The position numbers and the translations under genes are program-made. Below are positions 1-64,000 of a stretch of 64,000 bases of DNA, piece by piece. Numbering within the stretch: position 1 is the first letter of the stretch; each line of letters begins with the position of its first letter. This DNA comes from Squalus acanthias (Eukaryota), in contig CM059431.1 in the NCBI GenBank assembly GCA_030390025.1, positions 150,228,001 to 150,292,000 on the forward strand, given 5' to 3'. The notes below the pieces were generated by a model. That model was not told the DNA's origin and did no database searches. It saw only the letters and a program-made list of their open reading frames with translations.

Positions 1-2630
1 TCATTATCCAACATTCGATGGAATCGGGAACAGTTCCCTTGGATTGGAGGGTAGCTAATGTTACCCCACTATACAAAAAGGGTGGTAGAGAGAAAACGGG
101 GAATTACAGACCGGTAAGCCTGACATCGGTAGTGGGGAAAATTCTAGTGTTCATTCTAAAAGATGTAATAGCTGAGCACTTGGAAAAGAATGACAGGAAC
201 GGACAACGTCAACTTGGATTTACGAAAGGTAAATAATGCTTGACAAATCAACTGGAATTTTTTGAGGATGTAACTGGTAAAATAGATAAGGGAAAACCAG
301 TGGATCTGGTGTATTTGGACTTCCAAAAGGCATTTGATAAGGTCCCGCATAAGAGATTAGCGTGTAAAGTTAAGGCACATGGGATTGGGGGCAAGGTATT
401 GACTTGGATAGAGAACTGGTTGTCAGACAGAAAGCAAAGAGTTGGAATAAAAGGGTATTTTTACGAGAAGCAGGCAGTGACTAGTGGGGTACAGTAGGGA
501 TCGGTCCTTTGACCACAGCTATTCACAATATATATTAATGATCTAGACAAGGGAACTAGATGCAATATCTCCAAGTTTGCAGACGACACAAAACTGGGTG
601 GGCATGGGTGCTGCGAGGAGGATGCCGATAAACTACAGGATGATTTGGACAGGTTGGGTGATTGGGCAGAAGCGTGGCAGATGCAATGTAACGTGGATAA
701 ATGCGAGGTTATCCACTTTGGTGTCAAAAACAGAAAGGCAGATTATTATCTGAATGGCAATAGATTTGGAGAAGGGAAAGTGCAACGAGACCTGGGTGTC
801 CTTCTGCACCAGTCGCTGAAGGTAAGCATGCAGGTGCAGCAGGCGGTTAGGAAGGCAAATGGTAGGTTGGCCTTCATAGCGAGAGGGTTTGAGTACAGGA
901 ACAAGGATGTCTTGCTGCATTTGTACAGGGCCTTGGTGAGACCACACCTTGAGTAGTGTGCGCAGTTTTGGTCGCCTTATCTGAGGAAGGATGTTCTTGC
1001 CATGGAAGGAATTCAGCGAAGATTCACAAGGCTGATACCTGGGATGGCAGGAATGACGTATGAAGAGAGATTGGGTGGATTGGCCTTATACTCGCTGGAG
1101 TTTAGAAGATGAGAGGGGATCTCCTTGAAACTTATAAAATTCTGACAGGACAGGACAAAGTAGATGCAGGAAGGATGTTCCCGATGGTCGAGGAGTCCAG
1201 AATCAGGGGTCACAGCCAAAGGATAAGGGTTAAGCCATTTAGGACAGAAATGAGGAGGAATTTCTTCACCCAGAGAGTGGTGAAACTGTTATTCATTAAA
1301 TAGATTCAAGAAGGAGTTGGATATATTTTTAAGGCTAAAGGGATCAAGGGATATGGGGAGAAAGCAGGGACAGGGCACTGAATTTGGATGATCAGCCATG
1401 ATCGCATTGAATGGCGGAGCAGGCTTGAAGGGGCCGAATGGCCTACCCCTGGTGTATTTGGACTTCCAAAAGGCATTTGATAAGGTCCCGCATAAGAGAT
1501 TAGCGTGTAAAGTTAAGGCACATGGGATTGGGGGCAAGGTATTGACTTGGATAGAGAACTGGTTGTCAGACAGAAAGCAAAGAGTTGGAATAAAAGGGTA
1601 TTTTTACGAGAAGCAGGCAGTGACTAGTGGGGTACAGTAGGGATCGGTCCTTTGACCACAGCTATTCACAATATATATTAATGATCTAGACAAGGGAACT
1701 AGATGCAATATCTCCAAGTTTGCAGACGACACAAAACTGGGTGGGCATGGGTGCTGCGAGGAGGATGCCGAAAAACTACAGGATGATTTGGACAGGTTGG
1801 TTGATTGGGCAGAAGCGTGGCAGATGCAATGTAACGTGCATAAATGCGAGGTTATCCACTTTGGTGTCAAAAACAGAAAGGCAGATTATTATCTGAATGG
1901 CAATAGATTTGGAGAAGGGAAAGTGCAACGAGACCTGGGTGTCCTTCTGCACCAGTCGCTGAAGGTAAGCATGCAGGTGCAGCAGGCGGTTAGGAAGGCA
2001 AATGGTAGGTTGGCCTTCATAGCGAGAGGGTTTGAGTACAGGAACAAGGATGTCTTGCTGCATTTGTACAGGGCCTTGGTGAGACCACACCTTGAGTAGT
2101 GTGCGCAGTTTTGGTCGCCTTATCTGAGGAAGGATGTTCTTGCCATGGAAGGAATTCAGCGAAGATTCACAAGGCTGATACCTGGGATGGCAGGAATGAC
2201 GTATGAAGAGAGATTGGGTGGATTGGCCTTATACTCGCTGGAGTTTAGAAGATGAGAGGGGATCTCCTTGAAACTTATAAAATTCTGACAGGACAGGACA
2301 AAGTAGATGCAGGAAGGATGTTCCCGATGGTCGAGGAGTCCAGAATCAGGGGTCACAGCCAAAGGATAAGGGTTAAGCCATTTAGGACAGAAATGAGGAG
2401 GAATTTCTTCACCCAGAGAGTGGTGAAACTGTTATTCATTAAATAGATTCAAGAAGGAGTTGGATATATTTTTAAGGCTAAAGGGATCAAGGGATATGGG
2501 GAGAAAGCAGGGACAGGGCACTGAATTTGGATGATCAGCCATGATCGCATTGAATGGCGGAGCAGGCTTGAAGGGGCCGAATGGCCTACTCCTGCTCCTA
2601 TCTTCTATGATTCTATAATTCTATGATCTA
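1..2630 (+). mobile_element. CR1 LINE 3' part (RT domain, 3' UTR, (TTCTATGA)n-like tail), decayed, with an internal 1143-bp tandem duplication
   Basis: ORF fragments with CR1 RT motifs (NYRPVSLTSVVGK, YLDFQKAFDKVPH, LVRPHLE, MRGDLLETYKI); stops and frameshifts; tail at ~2602-2630; 306-1448 repeated at 1449-2591. Confidence 0.95.
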
Positions 2631-3683
2631 CCTTTAGCCCAGCAGACAAAAGCACCGACGAGGTACCAGGGACACACAGGACCAGAAGCTCTCAGGAAGC
2701 CTTCGTGTCCCGGGATTAGTCAGCATTTGGACCGGAGCAATTTCCTTCAATGCCCTTTATGTTAGAAAGGGGGAAATACCGCTTGGACTCCTGCTCCTGG
2801 TTAGATATCCATTAGATTTAGGACTGAAAATGAATGCAACGGCAAATTACAGAAACTGTAAACTTGGCGTGCATTAATTACAGCCAACTTTATTTAGAAT
2901 GTACGGCTGTATTATGAAAATACTGAGAAAATAAAGGCAAGTGCCCTGCAGTTATAAAGATAACTGGGATGTAAGAAGTGATTTGAAGTTTGAGCTTTCT
3001 ACAGTTATGTTGAAATACTCAAATTGTGGCTCATTGAAAGGAAGATTTTCCAAATAACATTGCAAAGAATGGACTCTGAATTAAAATAAATAGTTAAAAT
3101 TGACCAGGTAATAACCCACTAAATGCATTTATTAGCATCATAATCACGCGACTTATTCAGCAGGCAACGAGCCGTCGAACGATTTTGTAAAGTATCTGAA
3201 CTCAAATGGAAGTGATTTATCCTTGCACTTTTTCGCCTGTTGCTTTCCAACTTGTGCAGAGAATATTAGTCGAGAAAATATGAAAGGATTTTCTTATCCT
3301 CAGTAAATCAGTTACAATCAGCTGGGATTGTTTATTCTGCAGTACAGCAGGAGGCAATAGAGAATCACTCTGGGTTCACTGAGAGATCGACTGAACTGTG
3401 ACAGGCCGGCATGGGATCCAATTGTAAATTCAAAACAAAGATTGGAATTAAACTCATTGAAATATTTCTGAGTGAACGTTTTTTGAGAATGTAAATTATC
3501 CGACTAATCCTTTTCTATCCTTCAGAAGCAGTGCCACTAATGCAGAGCTGGAGATGGTGGGAAAGGAGCCAGTGACTGGAACTGAATGATTCGCGGATAT
3601 TTCAGACATTTAAAGATGTGAGTGTGATCTGCCAGGATTTGTTCCTGTGACTCTGTGTCAGTAACCATACCGAGCATTCGGTG

Positions 3684-3835
3684 AAAACAAAAGCAAATTA
3701 CTGCGGATGCTGGAAATCTGAAATAAGAACAGAAAATGTTTTCAGTACTCAGCAGGTCAGGCAAAATCTGTGCAGAGAGAGAGAGTTAGTTTCAAGTCGA
3801 TGATCTTTCGTCGTTAGTTGAAAATCTCCTCAACC
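3684..3835 (-). mobile_element. Penelope-like family A 3' terminal fragment with degraded hammerhead
   Basis: Reverse complement matches the terminal sequence of 24900-25035 (cctgctgagt...atttccagcatccgcagta). Confidence 0.7.
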
Positions 3836-4027
3836 AAGACAATATACTTCTGATCTGTTGCAAATGTTCAGTGCAGACAGCAGAACGGAATTCGTTTTGC
3901 AAAGAGTCTCGTCCGATATATTTTCTCAAGTTGAATATAGAACAATTGAATCTTATTAGCGCTGTATCACCTTCAGAATCAATAGCCGACAGCAGTGCCG
4001 ATGGGATGAGGAATGGCATGAAGAAAA

Positions 4028-4210
4028 ATACAGTTAAACATGATTTGTAGAATTAATAGCTGGATACAGAGATTTACCAGGAACACCACCATTAGCGAGG
4101 GTGTGTGGGGCAGTAAATGACAAGAACCGTAATACAGTTAGACATGATTTATAGAATTAACAGCTGGATACATATACTTACCAGGAACACCAACAGCAGT
4201 GAGGATGTGT
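4028..4210 (-). repeat. 104-bp tandem duplication of the GPR139-like exon-1 end plus splice donor (relic copies)
   Basis: Minus strand reads ...ggtgttcctg|gtaagt (donor 4176-4181) and ...ggtgttcctg|gtaaat (donor 4072-4077), followed by near-identical intron sequence; period 104 bp. Confidence 0.8.
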
Positions 4211-4335
4211 CAGTCTTTTTAAACAAATCTTGCATTAACGAAGATGCAACAACTTGAAACACAGAATATCATTAATAACAGAGTATTCCACGGTAAATTG
4301 CAAGAATAATATTAGATTGTAACATGGTTTCTCTA

Positions 4336-4980
4336 CTTAGGCAGTCCCTCCGAACCGAGGATGACTTGCTTCCACACTAAAAATGAGTTCACAGGTGACT
4401 GATGAGTCCAATGCGGACCTACAGTCTCTGTCACAAGTAGGGCAGACGATGGTTGACGGGGCGGGTGGTTGGGGTGCTTGGGTTGACGAGCGGTCCTTGC
4501 GCTGCTTGCGCTTGGCTTCCGCTTGCTCCCAGCGAAGAGACTCGAGGTGTTCGGCGCCTTCCCGGATGCTTCTCCTGCACTTTCTGCGATCTTGGGTCAG
4601 GCATTCCCAGATGTCGGTGAGGATGTTGCTCATTTTCAAGGAGGCTTTGAGGTTACCCTTGAAGCGTATCCTGTGCCCACCTGGGGCTATACTGCCGTGT
4701 CGGAGCTCCCAGTAGAGCGTTGCTTTGGGAGTCTCGTATCGGGCATGAGGGCGATGTGACCCTTCCATCGGAGCTGATCGAGCATGCTCCAAGCTTCGAT
4801 GCTGGGGATGTTGGCCTGAGCGAGAACACTGATTTGGTGCGCCGATGCTGCCAATGGATTAGCAGTATCTTGCGGAATCAGCGTTGGTCGTTGCTCTCCA
4901 GTGCTTTGAGGTGCCTGCTGTACATCGTCCACTTCTCTGAAGAATGCAGGAGGGCGGGTATCACTAAAGCTCTGGAGACT
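4336..4980 (-). mobile_element. RTE-clade LINE, 5'-truncated 3' end
   Basis: Frameshifted ORF pieces (QLRWKGHI, MPDTRLPKQ, C-terminal CPTCDRDC zinc finger); same family and 3' UTR as 62632-63134. Confidence 0.9.
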
Positions 4981-5018
4981 GTGGTTTATATAATTAAAAA
5001 TTGTTAATAAATACTTAC

Positions 5019-5865
5019 TATGAACATTAACAGCAGCGAGAAGGGGATAGTAAATATTTGGTAATCCTCTCCTTCCCTTTCAGTATTCCGAAGGAACCGC
5101 TCCCTCCACAATATTCTGGTCCACTCCTTAATCACCACCAACAGCCGCACCCATCCCCACGGAACCTCCCCGTGCAAACGCAGGAGATGCAACACCGGCC
5201 TTTTTACCTTCTCCCTTCCCACTGTCCAGGGCCCCAAACACTCCTTCCAGGTGAAACAGCGATTTACTTGTACTTCTTGCAATTTAGTATACTGTATTCG
5301 CTGCTGACGATGCGGTCTCCTCTACATTTGGGAGACCAAATGCAGATTGGGTGATCGGTATGCGGAACACTTCCGTTCATTCCATAACTGTATCGCTGAG
5401 CTTCAGGTTTCCTGTCACTTTAATTCTCTATTCCTCTCCCATTCTGACATCACCGGCCTCTGCTTCTTATACTGTACCAATGAAGCTCAACTTAAGCTCG
5501 AGGAACAGCACTTCATCTTTCTGTTAGGCACATTACAGCCTACTGGACTCAGCAGTGAGTACTGCAATTACAGACCATAACCTCGACCCCTTTTTTTCAG
5601 ACGGCAGCTGTTGACGATTCTCCCATCCCCATTTGAAACATTTAACCACTGCTGCCTTCCACCCTATCACAGTCAATCCCTTTTGTTCTTTCCTCTCCTA
5701 CCCGCTTTCCCTGAAGGGTCACAGACCTGAAACGTTAACTCTTTCTCTCTCTACGAATGCTGCCTGACCTACTGAGTGTTTTTCACATGTTCTGTTGTTA
5801 TTCCAAAGTACTGTAGTTAACTGACACTGTTCAAGAATACTTTCCATGGAGCTCCTCGAACCCAT
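5019..5865 (-). pseudogene. GPR139-like GPCR first coding exon, disrupted by a Penelope-like insertion
   Basis: MGSRSSMESILEQCQLTTVLW (5865-5803) ...insertion... LPNIYYPLLAAVNVH + a|GTAAGT donor at 5013-5018; homologous to the exon at 29607-29787; upstream DNA homologous to 29897-30110. Confidence 0.75.
5066..5802 (+). mobile_element. Penelope-like element family A, GIY-YIG endonuclease 3' fragment
   Basis: Homologous to the 23952-24578 ORF (GDRYAEHFRS, EEQHFIFLLGTLQPTGL); terminal hammerhead partly deleted at ~5710-5740. Confidence 0.9.
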
Positions 5866-5929
5866 GACATCTCTTCTGTGACAGGCTGGTGGTCTTTGTG
5901 CTGGAGGGAACGCGCTCATTGTGTGAGGT

Positions 5930-6085
5930 CACACAGTGAAAGGAGCTCATAATTTAGAGCAGAGGGAAATCCCCGAGTGACATCATTAGGCCTCACTGCA
6001 ACTGGCATTAATTACAGTCACTGAACAAACAGAATCATTGAGCCATTATCATCCCAACACTTCACTGCAACACAATCTAGCTCAC
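5930..6085 (-). promoter_or_regulatory. Putative proximal promoter of the GPR139-like paralog
   Basis: Aligns by eye with 29897-30110 (acaca[g/t]tgaaaggag, agagggaaa, cattaattacagtcactga-caaacag). Confidence 0.5.
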
Positions 6086-6489
6086 ATTATTGTACACAGC
6101 TTTAAATTAAAATGGAGCGTCTGCACGACATTTCACCCTCCCTCAGTCCAGGAATTTAATTCCCAGGGTAGCCGAGATTACACTGCTCCCGCCTTAGTTT
6201 AGGAATTTCATTCCCACGGCTGCCAAGGTTACATGTTCCTGCCTTAGTCCAGCAAGTTGTTCCCAGGGCATTCTATTTTCCTGAATCGAGGATAAGAAAA
6301 ACAAGGTGTTTCTAATGATTGAGATCAACCTGCCAATCTTGTAATGGTGATTTACCGAGCGGGAGAAAATAATAAAGCCAGCAAAGGTTTGACACAAAGG
6401 AATCAAAGGAAAACGCTTAAAATATTAATCAATAAATAAATATCTATTAAAATCTCAATACTCAATGAAAAACTCCGGAAACATTGAAT

Positions 6490-7200
6490 TCTCGGACAAT
6501 CATAGTCACAGAACCAATACTATCAATCAACATTCTCGAGTCCTCCATCACCATTCGAGTGTATATCCTGTTCCACCGGCAGGATAGACTCACCAGAGGC
6601 GGTGGCACAGGGATATGCAGTCGGCTGGGAGAGATCCTGCGAGTCCTCAACATTGCCTAAGGATATAATGAATTCTCATGGCTTCCAGTCAGATATGAGC
6701 AATGTCACTTCTTGATGATTACCGCCTACCGCCATCATTCTGCTGATGAATCATCACATATTCATGCTGAACACCAGTTGATGGGAGCACCGAGAGCAGA
6801 AAGAGCACAACATATAACGCTCTTGGTGGGGAGTGGGAGACTTCAATGTCCATCACCAAGAGTGACTCGGAAGCATCATCATTAACCAAGCCCTGAAGAA
6901 CAGAGCTGCCAGTATGGGATTGTGGCAGGTGATGGGAGAACCAACACGGGAAAATATCCTGCATGACGTCGTCATCACCAATCTAGATATCGCATATACA
7001 TCTGTCCATGAAAATATTAGTAGGACTGACTACTGCACAATATTTGTTTAGAATAAGTCTGGCCTTCACACAGAGGACACCATCCATCGTATTATTTGCC
7101 ACTACCATCGTGCTCAGTGGGAAGAAATTAGACAGATTGAAGCGATCCCACAACCATCATATCAGATTATTTCAAAGCTGTTATTTCCTTTCGTGAATGG
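6490..7200 (+). mobile_element. Decayed LINE apurinic endonuclease region (CR1/L2 group)
   Basis: Degenerate HRQDR-TRGGG, GDFNVHHQEW and REPTRGKNI-like motifs readable across frames. Confidence 0.7.
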
Positions 7201-7294
7201 TCATGAACAATTAAGTTGTTTCCCCATAGTCCTGAAAATGTCTCCGTTTCAAGTATATATCGAATTACCTTTTGAATATTTCAATTAAGAAAGA

Positions 7295-9575
7295 AAGATT
7301 TGCATTTATAGAGCACCTTTAACGACCAAAGAGAGCATCCTAAAGACGGCCCCTCCGACAGGACAGTACTCCCTCAGTACTGCCTCTACAACAGTCGAGC
7401 ACTCCCTCAGTACTTTCACTCTGACAGTGCAACACTCCGCCATTACTGTCCCTCGACAATACAGTGCTCCCTGCAGGTCGAACAGTGCAGCACTCGCTCA
7501 GTACTGCCCTTCCGACAGTGCAGCGCTCCCTCAGTACTGCCTCTCCGAATGTGCAGCGCTCCCTCAGTACTGACCCTACAACAGTGCAGCGCTCCCTCAG
7601 TACTAACCCTTCAACAGTGCAGCGCTCTCTCCGTACTGACCCTTCAACAGTGCAGCGCCACTTCAGTATTGCCCCTCCGACAGTGCAGCGCTGCCTCAGT
7701 ACTGCCCCTCCGACAGTGCAGCTATCCCTCAGTACTGCCCCTCCGACAGTGCAACGCTGCTGCAGTACTGACCCTACAACAGTGCAGCGCTCCCTCAGTA
7801 CTAACCCTTCAACAGTGCAGCGCTCCCTCCGTACTGACCCTTCAACAGTGCAGCGCCACTTCAGTATTGCCCCTCCGACAGTGCAGCGCTGCCTCAGTAC
7901 TGCCCCTCCGACAGTGCAGCGCTGCCGCAGTACTGCCCCTCCGACAGTGCAGCGCTCCCTCAGTATTGCCCATTTGACAGTGTAGCGCTTCCTCAGTACA
8001 GCCCCGCAGACAATGCAGCGCTCCCTCAGTAGTGACCCTCCGACAGTGCAGTGATCCCTCGGTACTATACCTACGGCAGTGCAGCGCTCCTTCAGTACTG
8101 ACCAACCGACAGTGCAGCGATCCCTCAGTACTGCCGCTCAGACAGTGCAGCGCTCCCTCAGTATTGCCCCTCCGCGAATACAGAGCTCCCTCAGTAATGA
8201 CCATCCGACAGTGCAGGGCTACCTCATCACTGCCACTCCGGCAGTGCATCGGTCCCTCAGTACAGCACTGCGACTGTGCAGCTCTCCCTCAGTACTGCCC
8301 CTCCGACAGTGCATCGCCCCCTCAGTACTGCCCCTCCGACAGTGCAGCTATCCCTCAGTACTGCCCCTCCGACAGTGCAGCGCTGCCGCAGTAATGCCCC
8401 TCCTACAATTCAGCGCTGCCGCAGTACTGCCCCTCCGACAGTGCAGCGCTCCCTCAGTACTGCCCATTTGACAGTGTAGCGCTTCCTCAGTACAGCCCCT
8501 CAGACAGTGCAGAGCTCCCTCAGTACTGACCCTCCGACAGTGCAGTGATCGCTCGGTACTACCCCTACGACAGTGCAGCGCTCCTTCAGTACTGACCAAC
8601 CGACAGTGCAGCGATCCCTCAGTTCTGCAGCTCAGACAGTGCAGCGCTCCCTCGGTATTGCCCCTCCGCGAATACAGAGCTCCCTCAGTAATGACCATCC
8701 GACAGTGCATGGCTCCCTCAGCACTGCCACTCCGGTAGTGCATCGGTCCCTCAGTACAGCACTGCGACTGTGCAGCTCTCCCTCAGTATTGCCCCTCCGA
8801 CAGTGCATCGCCCCCTCAGTACTGCCCCTCTAACAGTGCAGCGCTCCTTCAATAATGCCTCTGCAACAGTAGAGCTCTCCCTCAGTACTTTCACTCTGAC
8901 AGTGCAACACTCCATCAATACTGTCCCTCGAAAAAACAGTGCTCCCTGAACTTCCAACAGTGCAGCACTCGCTCAGTACTGCTCTTCCGACAGTGCAGCG
9001 CTCCCTCAGTACTAACCCTTCAACAATAAAGCGCTCCTACGGTACTGCCCATTTGACAGTGCAGCTCTTCCTCAGTACAGCCCCTCAGACAGTGCAGCGT
9101 TCCCTCAGGACTGACCCTACGACAGTGCAATGATCCCACGGTACTGCCCCTCCTACACAGCAGCGCTCCTTCAGTACTGACCCTCCGACAGTGCAGCGAT
9201 CCCTCAGTACTGCCGCTCAGACAGTGAAGTGATCCCTGTGTACTGATCCTCCGACAGTGAAGCTCACCTTCAGTACTGACCCACCAACAGTGCAGCGCTC
9301 CCTCAGTACTGTCCCTCCATCAGTGCAGTGTTACGTCAGTACAGCCCCTCCGACAGTGCAGCGCTCCCTCAAAACTGCCCCTCCGACAGTGACGCGCTCC
9401 CTCAGCACTGCCCCTCCGACAGTGCAGCGATAGCTCAGTACTGCCCCTCCGACAGTGCAGCGCTCCCTAAGTACTGCACTGGAGTGTCATCCTAGATTTT
9501 TGTAATCACGTCGCTGGAGTTGGAATTGAACACACAACCTTCTGACTCAGAGGCGAGTTTGCTATCAACAGAGCC
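7295..9575 (-). mobile_element. tRNA-headed Deu-domain SINE (SacSINE1-like), internally deleted, containing an expanded 33-bp minisatellite
   Basis: tRNA-like head at 9480-9575 and tail at 7295-7345 match the intact copy at 27537-27995. Confidence 0.8.
7350..9476. repeat. 33-bp minisatellite (cagtactgcccctccgacagtgcagcgctccct)n, about 64 diverged units with higher-order duplications
   Basis: Period read directly; variant blocks repeat at offsets 198, 494 and 1475 bp. Confidence 0.97.
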
Positions 9576-9702
9576 GATTGAATCTGCTTCCACCAGCCTT
9601 TCAGAGATTCCATTCCAGATCACCTCACTGCGTGATCAATGTTTGGCCATTTGGTAATAACATGTCAGCCAGTGGAAAAATTCCCCCTTACTTACTCTAT
9701 CA

Positions 9703-12700
9703 TAAGAACATATGAAATAGGATCAGGAATAGGCCACTTGGTCCCTCGAGCCTGCTCCGCCATTGAATAATTTCATGGCTGATCTTGGGCTCAAAGACTC
9801 TTCGCAGCCCGCTCCTCATAACCCTTCACTCCCTTACCTCGGAAAAATGTTTATATATCCACTTTAAATGTATTTAATGACTCAGTCGCCACAGCTCTCT
9901 GGGGCAGATAATTCCACAGATTTACGACCCTCTGAGGGAAGAAGTTCCTCCTCATCTCAGTTCTAAAAGGCGACCCTTTATTCTGAGACTGTGGCCCCGA
10001 GTTCTAGATTTCCCCACGAGTGAAAACATCCTCTCTGCATCGATCCTTTCGAGCCCCTTCAGTATCTTATATGTTTCAATAAGATCAGCACTCATTTATC
10101 TTAATTCCAATGAGTATTGGCCCAGCCAGCTCAACCTTTACTCATAAGTCAACACCCTCATCTCTGGAATTAAACTAGTGAATCGTCTCTGAACTGCCTC
10201 CAATGCAAGTATATCCTTCCTTAAATAAGGAGACCAAAACTGTACGCAGTACTCCAGGTGTGGTTTCAACAATAACTTGTACAGTTGTACCAGGACGTCA
10301 CTGCTTTTATACTCCAACCCCCTTGCAATAAATCCAACATTCCATTTGCCTTTTTGATTATTCTCTGTACCTGCATGCTAACCTTTTGTGTTTCATGCTC
10401 AATGACTCACAGGTCCCTCTGATCGGTAGCATTTTGTAATCTCTCTCCATTTAAATAATAGTTTGCTTTTTTATTTTTCCTGCCAAAGTGGATAACCTCG
10501 CACTTTCCCACATTATACTCCATCTGGCAATGTTTTGCCTACTTACCTAACCTGTCTATATCCCTTTGCAGATTCTTTGAGTCCTCTGCACAACTTGCAT
10601 TCCAACCCATCGTTGTATCATCCGAAAACTTGGCTACATTCCACTCGGTCCCTTCATCTTAGTCGTTAATGTAGATTGTAAATAGTTGAGGCCCCAGCAC
10701 CGATCCCTGTGGCACCCCACTAGTTACCGTTTGCCGACCAGAAAATGACCCATTTACCCCGACTCTCTGTTTTTTGTTAATTAGCCAATTCTCTATCCTT
10801 GCCAATATGTTACCACCAACTCCGTGAGCTCTTAGCTTATGCAGCAACCTTTTATGTGGCACCTTATAGAATGCCTTCTGGAAATCCAAATGCACCACAT
10901 CCACTTACTCACCCTTGTCCACCCTGCGTGTTACATCCTCCAAAAAATCCAGCAAATTTGTTAAACATGATTACGCTTTCCTAAATCCATGCTGAATCTG
11001 TTTGACTACAGTATGTTCTTCTAAAGCCATGCAACTGCTTCCTTAATGAAGGACTCCAGCATTTTCCCAACAGCAGATGTTAGGCTAACTGGCCTATAGT
11101 TTCATGCTTTCTGTCTCCCTCATTTCTTAAATAGGAGTGTCAAATTAACCGTTTTCCAATCCGCTGAGACCTCTCCAGATTCCAGGGAATTTTGGTTTAT
11201 TGCACCCAATGCATCCATTATCTCTGCAGCCACTTCTTTTACGACTCTAGGATCCAGGCTATCTGGTCCAGGGGACGTGTCGTCTTTTAGTCCCATTATT
11301 TTACAGAGTACCATTTCCTCAGGAATAGTGATTGTCTTTCGTTCCCCACTCCCTGTGGCACTTGATTATCCATTATTGGGATGTTGTTAGTGTTTTCTAC
11401 AGTGAAGACAGATGCAAAATATTTGTTCAGGCGTCTCTGCCATTTCCCCATTATTAATTCCCCAGTCTCATCCTCTAAGCGACCAACCTTTACTTTAGTT
11501 ACCCTCTTCCTTTTTATGTATCTGTCGAAGCTCTTACTATCTGTTTTAATGTTATTTGCCAGCTTACTCTCATAATTTATCTTCTCTCTCTTTATTATTG
11601 TTTTAGTCATCCTTTGCTGTTTTTTTAAAAAATTGCCAATCCTCTGGTCTCCCACCAATCTTGGCAATATTGTATGCCTTCGTTTTCAATTTGATACCAT
11701 CCTTTATTTTCTTATTTAGCCACGGAGTGTGCACCTTTCTATTAAAACCTTTCTTTCTCCCTGGAATATATTTTTCTTGAGAGTTATGAAATATCTCCTT
11801 AAATGTCACCCACTGCATGTCAACTTCCTTATCCTTGAATTTGTTTTTCCAGTCCACTTTAGCCAGTTCTGCCCTCATGCCATTTTATTTGCCATTGTTT
11901 AACATCAGGACACTGGTTTGGGATACATCCTTCTCACCCTCCAACTGAATTTAAAATTCAAACATACTATGATCACTCTTTCCTAGAGGATCCTTTATTA
12001 TGAGATCATTTATTAATTCTGTCTCATTACATAGTACCAGATCCAAGATAGCCTGCTCCCTGGTTGGTTCCATTACATACTGTTCTAGGAAAATATCCCG
12101 GATGCACTCTATGAATTCCTCCTGCAGGCTACCATGGCCAATTTGATTTGTACAATCAATATGGAGATTAAATTCACCCATGATTATTACCGTACCTTTT
12201 TTACAGGCTTCCATTATTTGTTGATGTATACTCTGTCCAACAGCATTGCTACTGTTCGGGGGCCTGTAGACTACTACCACCAGAGACTTCTTCCACTAAT
12301 TATTTCTTATCTCCACCCAAACCGGTTCTACATCTTGATCTTCTGAGCCAATATCACTTGTCACCACTGCACTGATCCCATCTTTTTACAACAAAGCCAC
12401 CCCACCACCCTTTCCTTTCTTTCTATCCTTCCGAATACGCATATACCCTGCAATATTCAGTTCACAGCCCCGGTCGCCTTGCAACCACGTCTCTGTAATG
12501 ACGATCAGATCAGACTTATTTTTATCTATTTGAGCCTTCAACTCATCTATCTTGTTACGAATGCTGCGAGCATTCAGATATAGAAATTTTAACTTTGTCT
12601 TTTTACCATTTTCGTTGTTTTGGCCTTTTTTTCTATTACACTCTTATTTTTAAGCATTCTGTCCCTTCCTATCACAGTCTGGTTATTATCTCCCCCATTT

Positions 12701-14361
12701 CTAACCTGCTCTATTGCTTTCTCATTTCTCATTGACTTTTTATTTTCCTGCTCACCTGGATCCTCCCCGACTATTTAGTTTGAAGCCCTCTCTCAATCCT
12801 AGTTATTAGATTTGCCAGGACTCTAGCCCCAGAATCGTTGAAGTGAAGCCCGTTCAAACGGAACAGCTCCCCCTTATCCCAGTACGGGTGCCAGTGCCTC
12901 ACAATTCAAAACCCATTTCTCCCACACCAGTCTTTGAGCCACTCGTTCATTTATCTGATCTTATTTTCCCTATGCAAACTCGCTCATGGCTCATGTAGTC
13001 ATCCAGAGATTGTTACCTTTGTGGTTCTGCTTTTTTAATTAAGCCCCTAGCTGCTCTTTCAGCAGAACCTCTTTCTTTGTCCAACATATATCATTGGCAC
13101 CTACGTAGATCATGACAACTGGATCTTCCCCCTCTCACTTCAAGTTTCTCCCCAGCCCAGAGGAAATGTCCTTAACCCTGGCACCGGGCAGCCAGCACAA
13201 CTTTCTGGACTTACGCTTTCGGCTGCAGAGAACACTATTTATCCCCCTCACTATACTTTCCCCAATCACTACAACACTTCTTGTTGCTCCCTCCACTTGA
13301 ATGGCTCCCTGTACCACCTTGCTGTGGTCAGTTTGCTCCTCCTCCCTGCAGTCCCTGGCCAATTCCACACAGGGAGCAAGAATCTCGTACCTTTTAGACA
13401 AGGCCTAGGGCTGAAGCTCCTCCACCATTACCTCCTGGATCCCAATACCTGCCTCGCTTGTCGTCACACCCTCCTGTCCCTGACCATGGGCCAAATTGGA
13501 AGTTATTATTTAGTGGGTGTGACTGCCTCCTGGAGCATAGTGTCCAGGTAACGCTTCCCCTCCCTAATGTGTCGCACTGTCTGAATCTCGGACTCCAGCT
13601 CAAAACTCTGCGCCGAAGTTCCTCGAAAAGCCAACATTTGCTGCAGATGTGGTCGTCTTAACCTCAATGGTATCCACCAGCTCCCACATGCAACAACAGC
13701 ACCACATTGCATGGTCTCCGATTTCAATTAATTAATTAGTTTTAAAATTTGGAACACTTATATCTTTTAATCTACACCAAGGCACTTAAATATATAGCTT
13801 AAGTTTGGAAAAAAGGCGAGAAATAGAGAAATACTCACCAACCAATCACTTACCTGCTTTCTGGTGAGGTCACACTTCGATTACTTTTTACTTCTTTGCA
13901 CTCACTTTGTATCTCAGCGTCTCCCGCTGCTCTTGAACTCTCCCGGGTTTTGGCGCTCACGCAGTGCTCCCGCTGCTCTTGAACTCTCCCGGGTTTTGGC
14001 GCTCTCGCAGTTTTCCCGCTGCTTTTGAACTCTCCCGGGTTTTGGCGCTCTCGCTCTGCTCCCGCTGCTTTTGAACTCTCTCGGGTTTTGGCGCTCTCGC
14101 TCTGCTCCCGCTGCTTTTGAACTCTCCCGGGTTTTGGCGATATCGCTCTGCTCCCGCTGCTTTTGAACTCTCCTGGGATTTGGCGCTCTGGCTCTGCTCC
14201 CGCTGCTTTTGAAAACTCCCGGGTTTTGGCCCTCTCGCTCTGCTCCCGCTGTCTTCAACTCTCCCGTGTTTTGGCGCTCTGGCTCTGCTCCCGCTGCTTT
14301 TGAACTCTCCCGGGTTTTATCGCTGTCGCTCTGCTCCTGCTGCTTTTGAACTCTCCGGGGT
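9703..14361 (-). mobile_element. Near full-length decayed CR1 LINE (5' UTR monomers, ORF1 zinc-finger/esterase, ORF2 endonuclease + RT, 3' tail)
   Basis: ORF1-like VVVIGESIVRG...LPGARVKDI (13135-13401); EN motifs VVYRPPNS, IMGEFN, PTREQAILDLV, SDH (11951-12280); RT SGVPQGSVLGP (10659-10904); candidate TSD TATCA at 9698-9702 and 14362-14366. Confidence 0.93.
13915..14360. repeat. 46-bp tandem repeat (~10 units) at the CR1 5' end
   Basis: Unit gaactctcccgggttttggcgctctcgctctgctcccgctgctttt at 13935, 13981, 14027... Confidence 0.93.
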
Positions 14362-14789
14362 TATCAGAAGCCTCAACATTTTGAACGCTTCCATTCAATC
14401 CCCCCCTAACCTTCTCTGCTCTAAAGCGAAGTATCCTTGCTTCTCCAGTCTCTCCACATAATTGAAGTCCCTTACCCCTGGTGTCATTATGATAAATTCA
14501 CTCCACACAAGCAACAGGCAATGACCACCTCCAGCAAGAGACATTCTAAATTGCTCCATTTGACAGTCAATTGCATTTCCACCACCGAATCCTCCAGCAT
14601 CAATACCCTAGGCGTCGCTATTAATCAGAATATCAACTGGAAAAGCCACATAAATGACTATAACAGCTTATCAGAGGCTGGGGATTCTGAGGTGTGTAAC
14701 TCACCTCCTGACTCACCAAAGCATTTCCAAAACCTAAAAGGCACAAGTGAAGAGCATTATGGATTACGATCTGTAGACACCGAATGCAT

Positions 14790-15075
14790 TAGCATAGTGG
14801 TAATTTTACTGGACTAGTATTACAGAGGCCTGGACTAATAATCCGTGAGACGTGATTTCAAATCCCACCAGGGCAGCTGGGTAATTTAAATTAATTTAAC
14901 TAAATAAAATTGGAATTAAAAAGCTGTTATCTGTAAATAAGAGCATGAAATTACCGGATTGTTGGAAAAACACAACTTGTTCACTGAGGTCCTTTAAGGA
15001 AGGAGATCTGCCACCCTTACCTTGGCTGCCCTTATGTGGTTGACACTTAACTGCACTCTGAAATGGCCCAGAAAG
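14790..15075 (+). mobile_element. tRNA-derived SINE (second family)
   Basis: A-box-like catagtggta and B-box-like gatttcaaatccc; related copy on the minus strand at ~19975-20160. Confidence 0.65.
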
Positions 15076-15275
15076 CCACTCAGTTGCATCAAACTCAGAC
15101 ACTTTGGGGGTATCTTAAATTCAAGGACTGAAGCGTTTCAAGAAGGCGGCTCACCGCCACCTTCTCACGGACAATTAGGAAGTGGCTTGACTTGCCAGTG
15201 ATGCCCACATTCCGTGAATGAATCAATAAATAAAAACCACGAACCTTTCTCAAAATTAAGGATAATTAAACATAA

Positions 15276-16001
15276 TGGGCCGAATATTGATCCCGGTGCG
15301 CGAGAGTACGCACTGCGTACTCTCGCGTATTCCCACTCCAATTGCCGGTTTTCTGCATGCCCTGCGCATGCGCTGAAAACCGGCAATTGCTCTTCTGAAA
15401 AGGGGGCGGGTCCTCGGTACATCGCGTGCGCGCTACAGGCTGCGCGCACGCTGTGCACTTCATGCTTTGGACGCGCAGGTAAGTAGGGAAGATTTTGGAA
15501 ATGTAAAAAGGAGGAGTAAGACCCGCTTTTAAGAAGTTAAGTGGTGAATTAAGTATTTTTTTGCATTTTTTTTACAGGTATATCTTTTTTAGAGACTTTA
15601 TTTTTATAACTTTTTAAAAGATTTTAAATTTTTTCAAAAAATTAATTTTTTATTTAAAATGGTTAATTTAATTAACTATACTTATTTTATTAGTGTGATG
15701 GTTTTTTTAAAATTTAATTGAGGTTTAGCTGTTATTTTGGGGGGTGTAAGATTCATAGATTGCACAGCAGGTCTGTGAAACTTATGAATGGAAGATGGTG
15801 TGCTGCCATTGGCTCTAACTGAGTCACGTGATCCCACAGCTCGCACGAATTCACTGCGCCGCTGGGATACGCAAGCCCAGCACAGCTGATGTCTGGAACA
15901 TCAAGTTCGTGCGAGCTGGATCTGAAAAAGCACAAGCGAGGTGAGACAACGCGAGGAATGCTTACCCCCGCGGGAACAGAGCGAGATCAATTTCTGGGCC
16001 A
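15276..16001. mobile_element. Non-autonomous DNA transposon (MITE-like, possibly PIF/Harbinger), copy 1
   Basis: Imperfect 17-bp TIRs (TGGGCCGAATATTGATC / rc TGGCCCAGAAATTGATC), TAA/TTA flanks, no coding capacity, second copy at 21645-22387. Confidence 0.8.
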
Positions 16002-16207
16002 TTAAAACTAAGTTCTGCAAAACAAGCAGGTTCTAAGGGATCATATTCAGGACAAGATTACAATCTGTGTTCGAACATTAATTGTCTAAGAATCTGTAAG
16101 GACAGATATGAGGTCCGAGAATTTCCGGTCCGAAACCATCTGTTTTTTGCCTTCGCTTGAGAGGGAGTTCCACACCCTTGAGCTTTCACCGTTTTTTCTC
16201 CATAAAA

Positions 16208-16830
16208 CGCCTGTGTGACTGGGTTTGTCTCTTAAAAAAATCTATGTGTCTGGTCCTTTTTCTTGATAAAGTTTTTCTCAGTGTTTCTGATTCATTAAAA
16301 AGGCTGTGTGGCTGGTCCTGTCTCTTTAAAAAGCCTGTATGACTGGTCCTGTCTCTTTAAAAATGCCTCCTTGTCTGGTGCTGGCTCTTTAAAAAGCCTT
16401 TGTGACTGGTCCTGTCTCTTTAAAATATCTGTATGACAGGTACTATCTCTTTGTAAAACCTGTGTGACTGGACTTGTCTCTTTATAAAGCCTTTGTGACC
16501 AGTCCTGTATCTATACAATTCCTGAGTGAATAGTCCTGTCTCGTTAAAATCCTAAGTGAATGGTCCTGTAACCTTAAAAAGCTTGAGTGACTCGTTCAGT
16601 CTCTTTAAATAGCCTATGTGACTGTTCCTGCTTCTTTATAAAGGCTCTGCGACTGGTCCTGTCTCTTTAAAAACGAATGTGTTTTGTCCTGTCTCTTAAA
16701 GAAGTCTGTGTTACTGATCCTGTCTCTTTAATAAACATTGTGACTCGTTCTATCTGCTTAAAAAGCCTGTGTGACTGGTCCTGTCTGATAAAGAAGCCTG
16801 TGTGACTGCTGTGTCTTTAACTGGTGTGAC
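16208..16830. repeat. Diverged ~31-bp minisatellite (gcctgtgtgactggtcctgtctctttaaaaa)n
   Basis: About 20 degenerate units visible. Confidence 0.9.
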
Positions 16831-16859
16831 AGATCAGGCAGGACCTCATAATTCATTTT

Positions 16860-19800
16860 CGGGCCCTGCTCTCATCTGCCAAAACTGCTCAGTATTCCAC
16901 AATCATTCTGGAATGCAAAGATAAATTCCGGCTCGTATTCTCTAATGCTAACCGTCTTCTTAAACCCCTCTCCCTTGTGCCGCCCACCCTCACCTCCGAT
17001 AACAAGTGTATGGAGCTCATGGACTTCTTGTCTCTAAGATTGAGACCACCCGTTAAGCTGCGTCTGCCACTTTCCTTCCTTCCTCTAGCCCACTGGGCCA
17101 AACTTGCTCTATAGTTCCCCCCTGCACTAGCCCTGAACTAAGAACATAAGAACATAATAACATAAGAAATAGGAGCAGGAGTAGGCCATACGGCAGTTCG
17201 ATTCTGCTCCGCCATTCAATAAGATCATGGCTGATCTTCTGCCTCAACTCCATTCACCGGCGTTATCGCCATATCCCTTGATGTCATTAGTTGTCAGAAA
17301 TCTGGCGACTTATGATTTGAATATACCCAATGATTGAGCTCCATAGCCCTCTGGGGTAGAGAATTCCAAATATACATCACCCTCTGTGTGAAGAAATTAC
17401 TTCTCATCTCAGTCCTGAATGGCCTGCCCTTTATCCTCAGGCTGTGGCCCCTGGTTCTAAAATCCCCAGCAAAGGGAAACATTCACCAAGCATTTAGCAT
17501 ATCAAGCCCTGTAATAATTTTGTATGCTTCAATGAGATCCCCTCTCATTCTTCAGAATTCAAGTGAATACAGGCCTAGTTTACTCAATCTCTTCTCATAC
17601 AACAGTCCTGCCATCCCAGCAATCAATGTCGTGAACCTTCGTTGCACTCGCTCTATGACAAGTATATCCTTCCTTAGATAAGAAGACCAAAATTGTACAC
17701 AGTACTCCAGGTGTGGTTTCAACAAGGCCCAATATAATTGGAGTAGGACTTCTTTACTCCTGTACCCAAATGCTCTTGTAATGAAGGCCAGCATACCATT
17801 TGCCTTGCTAATGGCTTGCTGCACCTGCACAGTCACTTTCAGTGACTCATGTACAAGGACACCCAGGTCCCATTGAGCATGCATTCCCCAATCTTTCACC
17901 ATTTTGGAAATGCTCTGCATTTCTGTTTCTCATACCAAAGTTGTGAACTTCACACTTATCCACGCTATATTCCATCTTCCATATCCTCGCACACTCGCTG
18001 AGCCTTTCGAAATCCCCTTGAAGACTCTTCATAACCTCTTCACAACTGACACTGCCACCTAGCTATGTATCATCAGCAAATTTGGAAATTTGCAAATTTA
18101 TTTCCCTCATCCAAATCATCCATATAGATTGTGAATAGCTGGGACCCAAGAACTGATCCTTGCGTTACCCTACTAGTCATAGCATGCCATCCTGAAAAAG
18201 ACCCGTTTATTCCTACTCTTTGTTTTCTCTCTGTTAACCAATTATCAATCCATGCAAGTATATTACCCCCCCCTAATTCCAACTCACAACTTTTTCCAGT
18301 TTTTCTCTGATTTCCCATCATGACCTCTCCGCGCTCAACTTGTCCATGAGACCCACGTCCCCCTCCCTCTACCCTATTCCCAGCAAACTGCTGACCACCC
18401 AAATTCCTTTTAACCTCCCATGTTAGCTGACGTTGTTATCGATTCTCTCTCCTCAGATAATGTCCCCCTATTATTCAAAACTGCCGTCAGAACCCCTCTA
18501 CTCAATAAAGGACCCTTGACCCCACCGGCCTTGCAAACTACCGCCACATTTCCAACTCTCTTTCCTCTCCATATCCATTGAATGTGTCCAAATACGTGCC
18601 TATCTTTCCTGCAATTCCTTGTTTGAATCCCTCCAATCAGGCTTCCGCCATGGCCTCATTGCCGAAACCGCTCGCATCAAAATCACAAATGACGTCCTTT
18701 GTGACTGTCACAAAGGTAAACTATCCCTCATCGTCCTTCTTGACTTGTCTGCAGCCTTTGACAAGTTTGACGACTTCATCCTTCTCCAACGCCGCTCCAC
18801 CGTCGACCAGCTGCGTGGGACTGCATTCTCCTGGTTCCATTCTTATCTATCTAATCGTAGCCAGAGAATCACATGCAACGATTTTATCTTCCCGCTCCCG
18901 CATCGTTACTCTGGTGTCCCCCAAGGATCTATCCTCGGCCCCCTCCTGTTTCTCATACACGTTACCACTTGGCGACATCATCGGAAAACAGCGTTAGTTT
19001 CCACATGTACGCTGACGACACCCAGGTCTACGTCACTACTTCTTCTCTCGGCTGTTTGTTATACATATAGTTCTGGATGAGCAGACATTTTCTCGAATTA
19101 ATTATTGTTTGGACCGATGCCATTGTTTTTGGCCCCTGCCACAAACTCTGCTCCCTAGCCACTAACTCCATCCCTCTCCCTCATATTTTTGTGAGGCTGA
19201 TCCACACTGTTCGCAACCTTGGTGTCGTATTTGACCCTGAAATGAGCTTCCGAACACATATCTGCAGCATAACTAATAGCGCCTATTTCCACCTCCGTAA
19301 CGTCGACCGTCTGCACACCTGCCTGAGTACATCCACTGGTGAAACCCTCATCCATGCCTTTGTTACATCTAGACTTGAATATTAAAATGCACTCCTGGCT
19401 GGCCTCCCATATTTTAACCCTACGGAAATTTGAGGTCATACAAAACACGGCTGCACTTATCCTAAATCAACCAAGTTCCGTTCGCCCATCCCCCATGCTC
19501 TCGCTGAACTAGATTGACTCCTGGTTAAGCAGCGCCTCGATTTAAATTTTCTGATCCATTTTTTAAAATTCCTCCATGGCCTCGCCTCTCCCTATCTCTT
19601 TAATCTTCTTCACCACAACCCGCCCGCCCAGCCCAACCCGCCCTGCCCCGCCCATCGAGATATCTGCTCTGCTCTAATTCTGCCCTCTTGAGCATTCCTG
19701 ATGATAATCGCTCACCCATTGGTGGCCTTGCCTTCTGTTGTCTAGGCCCTAACCTCTGGAATTCCCTGCCTAAACCTCTCCGGCTCGCTAACTCCCTTTC

Positions 19801-19968
19801 CTTCTTAAAGAGGCACATTGAAATCTACCTCTTTCACCAAGCTTTAGGTCACCTGCCCTAAATTCTTCTTACGTGGCTTGGTGTCATTTTTTTTGTCTCA
19901 TAATACTCCTGTGCAGCGCCTGGTGACGTTTTACTACGTTAAATGCGCTATATAACAAGTTGTTGTTA
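16860..19968 (+). mobile_element. L2-clade LINE (RT and 3' end), split by a CR1 insertion
   Basis: FESLQSGFRHG, LLDLSAAFD, SGVPQGSILGPLLF, HMYADDTQ, ETLIHAFVTSRLEY; L2-type tail gcgctatataacaagttgttgtt. Confidence 0.92.
17140..18280 (-). mobile_element. CR1 3' fragment inserted in the L2
   Basis: RT C-terminal ORF 17552-17920; (AAGAACAT)n tail; AACT duplicated at 17136-17139 and 18281-18284. Confidence 0.92.
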
Positions 19969-20519
19969 AAGAAGACCAGCTGGGTTTTTACTCCAATCCG
20001 GTAGTTTCGTGGTCACCATTACTTACATTAACTTTATATTCCAGCTTTGTTTAATTAATTGAGTTCAATTTCCCCAGCTGTTGGGATTGGAACTCAGGGT
20101 TAATCGTCCGGGCATCTGGTATACTAGTCCAGCAACATAACCACTATGCTACCGTACCCTTCAAATATATCGCCGTTCCTTCATCGTCACTTGGTCAAAA
20201 GTCTGAAATTCCTTCCGTAATTGTACAGTGGGAGCACCTCCACCTCACGGAATGCAGCGGCTCCAGATGAAGGCCCACCATTTTATCATTGGTAACGAGG
20301 GAGGGCAAATAATACCGGCCTTGACAGCGCCACCTATATATCTAAATGTGAATAATAAAATGGGAATAATGTCAATTATTTTGTAATTAATTAATTGAAA
20401 CCAGGCGTGACATATGATCCATGCGGACGTCATGCTTCGCTAAACAAATTGTCAAAGCAACTTGGCTCATCAATTCTATGATTTTATGATTGATACTACT
20501 CACACTTTCCAAATTCCCC

Positions 20520-21285
20520 TATCTTTTCAAAAAGTGTTTGATAAATTAGCACATAATATCAAAATTGAATCCCATTGGATTAAAGGGGCAGTGGCAACAT
20601 GGCTCGGAAATTGTCTAAGAGACAGAAAGTAGTGGTAAACGATTGTTTTTCAGACTGGTGGGAAATATAAATTGGCGTTCCCCAGGTTTCTGTATTGGGA
20701 CCATTCCTCTTTTCATGTCTATCAATACCATGGACTTGGTTATACAGCACGTAATTTTAATGCTTGCAGATGATAGAAACCAAGGAAATGTTAATTAACA
20801 GTGTGAAGGTAGTAACAGACTTGAGGAGCACATAGATAGATTGGTGAATTGGGCAGTTACATGGCAGAAACAATGTAATACAGAGAAGTGTGAAGTGATA
20901 CATTTTGGTAGGAAGTATGAGCAGAGGCAATATAAACTAAACGGTACAATTTTAAAGTGGGTGCACGATCAGACAGACCTGGGGAGTATTGTGCAAATTG
21001 CTGAAGGTGCGACAGCTGCGAGTAAAACATACTGAGTCCTTGGCTTTACAAACAGAGTTACAAAGTAATACAATCCAGGAAGAAATGCTAACCTTTTCTA
21101 AATCACTGGTTTGGCCCCAGCTGGAGAATTGTGTCCAATTCTGGGCACCACACTTTGTAAAGCATGTCAAGGATTAGAGAAGTGTAGGGATTTACCAGAA
21201 TGGTACCAGGGATCTGGGACATCAGTTACGTGGATAGACTGGAGAAGCTGGGATTGTTCTTTTTACAGCAGCGAAGGTTAAGCAA
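20520..21285 (+). mobile_element. Old decayed CR1 RT fragment
   Basis: KCEVIHFGRK and LVWPQLENCVQFWAPH motifs. Confidence 0.85.
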
Positions 21286-21286
21286 C

Positions 21287-23630
21287 ATAGAATTATAGAA
21301 TCATAGTAATGTACGGCACAGAAGGAGGCCATTCGGCCCATCGTGTCTGTTCTGGTCGCAAAAGAGCTATCCAGACTGACCCCACTCTCCAGCTCTTGGT
21401 CTGTAACCTTGCAAGTTGTGGCAATTCAAATGCACATACCAGTACCTTTTAATGTGATGAGCGTTTCTGCCTCTACCACTCTTTCAGGCAATGAGTTCCA
21501 GACTCCCACCACCCACTTCGTAAAAGGAATTCACAACTCCCATCGAATCCTTCTACCAATAACGTTACATCTATGCCCCTCGTTATTGACCTCTCTGCTG
21601 ATGGAAATAGGTGCTTCCCATCAACTCCATCCAAGCCTCTATTATAGGCCAAAAATTCATCCCGCGACGCGAGAGTACGCACTGCGTACTCTCGCGTATT
21701 CTCTCTCCAATTGCCGGTTTTCTGCATGCCCTGCGCATGCGCTGAAAACCGGCACATGGTCTTTTGAAAAGGGGGCGGTTCCTCGGTGCATCGCGTGCGC
21801 GCTACAGGCTGCGCGCACGCTGTGCACTTAGTGCTTTGGACGCGCAGGTAAGTACGGAAGATTTTAGAAATGGAAAAAGGAGGAGTAAGACCCACTTTTA
21901 ACAAGGTAAGTAGTGAATTAAGTATTTTTTTGAATTTTTTTTAACAGGTATATCTTTTTTAGAGACTTTAAAGACAGGTAAGTTTATTTTTATAACTTTT
22001 TAAAAGATTTTAAATTTTTTCAAAAATTTAATTTTTTATTTAAAATGGTTAATTTATTTAACTATACTTATTTTATTAACGTGATGTTTTTTTTTAATTT
22101 AATTGAGGTTTAGCTGTTATTTTGGGGGGGTGTAAGATTCATAGATTTCTCTGCACGTATGTGAAACTTATGAATGGAAGATGGTGTGCTGCCATTGGCT
22201 CTAACTGAGTCACGTGATCCCACAGCTCGCACGAATTCACTGCGCCGGTGGGATACGCAAGCACTGCCCAGCTGATGTCTGGAACATCAAGTTCGTGCGA
22301 GCTGGATCTGAAAAAGCACAAGCGGAGTGAAAGATCGCGTGGAAGCCTTACCCCCGCGGGAACAGAGCGAGATCAATTTCTGGGCCATAATTTTATGCAC
22401 TTTAATTAAATCTTCCCTCAGCCTCCTCTGCTCCAAAGAAAGCAGCCCCAGCCTGTGCAATATTTCCACATAGCTAAAATTATCCATTCCTGGCAACATC
22501 CTCGTAAATCTCTTCTGTGCCCTCTCTTGTGCAATCACATCTTCCTGTAAAGTAACCAGAAATGTACGCAATATTCTAGCTGTGGCCTAACTGGTGTTTT
22601 TTTACAGTTCTGGCATTACCTCTATGCTGTTACACTATATGCCTCGGCTAATAAAAGAGATTATCCAGTATACCTTCTCAACCACTTATTTTCCTGTCCT
22701 GCTACCTTCTTTGGACATGCACATTAGTGTCCCTCTGTTCCTCTACAATTCTCAGTATCCTACCATTTGTTGTGTATTCCCTTGCTTTGTTAGAGCTCCC
22801 CACTTCCTCGGATTGAATTCCTTATGCAACTTTTCTCCCCAACTGACCAGTCCATTGATATCTTCCTGCAGTCTACAGCTTTCTTCCTCACTGCCAAACA
22901 CATGACCAATTTTTGTAGCAACTGCAAACTTTTTAATCATGCCCCCTATATTGAGATCTAAATCATTGATGCATACCAGAAAAAGCAAGGCACCTGGCAC
23001 TAAGAGCTGCAGAATCCCACTGGAAACAGCCTTCCAGTCACAAAAACACCCATCGATCATTACACTTTGCTTCCTGCCATTGAGACAATTTTGAATCCAA
23101 CTTGCCACTGTCCCTTGGATCTCATGGGCTTTTACTTTTTTGACCAACCTGTCATTTGAAACCTTGTCAAACGCCTAGCTAATATCTATGTGGACTACAT
23201 CAAATACACTACCCTCATCGACCCTCCTCGTTAGCTCCTCAAAAAATGCAATCTAGTCTCTCAGAAACAACATTCTCTTGCCTCTCTTAACAGCCTCGGA
23301 TACATTTCATCCGGGCCTGGCAATTTATCTGCTTTCAAATATGCAAAACCTCTTAATACTTCCTCTTTCTCTATGCTAAGCTCATGTAATAGTTCACGCA
23401 CTTCCTCTTTAACTACAAAGTCTGCATTATTCCTGTTTTCTGTGATGAGAGATGCAAAGCAATCCTTAACAGCCATACCCATGTATTTCACTTCAACACA
23501 GGTTTATTTTTGTTTTCTAATAGGCCTTACTCTTTCCTTAGTTATCCTCTTGCTCTTTATCTGTTTATGAAATATATTTGTTTTTTTCTTGACGTAATTG
23601 GTTAATATTTTTTTCATCCCCTCTCTTTGA
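21287..23630 (-). mobile_element. Decayed CR1 (ORF2 and 3' end), host of MITE copy 2
   Basis: RT fragments 22752-23147, 22287-22571 and 23261-23491; tail (catagaat)n near 21287-21305. Confidence 0.88.
21645..22387. mobile_element. MITE-like element, copy 2
   Basis: Colinear and highly similar to 15276-16001; TTA/TAA flanks; removing it restores the host CR1 sequence (...cctctataattttatgc...). Confidence 0.82.
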
Positions 23631-24038
23631 TTTCACTGAGACATGGCTACCGAAAAATAAGGACTGAGAATGAAATATTGCTGGTTATGACATATTTAGA
23701 AAATATGGAAAGAGGGAAAAAGGGGAGGTGGAGTAGCTGTACTTATTAGGGATAACATAATGGCATTAGATAAAAGTGACGCAGGTATCAGCAAGACAGA
23801 AATATAAAAAAAGTGGATATAGATTAAATATTTTAAAGGACCAATCACACTAATAGGGGTTGTCAAGATACCACCTAATATTGGAAGAGAGGTGGAGGAA
23901 GAAATATGAAGACAAATTAGGGAAATTAGTAAAAAACAAAGAAAAATAATCATGGGGGCTTTCAAATACCCAGATATTAATTGGACAAATGAGGCAGGTA
24001 AAGCGAATAAGAGAATGGGTCTGCAACAAAGTGTACAA

Positions 24039-25040
24039 GTTCCACTTGTCCTCACCTTTCACCCCACCAGCCTTTACATTCAACGGATCATCCTCCGCCA
24101 TTTCCGCCACGTTCAACGTGATCCCACCACCAAACGTATCTTCCCCTCACCTCCCCTTTCAGCATTCCGTAGGGACCGTTCCCTCCGAGACACCCTAGTC
24201 CACTCCTCTATCACCCCCAGCACCCCTTCCCCTTCACCCGGCGCCTTCCCGTGCAAGCGCAGGAGATGCAAAACCTGCCCTTATACATCCCCCCTTCCCA
24301 CTCTCCAGGGCCCCAAACACCCCTTCCAGGTGAAACAGCGATTTACTTGTACTTCTTGCAATTTAGTATACTGTATTCGCTGCTCACGATGTGGTCTCCT
24401 CTTTATTGCGGAGACCAAACGCAGATTGGGTGACCGCTTAGCGGAACACCTCCGTTCAGTCCACAAGGATGACCCCGAGCTTCCGGTCGCATGTCATTTT
24501 AATTTACCCCTCCACGCTCACTCAGACCTCACCGTCCTCAGCGTAAGCTCCAGGAACAGCACCTCATCTTTCGTTTAAGCACTTTACAGCCATCCGGACT
24601 CATTATCGATTTCAACAATTTCAGATGATAACCCAGGCCCCGACCACATATGTATGCATTTTATCCACTCTTTTGGTCCGTGCCTTTTTCCTTTTTTTTA
24701 TCTCTCGCCCCCAAGGCCGCTGTCTCTGATTCTGCCAGCATTTCACACATAACCTTTTGTTTCTCATCCTGTCCCATTACCATCTAGTCTTGCCTTGAGC
24801 ATCTCTTAATGTCTCTACTTACTATAGACCATCCCTTTTGTTCGTTTATTCCTCCCCCCAGCATCCCCCTTGCATTGTTATCTGTTTATTTCCTGCTCTT
24901 TCAGTTCCGACGAAGGGTTTCGACCGGAAACGTTGACTCTCTTTCTCTCTCCACGGATGTTGTCTGGCCTGCTGAGTTTTTCCAGCGTTTTCTGTTGTTA
25001 TTTCGGATTTCCAGCATCCGCAGTAGTTTGCTATCATAAT
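24039..25040 (+). mobile_element. Penelope-like element family A 3' portion (RT thumb end, GIY-YIG, 3' UTR, hammerhead)
   Basis: VPLVLTFHP...CKRRRCKTC...FTCTSCNLVYCIRCSRCGLLFIAETKRRLGDRLAEH; 8-bp TSD GTGTACAA at 24031-24038 and 25041-25048. Confidence 0.93.
24903..24938 (+). ncRNA. Minimal type-I hammerhead ribozyme motif (family A), core mutated
   Basis: agtt-CCGACGA-stem II-GAAAcgtt-gact; CUGA changed to CCGA. Confidence 0.65.
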
Positions 25041-27536
25041 GTGTACAATTCTCCTTTCTAACCCAATATGAAAAAAGCCCAACAAGGTGGGATTCACTAT
25101 TGGATATAGTGATGGGGAATGAATCAGAGCAGATAAGAGAAGAAAACATAGTGGAACATCGAGGCAATAGTGACCATAACATAACACGTTTTAAGATAAT
25201 AATTGAGAAGGAAATAGGTATGACAAAGACAAGGGTAATAGATTGGAGAACAGCTGACTTTGAGGGACTAAGAATAGAAGTGAGGAAAATAAAATGGACA
25301 ACATTGGCAAACAATGATATAGAACAGCAAGGGGAAACAATAAAAACAGTCTTCAACAGATTCCAGGAAAAATATATTCTGCTAAGAAACAAGAACAAGC
25401 TAAACATTAACGAGACACCGTGGATGAAACAAGGCATAAGGGAAACAATGAGCATTAGGAAAGCGGCATACATTAAGTTCATGGTCAGCAGGGGAGAGTG
25501 ATCAGGGAGAATATGAAGGGATTAGAAGAGGAGTCAAAAAAACAATTAGGAAGGCAACAGGGACTAAGAAATTAAATTATCAAGGAATATAAAACAAAAT
25601 GTAGAAATAATTCAGAGTCATATCATTTAAAAAGGAAGGTCGTGATGGGAATAGAGCCACTAAGCGATGGAGACGATAATACCACAGGCAGCAAAAGTGA
25701 GTAGGCAGAGATATTAAATAATACCTTTGCTTCAGTATTTTCCAGGGAGATAGAAGAGGTGGAGATGGAATCGGATGACGAGATTAGTAATGAGTTCACT
25801 GCATTTAATATAAAATGAAGAGATATACTAAATAATCTAATCAAACTCAAAGAGGATAAAACCCCTGGTGTGGGCGGATTACATCCACGTATTTAAGAGA
25901 ATCTAGGGAAGAGATAGCAGAGGCATTACTACACATACTTAATAATTCGTTAGAAAATGGTGTAGGGCCAGAGGACGAGTGGAGTGCTAACGTAATACTT
26001 TTATCTAAGATGGGAGATATAACATATCCAGGGAACTGTAGACCAATCAGATTAACATCGGGGGTTGGAAAAATAATGGAATCCCTGCTAAAGGTAACAT
26101 TTAAGTACATCTAGAAATGAAAAATATAAGAATGAATAGTCAGCATGGATTTCAAAATGGATAACCTTGCTTGATCAAACGAATGGTATTTATTGAAGAG
26201 TTAACAGAGAGAGTAGACAATGCAAATGCAGTAATGACATCAGAATGGATAGCTACCAGGCTTCAACACTGAAAGCGAAGAATAGGGGTAAAGGGTAGCT
26301 ATTCAGAGTGGCAGAAGGTGGGTAGTGGTGTTCGACAAGGATCAGTGCTGGGACAACTGTTGTTCAAAATTTATATTAATGAATTAGACTTTGGCATCTA
26401 AAACACAATTTCTAAATTTGTGGACGGCACCAAATTGGAAGGGATGGCCAATACTGAGGAGGACTGCAACAAATTACAAGAAGACTTTAATAAACTTGCA
26501 GAATGGGCATTTAATTAGAAAATGAAATTAAACAAAAAAAAGGTGAGGTGTTTCATTTTGGTAAGACAAATAGGGAGGTCACATATTACTTGGGAAATAA
26601 GAAACAACAATGGGGTAGAGGAATAAAGGGATCTAGGAGAACAAATACACAAATCATTGAAATCTATGTTTCCCTCATTGAAATCTATTGGCACAGGTTA
26701 ACAAGGACAAACAAAAAGCAAACCAAACACTAGGGTATATTTCTAGAAAGATAGAATTGTAAAGTAGTGAAGTTATGCTAAACTTGTATTGAACATTGTT
26801 GTGGACTTGATTAGATCACACTTGGATAATTGTGTGCAATTCCGATCGCCACATTATAAAACAGGATATAGAGGCACTGGAGAGGGGGCAGAGTAGATTA
26901 CAAAGAAGATACCAGAAATGCGAGGGAACACCTATCAGGAAAGGATGAAGAGTCTTGGTTTATTTTCTCTTGCAAAGTGAAGGCTGAGTGGTGAACTGAT
27001 AGAGCTCTTTAAAATCATGAAAGTTTTTGAAAGAGTAGATACAGAGAGAGTGATTCCACTTTTGGGGGAGAGCAATCTAGAGGTCATCAATATGAAATAG
27101 TCACCAAAAAATCAAATAGGGAATTCAGAATAGACTTCTTTACCCAGAGAGTGGTGAGAATGTGGAACTCGCTAACACAGGGAGTGGTTTAAGCGAATAG
27201 CATAGATGCATTTAAGGAGCGGTTAGATAAGCATATGAGGGAGAAGGGATTAGAGTGTTATGCTGATAGAATAAGATGAGGAAAGACGGGAGGAGGCTCG
27301 AGAGAAGCATAAACACCGACCTAGACTGGTTGGGTAAAATAGCCTATTTCTGTGCCGTATATGCTATGTAATCCTATGTAATCCTATTTAACCCCTGCAA
27401 TTTCTATACTCCTATAGGCTTTCTGTAGTTGTGAGCTCTCAGTATATGAGAAAAGCTACTCTTATTTATCTTATACTTCCCTCTATGCTCCTTGACATTC
27501 AGTGGGCTCCAGTTTGTTGAGTACCATTCTTTTTGT

Positions 27537-27995
27537 TAGCTGTAGCTCAGTTGGCAGCACAACCGCCTCTGAGTCAAAAGGTTGTGGGTTCTCAGTCCCA
27601 CTCCAGGGACCTGAGCACATAAGCTATGCTGACACTCCAGTACAGTGCTGAGGGAGTGCTGCACTGTCGGAGGTGCCGTCTTCCGGATGAGACGTTAAAT
27701 CGAGGGCCCGTCTGCTCTCTCAGGTGGACGTAAAGTACACCATGGCACCATTTCGAAGAAGAGCAGGTGAGTTATCCCCGGTGACCTGGCCAATATGTTT
27801 CCCTCAAACAACATAACAAAACAGATTATCTGGTCATTATCACATTGCTGTTTCTGAGACCTTGCTGTTTGCAAATTGGCTGCCGTGTTTCCCACATTAC
27901 TACAGTGACTCCACTTCAAAAGTACTTCATTGGCTGAAAAGCGCTTTGAGACGGCCACTGGTCGTAAAAGGCGCTATATAAAAGCAGGTCTTTCC
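27537..27995 (+). mobile_element. Full-length tRNA-headed Deu-domain SINE (SacSINE1/AmnSINE1-related)
   Basis: A box tagctcagttgg, B-box-like ggttctcagtccc, central ttatctggtcattatcacattgctg domain, L2-like tail aaaggcgctatata. Confidence 0.85.
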
Positions 27996-28199
27996 TTTCC
28001 TTTTTTCTTTCTGGGAACATATTTGCTCTGAAGCCTCACTATCTCCTCCTTGAATGCCCCCCATTGTTCTGACACTGATTTACCTTCAAGTAGCTGTTTC
28101 CAGTACACTTTTGCTGAATCACATTTCAGCTAAATAAAAGTGACCTTTCCCTAGTTGAAAGCGTTCACACCTTGTCTATCTGTGTCCTTTTTCATAAAG

Positions 28200-28570
28200 G
28201 AAGATTTAATAAAGATTTCAAAACTTTGATGGGTTTTAAAGGGTGCATTTGTCAGTTTCTTTCCAGTGGCAGAAAGGTGGTTAACCAGAGGTCACAGATC
28301 TAAGATAATAGGCAAAAGACCCAGAGCAGAGATGAGGAGAATTTTCTTTTTGCAGTGAGTTGCTGTGATCTGGAATGCACTGTCTGAGAACGTGGTGGAA
28401 GTTTATTCAATAGTAACTTTCGAAAGGGAATGGGATAATTAGTTGAAGAGGAATTTTTTTCAGTCCTCTGGGTAAACAGTAGGAATAATGAGACAGCTCT
28501 TTCAAACAGATGGCACGGAAACGATTGGCCGAATGGCCCCAATCTGTGCTGTACCATTTTATAATTCTAT
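28200..28570 (+). mobile_element. CR1 3' end fragment
   Basis: 3' UTR ggccgaatggcc and ttctatga tail. Confidence 0.8.
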
Positions 28571-28789
28571 GAGCATGAAACAGGGAGAGAGAAGAGGGAG
28601 AATGAGAGACAGAGAGAAAGAAAAATAGAGACAGAAAGACTGGGAGAGGCACAGCAGGGAAGACATTAACTTTAAAAGGGGAATTGGATAAATACTTGAA
28701 GGGTAACAATTTGCAGGACTATGGGAAAATAACTTGGGAATGGGGCTAATTGTAGGGGTGAGGTCATGGTGGGATTTGATCATAATGAT

Positions 28790-29225
28790 GAGGATATTAA
28801 GATCGAGGCTTTTCCCGCTCGGGAGCAAATGTTGGTCAGCGAGCAAAGGGTTGATGTGTGAACAGGAAATGGTGCGTGTTCGGTTATGGGCAGCAGAGAT
28901 TTGGATGAACTCTAGTTTATGGAGGTAAGCCAGGAGATTATTGGAATATTCCAGTCAGGTTTAAAAAAAGGCATGGGTGAGGGTTTATGCAGTGGAAGGG
29001 CTGAGGTGAGACTGACATGTTCGATATTATGGAAATGGTTTTAGGCAGGACTGGGGAATCAGAGGATACAAGGTCGGAACACAGCTCAAGGTCAAAGAAA
29101 ACGCCGTGTTTGCGAACAGTCTGGTTCATCCTCACACGTTGGCCAGGGAGGGAGATTGAATTGGTAGATTAAAACATGGACTTTGTAACGAGGACTGAAG
29201 ACAATGGCTTTGGTGTTCCCAAGAT
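28790..29225 (-). mobile_element. Old L2 fragment
   Basis: Reverse complement resembles 19080-19500 (KTKAIVF, RNLGVxFDxEL-like motifs). Confidence 0.65.
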
Positions 29226-29395
29226 TTAAATAACAAACACAGCAATACAGTGAGACGTGGTGTATAGATCTAATTGCTGAATGTAGAGACTTCACAGGAA
29301 TACCAACAGCGGCAAAGATGAGAGAGTAACTTACGAGAAAGGTAATACAGTAGGCAAAGGTTTGGAGAGGTAATAGTTGGTTACAGAGACTTACC

Positions 29396-29503
29396 CACAT
29401 TACAACAGTGAATCGACTTCAAAAATAACTTAATTGGCTGTAAAGCACTTTGCGACGTACGGTTGTCGTGAAAGACCCTATACAAATGCAAGTCCTTCTT
29501 TTT
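29396..29503 (+). mobile_element. Deu-SINE 3' tail inserted into a relic splice donor
   Basis: Matches 27891-27995; TTACC duplicated at 29391-29395 and 29504-29508. Confidence 0.8.
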
Positions 29504-29606
29504 TTACCGAATAACAACCGCAGCAAAGGAGGGGAGAGTAAAAGATAAGAACAGTGATCCTGTTAAACAAGGTTTATAGACTTAATAGCAATATAGAGAG
29601 CCTTAC

Positions 29607-29787
29607 CAGGAACACCAACAACAGCAAGGAGGGGATAGTAAAATATTTGAATCGTCTGAAGTGCGTAAAGGATCCGACTTTGTAATGATAGCATATCATA
29701 ATATTCATAAAGAACGTCAAACGCCGAGGAAAAACTCTTGCCCATTGTTGTAACATTCCAATCTACTGTTCTCAGATTCCAATCCAT
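29607..29787 (-). CDS. First coding exon of a GPR139-like class A GPCR (N-terminus and start of TM1)
   Basis: ATG at 29787; MDWNLRTVDWNVTTMGKSFSSAFDVLYEYYDMLSLQSRILYALQTIQIFYYPLLAVVGVP + G|GTAAGG phase-1 donor; NVT sequon; YYPxLxxxGVP/intron layout matches my recollection of GPR139-family exon 1; second exon not found in the window. Confidence 0.75.
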
Positions 29788-29896
29788 TGTTGTAATATTC
29801 CAATCTACTGTTCTTAGATTCCGACTCCTTCTTTGCGAAGCAGCGCGTTGATCCCTGTTAGTACCAGAGGTAATGCCGTCACAGATACTATGGGAT

Positions 29897-30110
29897 AACA
29901 CATTGAAAGGAGTCCCTTATTAATAGAAGAGGGAAACCCTGCACTGAGAGAATTACGGTCCACCGAGACTGACATTAATTACAGTCACTGAGCAAACAGT
30001 TTCAGTTAATCAGTGGAGACTGACATTAATTAAAATCACTGAAAAAACAGCTTCTGTTAACCCCTTTCAATCCAGCACGTTTTCTACCATAGTAAATTAG
30101 CACTTTTCCG
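29897..30110 (-). promoter_or_regulatory. Putative promoter of the GPR139-like gene: TATA-like TATTAATAAG and a duplicated TAATTA-containing 51-bp module
   Basis: Conserved with 5930-6085; gagactgacattaatta...cactga..aaacag present twice (~29965 and ~30016). Confidence 0.5.
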
Positions 30111-30124
30111 CGGTCCAGCTGGAA

Positions 30125-32752
30125 TGTACGAGGGTTGCTGAGGGAAGGAATGGTGGAAATAGCGCAGGATCTGGCCAGAATCTTTCAACGCTCCTTGGAT
30201 ATGGGAGTGGGGCCAAAGGATTGCATGGTTGCAAATGTTACACCCAGTTTAAAAAAGAAGAGAGGAATGAACAATGTTACTATAGGACAGTCAGGCTAAC
30301 GTCGTTGATGGGGAAAGTTCTAGAGGCCATATTCCCGGATAAAATTATCTGTCACTTGGAAAGAAACATGGTTTAATAAATGACAACCAGCACAGATATG
30401 TTAACAGCAAAGTGTGTCTGACAAACTTGATTAAGTATTTTGATGAAGTAACGTACATGATTGATGAGTTTTGCGTGGTTGACGTTGTGTATATGGACTT
30501 TAAAAATCCATTTAATGAAGTGCCATAAAAAATCTAGATAAGACTAAAGTGGCAGTGGCAGTGGGGATCTAGCTTTGGCAAAGGGACAAAAAACAAAAGT
30601 TAGTGTTGAATGGCTGTTGCTCAGGCTGGAGGGAAGTAGACAATGGTGTCCCAAAGGGTTCCCTATTTGAAACATTTATCTTTTTGATAAATATTAATGA
30701 TATAGACTATATATATATGTAAAGGGCATAATTTGTTCGTATGCAGATGAACCAAAACTGGGAAATGTAGTAAACACTGAGTGGGATAGTAGCAGGCTTC
30801 AGGAGACAGAGACAGACTGGTGAAAATAGAAAAGTGATAAAGGTGTCAGCGACACTGCTGTTAAGTGGTCCTTGCCCACCAATAACCTACTCATCGACGC
30901 TCAGTTTGGTTTCAGACAGGGCCGCCCGGCTCCAGACTACATTACAGCCTTTGTCGAAACATGGACAAAGAGCTGAATTCGAGAGCTGAGGTGAGAGTGA
31001 CTGCCACCATCGTAAAGCTGGAGTCATTGGGAATGAGGGGGTAAACTCTTCATTGGCTGGAGTCATACCTAGCAAGAAGGAAGATGGCTGTGGTTGTTGG
31101 AAGTCAATAGTCTCAGTCGCAGGACATCGCTGCAGGAATTGCTCAATGAAGTCTCCAAGGCCCAACCATCTTCAGCTGCTTCATCAATGACCATCCCTTC
31201 ATCTTAAGGTCAGAAATGGGGATATTCGCTTAAGTTTGCAGTGGTCACTTCCATTCGCAACTCCTCAGAAAATGAAGCAGCCCGTGTCCGCATTCAACAA
31301 GACCTGGTCGAATTTCAGGTTTTTGCTGATTAGTGGCAAGTAACACTCGCACCACAAAGTGCCAGGCAATGACGATCTCTAACAAGAGCCAGCTGCCCGT
31401 GACATTCCATGGCATTACCACCGCCAAATCCCCTGCATCAATATCCTGAGGGTCAGCATTCAACAGAAACTTAACTGGACCAGGACCAGCCACATAAAAA
31501 TTGTGGCTACAAAATCAGGTCAGAGCCTGGGTATTCTGCTACGATTGCCTCACATCCTGACATCCCAAAGCATTTCCACCATCTACAAGGCACAAGTCAG
31601 ATGTGTTATGGAATAGATTCCACTTGCCTGGATGAGTACAGCCCCAACAACACTCAAGATACTCGACGTCACCCAGTACAAAGCAGCCTGTTTGATTGGC
31701 ACCAAAACCAGGACCTTAAACATTCACTCCCTCCACCACCGGCGCACCGTGGATGCAGTGTGTACCATCTACAAGATGCATTGCAGCAACTGGCCAAGGC
31801 TTCTTCGACAGCACCTCCCAAACCAACGAACTCTACCATCTAGACGGAGAAGGGCAGCAGGCGCAAGGAAACGTATCCAACTCCAAGTTCCCTTCCAAGT
31901 CAGACAGCTTCCTGGTTTGGAAGTACATCGTTGTTCCTTCATCGTCGTTGGGTCAAAATCCTGCAACTCCCTTCGTAACAGCACTGTGGGAGAACATTCA
32001 ACTCACGAGCTGCAGCGGTTCCAGAAGGTGGCAAATCCACCTTCTCAAGGGGAATTAGGGACGTGCCTTAATTGCTGACCGTGTCAGCCATGGCCACATC
32101 AGATGTATTAATAAACATGAAAACAAGTCTAATGAAATTGAATGCATAGAAATGTGAACGATAAATCTGGGAGGAAAATGAATAGGGAAAATATAAACTT
32201 AACTGTACAATTTTAAGCCCCGGCTGGAGTATTGTGTCCAATTCTTGGCTGCACACTTTAGGAAACATGTCAAGGTGTTGGAGTGGGTACAGAGGAGATT
32301 TACCAGAATGATACCAAGGATGAAGGACTTAATTTATGCTGAGTGACAAGAGAAGCTGGAATTGTTCTCCAGAGAGCACGCAATATAAAAAGGAGATATA
32401 CTGGAGTTGTTCAAAATTATGACGGGTTTTATAGAATAAATAGGGAGAAAAGATCTGGTCGGTAACCAGAAGAAAAATATATAAGATAATCCGGAAAAGA
32501 ACCAGAGGGATGATGAGGAGAATCTTTTCTAAGAAGCGAGTTGTTATGATCTGGTATGCACTGCCTTAAAAGGTAATAGATGCAGGTTCAATAATGACTT
32601 TCAAAAGGGAACGGGATCAATTATGGAAGTGAGGGATTTGCAGGACTATGGGAAAAAAACAGGGGAAGGTAACTAATTGAATAGCTCTTTCAAAGAGCTG
32701 GCACAGGTTCGATGGAATGAATGGACTCCTTCTGTGCTGTATGATTCTATGT
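30125..32752 (+). mobile_element. Decayed CR1 (30125-30830, 32130-32752) interrupted by a second CR1/L2-group LINE 3' fragment (~30860-32120)
   Basis: RT remnants; ORF 31632-32078 (APTTLKILD...HSLHHRRTV...CTIYKMHCS) typical of a LINE C-terminus. Confidence 0.8.
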
Positions 32753-33197
32753 AATTTGTTTAGCGGAGCATGTCGCCCCGCTCTGATCACAGGCCTTGCC
32801 TGGTTTCAATCAGTGAATTAAAAATCAATGATTATATTCCTATTACATTATTTATATCTATTTGTTCTCAGGATTTCGTGTCTAGAGGTAACCAAGACAT
32901 GTATGAGGATTTCAGCAGAAGATGAGCTCAGGCAGGGGCGGAGACGGCCGATGTTAAGGAAGTAGAAATCAAGATGGAGTCTGACCGTGACGTCTCCGAG
33001 GTTCAATAGCAATACGCAGCACTGACCCGTGAAGGAACTGCCGAGTAAACCGGACCCCAGCGATAGACAGAACCTTACAGGCTGAACAGAAGGAGTTTTG
33101 TACTAACAGGAATGACGAACACAACTACATTCTCAGATTAATGCTCAGTACTGTGAGGCATGGGTAATGACAACCATCTTAGTTTGAACTGCTCCCC

Positions 33198-35195
33198 CGG
33201 CAGGTACAGAACGAGGTTCGATACAGAGTAAAGTAACCTCTACACTGTCCCATCAAACACTCCCAGGGCAGGTACAGCACGGGGTTAGATACAGAGTAAA
33301 GCTCCCTCTACACTGTCCCATCAAACATTCACAGGGCAGGTATAACAAGGGTTCGATACAGCGTAAAGGTCCCTCTGCACTGCCCCATCAAACGCTCCCA
33401 GGGCAGGTAGATCACGGGGTTAGATACAGAGTAAAGCTCCCTCTACACTGTCCCATCAAACACTCCCAGGGCAGGTACAGCACGAGTTAAATAAAGAGTA
33501 AAGCTCCCTCTGCACTGTCCCATCAAACACTCCCAGGGCAGGTACAGCACGGGTTAGATACAGAGTAAAGTTCCCTCTGCACAGCCCACTCAAACACTCC
33601 CGGGGCAGATCCAGCACGGGTTAGATACAGAGTAAAGCTCCATCTACACTGTACCAGCAAACACTCCGAAGGGAGGTATAACAACGGTTAGATAGAGAGT
33701 AATGCTCCCTCTACACTGTCCCATCAAACACTCCCAGGGCAGGTACAGCACGGGGTTCGATAGAGTAATGGTCCCTGTACACTGTCACATCAAACACTCC
33801 CAGGGCAGGTATAACAATGGTTAGATACAGAGTAAAGCTCCCTCTACACTGTCCCATCAAACACTCCCAGGGCAGGTACAGCACAGGGTTAGATACAGAG
33901 TAAAGCTCCCTCTACGGTTTCCCATCAAATACTCCCACGGCAGATACAGCACGTATTAGTTAGAGAGTAAAGCTCTCTGTACACTGTCAACTTCAACACT
34001 ACCAAGGGCAGGTACAACACGGATTATATACAGAGTAAAGCTCCCTCTACAGATTCCCATCAAATACTCCCAGGTCAGGTACAGCATGGGGTTAGATACA
34101 GAGTAAAGCTCCATCTACACTGTCCCATCAAACACTCCCAGGGCAGGTACAGCACGGGTTAAATACCGAGTAAACCTCCCTCTACACTGTCCCATCAAAC
34201 ACTCCCAGGGCAGGTACAGCACGGGTTAGATACAGAGTAAAGTTCCCTCTGCACAGCCCCCTCAAACACTCAAGGGGCAGATACAGCACGGGTTAGATAC
34301 AGAGTAAAGCTCCCTCTACACTGTCCCAGCAAACACTCCGAGGGGAGGTATAACAACGTTTAGATACAGAGTAAAGCTCCCTCTACACTGTCCCATCAAA
34401 CACTCCCAGGGCATGAACAGCACGCGATAGATACAAAGTAAAACTTCATCAACACTGTCCCATCAAACACTCCCAGGTCAGGTATAACAAGGGATAGATA
34501 CAGGGTAAAGCTCCCTCTACACTGTCCCAGCAAATACTCCCAGGGCAGGTTTAGCATGGTTTCGATTGAAAGTAAAGCTCCCTCTGCACTGTCCCATCAA
34601 ACACGCCCAGGGCATGAACAGCACGCGATAGATACAAAGTAATGCTCTTTCTACACTGTCCCATGAAACACTCCAAGGGCAGATAATGAACGGGTTAGAT
34701 ACAAAGTAAATCTGCCTCTACACTGCCCTTCTATACTTCCGGGGCAGATACAGCACGTATTAGTTAGAGAGTAAAGCTCATTGTACACTTTCAACTTCAA
34801 CACTACCAAGGGCAGGTACAGCACGGATTATATGCAGAGTAAAGCTCCCTCTACAGTTTCCCATCAAATGCTCCCAGGGCAGATACAGCACAGGCTAGAT
34901 ACAGAGTAAAGCTCCCTCTACACTGTCCCATAAAACACTACCAAGGCAGGTAAAGCACGGATTAGATACAGAGTAAAGCTCCCTCTACACTGTCCCATCA
35001 AACACTCCCAGGGCTGGCACAGCAGGGATTAGAGACAGAATAAAGCTCTCTCTACACTGTCCCATCAGGCTCTCACAGGGCATATACACCCCGTGTTAGA
35101 TAAAGCGTGAAGCTCACTCTACACGGCCCCATCAAACGCTACTACGGCAGATATGGCATGGGTTAGATATAGCGTAAAACTCCCTCTACACTGTC
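33198..35195. repeat. 67-bp satellite (gggcaggtacagcacgggttagatacagagtaaagctccctctacactgtcccatcaaacactccca)n, about 30 units
   Basis: Period read directly; dispersed monomers at ~50450-50525 (+) and ~57235-57352 (-). Confidence 0.97.
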
Positions 35196-35204
35196 CGAAT
35201 CTCG

Positions 35205-35542
35205 GTCTATGTGGGTCCCAGTACCACACGGGGTGTTAGTTCAGGCTATCTCAGCACAGCCCGGGGATAGAGCCTGGGCCTTTCTTGATTTCTGCGAGTG
35301 TGGAACTCAGTACCACAGCGGTTGAATTCAGGCTAACTCAGCACAGGCCGGGGATGGAGCCTGGGGCTTTCCTGCTCTGTGTGTGTGTGGGGCTCAGTAT
35401 CACATCGGTTGAATTCAGGCTAACTTAGCACAGGCCGGGGATGGAGCCTGGGCCTCTCCTGCTCTGTGTGTGTATGTGATGCTCAGTGCCACAACGGGTG
35501 TGAGATAAGGCTAACTAAACACAGGGCGTGGATGGAGCCTGT
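35205..35542 (-). repeat. Four ~88-bp tandem units resembling a tRNA-derived SINE head
   Basis: Units start at ~35217, 35306, 35393, 35482; minus strand carries B-box-like ggctccatccc followed by tgtgctgagttagcctga. Confidence 0.7.
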
Positions 35543-36121
35543 GCCTTACCCAACGATCACTGCCTCCCCTCTCTCAGTGATGCCGTTCCCTGGGATGCTC
35601 AGCTCCAGTCTCTGTCGGACCAGTGTCGAGATATCAATTCCTGCTTCTGTCATCCCAGTGCATTTAAATTAATACACTTTCTTCCTGGAACAACTCTACT
35701 GTCCTTCCAACAATTGGCTTCTGTTGAGCTGTCAGCAACTCCGCTCTGTCCCATTTTTGGAGATAAAAAAGCTGAGATCACACTCAGTAATAAAGTACAT
35801 TTTATCAAAGGATCACTACCAGCTCAAAGGGCCCACCTCACACATAATTTCACAGAAGCAAGAGGAAAAATCATCTCACTCTTTCTATAATCCGCTTTCA
35901 CTCCGCGTTTGTTTGCTACCATCTATCTCTCCTCTATCTCTGCCAACCTTTCTCTCTCTCTCCCTTTCGCTATGAAATAATTTCACATCGCTCTATCTCT
36001 CCTCTATCTCCGTTACCCTCTCTCTCCCTATCTATATCTATTAACCTCTCCAATCTCTCTATCTCCATCTATCTCTCCTGTCTATTTCTGCCACTCTGCC
36101 CGACGTCCTCACTATGTCGTG

Positions 36122-37570
36122 CTCTCTCTCTCAGTCTCGGTCTCACTCTCTCTCAGTCTCGGTCTCACTCTCTCAGTCTCGGCCTCACTCTCAGTATCGG
36201 TCTCACTCTCTCTTAGTCTCGGTCTCACTCTCTCAGTCTCGGTCTCACTCTCAGTATCGGTCTCACTCTCTCTCAGTCTCGGTCTCACTCTCTCAGTCTC
36301 GGTCTCACTCTCTCTCAGTATCGGTCTCACTCTCTCTCAGTCTCGGTCTCACTCTCTCCCAGTCTCGGTCTCACTCTCTCTCAGTCTCGAACTCTCTCTC
36401 TCAGTCTCGTTCTCACTCTCTCTCAGTATCGGTCTTCACCTGACGAAGGAGCAGCGCTCCGAAAGCTTGTGGATTCAAATAACGCTGTTGGAATATAACC
36501 AGGTGCTGAGCGACTTCTCACATTTGCCCACCCCAGTCCAACACCGGCATCTCCACATTTTCTCTCTCTTCTCAGTCTCGGTCTCACTCTCTCTCAGTCT
36601 CGGTCTCACTCTCTCTCAGTCTCTGTCACTCTCTCAGTCTCGGTCTCACTCTCTCTCAGTCTCGGTCTCACTCTCTCTCAGTTTCGGTCTCACTCTCTCA
36701 CAGTCTCGGTATCACTCTCTCTCAGTCTCGGTCTCACTCTCTCTCAGTCTCGGTCTCACTCTCTCTCAGTCTCGGTCTCACTCTCTCTCAGTCTCGGTCT
36801 CACTCTCTCTCAGTCTCTGTCACTCTCTCAGTCTCGGTCTCACTCTCTCTCAGTCTCGGTCTCACTCTCTCTCAGTCTCTGTCACTCTCTCAGTCTCGGT
36901 CTCACTCTCTCTCAGTCTCGGTCTCACTCTCTCTCAGTCTCGGTCTCACTCTCTCTCAGTCTCTGTCACTCTCTCAGTTTCGGTCTCACTCTCTCTCAGT
37001 CTCGGTCTCACTCTCTCTCAGTCTCTGTCACTCTCTCAGTTTCGGTCTCACTCTCTCTCAGTCTCGGTCTCATTCTCTCTCAGTCTCGGTCTCACTCTCT
37101 CTCAGTCTCGGTCTCACTCTCTCTCAGTCTTGGTCTCGCTCTCTCAGTCTCGGTCTTACACTCTCAGTCTCGGTTTCACACTCTCTCAGTCTCGGTCTCA
37201 CTCTCTCTCCGCCTCGGTCTCACTCTCTCCAAGTCTCCTTCTCACTCTCTCTGTCTCGCGCTCTGTCTCTCAGTCTCGGTCTCACACTCTCTCAGTCTCT
37301 GTCTCACACTCTCTCAGTCTCGGTCTCACTCTCTCTCAGTCTCGGTCTCCCTCTCTCTCAGTCTCGGTATCACTCTCTCACAGTCTCAGTCTCATTCTCT
37401 CTCAGTTTCGGTCTCACTCTCTCTCAGTCTCGGTCTCACTCTCTCTCAGTCCCGATCTCACTCTCTCTCAGTCTCTGTCTCACTCTCTCAGTCTCGGTCT
37501 CACTCTCTCTCAGTTTCTATCTCAATCTCTCTCAGTTTCTGCCACATTCTCTCTCAGTCTCTATCTCACA
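36122..37570. repeat. 22-bp pyrimidine-rich minisatellite (tctctctcagtctcggtctcac)n
   Basis: Period 22 (20-24 variants) read directly. Confidence 0.97.
36436..36472 (+). ncRNA. Minimal type-I hammerhead ribozyme motif (family B) in a ~125-bp Penelope terminal fragment (36435-36558)
   Basis: tcac-CTGACGA-a-ggagc/gctcc stem II-GAAAgctt-gtgg; intact core. Confidence 0.8.
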
Positions 37571-37671
37571 CACTTAGGGAGGAGAGAGAGAATCTGGGGA
37601 GAGAGAGAGAGACAGTTAGAGACAGAGAGCGACTGGGGGAGAGAGAGACTGGGAGACAGAGAGAATATAAC

Positions 37672-38000
37672 AACATAAGAAAATTAGAACGTAGAACAAG
37701 ATTAGGCCATACGTGGCCCCGGGCCTGCTCCACCTTTCAATCAGATCATGGGTGATCATCGACCTCAACTTTCCCACCCGATCTCCATTTGCCTTTATTC
37801 CCAAAGATTCCAGAAATCTATCTATCTCAGCCTGGAATAACCTCAAAGACTCAGCATTCACAGCCTTCTGGGGCAGAGAATTGCAAAGAATCAGAAAACT
37901 CTGACGTAAGAAATTCCTCATCATCTCGGTATTAAATGGGATACTCCTTATCCTGAGACTATGCCCACTAATTCTAGACACACCTGCCAGGGGAACAACT
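37672..38000 (-). mobile_element. CR1 3' end (~330 bp); sister copies at 40801-41136, 43578-43903, 44707-45043
   Basis: All four end at the same 5' break (ggaaacaac|tg...gaga). Confidence 0.9.
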
Positions 38001-38997
38001 GGTAGAGAGAGAGAGAGAGAGAGAGAGACTGGAGGAGGGAGAGAGACTGGGGGAGAGTAAGAGACTGGGAAATTAGCGAATGGTGAGCGAGAGGGAGACC
38101 GGAGAGAGAGAGAGACTGGGGTAGAGTGAGAGACTAGGGGAGAGAGAGACTTGGGAGCACAAGATTAGGAAACAGAAAGAGAGACTGGGGGTGAGAGAGA
38201 GACTGCAGAGAGAGAGAGTTTCTGGGGGTGCGAGAGAGACAGGGGCGAGAGAGAGACAGCGGAGAGAGATATACTAGAGATAGAGAGAGACTGGGGTTGG
38301 GATAGACTGGGGAGAGAGATAGACTGTGGAGATTGAGAGGCTGTAGGATAGTGAGACTGTGTTTGAGAGAGACTAGGGAAAGCAAGATTGGGAGAGAGCG
38401 AGAGAGACTAGCGGTGGGAGAGATTGGAGACAGAGAGTGACTGAGGGAGCGAGAGAGACTGGGGAGAGAGAGAGACATTGGAGAGAGAGAGATTGGAGAT
38501 AGAGAGAGACTGCAGCAGGGAGAAACTGTGGTGGGAGAGAGAGACTGGGGAGAGTGAGAGGCTGGAGGAGAGTGAGACTGGGAGAGATAGACTGCAGAGT
38601 GAGAAAGACTGCTGGAGAGAGAGAGCTTTGGGGAGAGAGAGGGACTGGGGAGAGATACAAAGCGGAGAGAGAGACTCGTGAGACAGAAGTAATGGGGGAG
38701 AGAGACAATGGGGAGGGAGTGAGAGTCTGTGGGAGAGAGAGACTGCAGAGAAGAAAGAGACCGGGAGAGAGAGAGACTGGGGAAAGAGAGAGATAGGGGA
38801 GAGAGAGAGTCTGGGGGAGAGAGACTGAGAGACTTGTGAGAGAGAGAGAGGGACTGGTGAGAGAGAGACTTGGGGAGAGAGAGACTGGAAAGAGATACGG
38901 GAGTAAGGGAACTGGAGAGATCGAGAGAGAATGTGGAGAGAGAGAGACAGTCGCAGAGAGAGAGACTGGAGAGAGAGAGAGACGGGGGGAGAGCAAG

Positions 38998-40253
38998 AGA
39001 TGATTTAACTGGAAGAACAGATAAGGGAGAAACAGTGGATGTGGTGCATTTGGACTTTCAGAAGGGTTCCGATAAGGTCCCGCATAAGAGATTAGCGTGC
39101 AAAGTTAAAGCACATGGGATTTGAGATGAGGTACTGATTTGGATAGAGAACTGGTTGGCAGACAGGAAGCAAAGAGTTGGAATAAACGGGTCTTTTTTCG
39201 AGTGGCAGGCAGTTACTAGTGGGGTACGACAGGAATCGGTGCTAGGACCTCAGCTATTCACAATATATATATATATATGATCTAGCTGAGGGAACTAGAT
39301 GTAATATATCTAAGTTTGCAGACGACACAAAGCTGGGTGGGCATGTGTGCTTTGAGGAGGATGCAGCGAAATTCCAGTATGATTTGGACAGGTTGGGTGA
39401 TTGGGCAGATGCATGGCAGATGCAGTATCATGTGGATAAATGCGAGATTCTCCACTTTGGTGGCAAAACTGGAGGACAGATTATCATCTGAACGGCAATA
39501 GACTGGGAAAAGGGGAAGTGCAACGAGACCTGAGTGTCCTTGTGCACCAGTCGCTGAAGGTAAGCATGCAGGTGCAGCAGGCGGTTAAGAAGGCAAATGG
39601 TATGTTGGCCTTCATAGCGAGAGGATTCGAGTACAGGAGCAAGGATGTCTTGCTACAGTTGTACAAGGCCTTGGTGAGATCACACCTTGAGTATTGTGTG
39701 CAGTTTTGGTCGCCTTATCTGAGGAAGGATGTTCTTGCCATGGAGGGAGTGCAGCGAAGATTTAACAGACTGAAATCTGGAATGGCAGGAATGAAGTATG
39801 AAGAGAGATTGGGTCGATTAGGCTTATACTCGTTAGAGTTTCGAAGAATGAGAGGGCATCTCATTGAAACTTAAAAAAATTCTAACAGGACTGGAGAGAC
39901 TAGATGCAGGAAGGATGTTCCCGATGGCGGAGGAGTCTGGAACCAGAGGTCACAGTCTAAGGATAAGGGGTAAGCCATTTAGGACTGAGATGAGGACGTA
40001 TTTCTTAACCCAGAGAGTGGTGAACCTGTGGAATTCTCTACCACAGAAGGCAGTTGAGGCCAATTCATTAAATATATTCAAGAGGGAGATAGATATATTT
40101 CTTCAGGCTAAAGGGATCAAGGGATATGGGGAGAAAGCAGAAACAGAGTACTGAATTTGGATGATCAGCCATGGTCTCATTAAATGGCGGAGCAGTCTCG
40201 AGTGGCCGAATGGCCTACTCCTGCTCCTATCTTCTATGCTTCTATGCTTCTAT
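38998..40253 (+). mobile_element. CR1 3' fragment, same subfamily as 1-2630
   Basis: RT C-terminal ORFs 39440-39874 and 39864-40154; (ttctatgc)n tail. Confidence 0.95.
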
Positions 40254-43200
40254 GAGAGAGGAAGACTGTGGGAGAGAAAGAGACTGGAGAGAGTGAGACT
40301 GGGGGAAGAGAGAGAATGGGGAGAGAGAGACAGACTGTAGGAGATAGAGACTGCAGAGAGGGAGAAACTTGGGGAGATAGAAACTGGAGAGAGAGAGAGA
40401 GATTGGAGAGATAGAGAGACTGAGAGAGAGAGAGAGAGAGAATGGGGAGACGGTGTGATTGTGGAGAGAGAAAGACTGGAGAGAGAGTGAGACTGGAGAG
40501 AGATAGAATGGAGCAGAGAGAGAGAGAGAGACTCGGGGAAAGGGAGAGACTGGGGCAGAGGGAGAGAGAGAGACTGGGGAGAGAGAGGGACAGGGGGAGA
40601 GCGAGAGAGACTGAGTAGAGCGACACTGGAGAGAGAGAGACTGGAGCGAGAATGACTGGGAAGAGAGAGATAGTAGGGATAAGGACAGAGATTGTGCGAG
40701 AGAGAGAGATTGGGAGATAGAGAGAGAGACCAATAAGAGAGAGACTAGAGAGAGAGAGAGACTGGGGAGAGCGAGAGAGTGAACTGGGAGAGAGAGAGAT
40801 CATAACAACATATGAAAATAAGAAATTAGAGCAGGAGTAAGCCATACGGGGCCCCTAGATTGCACTGCCTTTCAATCAGATCATGGATGATCATCGACCT
40901 CAACTTTCCCGCCCGATATCCAAATCCCTTGATTCCCCAAGAATCCAAAAAGCTATCTATCTCAACGTTGAATATACTCAAAGACTCAGCATTCACAGCC
41001 GTCTGGGGAATAGAATTACAAAGATTCACAACACTCTGACATAAGAAATTCCTCATCATCTCGGTTTTAAATTGCCTAACCCTTATCCTGAGATTATGCC
41101 CTCAAGTTCTAGACACACCTGCCAGGGGAAACAACTGTTAGAGAGAGAGAGACTTGGGGCGAGGGAGAGACTGGCACAGAGAGAGAGGCTAGGGGAGAGA
41201 GAGAGACTGGAGAGCGAGAGAGAGACTGGAGAGAGAGAGACATGGATTGTGATAGAGACTACGGGAGAGCGAGATCCTTGGGGAGAGAGTGGGACTAGGG
41301 GAGAGATAGAAAGCAGAGAGAGAGAGACTGGTGATAGAGATGCAATGCGGTAGAGAGACAATGGAGAGAGAGTGAAAGATTGTGGGAGAGAGAGTCTGCA
41401 GAGAGCGAGACTGGTAAAGAGAGAGACTGGGGAGAGAGAGAGAGAATGTAGAGAGAGAGAGACTGGGGAGAGAGACTGAAAGACTTGGGAGGCAGAGAAA
41501 GGGACTGGGGAGAGAGAGAGATACTTTTGAGAGAGAGAGACTTGAGAGAGAGAAAGACTGGAGAGAGAGAAATTGGGGAGAGAGAGAGAATGGGTGGAGA
41601 GAGAGATACTGCCGGAGAGAGGCTAACTGGAGAGAAAGAGAGACTGGGGAAAGAGAAAGAATGGTGAGAGAGGGTGACTGGGGGAGAGAAAAAGATTGGA
41701 GAGAGACGAGGTTGGGGAGAGAGAGAGAATGGGGAGAGAGAGATAGACTATCGGAGAGAGAGTGACTGGAGAGAGAAACTGGGGGGAAGAGAGAGACTGG
41801 GGAGAGAGAGAGACTGGAGAGAGAGAGAGACTGAGCGAGAGAGAGATGGGAGAGAGAGAGATAATATGGAGTGCAATATTGGGAGAGAGCGAGAGAGGCT
41901 GCGGGAGGGAGAGACTGGAGAGGGTGAGTCAATGTGCGGAGAGAGAGACTGTGGATAGAGAGACGGGGGAGAGAGAGACTGGGAGAGAGAGAGAGACTGG
42001 AGATCGAGAGAGACTGGGTGAGGGAGTGACTGGGGAGAGAGATAGACTGGGGAGAGAGAGAGGCTGGAGGAGAGTGAGACTGTGGTAGAGAGAGCTACTT
42101 GGGAGAGATCGAAAGCAGAGAGAGAGAGACTGGTGACAGAGATGGAATGGGGGAGAGAGACAATGTGGAGAGTGTGAGAGACTGTGTGACAGAGAGTCTG
42201 CAGAGAGAGGAAGACTGGCACAGAGAGAGAGAGACTGGGGATGTTGAGAGACTGTAGAGAGAGAGAATGGGGAGAGAGAAACTGGGGAGAGAGAGAGAGA
42301 CTGGGCGTGAGAGACTGGGAGACTTGGGAGAGAGAGAGAGGGACTGGGGAGAGAGGGAGAGACTAGCTGTAGAGAGATTGGAGAGAGTGATTGGAGAGAG
42401 AAAGACGGGGGAGAGAGAGACTGGGGAGAGCGAGAGACAGGAAATAGAGAGAGACTGGGCGAGGGAGTGACTGGGGAGATAGAGAGACTGGGGAGAGAGA
42501 CAGGCTGGAGGAGAGTGAGACTGCGGGAGAGAGAGGTGCTAGGGAGAGATCGAAAACAGAGAGCGAGAGACTGGTAAGAGAGATGGAATGGCGAGAGAGA
42601 CAATGGAGCAAGTGTGAGAGACTGTGGGAGAGAGAGTCTGCATAGAGAGAAAGACTGGCAGAGTGAGAGACTGGGGAGAGAGAGAGACTGTAGAGAGAGA
42701 GACTGGGGAGAGAGGGACTGGGGAGAGAGAGAGACTAGCGGAGAGAGAGAATGAGAGAGAGAGAGATTGGAGAGAGAGAGACTGAGTAGAGAGGGCGTAT
42801 GGGGAGGGAGAGAGAGACTATCGGAGAGAGAGTGGAGAGAGAGGGACTGGGAGAGAGAGAGTGTGGTGGCAGAGGGAGACTGGAGGAGAATGAGACTGCG
42901 GGAGTGAACGACTGGAGATTTAGAGAGTCTGCGGGAGAGAGAGCCTTGGCGAGAAAGAGGTACTAGGGGTGAGATAGAAAGCAGAGAGAGAGAGACTGAT
43001 GAGAGAGATGGAATTGTCGAGAGGAGCAATGGGGAGAGATTGAGATACTGTGGGAGAGAGAAACTGCAGAGAGACAGTGACTGGGAGAGAGAGAAACTGA
43101 AGAGAGAGAGAGAGATGGGGAAGAGAGAGACTGGGGAGAGAGAGAGATTGGGGAGAGAGAGAGAGACTGGAGAGGAAGAAGTTCTGGAGAGAGCGCAACT

Positions 43201-46200
43201 GGAGCAGAGAGAGTGAGGCTGGGGAGAGGGACTGAGACAATTGAGAGAGAGAGAGAAAGGAACTGGAGGGGGAGTGAGAGAGACTAGGGGAGAGAGAGAC
43301 TGGAGAGAGAGAGAGACATAGAGTAGAGAGAGACTGGAGAGCGAGAGAGAATGGGGTTAGAAAGTCAGACTGTCGGAGAGAGAGACTGCAGGGAGAGAGA
43401 TACTGGGGAGCGAGAGAGCATGGTGAGAGATGGAGACTGTGGGAGAGAAAGAGACTGGAGAGAGAGAGAAACTGGGGGAGAGAGAGAGAGACTGGAGAGA
43501 GAGAGAGAGACTCTGGGAGAGAGAGGCTGGAGAGAGCGAGAGACTGCGGAGAGAGAGAGAGATTTGAGAAATTGAGAGAACATAAAAACATGGGAAAATA
43601 AGAAATAAGAACAGGAGTGGGACAAAAGGCCCCTCGAGACTGCACCGCCATTCAATGAGAACATGGCTGATCATACATATCAACTCCACATTCCCGCCCG
43701 ATCTGCAAATCCCAGGATTCCCCATGAGACCAAAAATCCTTCAAACTCAAAACTCAGCATTCACAGCCTTCTGGGGCAGAGAATTCCAAATTTTCACAAC
43801 ACTCTCTCTTATGAAATTGTTCCACATCTGAGTCTTAAATGGCCGACACCTTATCCTGATATTATGTGCCCTAGTTCGAGACACTCCAGCCAGTGGAAAC
43901 GACCGGTAGAGATAGCGAGACTATGCGAGAGAGAGAGTCTGAAACAGAGAGAGGCAAGGGGAGAGAGAGAGAGAGAGAGAGAGAGAGCGAATGGGGGTGA
44001 GAGAGGGAGACTGGAGCAGAGAGAGTGAGACTAGGTGTGAGGGGGCGACTGGGACAGAGCTAGAGAGAGACTGTGGAGAAAGAGAGGGAACGGGAGAGAG
44101 AGAGAGAGACTGGGGGAGAGAGAACTGGAGTGAGTTAGAGACTGGTGAGAGTTATACTGGGGAGAGAGAGAATGGGGAGAGGGAGAGAGAGAGATTGTGG
44201 GAGAGAGAGAGACTGGAGAGAGAGAGAGAGACTGTGGAGAGAGAGAATGGGGAGTGAGTGAGAGAGACTGTCGCAGAGAGGGAGACTGGAGAGAGAGAAA
44301 TAATTGGGGAGAGAGAGGGGCTGAGGTGAGAGAGTGCTGGGGGTTTGAGAGACTGGGAAGAGAGAGAGACTGGAGTGAGTGAGATAGCCTGGGGAGAGAG
44401 AGACTGGAGAGACTGACAGACTGGGGAAGAGAGAGAGAGACTGGGGAGAGAGAGAGATTGGGTGAGAGCGGAGACTTGAGAGAAAGGAAGATTGGAGAGA
44501 GAGAGAAAATGTTGAGAAAGAGAGACAGGAGGTTGGAGAGAAACTGGGAGAGAGTTGGAAAGACTGGGGCCGAGAGAGAGACTGGGGGAGAGAGAGACTG
44601 GATAGAGAGCGACGGTGGCAGAGAGAGACTAGAGATAGAGAGAGACTGAGGGAGAGAGAGAGACTGAGAGATAGAGAGAGAGAGACTCGGGAGAATGAGA
44701 GATAATAAGAAGATAAGAAAAAAAGAAATAAGAACTGGAGAAGGCCTTACGGCACCTCGAGACTGCTCCGCCATTCAATGAGACCATGGCTGATCATACA
44801 CCTCAATTCTACATTCCCGTCCGATCTCCAAATCACTTGATTCCCCGAGAGTCCAAAAATCTATCTAACCCAGCCTTGAATATACTCAAAACTCAGCTTT
44901 CACAGCCGTCTGGGGCAGAGAATTCCAAACATTCACAACACTCTGAGTTATGAAATTCCTCCTCATCTGAGTCTAAAATGGCATACCCCTTATCCTGAGA
45001 CTATGTGCCCTAGTTCTAGATACTCCAGCCAGGGAAAATAACTGTTTGAGAGAGAGAGAGAATGGGGGAGAGAGAGAGTCCGGCAAAGACAGAGAGGCTA
45101 GAGGAGAGAGAGAGAGCGAATGGCGGCGAGCGAGGAAGAGTGGGGGATAGAGAGAGACCGGGGACTGAGAGAGACTGGGGAGAGAGAGAGACTGGAGGTG
45201 AGAAAGACTGCATAGGGAGAGAAACACTAGATGAGATAAAGAGACTGGAGAGAGAAAGAGACTGGGGAGCGTGAAACTGGGGGACACAGGAAGACTAGGG
45301 AGAGAGAGAGAATGGATGTAAGAGAGACTGGAGAGAGAGAGACTGGGTGCGAGAAAAAGACTGAGGAGAGAGAGAGACTGGGGAGAGTGAAGCAGGGGAG
45401 ACAGGGAGACTGGGGAGGTAGAGACTGGAGATAGCGAGAGACTGGGGGAGAAAGAGAGATACTGGGCATAGTGAGAGACTCTGGAGGAGTGAGAGAGACT
45501 GTGGAGAGAGAGTGTCTGTGGGAGAGGGTCAGAGAGAGGGGTACTGGAGAGAGAGAGACGGGGGAGAGCGTGAGACTGGGGGAGCGAGAAAGACTGGAGG
45601 AGAGAGAGAGACTGGAGGGGAGATAGTGAGTCTGGGGGAGAGAGAGAGACTGGGGTGCAGAGAGAGAGAAAGAGAGACTGGGGAGAGAGAGATAGCGACT
45701 CGGGGGAGAGAGAGAGAGAGACTGGCGGAGAGAGAAACTGGGGTTGAAGAGTGACTGGGGAGAGAGAGACTGGGAGAGAGAGTAAGAATGGGAAGGGAGA
45801 GAATGTGGGCGAGAGAGAGATTGGGTAGAGTGAGAGACTGGGGAAAGTGAGACAGGGGGCGACAGAGAGACTGGGGAGAGAGAGAGACTGGAGGTGAGAG
45901 AGACTGAAGAGAGAGAGAATGGGTGACAGAAAGAGACTGGGGAGAGGGAAAAACTGGGGAGATTGAGACTAGGGGAGACAAGAAGACTGTGGAATGAGAG
46001 ACTGGAGGTATAGAGAGACTGGGGGGCAGAGAGACTGGGGAGAGAAAGACTCTGCAGGTGAGATAGAGACTGGGGAGAGAGAGAGAGAGGGAATGGGGAG
46101 AGAGAGGGAGACTGGGAGAGAGTGTTACTGGGGGAGAGAGAGAGTGACTGGAGAGAGAGAGACAGGGGGAGAGAGTGAGACAGGGGGAGCGAGAGAGACT

Positions 46201-46925
46201 GGGGAGAGAGAGACTGGACGTAGAGATGGACTGGGGAGAGAGACACTGGGGAGAGAGAGAGGCTGCGGCAGAGAGAGGGACTGGAGAGACAGGAGACGGG
46301 GGATTGAGAAAATGGGGAGAGAGATAGACGGGAGGAGAGAGAGAGACTGGTGGAGATATAGTGAGACTGAGGAGAGAGAGAGACTGGGGGAAAGAGATAG
46401 CGACTGGGGTCAGAGAGAGAGACTGGCGGAGAGAGAAATTGGAGATAGAGTTACTGTCGAGAGACTGACTGGGAGAGAGAGGATGAAGAGAGAGAGACTG
46501 CGGGATAGAGAGAGACTGTCGGAGAAATGGACTGGGGACAATGAGAATGGTAGAGACAGGGAGACTGGGAAGAGAGAGAGAGACTGGGGAGCGAGAGAGA
46601 CTGGGGGAGAAAGAGGCTAGGGAAAAAGAGATAGGGGGAGAGAGTGACTGGGGGAGAGAGAGAGACTGGAGAGAGATAGACTGTGGCTGAGTGAGACTGG
46701 GGGTAACAGGGAGACGGGGAGAGATAGACTGAAGCTAGAGAGAGACTGGGAGAGGCAGATAGACTGTGGAGATAGAAAGACAGTAGAGAGAGGGACTGGG
46801 GGACAGAGAGAGAGACTAGGGAAGCGAGAGAGAGACTGGGGGAATTGGAGGCACTGGGGAGAGAGTGAGAGACTAGGGAGAGAGAGAGATTCGGCGAGAG
46901 AGTGGTGGGGGAGAGAGAGAGAGAG

Positions 46926-46965
<40 letters not shown>

Positions 46966-48459
46966 TGGGGCCGATAGTACAGACTGGGGGATAGAGAGAT
47001 ACTGGGGGTCAGAGAGACTGTGGGAGAGAGAGAGAGACTGGAGATTGAGAGAGACTGGGGAGTGAGAGGGACTGGAGATAGTGAAGACGGGGGCTAGAGA
47101 GAGACTAGAGAGAGAGAGTGACGGGGGAGAGAGATGGACTGGGGAGAGAGAGATTGGGGGAGGGAGAGAGACTGGAGTGATTGAGGGTCAGGGGGAGAGA
47201 GAGAGACTGGGTGAGAAAGACTAGCGAGAGAGAGATTGGGGAGAGAGAGACTGGGGGTGAGAGAGAGAGAGAGAGAGCGACTGCAGAGAGCGGGAGGTTG
47301 GGGAGAGTGAGACTGGGGAGACAGGGAGACTGGGGAGAGAGAGACTGGAGAGAGAGAGAGATCGGGTTGGGAGAGAGACTGGACAGAGAGAGACTGGGGG
47401 AGAGGGGGAGATTGTGCGAGAGAAAGACTGGGGAGAAAGAGAGAGAGAGATTGGTTGAGAGAGAGACGGGGAGAGAGAGAGACTGGAGAGAGAGAGAATC
47501 TGGCGGAGTGAAAGAGAGACTGGGTGTGAGAAAGAGACTGGGAGTGAGAGAGACTGGGGGAGAGAAAGATACTGGGGAGAGAGAAAGAGAATGTGGGAGA
47601 GAGAGAGACTGGGGAGAGAGAGCGAGAGACTGGGGGAGATGGAGGTACAAGGAGAGAGTGAGAGACTAGGGAGAGAGAGAGAGATTCGGCGAGAGAGAGA
47701 ATGGGGAGAGAGAGAGACTGGAGAGAGTGAGATTTCGGGGGAGAGAGAGAAATTGGGGGAGAGGGAGAGAGACTGGGACTGAGAGAGACTGGGGGAAAGA
47801 TAGATAGAGAGGGACTCGAGAGAGAGGAGACGGGGGTTAGAGAGAGATTGCGGCGAGAGAGAGACTGGATAGAGAGAATGACTGGGAGAGAGCGAGAGAG
47901 GCTGGTGGAGGGAGAGTGACTTGAAGGAGAGAGAGACGGGGGAGAGAGTGAGAGACTGGGGGAGAGAGAGACAGGAGAGAGGCTGACTGGGGAGAGAGTG
48001 ACTGGGGAGTGAGTGGTAGACAGGCGGGGAGTAGGACTGGGGCAGAGTGAGAAAGACTGGAGAGAGAGAGAGAGACTGGTGAAGAGAGAGATTGGTTGCG
48101 AGAGAGAGAGAGAGAGACTGGGGACAGAGAGACTGGGGGTGATAGAGGGAGACTGGGTAGAGAGCGACTGGGGGTGAGAGAGAGAGACTGGGGGTATTAT
48201 ATAGAGAAAGAGACTGGGGGTGAGAGAGCGATGCGGGGAGAGAGAGCGGGACACTGAGGGTGAGAGAGAGAGCGAGGCGGGAGGACGTTTCACATTCTCA
48301 CCACTTTCTATTTCTAAATTGAGGCTATAGGGAAGAATCCATCATGACATCTCTGGAAAAAAATATATATTTTTAAATATGCACAACGCGCATCAGCAAA
48401 ATATCCCCACAAAATCAGCAAAATTTCCATTTGAAGTTTGATCCCTGAATGAAAAGCTT

Positions 48460-48620
48460 CCCAAACACTCGCTCCGGATCCGACCTGTCAATCACCGGAC
48501 TGTGCACCGCTCACCGCCCATTGGGTGCCGTGCAAGACCGGTTCGCACTGGATTGGCTGGTGCGGCTGTCAATCAACCGCGGTATCAAGTTGGCCGGTAA
48601 AAAACCGCTGGCAACTTTTC
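48460..48620. promoter_or_regulatory. Candidate CpG-rich promoter/enhancer with two TGATTGACAG decamers and CCAAT boxes
   Basis: ctgtcaatca at 48485-48494 and 48566-48575; attgg at ~48520 and 48552; local CpG retention. Confidence 0.4.
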
Positions 48621-49092
48621 ACAGAGCAGCTGTTGGCGTTTGGAACTCTGACTGAAGTGAGCCAGCTTGCTGATATTGCACAGAAATCAGCACCGCTGCT
48701 ACATTTCAATGGAGTTTCTCATCAACCTGCTGCCCGACTGGTTAAATAAAATCATGTATTTATTTCTTTAAACGTTGTTTGGGAATGTGGCATTTTTAAA
48801 ACAATCCTTTCTCCATACTGCAAAAATCAGAATTCCCTTGAAACCCACCAACGTTTAAATCTGGCGAAATTCGTTGGAGTTGTAAAATCGGCTGTTGGGA
48901 GCTGGGTTTGCGATGGAGGAACAGCCTGAGAGTCACTGCAAGCATGGTTTGCCCAAGCGTCTCCTCCCTGGGCAGCAGTGTTCTCACTGGCAGCTCTCAA
49001 TAGAAACCTCTGGCGCTTCCCTCGTTTCGTTCACTCTGCATTTCTTACACTTGCACAGCCACCCATTTGCTCTGAACCCGCACTTAAGATCA

Positions 49093-49650
49093 GAACAACA
49101 TAAGAAATAGGAGCAGGAGTCGGTCATTTGGCTCTTCGAGCCTGCTCCACCATTCCATAAGATCATGGCTGATCTCGTACATCATCTCCACTTTCCTGCA
49201 CTTTCCCCATATCCCTTGATTCCCCTAATATTCAAAAATATATCGCTCTCTGTCTTGAATATACTCAACGACTGAGCCTCCACAGCCCTCTGGGGTAGAG
49301 AATTCCAAAGATTCACCACCCTCTGAGTGAAGAAATGTCTCATCTCAGTCCTAAATGGCTGACCCCTTATTCTGAGACTGTGACCCTTGGTTCTGGCCTC
49401 CACAGCCAGGTGAAACATCCTCTCAGCAAGTGCCCTGTCAAGCCCTATAAGAATGTTGTATGTTTCAATGAGATCACCTCTCATTCCACTAAACTCTAGG
49501 AAATAGAGGCCTAGTCTACTCAATCTTTCCTCATAGGGCAATGCCCCCATCCCAGGAACCAGTCTGGTGAACCTTCGTTGCACTCCCTCTAAGGCAAGTA
49601 TATCCATCATGAGGTAAGGAGACCAAAACTGTGCACAATACTCCAGGTGT
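49093..49650 (-). mobile_element. CR1 3' fragment
   Basis: HLEYCAQFWSPY...RGDLIETY...FFTQRVVNLWNSLP in ORF 49182-49787. Confidence 0.93.
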
Positions 49651-49789
49651 CTCTGCTGGTGTCTTTCTGTTTCACAGTGCTCAGTCTCACCTTTCTCTAT
49701 CTCCATCTGCTGGTGTCTCATTGTATCACAGTAATCAGTTTCACGTTTATTTGTCTCCCTCTGCTGGTGTCTCTCTGTATCACACAAAA

Positions 49790-50262
49790 AATGAGAAGTC
49801 GCACAACACCTGGTTATAGTCCAACAGATTTATTTAAAATTACAAGCTTTCGGAGCTGTTGCCCCTTCGTCAGGTAAAGGTACAATGAGGGAATCTACAG
49901 TATTACACAGTATATAAACACAGAAAACAATTTGTCTGCAGAGATACAATCTTTCAGGGAGGCATTACATCAAAGACACAACAGAGCACAGCCAAGACAA
50001 TGAGATGGGTCACAGGGGGTCCAACGTGTCAAATCCTGCCGTCTGCAGTTGACCTTTTAACCTTTTTTTTGTTTTTTTGTTGTGTTTTTTTTTAAACTGG
50101 GTAGACAGACAACGATGTCGAGTCACGTTCTGTAGCGTGACACAAACCCAATATCCCTATTGAGGCCGTCCTCATGGGTGCGGAACTTGGCTATCAGTTT
50201 CTGCACGATGATTTTGCGTTGTCGTGTGTCTCGAAGGCCGCCTTGGGGAACGCTAACCCGCT
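49790..50262 (-). mobile_element. Penelope-like element family B 3' end (GIY-YIG C-terminus, 3' UTR, hammerhead)
   Basis: Minus strand translates QGGLRDTRQRKIIVQKLIAKFRTHEDGLNRDIGFVSRY; terminal sequence matches 58581-58670. Confidence 0.85.
49840..49877 (-). ncRNA. Minimal type-I hammerhead ribozyme motif (family B)
   Basis: ttac-CTGACGA-a-ggggc/gctcc-GAAAgctt-gtaa; stem I covaries relative to tcac/gtga. Confidence 0.8.
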
Positions 50263-50530
50263 ATCTCCGCATCATGTATCACAGCACTCAGTCTCACCTT
50301 TATCTATCTCCCTCTGCTGGGGTCTCTCTGTATCACAGTGCCCAGTCTCACCTTTATCTATTTCCCTCTGATGGTGTCTCTCTGTATCATTGCTCACTCA
50401 GCTGCATACCTCTCCCTGCCCCCCTCTGCTGGTGACTCTCTATATTATTGCTCCCTCTACACTGTCCCATAAAATGCACCCAGGGCAGGCATAGCACGGG
50501 TTAGATTCAGGGTAAGGCTCCATCAACAGT

Positions 50531-51420
50531 CATAGAATCACAGAAGCATAGAAATTCACAGCACAGAAGGAGGCCATTCGGCCCATCGTGTCCGTGCTGC
50601 CGACAAAGAGCTATCCACCTTAATTGCACTTTCCAACACTTGGTCCGTAGCCTTGTAGTTTATGGCCCTTCAAATGCATATCCAAGTACTTTTCAAAACA
50701 AATGGGGTTCTCTGCCTCTACCACCCTTTCACACAGAGAGGTCCAGACCCCCACCAGTATCTGGGTGAAAACATTTCTCCTTAACTCCCCCCTAAACTTC
50801 CTACCAATTAGGTTAAATCTATGCCCCCTTGGTATTGACACTTCAGCTAAGGGAAATAGGTCCTTCCTATCAACTCGCTCAATTGCCCTCATAATTATAT
50901 ACACCTCAATTACGTCTCCCCTCAGCCTCCTCTGTTCCCTTTGATATAGAGGCACTGGAGAAGGTGGTAGAAACATTAGCAAGGATGATCCTGGTTCTGA
51001 GAGAATACACTTATCAGGAAAGGCTGAACAGGCTGGGCTCTTTTCACCCGAAAAAAGAGAAGGCTGATGGGTGACCTGGTAGAGGTATTTAATATTATGA
51101 AAAAGGTTATAAAGGGTGGTCTTGATGAAAATGTTTTCACTTGTGGAAGTCAAAATCTAGAGGCCATCAATATAAGTTTGTCATTAATAAATCCAACAGG
51201 GAATTCAGGAGAAACTTTCTGCTAGTGGTGAGAATGTGGAATTCGCTACCACAGGGAGTAGTTGAGGCGAATAACATAGATGCATTTAAGGAGAAGCTCG
51301 ATCAACACATAAGGGAGATAGGAATAGTTTATTGTGCTAATTAGTTTAGAAGAAGAGGGATGGGCGGAGGCTTGAATAGAGCATAAACACCGGCACAGAC
51401 CAGTTGGGCTGAAATCCGCT
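50531..51420. mobile_element. Two CR1 3' fragments joined 5' end to 5' end (50531-50940 minus; 50945-51420 plus)
   Basis: RRLRGDVIEVY motif on minus; REFRRNF...MWNSLPQ on plus. Confidence 0.85.
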
Positions 51421-52221
51421 GCAGGTCCTTCTTCAGCTGGAGATCAAATGTCTGTTCATTAATTGTACCAACAGTAAACAGGCACCTGTGAACTCTCCAC
51501 TCTCCTATGTTAATGCAGACTTTAAGCAAATTGAAATGAGTTTATGTTAAATGAGTTAACACCTGCCTTAAAATGGTAGTCCCAGGACTGTCACACAAAC
51601 ACATTAAATCTTCATGGAATAATAACCACAGTCATTTTTAGACTGGAAACTGAAACCTGCCGTTTCACTTTAACTCAGGAACAGATCGCAATTTTACATC
51701 AATCTCTGATTTGACAGCACGTGTCCAGCATTCACCGTTGTTCTTCCTGATTCTAAACACAGCTGTAATGGAGGCTTCTGTTTCGTGCTGAGGAGCTCTG
51801 AACCATGGAAGAGAGCAGCTGGGACACATTTCTTACACGCCTCAAGATTAAACCGCATGGGGATTTTGCTGTCAGTGAAAAGAGACGAGAAAGACCAAAG
51901 TGCCGTTTTCCCCTCTCAGTGTGGCCTTTAAGGAATGTGTCCAAACTGAAGACCTGTTCCCGCCGTGCGATCCTCCCCCCAGATTTTCCTTTCTGAGCTC
52001 CAGCCAGGTGATGCTAAACACCCAGTTGGGAAAGACGACAATCTACAATGATGTGTTTAAAACAAACAGATTTATTTGAAATTTATACAGCATATTAAAC
52101 TCCTGCCCAGTTACAGGAGTTACTAACATCAGCAGAAACAACCCCCAACTGTCAGAGTGAACATTGTTCGGTCTTGGATGTGAGTAACAGCAGCAAATAC
52201 AGCAGAATCCAACCTATGATG

Positions 52222-52834
52222 TCAGTTGTGTACTCGCTGTTGTGTTAGCTGGCTGGATGTAGAAATTAACCCCTTCCCACACTCAAAGTAGGTGAACGGC
52301 CTCTCCCCAGTGTGAACTCGCTAGTGTCTCAGCAAGGTGGATGACTGAGTGAATCGCTTTCCGCACACAGAGAAGGTGAACGGCCTCTCCAGTGTGAACC
52401 CGCTGGTGTGTCAGCAGTGTGGGTGACTGAGTGAATCCCTTCCCACACACGGAGCAGCTGAACGGCCGCTCACCAGCGTGAACCCGCTGGTGTGTCAGGA
52501 GGGTGGGTGACGCAGTTTTTCCATTCCCACACACGGAGCAGGTGAACGGCCTCTCCCCAGTGTGAACTCGCTGCTGTGTCAGCAGGGTGGATGACTGAGT
52601 GAATCCATTCCGACAAACGGAGCAGGTGAACGGCCTCTCCCCAGTGTGACTGAGCTTGTGTCTCGACAGGTCAGTGGGTCGGCTGAATCCTCGTCCACTC
52701 ACAGAACGGTGCTTTTTGCTTCCATATTCAAAGGCTGCTGATATTCAGGACCCGTTGAATCGATTGACTCTGTCAGATCTTGACCTGATGTTTACGTTGA
52801 GCTTCCTTAGTGCAAATCTTCCTCCTCGAACACC
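52222..52834 (-). pseudogene. C2H2 Kruppel-type zinc-finger gene terminal exon, pseudogenised (six finger units)
   Basis: TGERPF linkers, CSVCG...H-RVH fingers; acceptor ttttacag at 52835-52842; AATAAA at ~52071-52076; deletion giving MEAKSTVL*; frameshift near 52390; in-frame TAG at ~52321; Cys/His substitutions. Confidence 0.88.
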
Positions 52835-53124
52835 CTGTAAAATTAATTTAAAACAGGAAAAAGGGAGCGTGAGAGTGAGCCCACAGAAGGCCAAGGGCAT
52901 GTTGTGAAATTGAGCTTAATGAGTCTGGATATGTGTGGGGTCGACACGAGTAAAAAATGACCATGAAAGCTGCCGATTGTCATAAAACCCAACTGGTTCA
53001 CTAATGTCCTTCAGGGAAGGGAACCCGTCAACCGGTCAGGGCCACACATGACTCTGGCCTCTATGGGAGCAGAGTCAGAGAGGTGGGACGGGGCGAAGTC
53101 GAGGGATATTGTACATGTGCAACT

Positions 53125-53450
53125 TCACCAGAAATTTGACAGCACCTCCCAAACCAGCGACCTCCAATACCTAGAAGGACAATGGCAGCAGGTGCATGGG
53201 AACACATTCACATTGATGCTCCCGTCCAAGTCACACACCTTCCTGACTTAGAAGTATATCGCTGTTCCTTCAACGTCGCTGGGTCAAAATCCTGGAACTC
53301 CCTCCCTAACATCACTGTGGGAGCACCTACACCACACGGACTGCAGCGGTTCACGAAGGTGGCACACCAGCACCTTCTTAAGGGCAATTATGGATGGGCA
53401 ATAAAGGCTGGCATTGTCAGCGATGCCCACAACCCAATAATTAATTTAAA
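53125..53450 (+). mobile_element. LINE 3' end, same family as ~30860-32120
   Basis: Matches 31800-32110 (gacagcacctcccaaacc...ggtcaaaatcctggaactccc). Confidence 0.8.
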
Positions 53451-55025
53451 AATCTGGACATGTAAAATGGATTATAAGCCTCTACAGAAATACTTGTTAC
53501 TAAAACAATAACCTCTTACATTGTACGGACAGTGTCTGTTTAACAAACTAATATCCCCAAGAATCTACCTCCTTTGCAACTCTCACATTGGAAATTGTTG
53601 GGCCCCATTGGGCTCAAAGGTACCCGGCGTTAAAACCAGCAGCTTCTCAACCATCTCCATTCCAGCTCAAACTGATGCAACAAAAAAGGACCTTCACGGA
53701 GGCGAGGGACCAACTTCTGCATCCAACGCCCACCCTGGTGCAAACCGGCACTTAATTGGTCCGCCTGTGATTCCAGACTCGGTTCTGCGAGCGACGCCTG
53801 CAATAAAACCAAAGCAAAATACTGCAGAGGCTGGAAACCTGAAATAAAGAGAGAAAAGTGCTGCATATGCTGAGCCATTCATGCAGTATCTGTGGGGTGC
53901 GGTGTGCGGGCGGGGGCGAGGGGAGGTGTCAGAGAGAGAAACAGAGTTAACGGCCTGAATTGTAATGCTTTGGTTGGTTGGGGGCAAGGGGGGAGAGTCG
54001 CTGGTACAACGGGCGGGAAACCCGGGAGAACGGGTTTCACACAGGCCCTGCCTCATTTAACGTCACCTGTGTTTCTTTTTGCCAATCTCCTTATATCTGG
54101 GTCCTCCGGTTACAGACCCTTCTGCCAGTGGAAGCAGTTTCTGCTTGTTTACTAATCTATTAAATTTCCTCTTAAACTTCTCTGCTCCAAGGAGTACTAC
54201 CCCAGCTTAATAACATAAGAAATAAGAGGAAGTGTAGACCATACGTCCCCTCGAGCCTGCTCCGCCATGCAATAAGCTGCTTCAGTTTATCCACACAACC
54301 AAAGTCTCCCATCCCTGGTACCATTCTAGTAAATCTGCTCCGCACCCTCTCTAAGGCCTTGACATCCTTCCTAAAGGGTGGCGCACAGAATTGTACACAA
54401 TTCTCAGCTGAGGATTAACCAGTGTTTTATAAAGGTTTAGGAAGGCAAAATAACAAATAATGCTATTTATGTGATGGGGTTAGAAGGGCGAGGTTAATCC
54501 AGTCAGCTGGATGTGTGAAAGAGACCGTGAGCTGAAAGAGCTCACTTGGAGTGGAGAGCATCGATCACGCAGTGTAACCCGGCGCAAACACTCCTGCACA
54601 GCCCCAGATATTACTTGTTTCGCACTTGGCACAGAAACGTATATTAAATGGTTTAGTTTATGATTGAATCATACTTCTCGAATTGTACTTCCCAACTCAG
54701 ATTCAAGGCCTCATTTATTTTCTTCTTCTGAGCCCCTGAACCTCATCTGGCAGCGTAATGTTGGCGAGTGGTGATCGATTGCCCTGGAACCAACAGGAAG
54801 AGACCTCAGAGGCCGGAAGGTCAAGGGAACAGTGTTTTCTGCAACCAATCGCGGTGCTTGAGTCGGACAGTCAGGTGAGTCAGTGTGAACCCTTGTTAAA
54901 ACAATTTATCGTTTAAAGGTTAAATCGAGATTTCGTTTGTCAAGGAAACAGTTTAACATTTGTTTGTGTTGTGTTTTCCTGGATTTCATATTATGAGTTT
55001 CAGTCACTTCAGTGCCAAGTGGACC

Positions 55026-55906
55026 ATAGAATCATAGAATGGTTACAGCACAGAAGGAGGCCATTCGGCCCGTCGATCCCGTGACGGCTCTTTGCAAGAG
55101 CACTTCAGCTAGTCCCACTCCCCGCCCTTTCCTCTAGTCCAGCATTTGTTTTCCTTCAGGTGCTTATCCAAATCCCATTTGAAGCCACGATTGAGTCTGC
55201 CTCCAAAACCCTTTCAGGCAGTGCATTAAAGATATTAACCACTCGCTGCATAAAAATATTTTTCTTCATGTCGCCGATGGTTCTTTTGCCAATCACCTTA
55301 AATCTGTGTCCCTCTGGCTCTCGATATCCGCAAAGGGAACAGGTTCTCTCTATCTACTCTCTCCAGACACCTCATGATTTTGAAAACATCTAACAAATCT
55401 CCTCTCAAGCTTCTCTGTTCTAAGGAAAAATAACCCCAGCTTATCTAGTCTATCCATGTAACTGAAGTCCCTCATTCCCTGGAACCATTCTCGTAAATCT
55501 TTTCTGCACCCTCGCTGAGGCCTCATCATCCTTCTTAAAGTGTGGTGTCCAGAATTGGACACAATACTCCAATTGAGGCCGAACCAGTGCTATGCCTCTA
55601 TTTATGAAGCCCAGGATCCCATATGTGTTTTTTTTTTACCGCATTCGCAACCTGCCCTGCCACATTCAACGATTTGTGCACATATATTTCGTATTCATGC
55701 TGGCACTGTTTCCTTTATTCCCCTGGCTTCACCTTCGCTGGCAATTCTATTACGTGGCATTATATCAAACGCCTTTTGGAAATCCATATACACCATATCA
55801 ACCGCATTGTCCTTATCAACCCTCTGTGTTACCTCATCAAAAAACTCAATCAAGTAGTTAAACACGAATTCCCTTAACAAATCAGTGCTGGGTTTCATTC
55901 ATTAAT
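55026..55906 (-). mobile_element. CR1 3' fragment running into the gap
   Basis: (catagaat)n tail; LIEFFDEVT...VYMDFQKAFD. Confidence 0.88.
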
Positions 55907-56106
55907 NNNNNNNNNNNNNNNNNNNNNNNNNNNNNNNNNNNNNNNNNNNNNNNNNNNNNNNNNNNNNNNNNNNNNNNNNNNNNNNNNNNNNNNNNNNNNN
56001 NNNNNNNNNNNNNNNNNNNNNNNNNNNNNNNNNNNNNNNNNNNNNNNNNNNNNNNNNNNNNNNNNNNNNNNNNNNNNNNNNNNNNNNNNNNNNNNNNNNN
56101 NNNNNN
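55907..56106. other. Assembly gap (200 N)
   Basis: Run of N; true size unknown. Confidence 1.
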
Positions 56107-56788
56107 GGAGCGCTGCACTGTCGGAGGGGCAGTACTGAGGGGGCGCTGCACTGTCGGAGAGGCAGTACTGAGGGAGCGCTGCGCTGTCGGAGGGGCAGTA
56201 CTGAGGGAGCGCTGCGCTGTCGGAGGGGCAGTACTGAGGGAGCGCTGCACTGTCGGAGAGGCAGTACTGAGGGAGCGCTGCGCTGTCGGAGGGGCAGTAC
56301 TGAGGGAGCGCTGCACTGTCGGAGGGGCAGTACTGAGGGAGCGCTGCACTGTCGAGAGGGCAGTACTGAGGGAGCGCTGCACTGTCGGAGGGGCAGTACT
56401 GAGGGAGCGCTGCACTGTCGGAGGGGCAGTACTGAGGGAGCGCTGCACTGTCGGAGCTGCCATCTTTCGGATGGTATGTTAAACCAAGGCCCCGTCTGCG
56501 CTCTCAGGTGGATGTAAAAGATCCCACGGCCCCTATTGGAAGAAGAGCAGGGAAGTTCTTCCCCGGTGTCCTTGGGCCAATATTTATCCCTCAATCAACA
56601 TCACTAAAACAGATTATCTGATCATTGTCACATTGCTGTTTTGGGAGCTTGCTGTGCGCAAATTGGCTGCCGCATTTCCTACATTACAACAGTGACTACA
56701 CTTCAGAAAAAGTACTTCATTGGCTGTAAAGCACTTTGGGATGCCCTGCATTCGGGCCAGGCATTGTAAAAATGCAGGGTCTTTCTTT
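56107..56788 (+). mobile_element. Deu-domain SINE whose 5' part is a homogeneous 33-bp minisatellite (56107-56455)
   Basis: About 10 near-identical units, then sequence colinear with 27672-27995. Confidence 0.9.
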
Positions 56789-57540
56789 TGATGTCGTATT
56801 CAGTGCACAGCGCTCGGACCAGAGTTATACTGCCGCCCAGTACTGCTGTCCATTTTTATTTTGAAATGATGGGGAATGCAGATTGCTGGCGCACTGCGAG
56901 CGTGTGGGGCTGTTACACAGGCATTTCGCCGCAGGGTCCTGCACAGTACCCGAGCTGCAGCAGAGCAGGGTTATACTGTCACCTGCGCACCGCCAGTCAG
57001 ACGCGAGGCTCGGCAACTCGTGGCTCCTGCCTTCGGGCGCCGCAGAGCCACGTCACCCGTCCGGTTATGGAGTTACACTGTCGCCTGGTTTAGTGGTTGT
57101 CAAACTCCTGACTGATGGGCGATTCACTCCCACCCCATTTTAGACACGGTAGAGTTATACTCTCGCCTGCGCGCTGCGACGGGGGTCCCACCATCGAGCC
57201 TGATGGGGAAGCAATACGATGGAGGCAGCGTATGTATCTAACCCGTGCTGTACCTGCCCTGAGTGTGTTGAATTGGACAGTGTAGAGGGAGCTTTACTCT
57301 GTATCTAACCCGTGCTGCACCTGCCCTGGGAGTGTTTGATGGGACAGTGTTGAGGGACTTGACTTGCTGCTCCTGGGATCTTTCGGCAGTGGAAATTTCT
57401 TCGGTGGGACGTCCAAACTCGCCCGCTCTCCTCTCCTGGTGCGGGCTGATCCCTCGCTTGGGTGTACCTTATTGATCCCGAGCAGCCGTGACCCTCAGTG
57501 TGTTGTGTATGTTTGACCTTGTGCCTTCTTGACCCCACAG

Positions 57541-57716
57541 CAGACGGGGAGGATGTCCCCCAGCCACTTTGCCCGAGTCTCAGGTTTGGTGGGGAGCCCA
57601 CTGACGGCCATGAACGCCAACCTGCTGCAAAGCAGGCTGGGACAGCTGATGCCGCCTGTCGCCGGTTTCCGGCCTTACTTCAGCCCGGCGACGGCTGGAC
57701 ACCTGCAGAACGTCAG
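57541..57716 (+). CDS. PATL1: Internal coding exon resembling PAT1 homolog 1 (mRNA decapping/P-body factor), proline-rich region
   Basis: Pyrimidine tract + cag acceptor ending at 57540, AG|GTATGG donor; QTGRMSPSHFARVSGLVGSPLTAMNANLLQSRLGQLMPPVAGFRPYFSPATAGHLQNVR resembles recalled vertebrate PATL1 ([46 protein letters not shown]...HLQNLR). Confidence 0.82.
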
Positions 57717-57842
57717 GTATGGGGAGTGCGGGAGCAGTGCCTGGGGGAGGGGACGGGACCTGTGCCCATCTGGCGAGGGTGTGGGTTTGCGCGCCGCTCA
57801 TTCGCTCCCGATCACCGGTGGAATATTTGACGACCACTCCAG

Positions 57843-58330
57843 CCTCGGCTAATCCGCAGCTCGCTCTGCCGGCCGGCCTCCCATCTTCCGCACTCCGTAC
57901 ACTTCGCCTCATCCCGAAACTCTGCTGCCCCATCTCCGAACTTACACCAAGTCCCGTTCGCCCATCACCCCTGTGCTTGCTGACCTGCATTGGCTCCCAG
58001 TTAAGCAACGCCTCGATTTTAAAATTCTCATCCTGCTGTTCAAATCCCTCCATGGCCTTGCCCCCACCCTCCCAATCTCTGTAACTTCCTACAACCCTCC
58101 GAGATCTCTGCGCTCCTCCAATTCTGGCCTTTTGCGCACCCACCCCGATTTCCATCACTCTACCATTGGCGGCCGTGCCTTCACCTGCGGAAGCCCCAAG
58201 CTCTGGAATTCCCTCCCTGACCCCCTCCCCCTCGCGCTCTCCTCCTTTAAGAAGCTCTTTAAAATCTACCTCTTTGACCAAGCTTTTGGTCACCTCTCCT
58301 AACATGTCCTCTTGTGTCTCGGTGTCAAAT
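57843..58330 (+). mobile_element. L2 3' fragment
   Basis: LADLHWLPVKQRLDFKIL...GGRAF...PKLWNSLP. Confidence 0.9.
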
Positions 58331-58515
58331 TACACCTGTGTCAGCCGTGACTCAGTGGGTAGCACTCTCGCCTCTGAGTCAGAAGGTTGTGTGTTCAAGT
58401 TCCACTCCAGAGACTTGAGCACAAAATCCAGGCTGACACTCCCAGTGCCAGTACTGAAGGGCAAATGTGAGAAGTCGCGCAACACCAGGTTATAGTCCAA
58501 CAGTTTTATTTGAAA

Positions 58516-58553
58516 TCACAAGCTTTCGGAGCGGCTGCTCCTTCGTCAGGTGA
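58516..58553 (-). ncRNA. Minimal type-I hammerhead ribozyme motif (family B)
   Basis: tcac-CTGACGA-a-ggagc/gctcc-GAAAgctt-gtga on the minus strand. Confidence 0.82.
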
Positions 58554-58580
58554 AGTGAAGAGATGTCACATCTCTTCACT

Positions 58581-58617
58581 TCACCTGACGAAGGAGCAGC
58601 GCTCCGAAAGCTTGTGA
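58581..58617 (+). ncRNA. Minimal type-I hammerhead ribozyme motif (family B)
   Basis: tcac-CTGACGA-a-ggagc/gctcc-GAAAgctt-gtga. Confidence 0.82.
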
Positions 58618-58732
58618 TTTCAAATAAAGCTGTTGGACTATAACCTGGTGTTGTGCGACTTCTCACATTTGTCCACCCCAGTCCAACACTGGCATCTCCA
58701 CATCATGACTACTGAAGGGAGCGTTGCACTGT

Positions 58733-59643
58733 CGCAGATGACACGAAAATTGGTGGAGTGGTAAATAGCGAGGAGGGAAGCCTCAGGCTACAGGACGATA
58801 TAGACGGATTGATCAAATGGGCAGAACAGTGGCAAATGGAATTTAACCCTGAAAAGTGTGAGGTGATTCATTTTGGGAGGACTAACAAGGCAAGGGAATA
58901 CACAATGAATGGTCGGACCCTAGGAAGGACAGAGGATCAGAGGGACCTTGGCGTGCATGTACATAGATCCCTGAAGGCAGCAGGACAGGTAGATAAGGTG
59001 GTTAAAAAGGCATATGGGATACTTGCCTTCATTAGCCGAGGCATAGAATATAAGAGCAGGGAGGTTATGATGGAGCTGTACAAAACGCTAGTTAGGCCAC
59101 AGCTGGAATACTGTGTGCAGTTCTGGTCGCCACACTATAGGAAGGATGTGATTGCATTGGAGACGGTGCAGAGGAGATTCACCAGGATGTTACCTGGGCT
59201 GCAGCGCTTCAGCTATGAAGAGAGACTGGACAGGCTGGGGTTGTTTTCCTTAGAGCAGAGAAGGCTGAGGGGGGACCTGATTGAGGTGTACAAAATTATG
59301 AGGGGCATAGATAGGGTAGATAGAAAGCAACTTTTCCCCTTCGTAGAGGGGTCAATAACCAGGGGCATAGTTTCAAGGTAAGGGGCAGGAGGTTTAGAGG
59401 GGATTTGAGGAAACATTTTTTCACCCAGAGGGTGGTGGGAATCTGGAACTCACTGCTTGAAAGGGTGGTAGAGGCAGGAACCCTCAACATTAAAGCAGCA
59501 TTTAGATGAGCACTTGAAACGCCATAGCACACAAGGCTATGGACCAAGTGCTGGAAAATGGGATGAGAATAGACAGGGCTTGATGGCCGGCGTGGACACG
59601 ATGGGCTGAAGGGCCTCTTTCTGTGCTGTATAACTCTATGACT
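58733..59643 (+). mobile_element. Young 5'-truncated CR1
   Basis: Uninterrupted 207-aa RT C-terminal ORF (58758-59381); ctctatga tail. Confidence 0.95.
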
Positions 59644-59959
59644 TTTGGCGGGGTCGTCTTTCAGATGTAGTAAAGGGGCCTTCAGGAAGAGTGACCATAA
59701 TATGATAGAATTTTATATTGAGTTTGAAATTGATTTAGTTAAATCCGAAACTAGGGTCTAAAAGCAAGCTATGTAGGTACGAGGGCGAGTTAGCTAAGCT
59801 AGATTGGGAAACTGCATTAAAGGGTATGACGGTAGACAAGTAATGGCTAGCGTTTAAAAAAATTAACACATAATTTACAACAAATATACATTCCTTTAAG
59901 ACACAAAAACCCCACAGGGAAAGTGGTCCAACCGTGGCTAACAAGAGAAGTTAAAGATA

Positions 59960-60093
59960 GTTCTGACGAAGGGTTTCGACCTGAAACGCTAACTCTGTTT
60001 CTCTCTCCACGGATCTTGCCTGGCCTGCTGAGTTTTTCCAGCGTTTTCTGTTGTTACAATTTTCCAGCATCCGCAGTATTTTCTTATCGTATC
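59960..60093 (+). mobile_element. 134-bp Penelope family A terminal insertion beginning at the hammerhead motif (59959-59994)
   Basis: 12-bp TSD AAGTTAAAGATA at 59948-59959 and 60094-60105; CTGACGA...GAAA core, cleavage-site U changed to C. Confidence 0.85.
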
Positions 60094-61390
60094 AAGTTAA
60101 AGATAATGTTAGATCAAAGGAAGAGGCTGAGAATGTTGCCAAAAAGAGGAGTAAGCCTGAGGATTGGGAGGATTTTAGAATTCAACAAAGGAGGACCAAG
60201 AAATTGATAAAGAAAGGGAAAATAGAATATGAGAGTCAACTAGCGACAGACATAAAAACAGATTGTAAAAGCTTCTGTAGGTATGTAAAAAGGAAAAGAC
60301 TAGCGACAGTAAATGTGGATCCCTGACGGGCTGAGACAAGAGAAATTATAATGGGGAATAAGGAAATGGCAGAGAAATTAAACAAATACTTTGTGTCTGT
60401 CTTCAAGGAAGAAGACGCAAAAAAATTCCCAGAAATAGTGAAGAACCAAGGGTCTAGCGAGAATGAGGAACTGAAAGAGATTGAGAACATAAGAAATCAG
60501 AGCAGGAGTCGGCCACACAGCCCCTCGATCCTGCTCCGCCATTCAACAAGATCATGGCTGATCGTCGACCTCAACTCCACTTTCCCGCCCGATCTCCATA
60601 TCCCTTGATTCCCCTAGAGTCCAAAAATCTATCTGTCTCAGCCTTGAATATACTCAACGATTCAGCAATCACAGCCCTCTGGGGCAGAGAATTCCAAAGA
60701 TTCACAACCCTCTGAGTGAAGAAATTCCACCTCATCTCAGTCCTAAATGGTCTACCCGTTATCCTGAGACTATGCCCCCTAGTTCTAGACACTCCAGTCG
60801 GGGAAACAACCTCCCCTTCAGGATCTTGTATGTTTCAATGAGATCACCTCTCATTCTTCTAAACTCCAGAGAGTATCGGCCCATTCTGCACAATTTCTCT
60901 TCATAGGACAGCCCTCTCATCCCAGGAATCAATCTAGTGAACCTTCGTTGCACTGCCTCCAAGGCAAGTATATCCTTCCTTAGATAAAGAGACCAAAACT
61001 GTGCACAGTACTCCAGGTGTGGTCTCACCAAGTGTAAGCTTTTTATTTCGACTGGCATTAAATTGACAGCAAGACCAATTCTTTTGAAACAATTTGGAAT
61101 AAGTTTGTGAAACACACACACACTCATGCACATCAAAACAGTAGTCTACTGGTATCTATTGTCTCTACTCGATTACAACAGGTAAGGTAATGGGTTAGAT
61201 TTAAACAGACTTGTACTTCCCTGAGTCAAGCAAGGCCGTTTTCCTTGCTTCTTGGTCTGGTCTGTCGAGGGAGGGCTTCCTGCTTTTACGCGTGGTCATC
61301 CAGAGAGAGAACGAGAGCCTTTGGGTTCCTTGTTTTATATTTTTTAAGTCCATTGTCTCTCGTCTAAATTGCTAAGACCCCAGGATTGGG

Positions 61391-62025
61391 GTCTCTACAT
61401 TGGGGAGACCAAACGCAGATTGGGTGACCGCTTTGCGGGACACATCCGTTCAGTCCGTAAGTGTGACCCCGAGCTTCCGATCGCCTGTCATTTTAATTCA
61501 CCTCTCCACGCCCACTCGGACCTCACCGTCCTCGGCCTCGTGCATTGTTCCACGGAAGCTCAGCGTAAGCTCCAGGAACAGTACCTCATCTTCCGTTTAG
61601 GCACTTTACAGCCTTCCGGACTCAATATCGAGTTCAACAATTTCAGATCATAACCCCGGCCCCTACCACATATATACACATTTTATCCACCCTTTTGGTC
61701 CGTGCCTTTTTCCTTCTTTTCTCTCTCTCCCCCTACGGCAGCTGTCTCTCATTCTGCCAGCATTTCACACCTCACCTTTTGTTTCTTAACCTGTCCCATT
61801 ACCATCTCGTCTTGCCTTGAGCATCTCTTAATGTCTCTACTTACCATAGACCCCCCCCTTTTGTTCTTTTATTCCTCCCCCCAGCCTCCCCCTTGCATTT
61901 TTATCTGTTTCATTTCCTGCTCTTTTCTCAGTTCTGACGAAGGGTTTCGACCTGAAATGTTAACTCTGTTTCTCTCCACGGATGTTGCCTGGCCTGCTGA
62001 GTTTTTCCAGCGTTTTCTGTTGTTG
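61391..62025 (+). mobile_element. Penelope-like family A 3' end inserted in the LTR
   Basis: LYIGETKRRLGDRFAGH...EQYLIFRLGTLQPSGLN; 13-bp TSD CCCCAGGATTGGG at 61378-61390 and 62026-62038. Confidence 0.92.
61930..61965 (+). ncRNA. Minimal type-I hammerhead ribozyme motif (family A)
   Basis: agtt-CTGACGA-stem II-GAAAtgtt-aact; ACGT palindrome decayed to ATGT. Confidence 0.72.
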
Positions 62026-62631
62026 CCCCAGGATTGGGTCTTAGTTTCATGGCAGTTCGTGATTGGCTTTCCTTTGAACATGTGTCTGTCTGCGGTGGCT
62101 GGTGCCATTTCTTGATTAAGTTAATTGTTTGTTGACACCTTTTAATGGCTCTTGGGTTTCGCTGGGTTTTCGATGCTGTCTCTGTGGGGGTTATCCTGTT
62201 TTGCAGGTTTCCGTTAAGTTTCGCGCTGTTGCCTTGAGCTCCACTCACCCAGGGGAGATCCATACATATTAAATTCATCTTTATTACATACATCTTCTAT
62301 TAATAGTCTTGAGTCCATCATAACATATATTTTTATTCTTACACAAGGCCCTGTACAATTGTAGCAAGACTTCCTTGCTCTTACACTCCAACCCCCTTGC
62401 AATAAAGGCCAACGTGCCATTTACCATCCTTATTGCTTGCTGTACCTGCATGCTAGCTCTCTGTGTTTCTTGCACGAGGACACCCAAATCTCTCTGAACA
62501 CCAACATTTGAAAGTTTCTCACCATTTAAAAAATATTCTGTTTTTCTATTCTTCCGACCAAAGTGAATAACCTCATTTCCCTACATTATACTCCATCTGC
62601 CACCTTACTGCCCACTCACTTAGTCTATCTA

Positions 62632-63134
62632 CAGTGTTCTTGCTCAGGCCAACATCCCCAGCATCGAAGCTTTGACCACGCTCGATCAGCTCCGATGGAC
62701 GGGTCACATTGTCCGCATGCCCGATACGAGACTCCCAAAACAAGCGCTCTACTCGGAGCTCCGGCATGGCAAGAGAGCTCCAGGTGGGCAGAGGAAACGC
62801 TTTAGGGACACCCTCAAAGCCTCCTTGAAAAAGTGTAACATCCCCACCGACACCTGGGAATCCCTGGCCCAAGACCACACAAAGTGGAGGAGAAGCATGC
62901 GGGAAGGCGCCAAATACCTCGAGTCTCTTCGCCGGGAGCAAGCGGAAGCCAAGCGCAAACAGCGCAAGGAGCGCACGTCAACCCAGGCACCCTACCCACC
63001 CGCCCCTTCAACCACCGTCTGCCCCACCTGTGACAGAGACTGTAGGTCCCGCATTGGACTCATTAGTCACCTGCGAACTCATTTTTAATGTGGAAGCAAG
63101 TCATCCTCGGTTCCGAGGGACTGCCTAAGAAGAG
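62632..63134 (+). mobile_element. Young RTE-clade LINE 3' end
   Basis: Intact 138-aa ORF end (QLRWTGHIVRMPDTRLPK...CPTCDRDCRSRIGLISHLRTH); 10-bp TSD AGTCTATCTA at 62622-62631 and 63135-63144. Confidence 0.93.
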
Positions 63135-64000
63135 AGTCTATCTATATCACTTTGCAGACTCTTTGTGTTCTCCTCACAGCTTACTATCCCACCTAGCTTT
63201 GTATCATCAGCAAACCTGGGTACATTACACTCGGTCCCTTCATCTAGGTCATTAATATAGATTGTAAATAACTTAGGCACCAACACTGCTCCTTGCGGCA
63301 CCCCGCTAGTTACAGCCTGTCAACCTGAAAAAGATCCATTTATCCCTACTCTCTGTTTTCTGTCTGTTAACCAATCCTCTATCAATGCTACTATATTACC
63401 CCCAACCCCATGAGCTCTAATCTTGTGTAATAACCTTTTATGTGGCACCTTATCGAATGCCTTTTGGAAATCCAAATATATTACATCCACTGGTTCCCCT
63501 TTATCTACCCTGCTAGTTACATCCTCAAAAAACCCTAATCAAGTTGTCAAACACGATTTCCCTTTCATAAAACCATGTTGACTCTGCCTAATCATGTTAT
63601 GATTTTCTAAGTGCCCTGATACCACTTCCTTAACAATGGATTCCAGCATTTTCCCGACGACTGATGTCAGGATTAATATTAGATTAAAATTAATATTAAT
63701 AAAAAAAAGTACTGGAGAAATTAATGGGACTGAAAGCCGATAAATCCCCTGGACCTGATGGCTGACATTGTAGGATTTTGAAAGAGTTGGCTACAGAGAT
63801 AGTGGATGCATTGGTTGTCATTTTCCAAAATTTCATAGATTCTAGAACGGTTCCTGTGGATTGGCAGGTAGCAAATGTAGCCCCACTATTTAAGAAAGGA
63901 GGGAGAGAGAAAACTGGGAACTACAGACCAGTTAGCCTGACATCAGTAGTAGGGAAAATGCTAGAATCTGTTATTAGGGACGTGGTAACAGGGCAATTAG

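Follow-up and report, generated by a model that had tools for sequence, protein, structure and literature searches.

In a window of 64,000 nucleotides from Squalus acanthias (contig CM059431.1, positions 150,228,001 to 150,292,000), ten pieces bear hammerhead motifs, comprising six copies of family A and four of family B. With a probability of about 0.88, these copies are 5'-truncated 3' ends (pseudo-LTRs, pLTRs), bordered by target site duplications (TSDs), of two endonuclease-bearing Neptune-type Penelope-like element (PLE) families, each pLTR carrying one minimal type I hammerhead (min-HHR), and the dispersed copies are passengers. The anatomy of the copies, their TSDs, two 3' end points, a fold-back insertion and a hammerhead secondary structure whose palindromic helix III has no loop are directly visible in the following features.

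3692..3813, reverse strand: family A remnant, its hammerhead degenerate and its tail present
5066..5812 (right end approximate), forward strand: older family A copy with a GIY-YIG end containing stops (5068-5577), a shortened UTR and a hammerhead remnant near 5710
24039..25040, forward strand: family A insertion of 1002 bp with CxxC linker and GIY-YIG end, pyrimidine-rich UTR, hammerhead and tail; TSD of 8 bp at 24031-24038 and 25041-25048
24036-24625, forward strand: CxxC linker and GIY-YIG end of that insertion, one frameshift near 24540; stop at 24626-24628
24903..24938, forward strand: damaged family A hammerhead with U4 = C, mismatched G10.1-G11.1 and a single G-U in helix I, ACGT kept; N17 = 24934
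53813..53952, reverse strand: family A remnant that has lost the core and gained an insert of about 40 nt, with its 3' part and tail still recognisable
59960..60093, forward strand: family A insertion of 134 bp with tail, beginning 3 nt ahead of the core; TSD of 12 bp at 59948-59959 and 60094-60105
59959..59994, forward strand: damaged family A hammerhead, U16.1 = C (ACGC), G10.1-U11.1; N17 = 59990; relaxed descriptor only
61391..62025, forward strand: family A insertion of 635 bp with GIY-YIG end (61393-61650, stop 61651-61653), UTR and hammerhead, no tail; TSD of 13 bp at 61378-61390 and 62026-62038
61930..61965, forward strand: family A hammerhead, core letters conserved, palindrome broken (ATGT), G10.1-U11.1; N17 = 61961
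36434..36558, forward strand: short family B copy with tail, inside a TC-rich minisatellite
36436-36472, forward strand: family B hammerhead with intact core and AGCT and a single U-G in helix I; N17 = 36468
49785..50274, reverse strand: family B insertion of 490 bp with the C-terminal 45 codons of the endonuclease (50260-50126, stop 50125-50123), UTR and hammerhead, no forward tail; TSD of 9 bp at 49776-49784 and 50275-50283, amid tandem repeats
49840..49877, reverse strand: variant family B hammerhead with intact core and AGCT, U-A replacing C-G in helix I and a G-U pair in helix II; N17 = 49844
58462..58709, both strands: family B fold-back insertion of 248 bp, two arms around a 1-nt centre; TSD of 10 bp at 58452-58461 and 58710-58719
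58462-58566, reverse strand: inverted arm of the fold-back, no tail
58516..58553, reverse strand: intact family B hammerhead, 4-nt loop II; N17 = 58520
58568-58709, forward strand: forward arm of the fold-back, 38-nt tail
58581..58617, forward strand: intact family B hammerhead, 3-nt loop II; N17 = 58613

The seven motif positions given by the first-pass annotation (24903, 36436, 49840 (-), 58516 (-), 58581, 59959 and 61930) are exact and mark the low ends of helix I, and the degraded motifs it placed near 3790 (-) and 5710 (+) are present. It had also called for a hammerhead search, which was run with a strict descriptor (CUGANGA, helix II of at least 4 bp, GAAA, N-N-U-H and helix I of at least 3 bp, G-U allowed) and with Rfam. 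The strict descriptor matched five places in the window (36440, 58585, 58549, 49873 and 61934) and a relaxed version added 59963; Rfam returned nothing for the window at the gathering threshold, and none of its four matches at E up to 10 was to a hammerhead model. Since Rfam is silent, the hammerhead call is based on descriptor and context instead of a curated model. In block-wise dinucleotide shuffles (n = 400) the strict count was always 0 and the relaxed count reached 1 in three, a contrast whose significance is overstated because copies within one family are non-independent. A U-H cleavage site together with the CUGANGA and GAAA boxes is present in all four family B copies and in one of the five family A motifs, and a helix I of 4-5 bp closes the motif (type I). 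Scanning viral contigs with the family B pattern retrieved L001 and L002, both attributed to chance given their mismatched helix II and unrelated flanks. Metagenome contigs yielded a single match to the family A pattern (L003), devoid of BLAST similarity to the window or to PLE proteins, and none to a family B anchor located downstream of the hammerhead.

Family B is less decayed than family A. All core letters are kept in its four copies, so that the earlier description of the cores as intact holds at the level of sequence, and the stem cells are paired throughout (36/36). Each copy has the AGCT palindrome, as had been claimed, together with a helix II of at least 4 bp, a closing G10.1-C11.1 pair, where family A has G-U or G-G, and an extra nucleotide preceding it. 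The reported helix I variant at 49840, in which U-A replaces C-G, is real and is not private, both letters varying (unphased) in all four of the public runs compared; the public runs listed number 24, all contigs. This is the one two-sided stem change among the four copies, a count equalled by 126 of 500 shuffles, and no core position appears among the 40 of 65 variable rows listed for the public runs.

The family A motifs are more eroded: core, palindrome and G10.1-C11.1 are found together in none of the five. At 24903, said to read CTGACGA, the letters are CCGACGA, with a G-G mismatch at 10.1/11.1, and this motif fails both descriptors; near 5710 a deletion lies inside the CUGANGA box. The ACGT ascribed to family A is found at 24903 and is replaced by ACGC at 59959 and ATGT at 61930, so that the proposed 4-nt palindromic, loop-less helix III applies to family B throughout (AGCT, 4/4) and to just two of the five family A motifs (24903 and ~5710). 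Most family A copies carry G10.1-U11.1, in contrast to the G-C of the published min-HHR consensus (PMC4209133), and U11.1 may reflect either CpG decay or a family state. The copy at 53813-53952 (-) is a sixth family A remnant, absent from the initial list.

The copies fall into two separate PLE families, and in each a minimal type I hammerhead follows the stop codon of the endonuclease at a distance of about 250-280 nt (252 nt in one family, 279-281 nt in the other). The first-pass annotation had linked each family physically to its own ORF end; the two families stand, and the physical linkage is seen in three of six family A copies and in only one of four family B copies. For the family A ORF ends, the five best of eight matches are elasmobranch proteins at 59-66% identity over 98-99% of the query, and these homologues score as RVT_1 and/or GIY-YIG and carry the CX2-5CxxC linker, P0008 having the DKG motif as well. 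The linker between reverse transcriptase (RT) and endonuclease is found in the window ORF at 23910-24578 and in P0001 and P0010. The family B piece in the window comprises the C-terminal 45 aa, in which the GIY/YIG motifs are missing, and its assignment relies on its homologues, P0010 (643 aa; RVT_1, DKG and CxxC linker; 86%) and P0013 (GIY-YIG above cut-off; 77%). The Pfam GIY-YIG model matched none of the three window ORF fragments; the fusion of a C-terminal GIY-YIG domain to a DKG-bearing PLE RT is recognised through the close homologues P0001, P0008, P0010 and P0013. P0010 and P0001, RT-GIY-YIG relatives of the two families, are 34% identical.

A DKG-motif RT, a C-terminal GIY-YIG, the CX2-5CxxC linker and 5' truncation are shared with Neptune and Nematis PLEs (PMC8557442, PMC3846280), from which the window copies differ in being 3' fragments only, the window containing neither a full-length element nor a pLTR-ORF-pLTR partial tandem. 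Judged by these motifs, placement in the Neptune type is preferred, and Neptune is favoured over Nematis because bioRxiv 10.64898/2026.07.22.740005 reports Neptune and Poseidon in vertebrates.

The structure of the insertions is in agreement with this origin. TSDs of 8, 9, 10, 12 and 13 bp close five of the nine insertions examined, and the other four, including 5066..5812, have no convincing one: candidates of 5-8 bp at 5710, 3790, 53950 and 36436 were discarded, being either too short or situated within simple repeats. The five closed insertions measure 134-1002 bp and contain no inserted LINE. Insertion 24039..25040 sits within a LINE endonuclease remnant, and a host LINE-like frame resumes across 59960..60093. 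Both families use two alternative 3' ends about 40 nt apart, which delimit the PLE "tail" (N17+58/59 or +96 in family B, +64 or +103/106 in family A). The six 5' ends that could be mapped all lie 3-868 nt upstream of the core and none at N17. In all four public runs loose ends lead on to the tail and, on the upstream side, to the frame of the GIY-YIG end; a fall in summed depth upstream of the core was discarded, as the depth of contigs does not measure copy number and a diverged UTR would give the same picture. At the 5' junction of 49785..50274 about 17 nt resemble the tail end in inverted orientation. The window copies thus display 5' truncation, an optional 30-40 bp one-sided tail, an inverted truncated 5' copy and short TSDs, and one lies in a minisatellite, all shared with Neptune/Nematis PLEs, for which the published signature includes TSDs of 8-10 bp (PMC8557442; PMC3846280).

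The hammerheads likewise resemble those described for PLEs (PMC4209133; Cervera and De la Pena 2014), sharing type I topology, the missing loop III, a palindromic 15.1-16.1 segment, an extra nucleotide between 9 and 10.1, a short helix I, location in the pLTR and an occurrence mostly as solo copies from truncated PLEs, with some close opposite-strand pairs. The same architecture has been published for lamprey, coelacanth, frog, turtle and snake (PMC4209133). In Fig. S3 of that work a turtle row has the AGCU palindrome with U17 and a lamprey row the UCAC/GUGA helix I, both as in family B; the portion of the figure examined holds no cartilaginous fish, and the searchable part of the supplement no shark terms.

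How such copies could arise is suggested by PAc, a Poseidon element of Anolis carolinensis (PMC11167929), which shares the pLTR hammerhead, two genomic 3' end points defining the tail, and copies derived from uncleaved RNA. In that system the tail is the span between two RT start sites, and hammerhead mutants still insert in vitro (PMC11167929). PAc differs in belonging to another clade, in an ORF that starts in helix II and in a cleavage shown to be protein-assisted (PMC11167929); the family B tail stops just past an ATG about 90 nt behind N17. By analogy with this lizard Poseidon-clade element and other published PLE work, the element RT would begin its synthesis 60-105 nt behind the hammerhead, at either of two sites on an uncleaved read-through RNA, and would run back through the hammerhead and usually stop early, so that hammerhead-bearing stubs accumulate. 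The ribozyme would be maintained in the autonomous parent, cleaving after CUU (family B) or GUU (family A), probably only slowly, as a strand-swapped dimer or aided by the element's own protein. The dispersed copies would be decaying passengers, none of them here apparently positioned to cleave in cis.

The family B copies could instead still be working ribozymes, transcribed in host introns or 3' UTRs and cutting host transcripts by cleaving after CUU, in trans through the AGCU palindrome or with a PLE protein, which we consider improbable. The kept core letters and paired stems would suit such activity, and they are also expected of young copies, the fold-back arms differing at only 3 of 105 columns. 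The stretch was found in two runs labelled as RNA, a label that is itself a guess. In two shark species the family B endonuclease end forms the terminus or an inner part of predicted host isoforms (P0009, P0019 and P0020), so that hammerheads could lie in 3' UTRs. Against activity, no RNA-seq read ends were observed at the anole site (PMC11167929). Helices I and II form in the minimum-energy structure of all four monomers, which also favours a working ribozyme; however, none of seven monomer folds is better than shuffles (z 0.84 to -1.52), so that folding energy counts neither for nor against it. The min-HHRs published to date show no activity as monomers and only weak activity as dimers (PMC4209133), dimer cleavage being credited to Lunse et al. 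in a review (PMC6765202).

The predicted local geometry also argues against family B activity. The inverted pair 58516/58581 folds into a 108-bp hairpin (-208.7 kcal/mol) that hides both motifs, and its members, being on opposite strands, are ruled out as a cis dimer; same-strand family B copies are 8.7 and 22 kb apart. Under the nearest-neighbour model a strand-swapped dimer reaches -20.7 kcal/mol, compared with -21.6 for two monomers and -30.5 for the competing duplex. A mixed C-G/U-A helix I dimer loses one pair (swapped fold -17.5 vs -20.7 kcal/mol), a difference that is not specific evidence since the U-A homodimer scores -16.9. A heterodimer of the family A motifs 59959 and 61930 (same strand, 1.97 kb apart), restoring one site, was set aside as unlikely at -0.2 kcal/mol and lacking G10.1-C11.1. 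The extended form of the idea, in which family B is abundant and often transcribed in host introns or alternative 3' ends, solo copies cleave host RNAs after CUU via trans partners or the element protein, C-G and U-A subfamilies act as partly separate pairing classes and sharks possess a genome-wide transposon-derived RNA-cleavage network, would be slightly less probable still.

It is very unlikely that the short copies represent a non-autonomous retrozyme- or SINE-like family spreading through self-cleaved, circularised monomers and not truncated PLE ends. Four copies measure just 105-142 bp, three start 3-17 nt before the core, and pLTR-derived tandem retrozymes have been reported in vertebrates, one chondrichthyan included (bioRxiv 10.64898/2026.07.22.740005). 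Such non-LTR retrozymes share the type I hammerhead and the relation to PLEs (also PMC7229834), but they consist of head-to-tail tandem units (bioRxiv 10.64898/2026.07.22.740005), an arrangement absent among the ten motif-bearing pieces of the window, where copies stand alone or inverted, with TSDs and PLE tails. The ends of the window copies do not map to N17, and the short copies are collinear with the longer ORF-end copies, with the same two 3' stops and TSDs. A chance look-alike in one ancestral element, multiplied by retrotransposition, is hardly credible. It would accommodate the non-independence of same-family copies, the silence of Rfam and the non-significant covariation across the four family B copies, but not two families so divergent in protein whose hammerheads, built from different stems and palindromes, share one architecture and one position behind the stop. 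In addition, the C-terminus of a Stegostoma family A protein model (P0004) reads through the UTR into a frame that, judging from its codons, fits the same motif, and family B has the extra nucleotide ahead of helix II, the G10.1-C11.1 pair and the palindrome, as predicted by the published consensus (PMC4209133).

Truncated PLE 3' ends therefore remain the preferred explanation, and by sequence the motifs are the self-cutting RNA already known from PLEs, with a core that looks intact in one family and damaged in the other. Our literature search found no paper on shark hammerheads, and both families are possibly uncatalogued so far, a minor point. The copies add cartilaginous-fish examples to a hammerhead class described in 2014 and are tidy examples of PLE insertion anatomy, with TSD, optional tail and fold-back; they would matter much more only if solo copies cut host transcripts. 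They are consistent with a model in which the 5' end of the reverse-transcribed RNA is not determined by the hammerhead. Family B, like copies in many other genomes, offers apparently intact natural variants for dimer or protein-assisted cleavage assays.

A CTGANGA scan of both strands, combined with self-BLAST, showed that the seven motif positions of the first-pass annotation (24903, 36436, 49840, 58516, 58581, 59959 and 61930) are correct as low ends of helix I; the motifs it had observed are present, and its description needed small corrections. A strict minimal-hammerhead descriptor gave five matches (cores 36440+, 58585+, 58549-, 49873- and 61934+), and a relaxed descriptor one further match (core 59963+). 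Among 400 block-wise dinucleotide shuffles none contained a strict match and 3/400 contained one relaxed match; the motifs are therefore no local accident, but since copies within one family are not independent, the shuffles do not show ten separate origins. At the gathering score no Rfam family matched the window, and the matches that appear at E up to 10 include no hammerhead model.

For the ORF end of family A (24033-24545), 8 of 612 candidate proteins matched, all from sharks or rays; the best five of the 8 are 59-66% identical to it, with 98-99% of the query aligned. Six of these relatives were scanned with profiles, revealing GIY-YIG in 5/6 (one above the curated cut-off) and RVT_1 in 3/6 (one above). 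The family B ORF end (45 aa, 50126-50260, minus strand) matched 13 of 22 candidate proteins; its value against P0010, a 643-aa RT protein, is 86%, and it also matches P0013, which passes the GIY-YIG cut-off. These homologues, and the 34% identity over 454 columns between P0010 and the family A protein P0001, support the earlier reading of hammerheads dispersed by Penelope-like elements (PLEs) in two families, each with its own GIY-YIG ORF end. Pfam gave no GIY-YIG match for three ORF fragments from the window itself. Both families have the CX2-5CxxC linker, given in PMC8557442 as a mark of Neptune and Nematis elements, and the DKG motif is found wherever the protein is long enough. The hammerhead core lies downstream of the stop codon, by 279-281 nt in family A and 252 nt in family B. 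Homology thus assigns the window to an elasmobranch. P0009, P0019 and P0020, predicted isoforms of XRCC5, FAM204A and FAM210B from two shark species, carry the family B endonuclease end, in which P0009 terminates; this suggests that PLE 3' ends became exons or that the annotation is in error.

Exact target-site duplications (TSDs) flank five of nine insertions, the remaining four having no convincing one:

24039-25040, TSD of 8 bp
49785-50274, TSD of 9 bp, inside a tandem repeat
58462-58709, TSD of 10 bp
59960-60093, TSD of 12 bp
61391-62025, TSD of 13 bp

Two of these five split LINE remnants, the LINE frame resuming on the other side. The 3' ends fall at two points in each family, N17+58/59 or N17+96 in family B and N17+64 or N17+103/106 in family A (N17 being the cleavage-site nucleotide), with a tail between them. 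A single head-to-head fold-back supplies both motif 58516 and motif 58581, one in each arm, and only one of the arms has the tail; at the 5' junction of the 49840 copy about 17 nt are inverted and resemble the tail end. TSDs, optional tail and inverted pieces follow the published PLE pattern (PMC8557442; PMC3846280); in an anole element, the tail was mapped to the stretch that separates two start sites of the RT (PMC11167929). The family B tail stops right after an ATG (58705-58709, +), a candidate start codon for the following unit's ORF in a tandem of the parent element. The window also holds two nearly identical LINE remnants duplicated in tandem (513-1600 and 1656-2750, period 1143 bp), a C2H2 zinc-finger array exon with a frameshift at its end (52283-52744, -) and a 200-base assembly gap within a satellite array (55907-56106).

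No family A motif is a whole hammerhead, and the two degraded motifs annotated earlier (~3790 and ~5710) are present:

24903, C for U4 and G-G at 10.1/11.1
59959, C for U16.1
61930, palindrome lost
~5710, deletion in the first box
~3790, degenerate
53813-53952, sixth remnant, without core

At 24862-24906 and 61889-61933 (+), a stretch rich in pyrimidines (78-82% C/T) closes with a splice-acceptor-like CAG inside the helix I 5' strand, and the 134-bp copy begins at the G of that CAG (59960). In D. virilis the intron of the PLE ends at helix I (PMC4209133); the entire family A UTR is pyrimidine-rich, so the CAG may be chance. P0004, a Stegostoma family A model, reads through the UTR, and the codons of its last 20 residues would fit the hammerhead, there with C11.1 and GUC as the site. 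The copy at 5066 adjoins a short frame (4993-5070, -) that has a 15-residue stretch, 10 identical, in common with the end of ORF 29566-29916 (-); the short frame may resemble exon 1 of a shark GPCR family, and Pfam gave no match for this GPCR-like reading.

At the sequence level the family B cores are intact, as had been proposed. In all four copies both boxes are present, an extra A precedes helix II, helix II has 5 bp and is closed by G10.1-C11.1, helix I has 4 bp, and the AGCT palindrome and CUU site are retained. All 36/36 stem cells are paired. Both sides have changed at one pair (C-G to U-A at 49876/49841), which bears out the compensatory helix I variant of the 49840 copy, and one side at two pairs; with four copies the covariation is not significant, being reached by 126 of 500 shuffles. 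A search of public runs with 49790-50270 listed 24 runs, 20 of them with the whole or part of the stretch, all as contigs; two are guessed to be RNA. Four runs from three organisms were compared in detail, and in each, loose contig ends run on past the window copy, reaching the tail on one side and the GIY-YIG frame on the upstream side, confirming the family B-ORF link and the optional tail. Position 49841 varies towards the C-G form at 15, 73, 55 and 59% of aligned depth and 49876 at 10, 41, 33 and 13%, values that carry no phase between the positions and, being contig depth, no copy number; since both vary in all four runs, the U-A form is shared with further copies. Core positions are absent from the 40 variant rows listed (of 65), only a hint of core sparing. 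One DNA contig of run X5 lacks 62 nt within 49838-49901, so that the family B copy it represents has no hammerhead at all.

Helices I and II form the minimum-energy structure in all four family B monomers, and the z-scores show no advantage over shuffles; among three family A copies folded, helix II is kept in one and the full fold in none. The nearest-neighbour model, whose energies ignore the catalytic core, gives -20.7 for the family B strand-swapped dimer; two monomers score -21.6 and a competing duplex -30.5. The 58516/58581 pair is no cis dimer, since RNA transcribed across it contains one motif in sense and the other in antisense, and folds as a ~108-bp hairpin (-208.7 kcal/mol). Family B copies on the same strand are separated by 8.7 and 22 kb. 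None of the six mapped 5' ends is at N17; all are upstream of the core, which points to uncleaved RNA as the source of these copies. Published minimal hammerheads show no activity as monomers and little as dimers (PMC4209133); the anole hammerhead depends on a protein of its element, and insertion in vitro does not need this ribozyme (PMC11167929). That solo family B copies cleave host RNAs in trans is very improbable.

Literature on hammerhead ribozymes in sharks, elasmobranchs or cartilaginous fish and on Penelope yielded no description of families A and B; as the search covered papers and not repeat catalogues such as Repbase and Dfam, both may well be catalogued already. Retrozymes are reported in one chondrichthyan (bioRxiv 10.64898/2026.07.22.740005). 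The metagenome contig L003 carries at 601-634 (-) a textbook minimal hammerhead with an ACGT palindrome, G10.1-C11.1 and a GUU site, and an open frame lies downstream of it; the contig is ruled out as a relative, BLAST against the window giving no similarity. The motif described here fits the consensus in Fig. S3 of PMC4209133, where, in the rows compared, turtle shares the palindrome and N17 of family B and lamprey its helix I. Families A and B are further members of the known kind of PLE minimal hammerhead.

What the first reader, a model, noticed from the sequence alone, without database searches (positions are those of the whole stretch)
58462..58709. Palindromic 248-bp insertion with a hammerhead on each strand
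Seen: ~105-bp near-perfect inverted arms around a 1-nt centre (58567), each with an intact hammerhead core, bounded by an exact 10-bp TSD and lacking any ORF. Established: Penelope insertions often show an inverted partial terminal repeat. Inference: transcription in either direction gives one ribozyme plus its antisense, so a long hairpin competes with ribozyme folding; it lies in the presumed PATL1 intron and could yield dsRNA. It may be a mobile non-autonomous unit in its own right.
Basis: partly seen in the sequence, partly recalled or inferred. Interest (0 to 1): 0.7.

Follow-up and report, generated by a model that had tools for sequence, protein, structure and literature searches.

The report
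Head-to-head Penelope stump; neighbours share centres
This palindrome is real but is the ordinary short footprint of a very abundant Penelope-type jumping gene, likely made when both cut DNA strands copied the ribozyme-bearing front end of the element's RNA; the one surprise is that some sister palindromes up to a few megabases apart carry the same rare centre, likely copied from one another.

Summary
Observation confirmed: 107-bp inverted arms around 58567, a minimal hammerhead motif on each strand, exact 10-bp TSD, inside a SINE about 750 bp past an exon. It is a stump of an endonuclease-bearing Penelope-like element. A 33-mer of it has 61,619 exact matches in the genome. A full-length relative encodes an 891-aa RT protein whose ATG is the palindrome's right end. 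The inverted-plus-tail layout and opposite-strand hammerheads are in print, and this scan found such palindromes before on other DNA of this genome. It is not a mobile unit: its exact centre occurs twice in 3.7 Gb, and centres vary between copies while ends are fixed. Likely mechanism: both target strands prime cDNA at two internal sites near the RNA's 5' end, the cDNAs stop near the start site, and they join. The ribozyme is predicted silent (needs a dimer; hairpin favoured by 64 kcal/mol). Side finding, not seen in my searches: three rare centres occur only in local groups (0.55-2.4 Mb) with different flanks and sometimes swapped tails, pointing to centre copying between neighbours; reads did not confirm the copy counts. 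PATL1 is unconfirmed.

The parts
58452..58461 (.). left copy of the 10-bp target-site duplication
   Evidence: unbroken SINE copies carry the site once
58462..58566 (-). inverted, tail-less pLTR arm; runs from family position -137 to about -33 (0 = the AT of the element's ATG)
58516..58553 (-). minimal type I hammerhead motif of the left arm (4-nt loop II)
58567..58567 (.). centre base; read on the left arm's sense strand it is a G not templated by the element, possibly a cap copy (inferred)
58568..58709 (+). tail-bearing pLTR arm, family position -137 to the start codon
58581..58617 (+). minimal type I hammerhead motif: stem I 58581-84/58614-17, core 58585-91, stem II 58593-605, GAAA 58606-09, predicted cut after 58613 (CUU)
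58675..58709 (+). 35-bp 'tail' present on one arm only; ATG at 58705-58707 is the start codon of the autonomous ORF
   Evidence: tail described in PMC11167929 and PMC8557442
58710..58719 (.). right copy of the TSD
58335..58738 (+). host tRNA-derived SINE-like repeat (A- and B-box-like motifs by eye at 58347-60 and 58393-405), interrupted by the insertion
   Evidence: family name not tested
57540..57716 (+). upstream exon of the host gene (PATL1-like only from recall)
   Evidence: RNA-like contigs cover 57538-57718 only; AG and GT flanks; name unconfirmed
36432..36558 (+). second, single-armed stump of the same family
49790..50277 (-). third family member: about 470-bp tail-less arm with the ORF's C-terminus, joined to about 17 bp of tail end in the opposite orientation
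   Evidence: 38 of 43 residues identical to the full-length protein

Best explanation
The palindrome is a short head-to-head insertion of a very abundant Penelope-like retrotransposon, likely built at this site when both cut strands of the target each primed a copy of the front end of the element's RNA and the two copies were joined. Steps: (1) the element's RT-endonuclease makes a staggered cut, giving the TSD (TSD shown; cut inferred). (2) One strand primes at the start codon and the other about 36 nt upstream, giving one arm with a tail and one without (ends shown; priming inferred from the Anolis in vitro work). (3) On a transcript begun at the pLTR promoter these sites lie only 90-140 nt from the 5' end, so both cDNAs stop at or near the start site just ahead of the hammerhead, often with an extra G (clustering shown; start site and cap inferred). 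(4) The two cDNA ends are joined through 1-4 shared bases or a patch copied from nearby DNA (shown at junctions; timing inferred). In host pre-mRNA the antisense arm is always made first and the motif needs a partner, so it is predicted not to cleave.
For: Full-length copy L134: inverted pLTR + pLTR + 891-aa ORF + pLTR; RT passes the Pfam cut-off. 59 of 61 palindromes have one arm ending at -5..0 and one at -47..-27. TSD of 8 or more in 53 of 61, versus 0 of 302 mismatched-flank controls. Each arm often holds sequence the other lacks: the tail-less arm reaches further 5' in 24 of 61, the tailed arm in 26, so neither is a plain fold-back of the other. 73 of 122 arm starts lie at -135..-119; -127 is the A of TCACTT, 30 nt after TATATAT. 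Non-C bases before that A: G 66, T 21, A 13 of the first 100 rows (recounted by hand); three palindromes have G-ACTTCA on both arms. Two internal RT start sites, both-strand cleavage and extension, and use of uncleaved RNA were shown for Anolis Poseidon (PMC11167929).
Against: The cap reading is only moderate: in 30 of 38 paired G arms the G can also be read as the partner arm's base, and arms with no partner found give 12 G to 6 A (T rows not fetched). No RNA 5' end was observed. The window's own arms start at -137, not at the main cluster, and differ at two sites that are polymorphic in the family, which a single RNA does not explain. In Anolis the start sites lie about 111-118 nt inside the ORF, not at the ATG. 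The 61 palindromes were parsed as divergent pairs, so single-armed insertions are left out; in a tail-selected sample 20 of 30 had an inverted arm.
Confidence: 0.8

Rival explanations
1. The palindrome is a non-autonomous unit that is copied whole.
For: Size is uniform (median 210 bp, 49 of 61 at most 260 bp). Some junctions recur: 175 copies of one type. Some local groups share a centre with the tail on the same arm.
Against: The window's centre has 2 matches. 47 geometries in 61. Copies with one centre have the tail on either arm and differ at outer alleles on both arms. Recurrent junctions sit at the start-site cluster with 1-4 shared bases.
Confidence: 0.06
2. The inverted arm arises by self-priming on an antisense template, as proposed in PMC3846280, or by fold-back of one cDNA.
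For: Arms agree at a diagnostic site in 85 of 94 palindromes. Many junctions are small hairpins. The pLTR TATA reads in both directions.
Against: In 24 of 61 the tail-less arm extends further 5' while the other arm alone has the tail. Arm starts cluster at the sense Inr-like site, with G on both arms in 3 cases. 9 of 94 disagree at a non-CpG diagnostic site against a 1.05% background (P about 7e-7).
Confidence: 0.1
3. This insertion has a host function as an intronic dsRNA or regulated ribozyme.
For: It lies in an intron of a transcribed gene and is predicted to fold into a very stable hairpin (z not computed; -200.5 kcal/mol).
Against: It is young (96-99% identical to the family) and one of thousands; nothing sets it apart. 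Single minimal hammerheads did not cleave in PMC4209133.
Confidence: 0.04

Closest known systems
Endonuclease-bearing Penelope-like elements with inverted pLTR, one-sided tail and TSD (Adineta Pen2a_Av, PMC3846280; overview in PMC8557442)
   Same: Direct pLTRs, adjacent inverted pLTR, 30-40 bp tail on one side, TSD, TATA plus TCACT Inr-like motif in the pLTR.
   Different: Here the minimal two-arm stump is the commonest product and runs to tens of thousands of arms; that paper favours antisense self-priming, whereas these copies point to two sense-RNA cDNAs.
Anolis Poseidon PAc (PMC11167929)
   Same: Two internal RT start sites bracketing the tail, cleavage and extension of both strands, hammerhead in the pLTR left uncleaved in inserted copies.
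   Different: Start sites here map to the ATG and about 36 nt upstream, not inside the ORF; the hammerhead lies wholly in the 5' UTR; the main text I read does not treat how the inverted arm is joined.
Minimal type I hammerheads of metazoan PLEs (PMC4209133)
   Same: Short helix I, extra base before stem II, palindromic AGCU in place of helix III; pairs 100-700 bp apart on opposite strands are reported there for Schistosoma.
   Different: Nothing essential; activity of this sequence is untested.
L1 twin priming and templated insertions (recalled; 10.1101/2024.08.27.596794 named in earlier scan notes, not read)
   Same: Both target ends prime; junctions have microhomology or patches from nearby DNA (L035 holds a 134-bp inverted copy of DNA about 0.6 kb away).
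   Different: L1 inverts non-overlapping parts of one RNA; here both arms copy the same stretch. Sharing of whole centres between palindromes megabases apart was not found in my searches.
Non-LTR retrozymes (PMC7229834, listing only; 10.64898/2026.07.22.740005, listing and a term search)
   Same: Short non-coding hammerhead-bearing repeats linked to PLEs.
   Different: Those are head-to-tail tandem units; this is head to head and its junction is not a family constant.

Membership tests
EN+ Penelope-like element | single ORF with RT in the autonomous partner | tested here: met
   L134 891 aa, PF00078 35.4 bits, cut-off 29.6
EN+ Penelope-like element | C-terminal GIY-YIG endonuclease with CCHH motif | tested here: inconclusive
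   VVY..YIG and C-x4-C-x2-C/H residues are visible in the translation (motif recalled), but Pfam and PDB searches gave no endonuclease hit
EN+ Penelope-like element | direct pLTRs flanking the ORF and an adjacent inverted pLTR | tested here: met
   251-bp direct repeats at 97.6% and a 133-bp inverted copy in L134
EN+ Penelope-like element | 30-40 bp tail on one side | tested here: met
   35 bp in the window; 59 of 61 sisters
EN+ Penelope-like element | hammerhead motif in the pLTR | tested here: met
Penelope/Poseidon clade specifically | RT phylogeny | not tested
   no reference RTs were aligned
minimal type I hammerhead | core CUGANGA/GAAA/UH, helix I and II, palindromic 15.2-16.2, extra base after A9 | tested here: met
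   against PMC4209133; Rfam has no match
minimal type I hammerhead | self-cleavage (as dimer or protein-assisted) | not testable with these tools
   needs in vitro assay
non-autonomous unit copied whole (MITE or retrozyme) | constant internal junction across dispersed copies | tested here: not met
   2 exact matches of the centre; 47 geometries in 61
non-LTR retrozyme | head-to-tail tandem monomers | tested here: not met
   head-to-head single pair

The most novel reading that the evidence does not exclude
Penelope palindromes in this genome copy their centres from one another over megabase distances. A new insertion's two cDNA ends, or a later break at the hairpin tip, invade a neighbouring palindrome and take over its junction while keeping their own flanks, tail side and outer alleles. 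Rare junctions then act as natural barcodes of local homology search in the germ line, and the same copies show that Penelope inverts by two cDNAs from capped sense RNA, sometimes from two different RNAs.
Probability: 0.6. Interest if true: 0.62.

Novelty: new member of a known kind. Interest (0 to 1): 0.4.

Why it matters
The locus itself is ordinary. The family matters in two ways. How Penelope elements make inverted ends is called undefined in PMC8557442, and thousands of young stumps give sharp predictions (start site at -127, cap-derived G, two cDNAs) for the existing in vitro system. If neighbours really share centres, thousands of short palindromes are exchanging sequence locally, which would bias dating of these repeats and give a genome-wide readout of how far a broken end searches for homology.

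Tried and rejected
Rfam scan of the window: no match. Gene name: Pfam on 43 plus-strand frames from 52967 on gave no PAT1 hit; the exon peptide had no relative at E<=0.001 and only sub-0.9 Atlas hits. Pfam missed the endonuclease; PDB gave nothing under E 0.6. Expression: no RNA holder on record was listed; contigs cannot show editing, strand or ends, and repeat contigs swamp the palindrome. Read check of the four-copy centre was inconclusive: both samples hold a contig across the junction with one other letter at about single-copy depth (26.9 in X1, 22.6-23.7 in X2-X4), one sample has a further contig with the junction followed by other sequence, X1 was 55% read and 176 pieces were not shown. 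A sparse sample of 39 palindromes over C1 14.7-116 Mb, chosen for a -127 start, showed only recurrent junction types and no private shared one. Segmental duplication was rejected for the local groups except L100/L102, L014/L015 and L293/L294, which share flanks and were counted once or left out. Hammerhead cleavage as the cause of 5' truncation was rejected: arms keep the cut site and start about 35 nt upstream of it. A tally string had 102 letters by a typing slip; the counts given are a hand recount.

Full report
Observation. The sequence at 58462-58709 is as described. Arms 58460-58566 and 58568-58674 pair with one indel and two mismatches. A 10-bp duplication flanks it, and unbroken copies of the host SINE carry that site once. 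Each strand has a minimal type I hammerhead motif with AGCU in place of helix III and a CUU cut triplet. Rfam has no match. The right arm has 35 extra bases that end on an ATG. RNA-like contigs of 2.5 kb from two runs of one study match only 57538-57718 in 55000-64000, so the insertion likely lies in an intron about 750 bp after a donor site. The peptide resembles PATL1 from recall only; searches did not name it.

What it is. The genome (3.7 Gb, shark-like by recalled repeat content) holds 61,619 exact matches to a 33-mer of the arm. All 40 scored places of a whole-unit search cover at least 225 of 248 bases at 90-100% identity. L134 is a full-length element: inverted pLTR, pLTR, 891-aa ORF with RT, pLTR. 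Its ATG is the ATG at the palindrome's right end, so the palindrome is two copies of the element's 5' leader. In a sample chosen only by the tail, 20 of 30 loci (the window included) had an inverted arm within the fetched flank.

Is it copied as a unit? No. The 25-nt centre occurs twice, here and on C5 with the tail on the other side. Among the 30 closest copies, 26 centres parsed and gave 22 different strings. I then took divergent arm pairs from C1 0-14.6 Mb: loci from the first 30 matches and the 100 listed matches. Single-armed, broken and widely spaced insertions were left out, as was one duplicate. Of 61 pairs, 59 have one arm ending at -5..0 and one at -47..-27; 53 have a TSD of 8 or more against 0 of 302 controls; there are 47 junction geometries; median size is 210 bp. 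Fixed outer ends, own TSD and variable centre mean the mirror is built at each landing.

How it likely forms. PMC11167929 (main text read, parts 1-2 of 4) shows that Anolis Poseidon cuts and extends both target strands, starts RT at two internal sites that bracket the tail, and uses uncleaved RNA. The two fixed ends here fit those two sites. The tail-less arm reaches further 5' in 24 of 61 pairs and the tailed arm in 26, so each arm needs its own template read; a fold-back cannot give both. 73 of 122 arms start at -135..-119. Position -127 is the A of TCACTT, 30 nt after TATATAT; PMC3846280 (passages and Discussion read) notes a TATA and TCACT motif in a rotifer pLTR. Where the base before that A is not the templated C, it is G in 66, T in 21 and A in 13 of the first 100 rows of 2,651 (hand recount; part of the T rows is a subfamily variant). 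Three palindromes carry G-ACTTCA on both arms. Against this, the G is also readable as the partner's base in 30 of 38 paired cases, and arms without a partner found give 12 G to 6 A. I infer run-off at a capped 5' end, with moderate confidence. The window copy starts both arms at -137 with one untemplated base; among the closest copies G precedes that start in 13 of 25 untemplated cases and C (the partner's mirror) in 10. Arms agree at a non-CpG diagnostic site in 85 of 94 pairs (38 disagreements expected at random), but 9 disagree against a 1.05% background. The window copy is itself discordant there and in loop II. So arms mostly come from one kind of RNA, and about a tenth involve a second template.

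Ribozyme. Head-to-head order puts the antisense arm first in either direction. The hairpin is predicted at -200.5 kcal/mol against -136.7 with the hammerhead forced. PMC4209133 (parts 1-2 of 4 read) found single minimal hammerheads inactive and reports pairs 100-700 bp apart on opposite strands. The motif is therefore predicted silent in the host transcript; dsRNA is plausible but untested.

Unexpected: neighbours share centres. Group A: one junction has 4 matches in the genome, all at C1 12.21-14.62 Mb, with four different flanks; the tail is on one arm in three and on the other arm in one. Three in 14.6 Mb would predict about 760 if it recurred freely. Group C: 3 matches, all at C1 3.43-3.98 Mb, two of them one duplicated locus. 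Both groups were picked because I saw them shared locally; the test was whether they occur elsewhere, and they do not. L008 and L018 came from a genome-wide similarity search, yet their junction has 2 matches, 1.07 Mb apart on C3 (chance about 6e-4, about 4e-3 over the six shared groups in that set). They have swapped tails, and one is G/G and the other A/A at the outer diagnostic site. Group B: a junction with 6 matches, of which the 2 with an arm-specific variant lie 0.9 Mb apart; a sister junction has 175 matches, and of 4 with that variant in the first 100 rows 2 lie in the same region and 2 on other contigs. Shared centre with private ends fits copying of the centre, either as a patch during insertion or as later conversion after a break at the hairpin. 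L035's centre holds a 134-bp inverted copy of DNA about 0.6 kb away, and earlier scan notes report such patches, which raised the insertion-time version to about even. PMC3300023 (abstract only) reports that unspaced inverted repeats trigger homologous repair. Against: the window's own junction and several others recur across contigs; a sparse sample of 39 over 100 Mb showed no private sharing; and public contigs confirmed the group A junction in two samples at about one copy's depth but not four copies. An assembly artefact is not excluded (about 10%), nor local hopping of a unit (about 15%). The window copy is not in such a group.

Literature. The layout is known: PMC8557442 (nine passages read), PMC3846280, PMC4209133. 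Searches (listings only, apart from the papers named) showed no paper on shark Penelope palindromes or on centre sharing between them; subscription papers and Repbase were not searched, and no supplements were read, where the Anolis junction data could bear on this. 10.64898/2026.07.22.740005 was only searched for terms. Earlier notes of this scan reached the two-ended model on other loci of this genome and local patches; a word search for shared junctions between neighbours found none.

Verdict. A confirmed but ordinary member of a known kind, found many times by this scan. Interest 0.4 rests on the testable inversion mechanism and the local centre sharing, which needs a whole-genome count and long reads.

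Noticed in passing
G000 C1:12.21-14.62 Mb (L194-L197); C1:3.43-3.98 Mb (L288-L290); C3:12.92 and 13.99 Mb (L291, L292); C1:8.77-13.55 Mb (L139, L145, L154, L173): Palindromes with different flanks and TSDs share a rare centre only with neighbours, sometimes with the tail on the opposite arm.
   Followed up: partly
L193:4323-4506 and 5533-5712; L159:263-479 and 6709-6936: Two further pairs 1.2 kb and 6.4 kb apart with the same junction geometry and different TSDs; genome-wide counts not made.
   Followed up: partly
hammerhead loop II, window 58598-58600 and 58533-58536: A one-base insertion in loop II differs between the two arms in 17 of 22 palindromes that have one: likely an RT error hot spot at the hairpin, or short conversions.
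   Followed up: partly
L035:1281-1424: Centre filler is a 134-bp inverted copy (98.5%) of DNA about 0.6 kb upstream; fillers in L067 and L169 had no such source in the DNA held.
   Followed up: yes
window 59963-59984 and 61934-61955: Two hammerhead-like cores of another sequence type (CTGACGAAGGGTTTCGACCTGAAA), probably a second Penelope-like family.
   Followed up: no
window 58741-59600: LINE fragment with a weak RT hit (PF00078 E 0.013) cuts the host SINE short 20 bp after the TSD.
   Followed up: no
window 36000-36900: Single-armed stump sits inside a long CT-rich tandem repeat.
   Followed up: no
window 62624-63085: Weak C2H2 zinc-finger hit at the end of an open frame (E 0.00087, below cut-off).
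   Followed up: no
L134:2264-5396 on the minus strand; several G000 places: Near-intact autonomous copies exist (open frames of 800-920 aa), so the family is recent and may still be active.
   Followed up: partly
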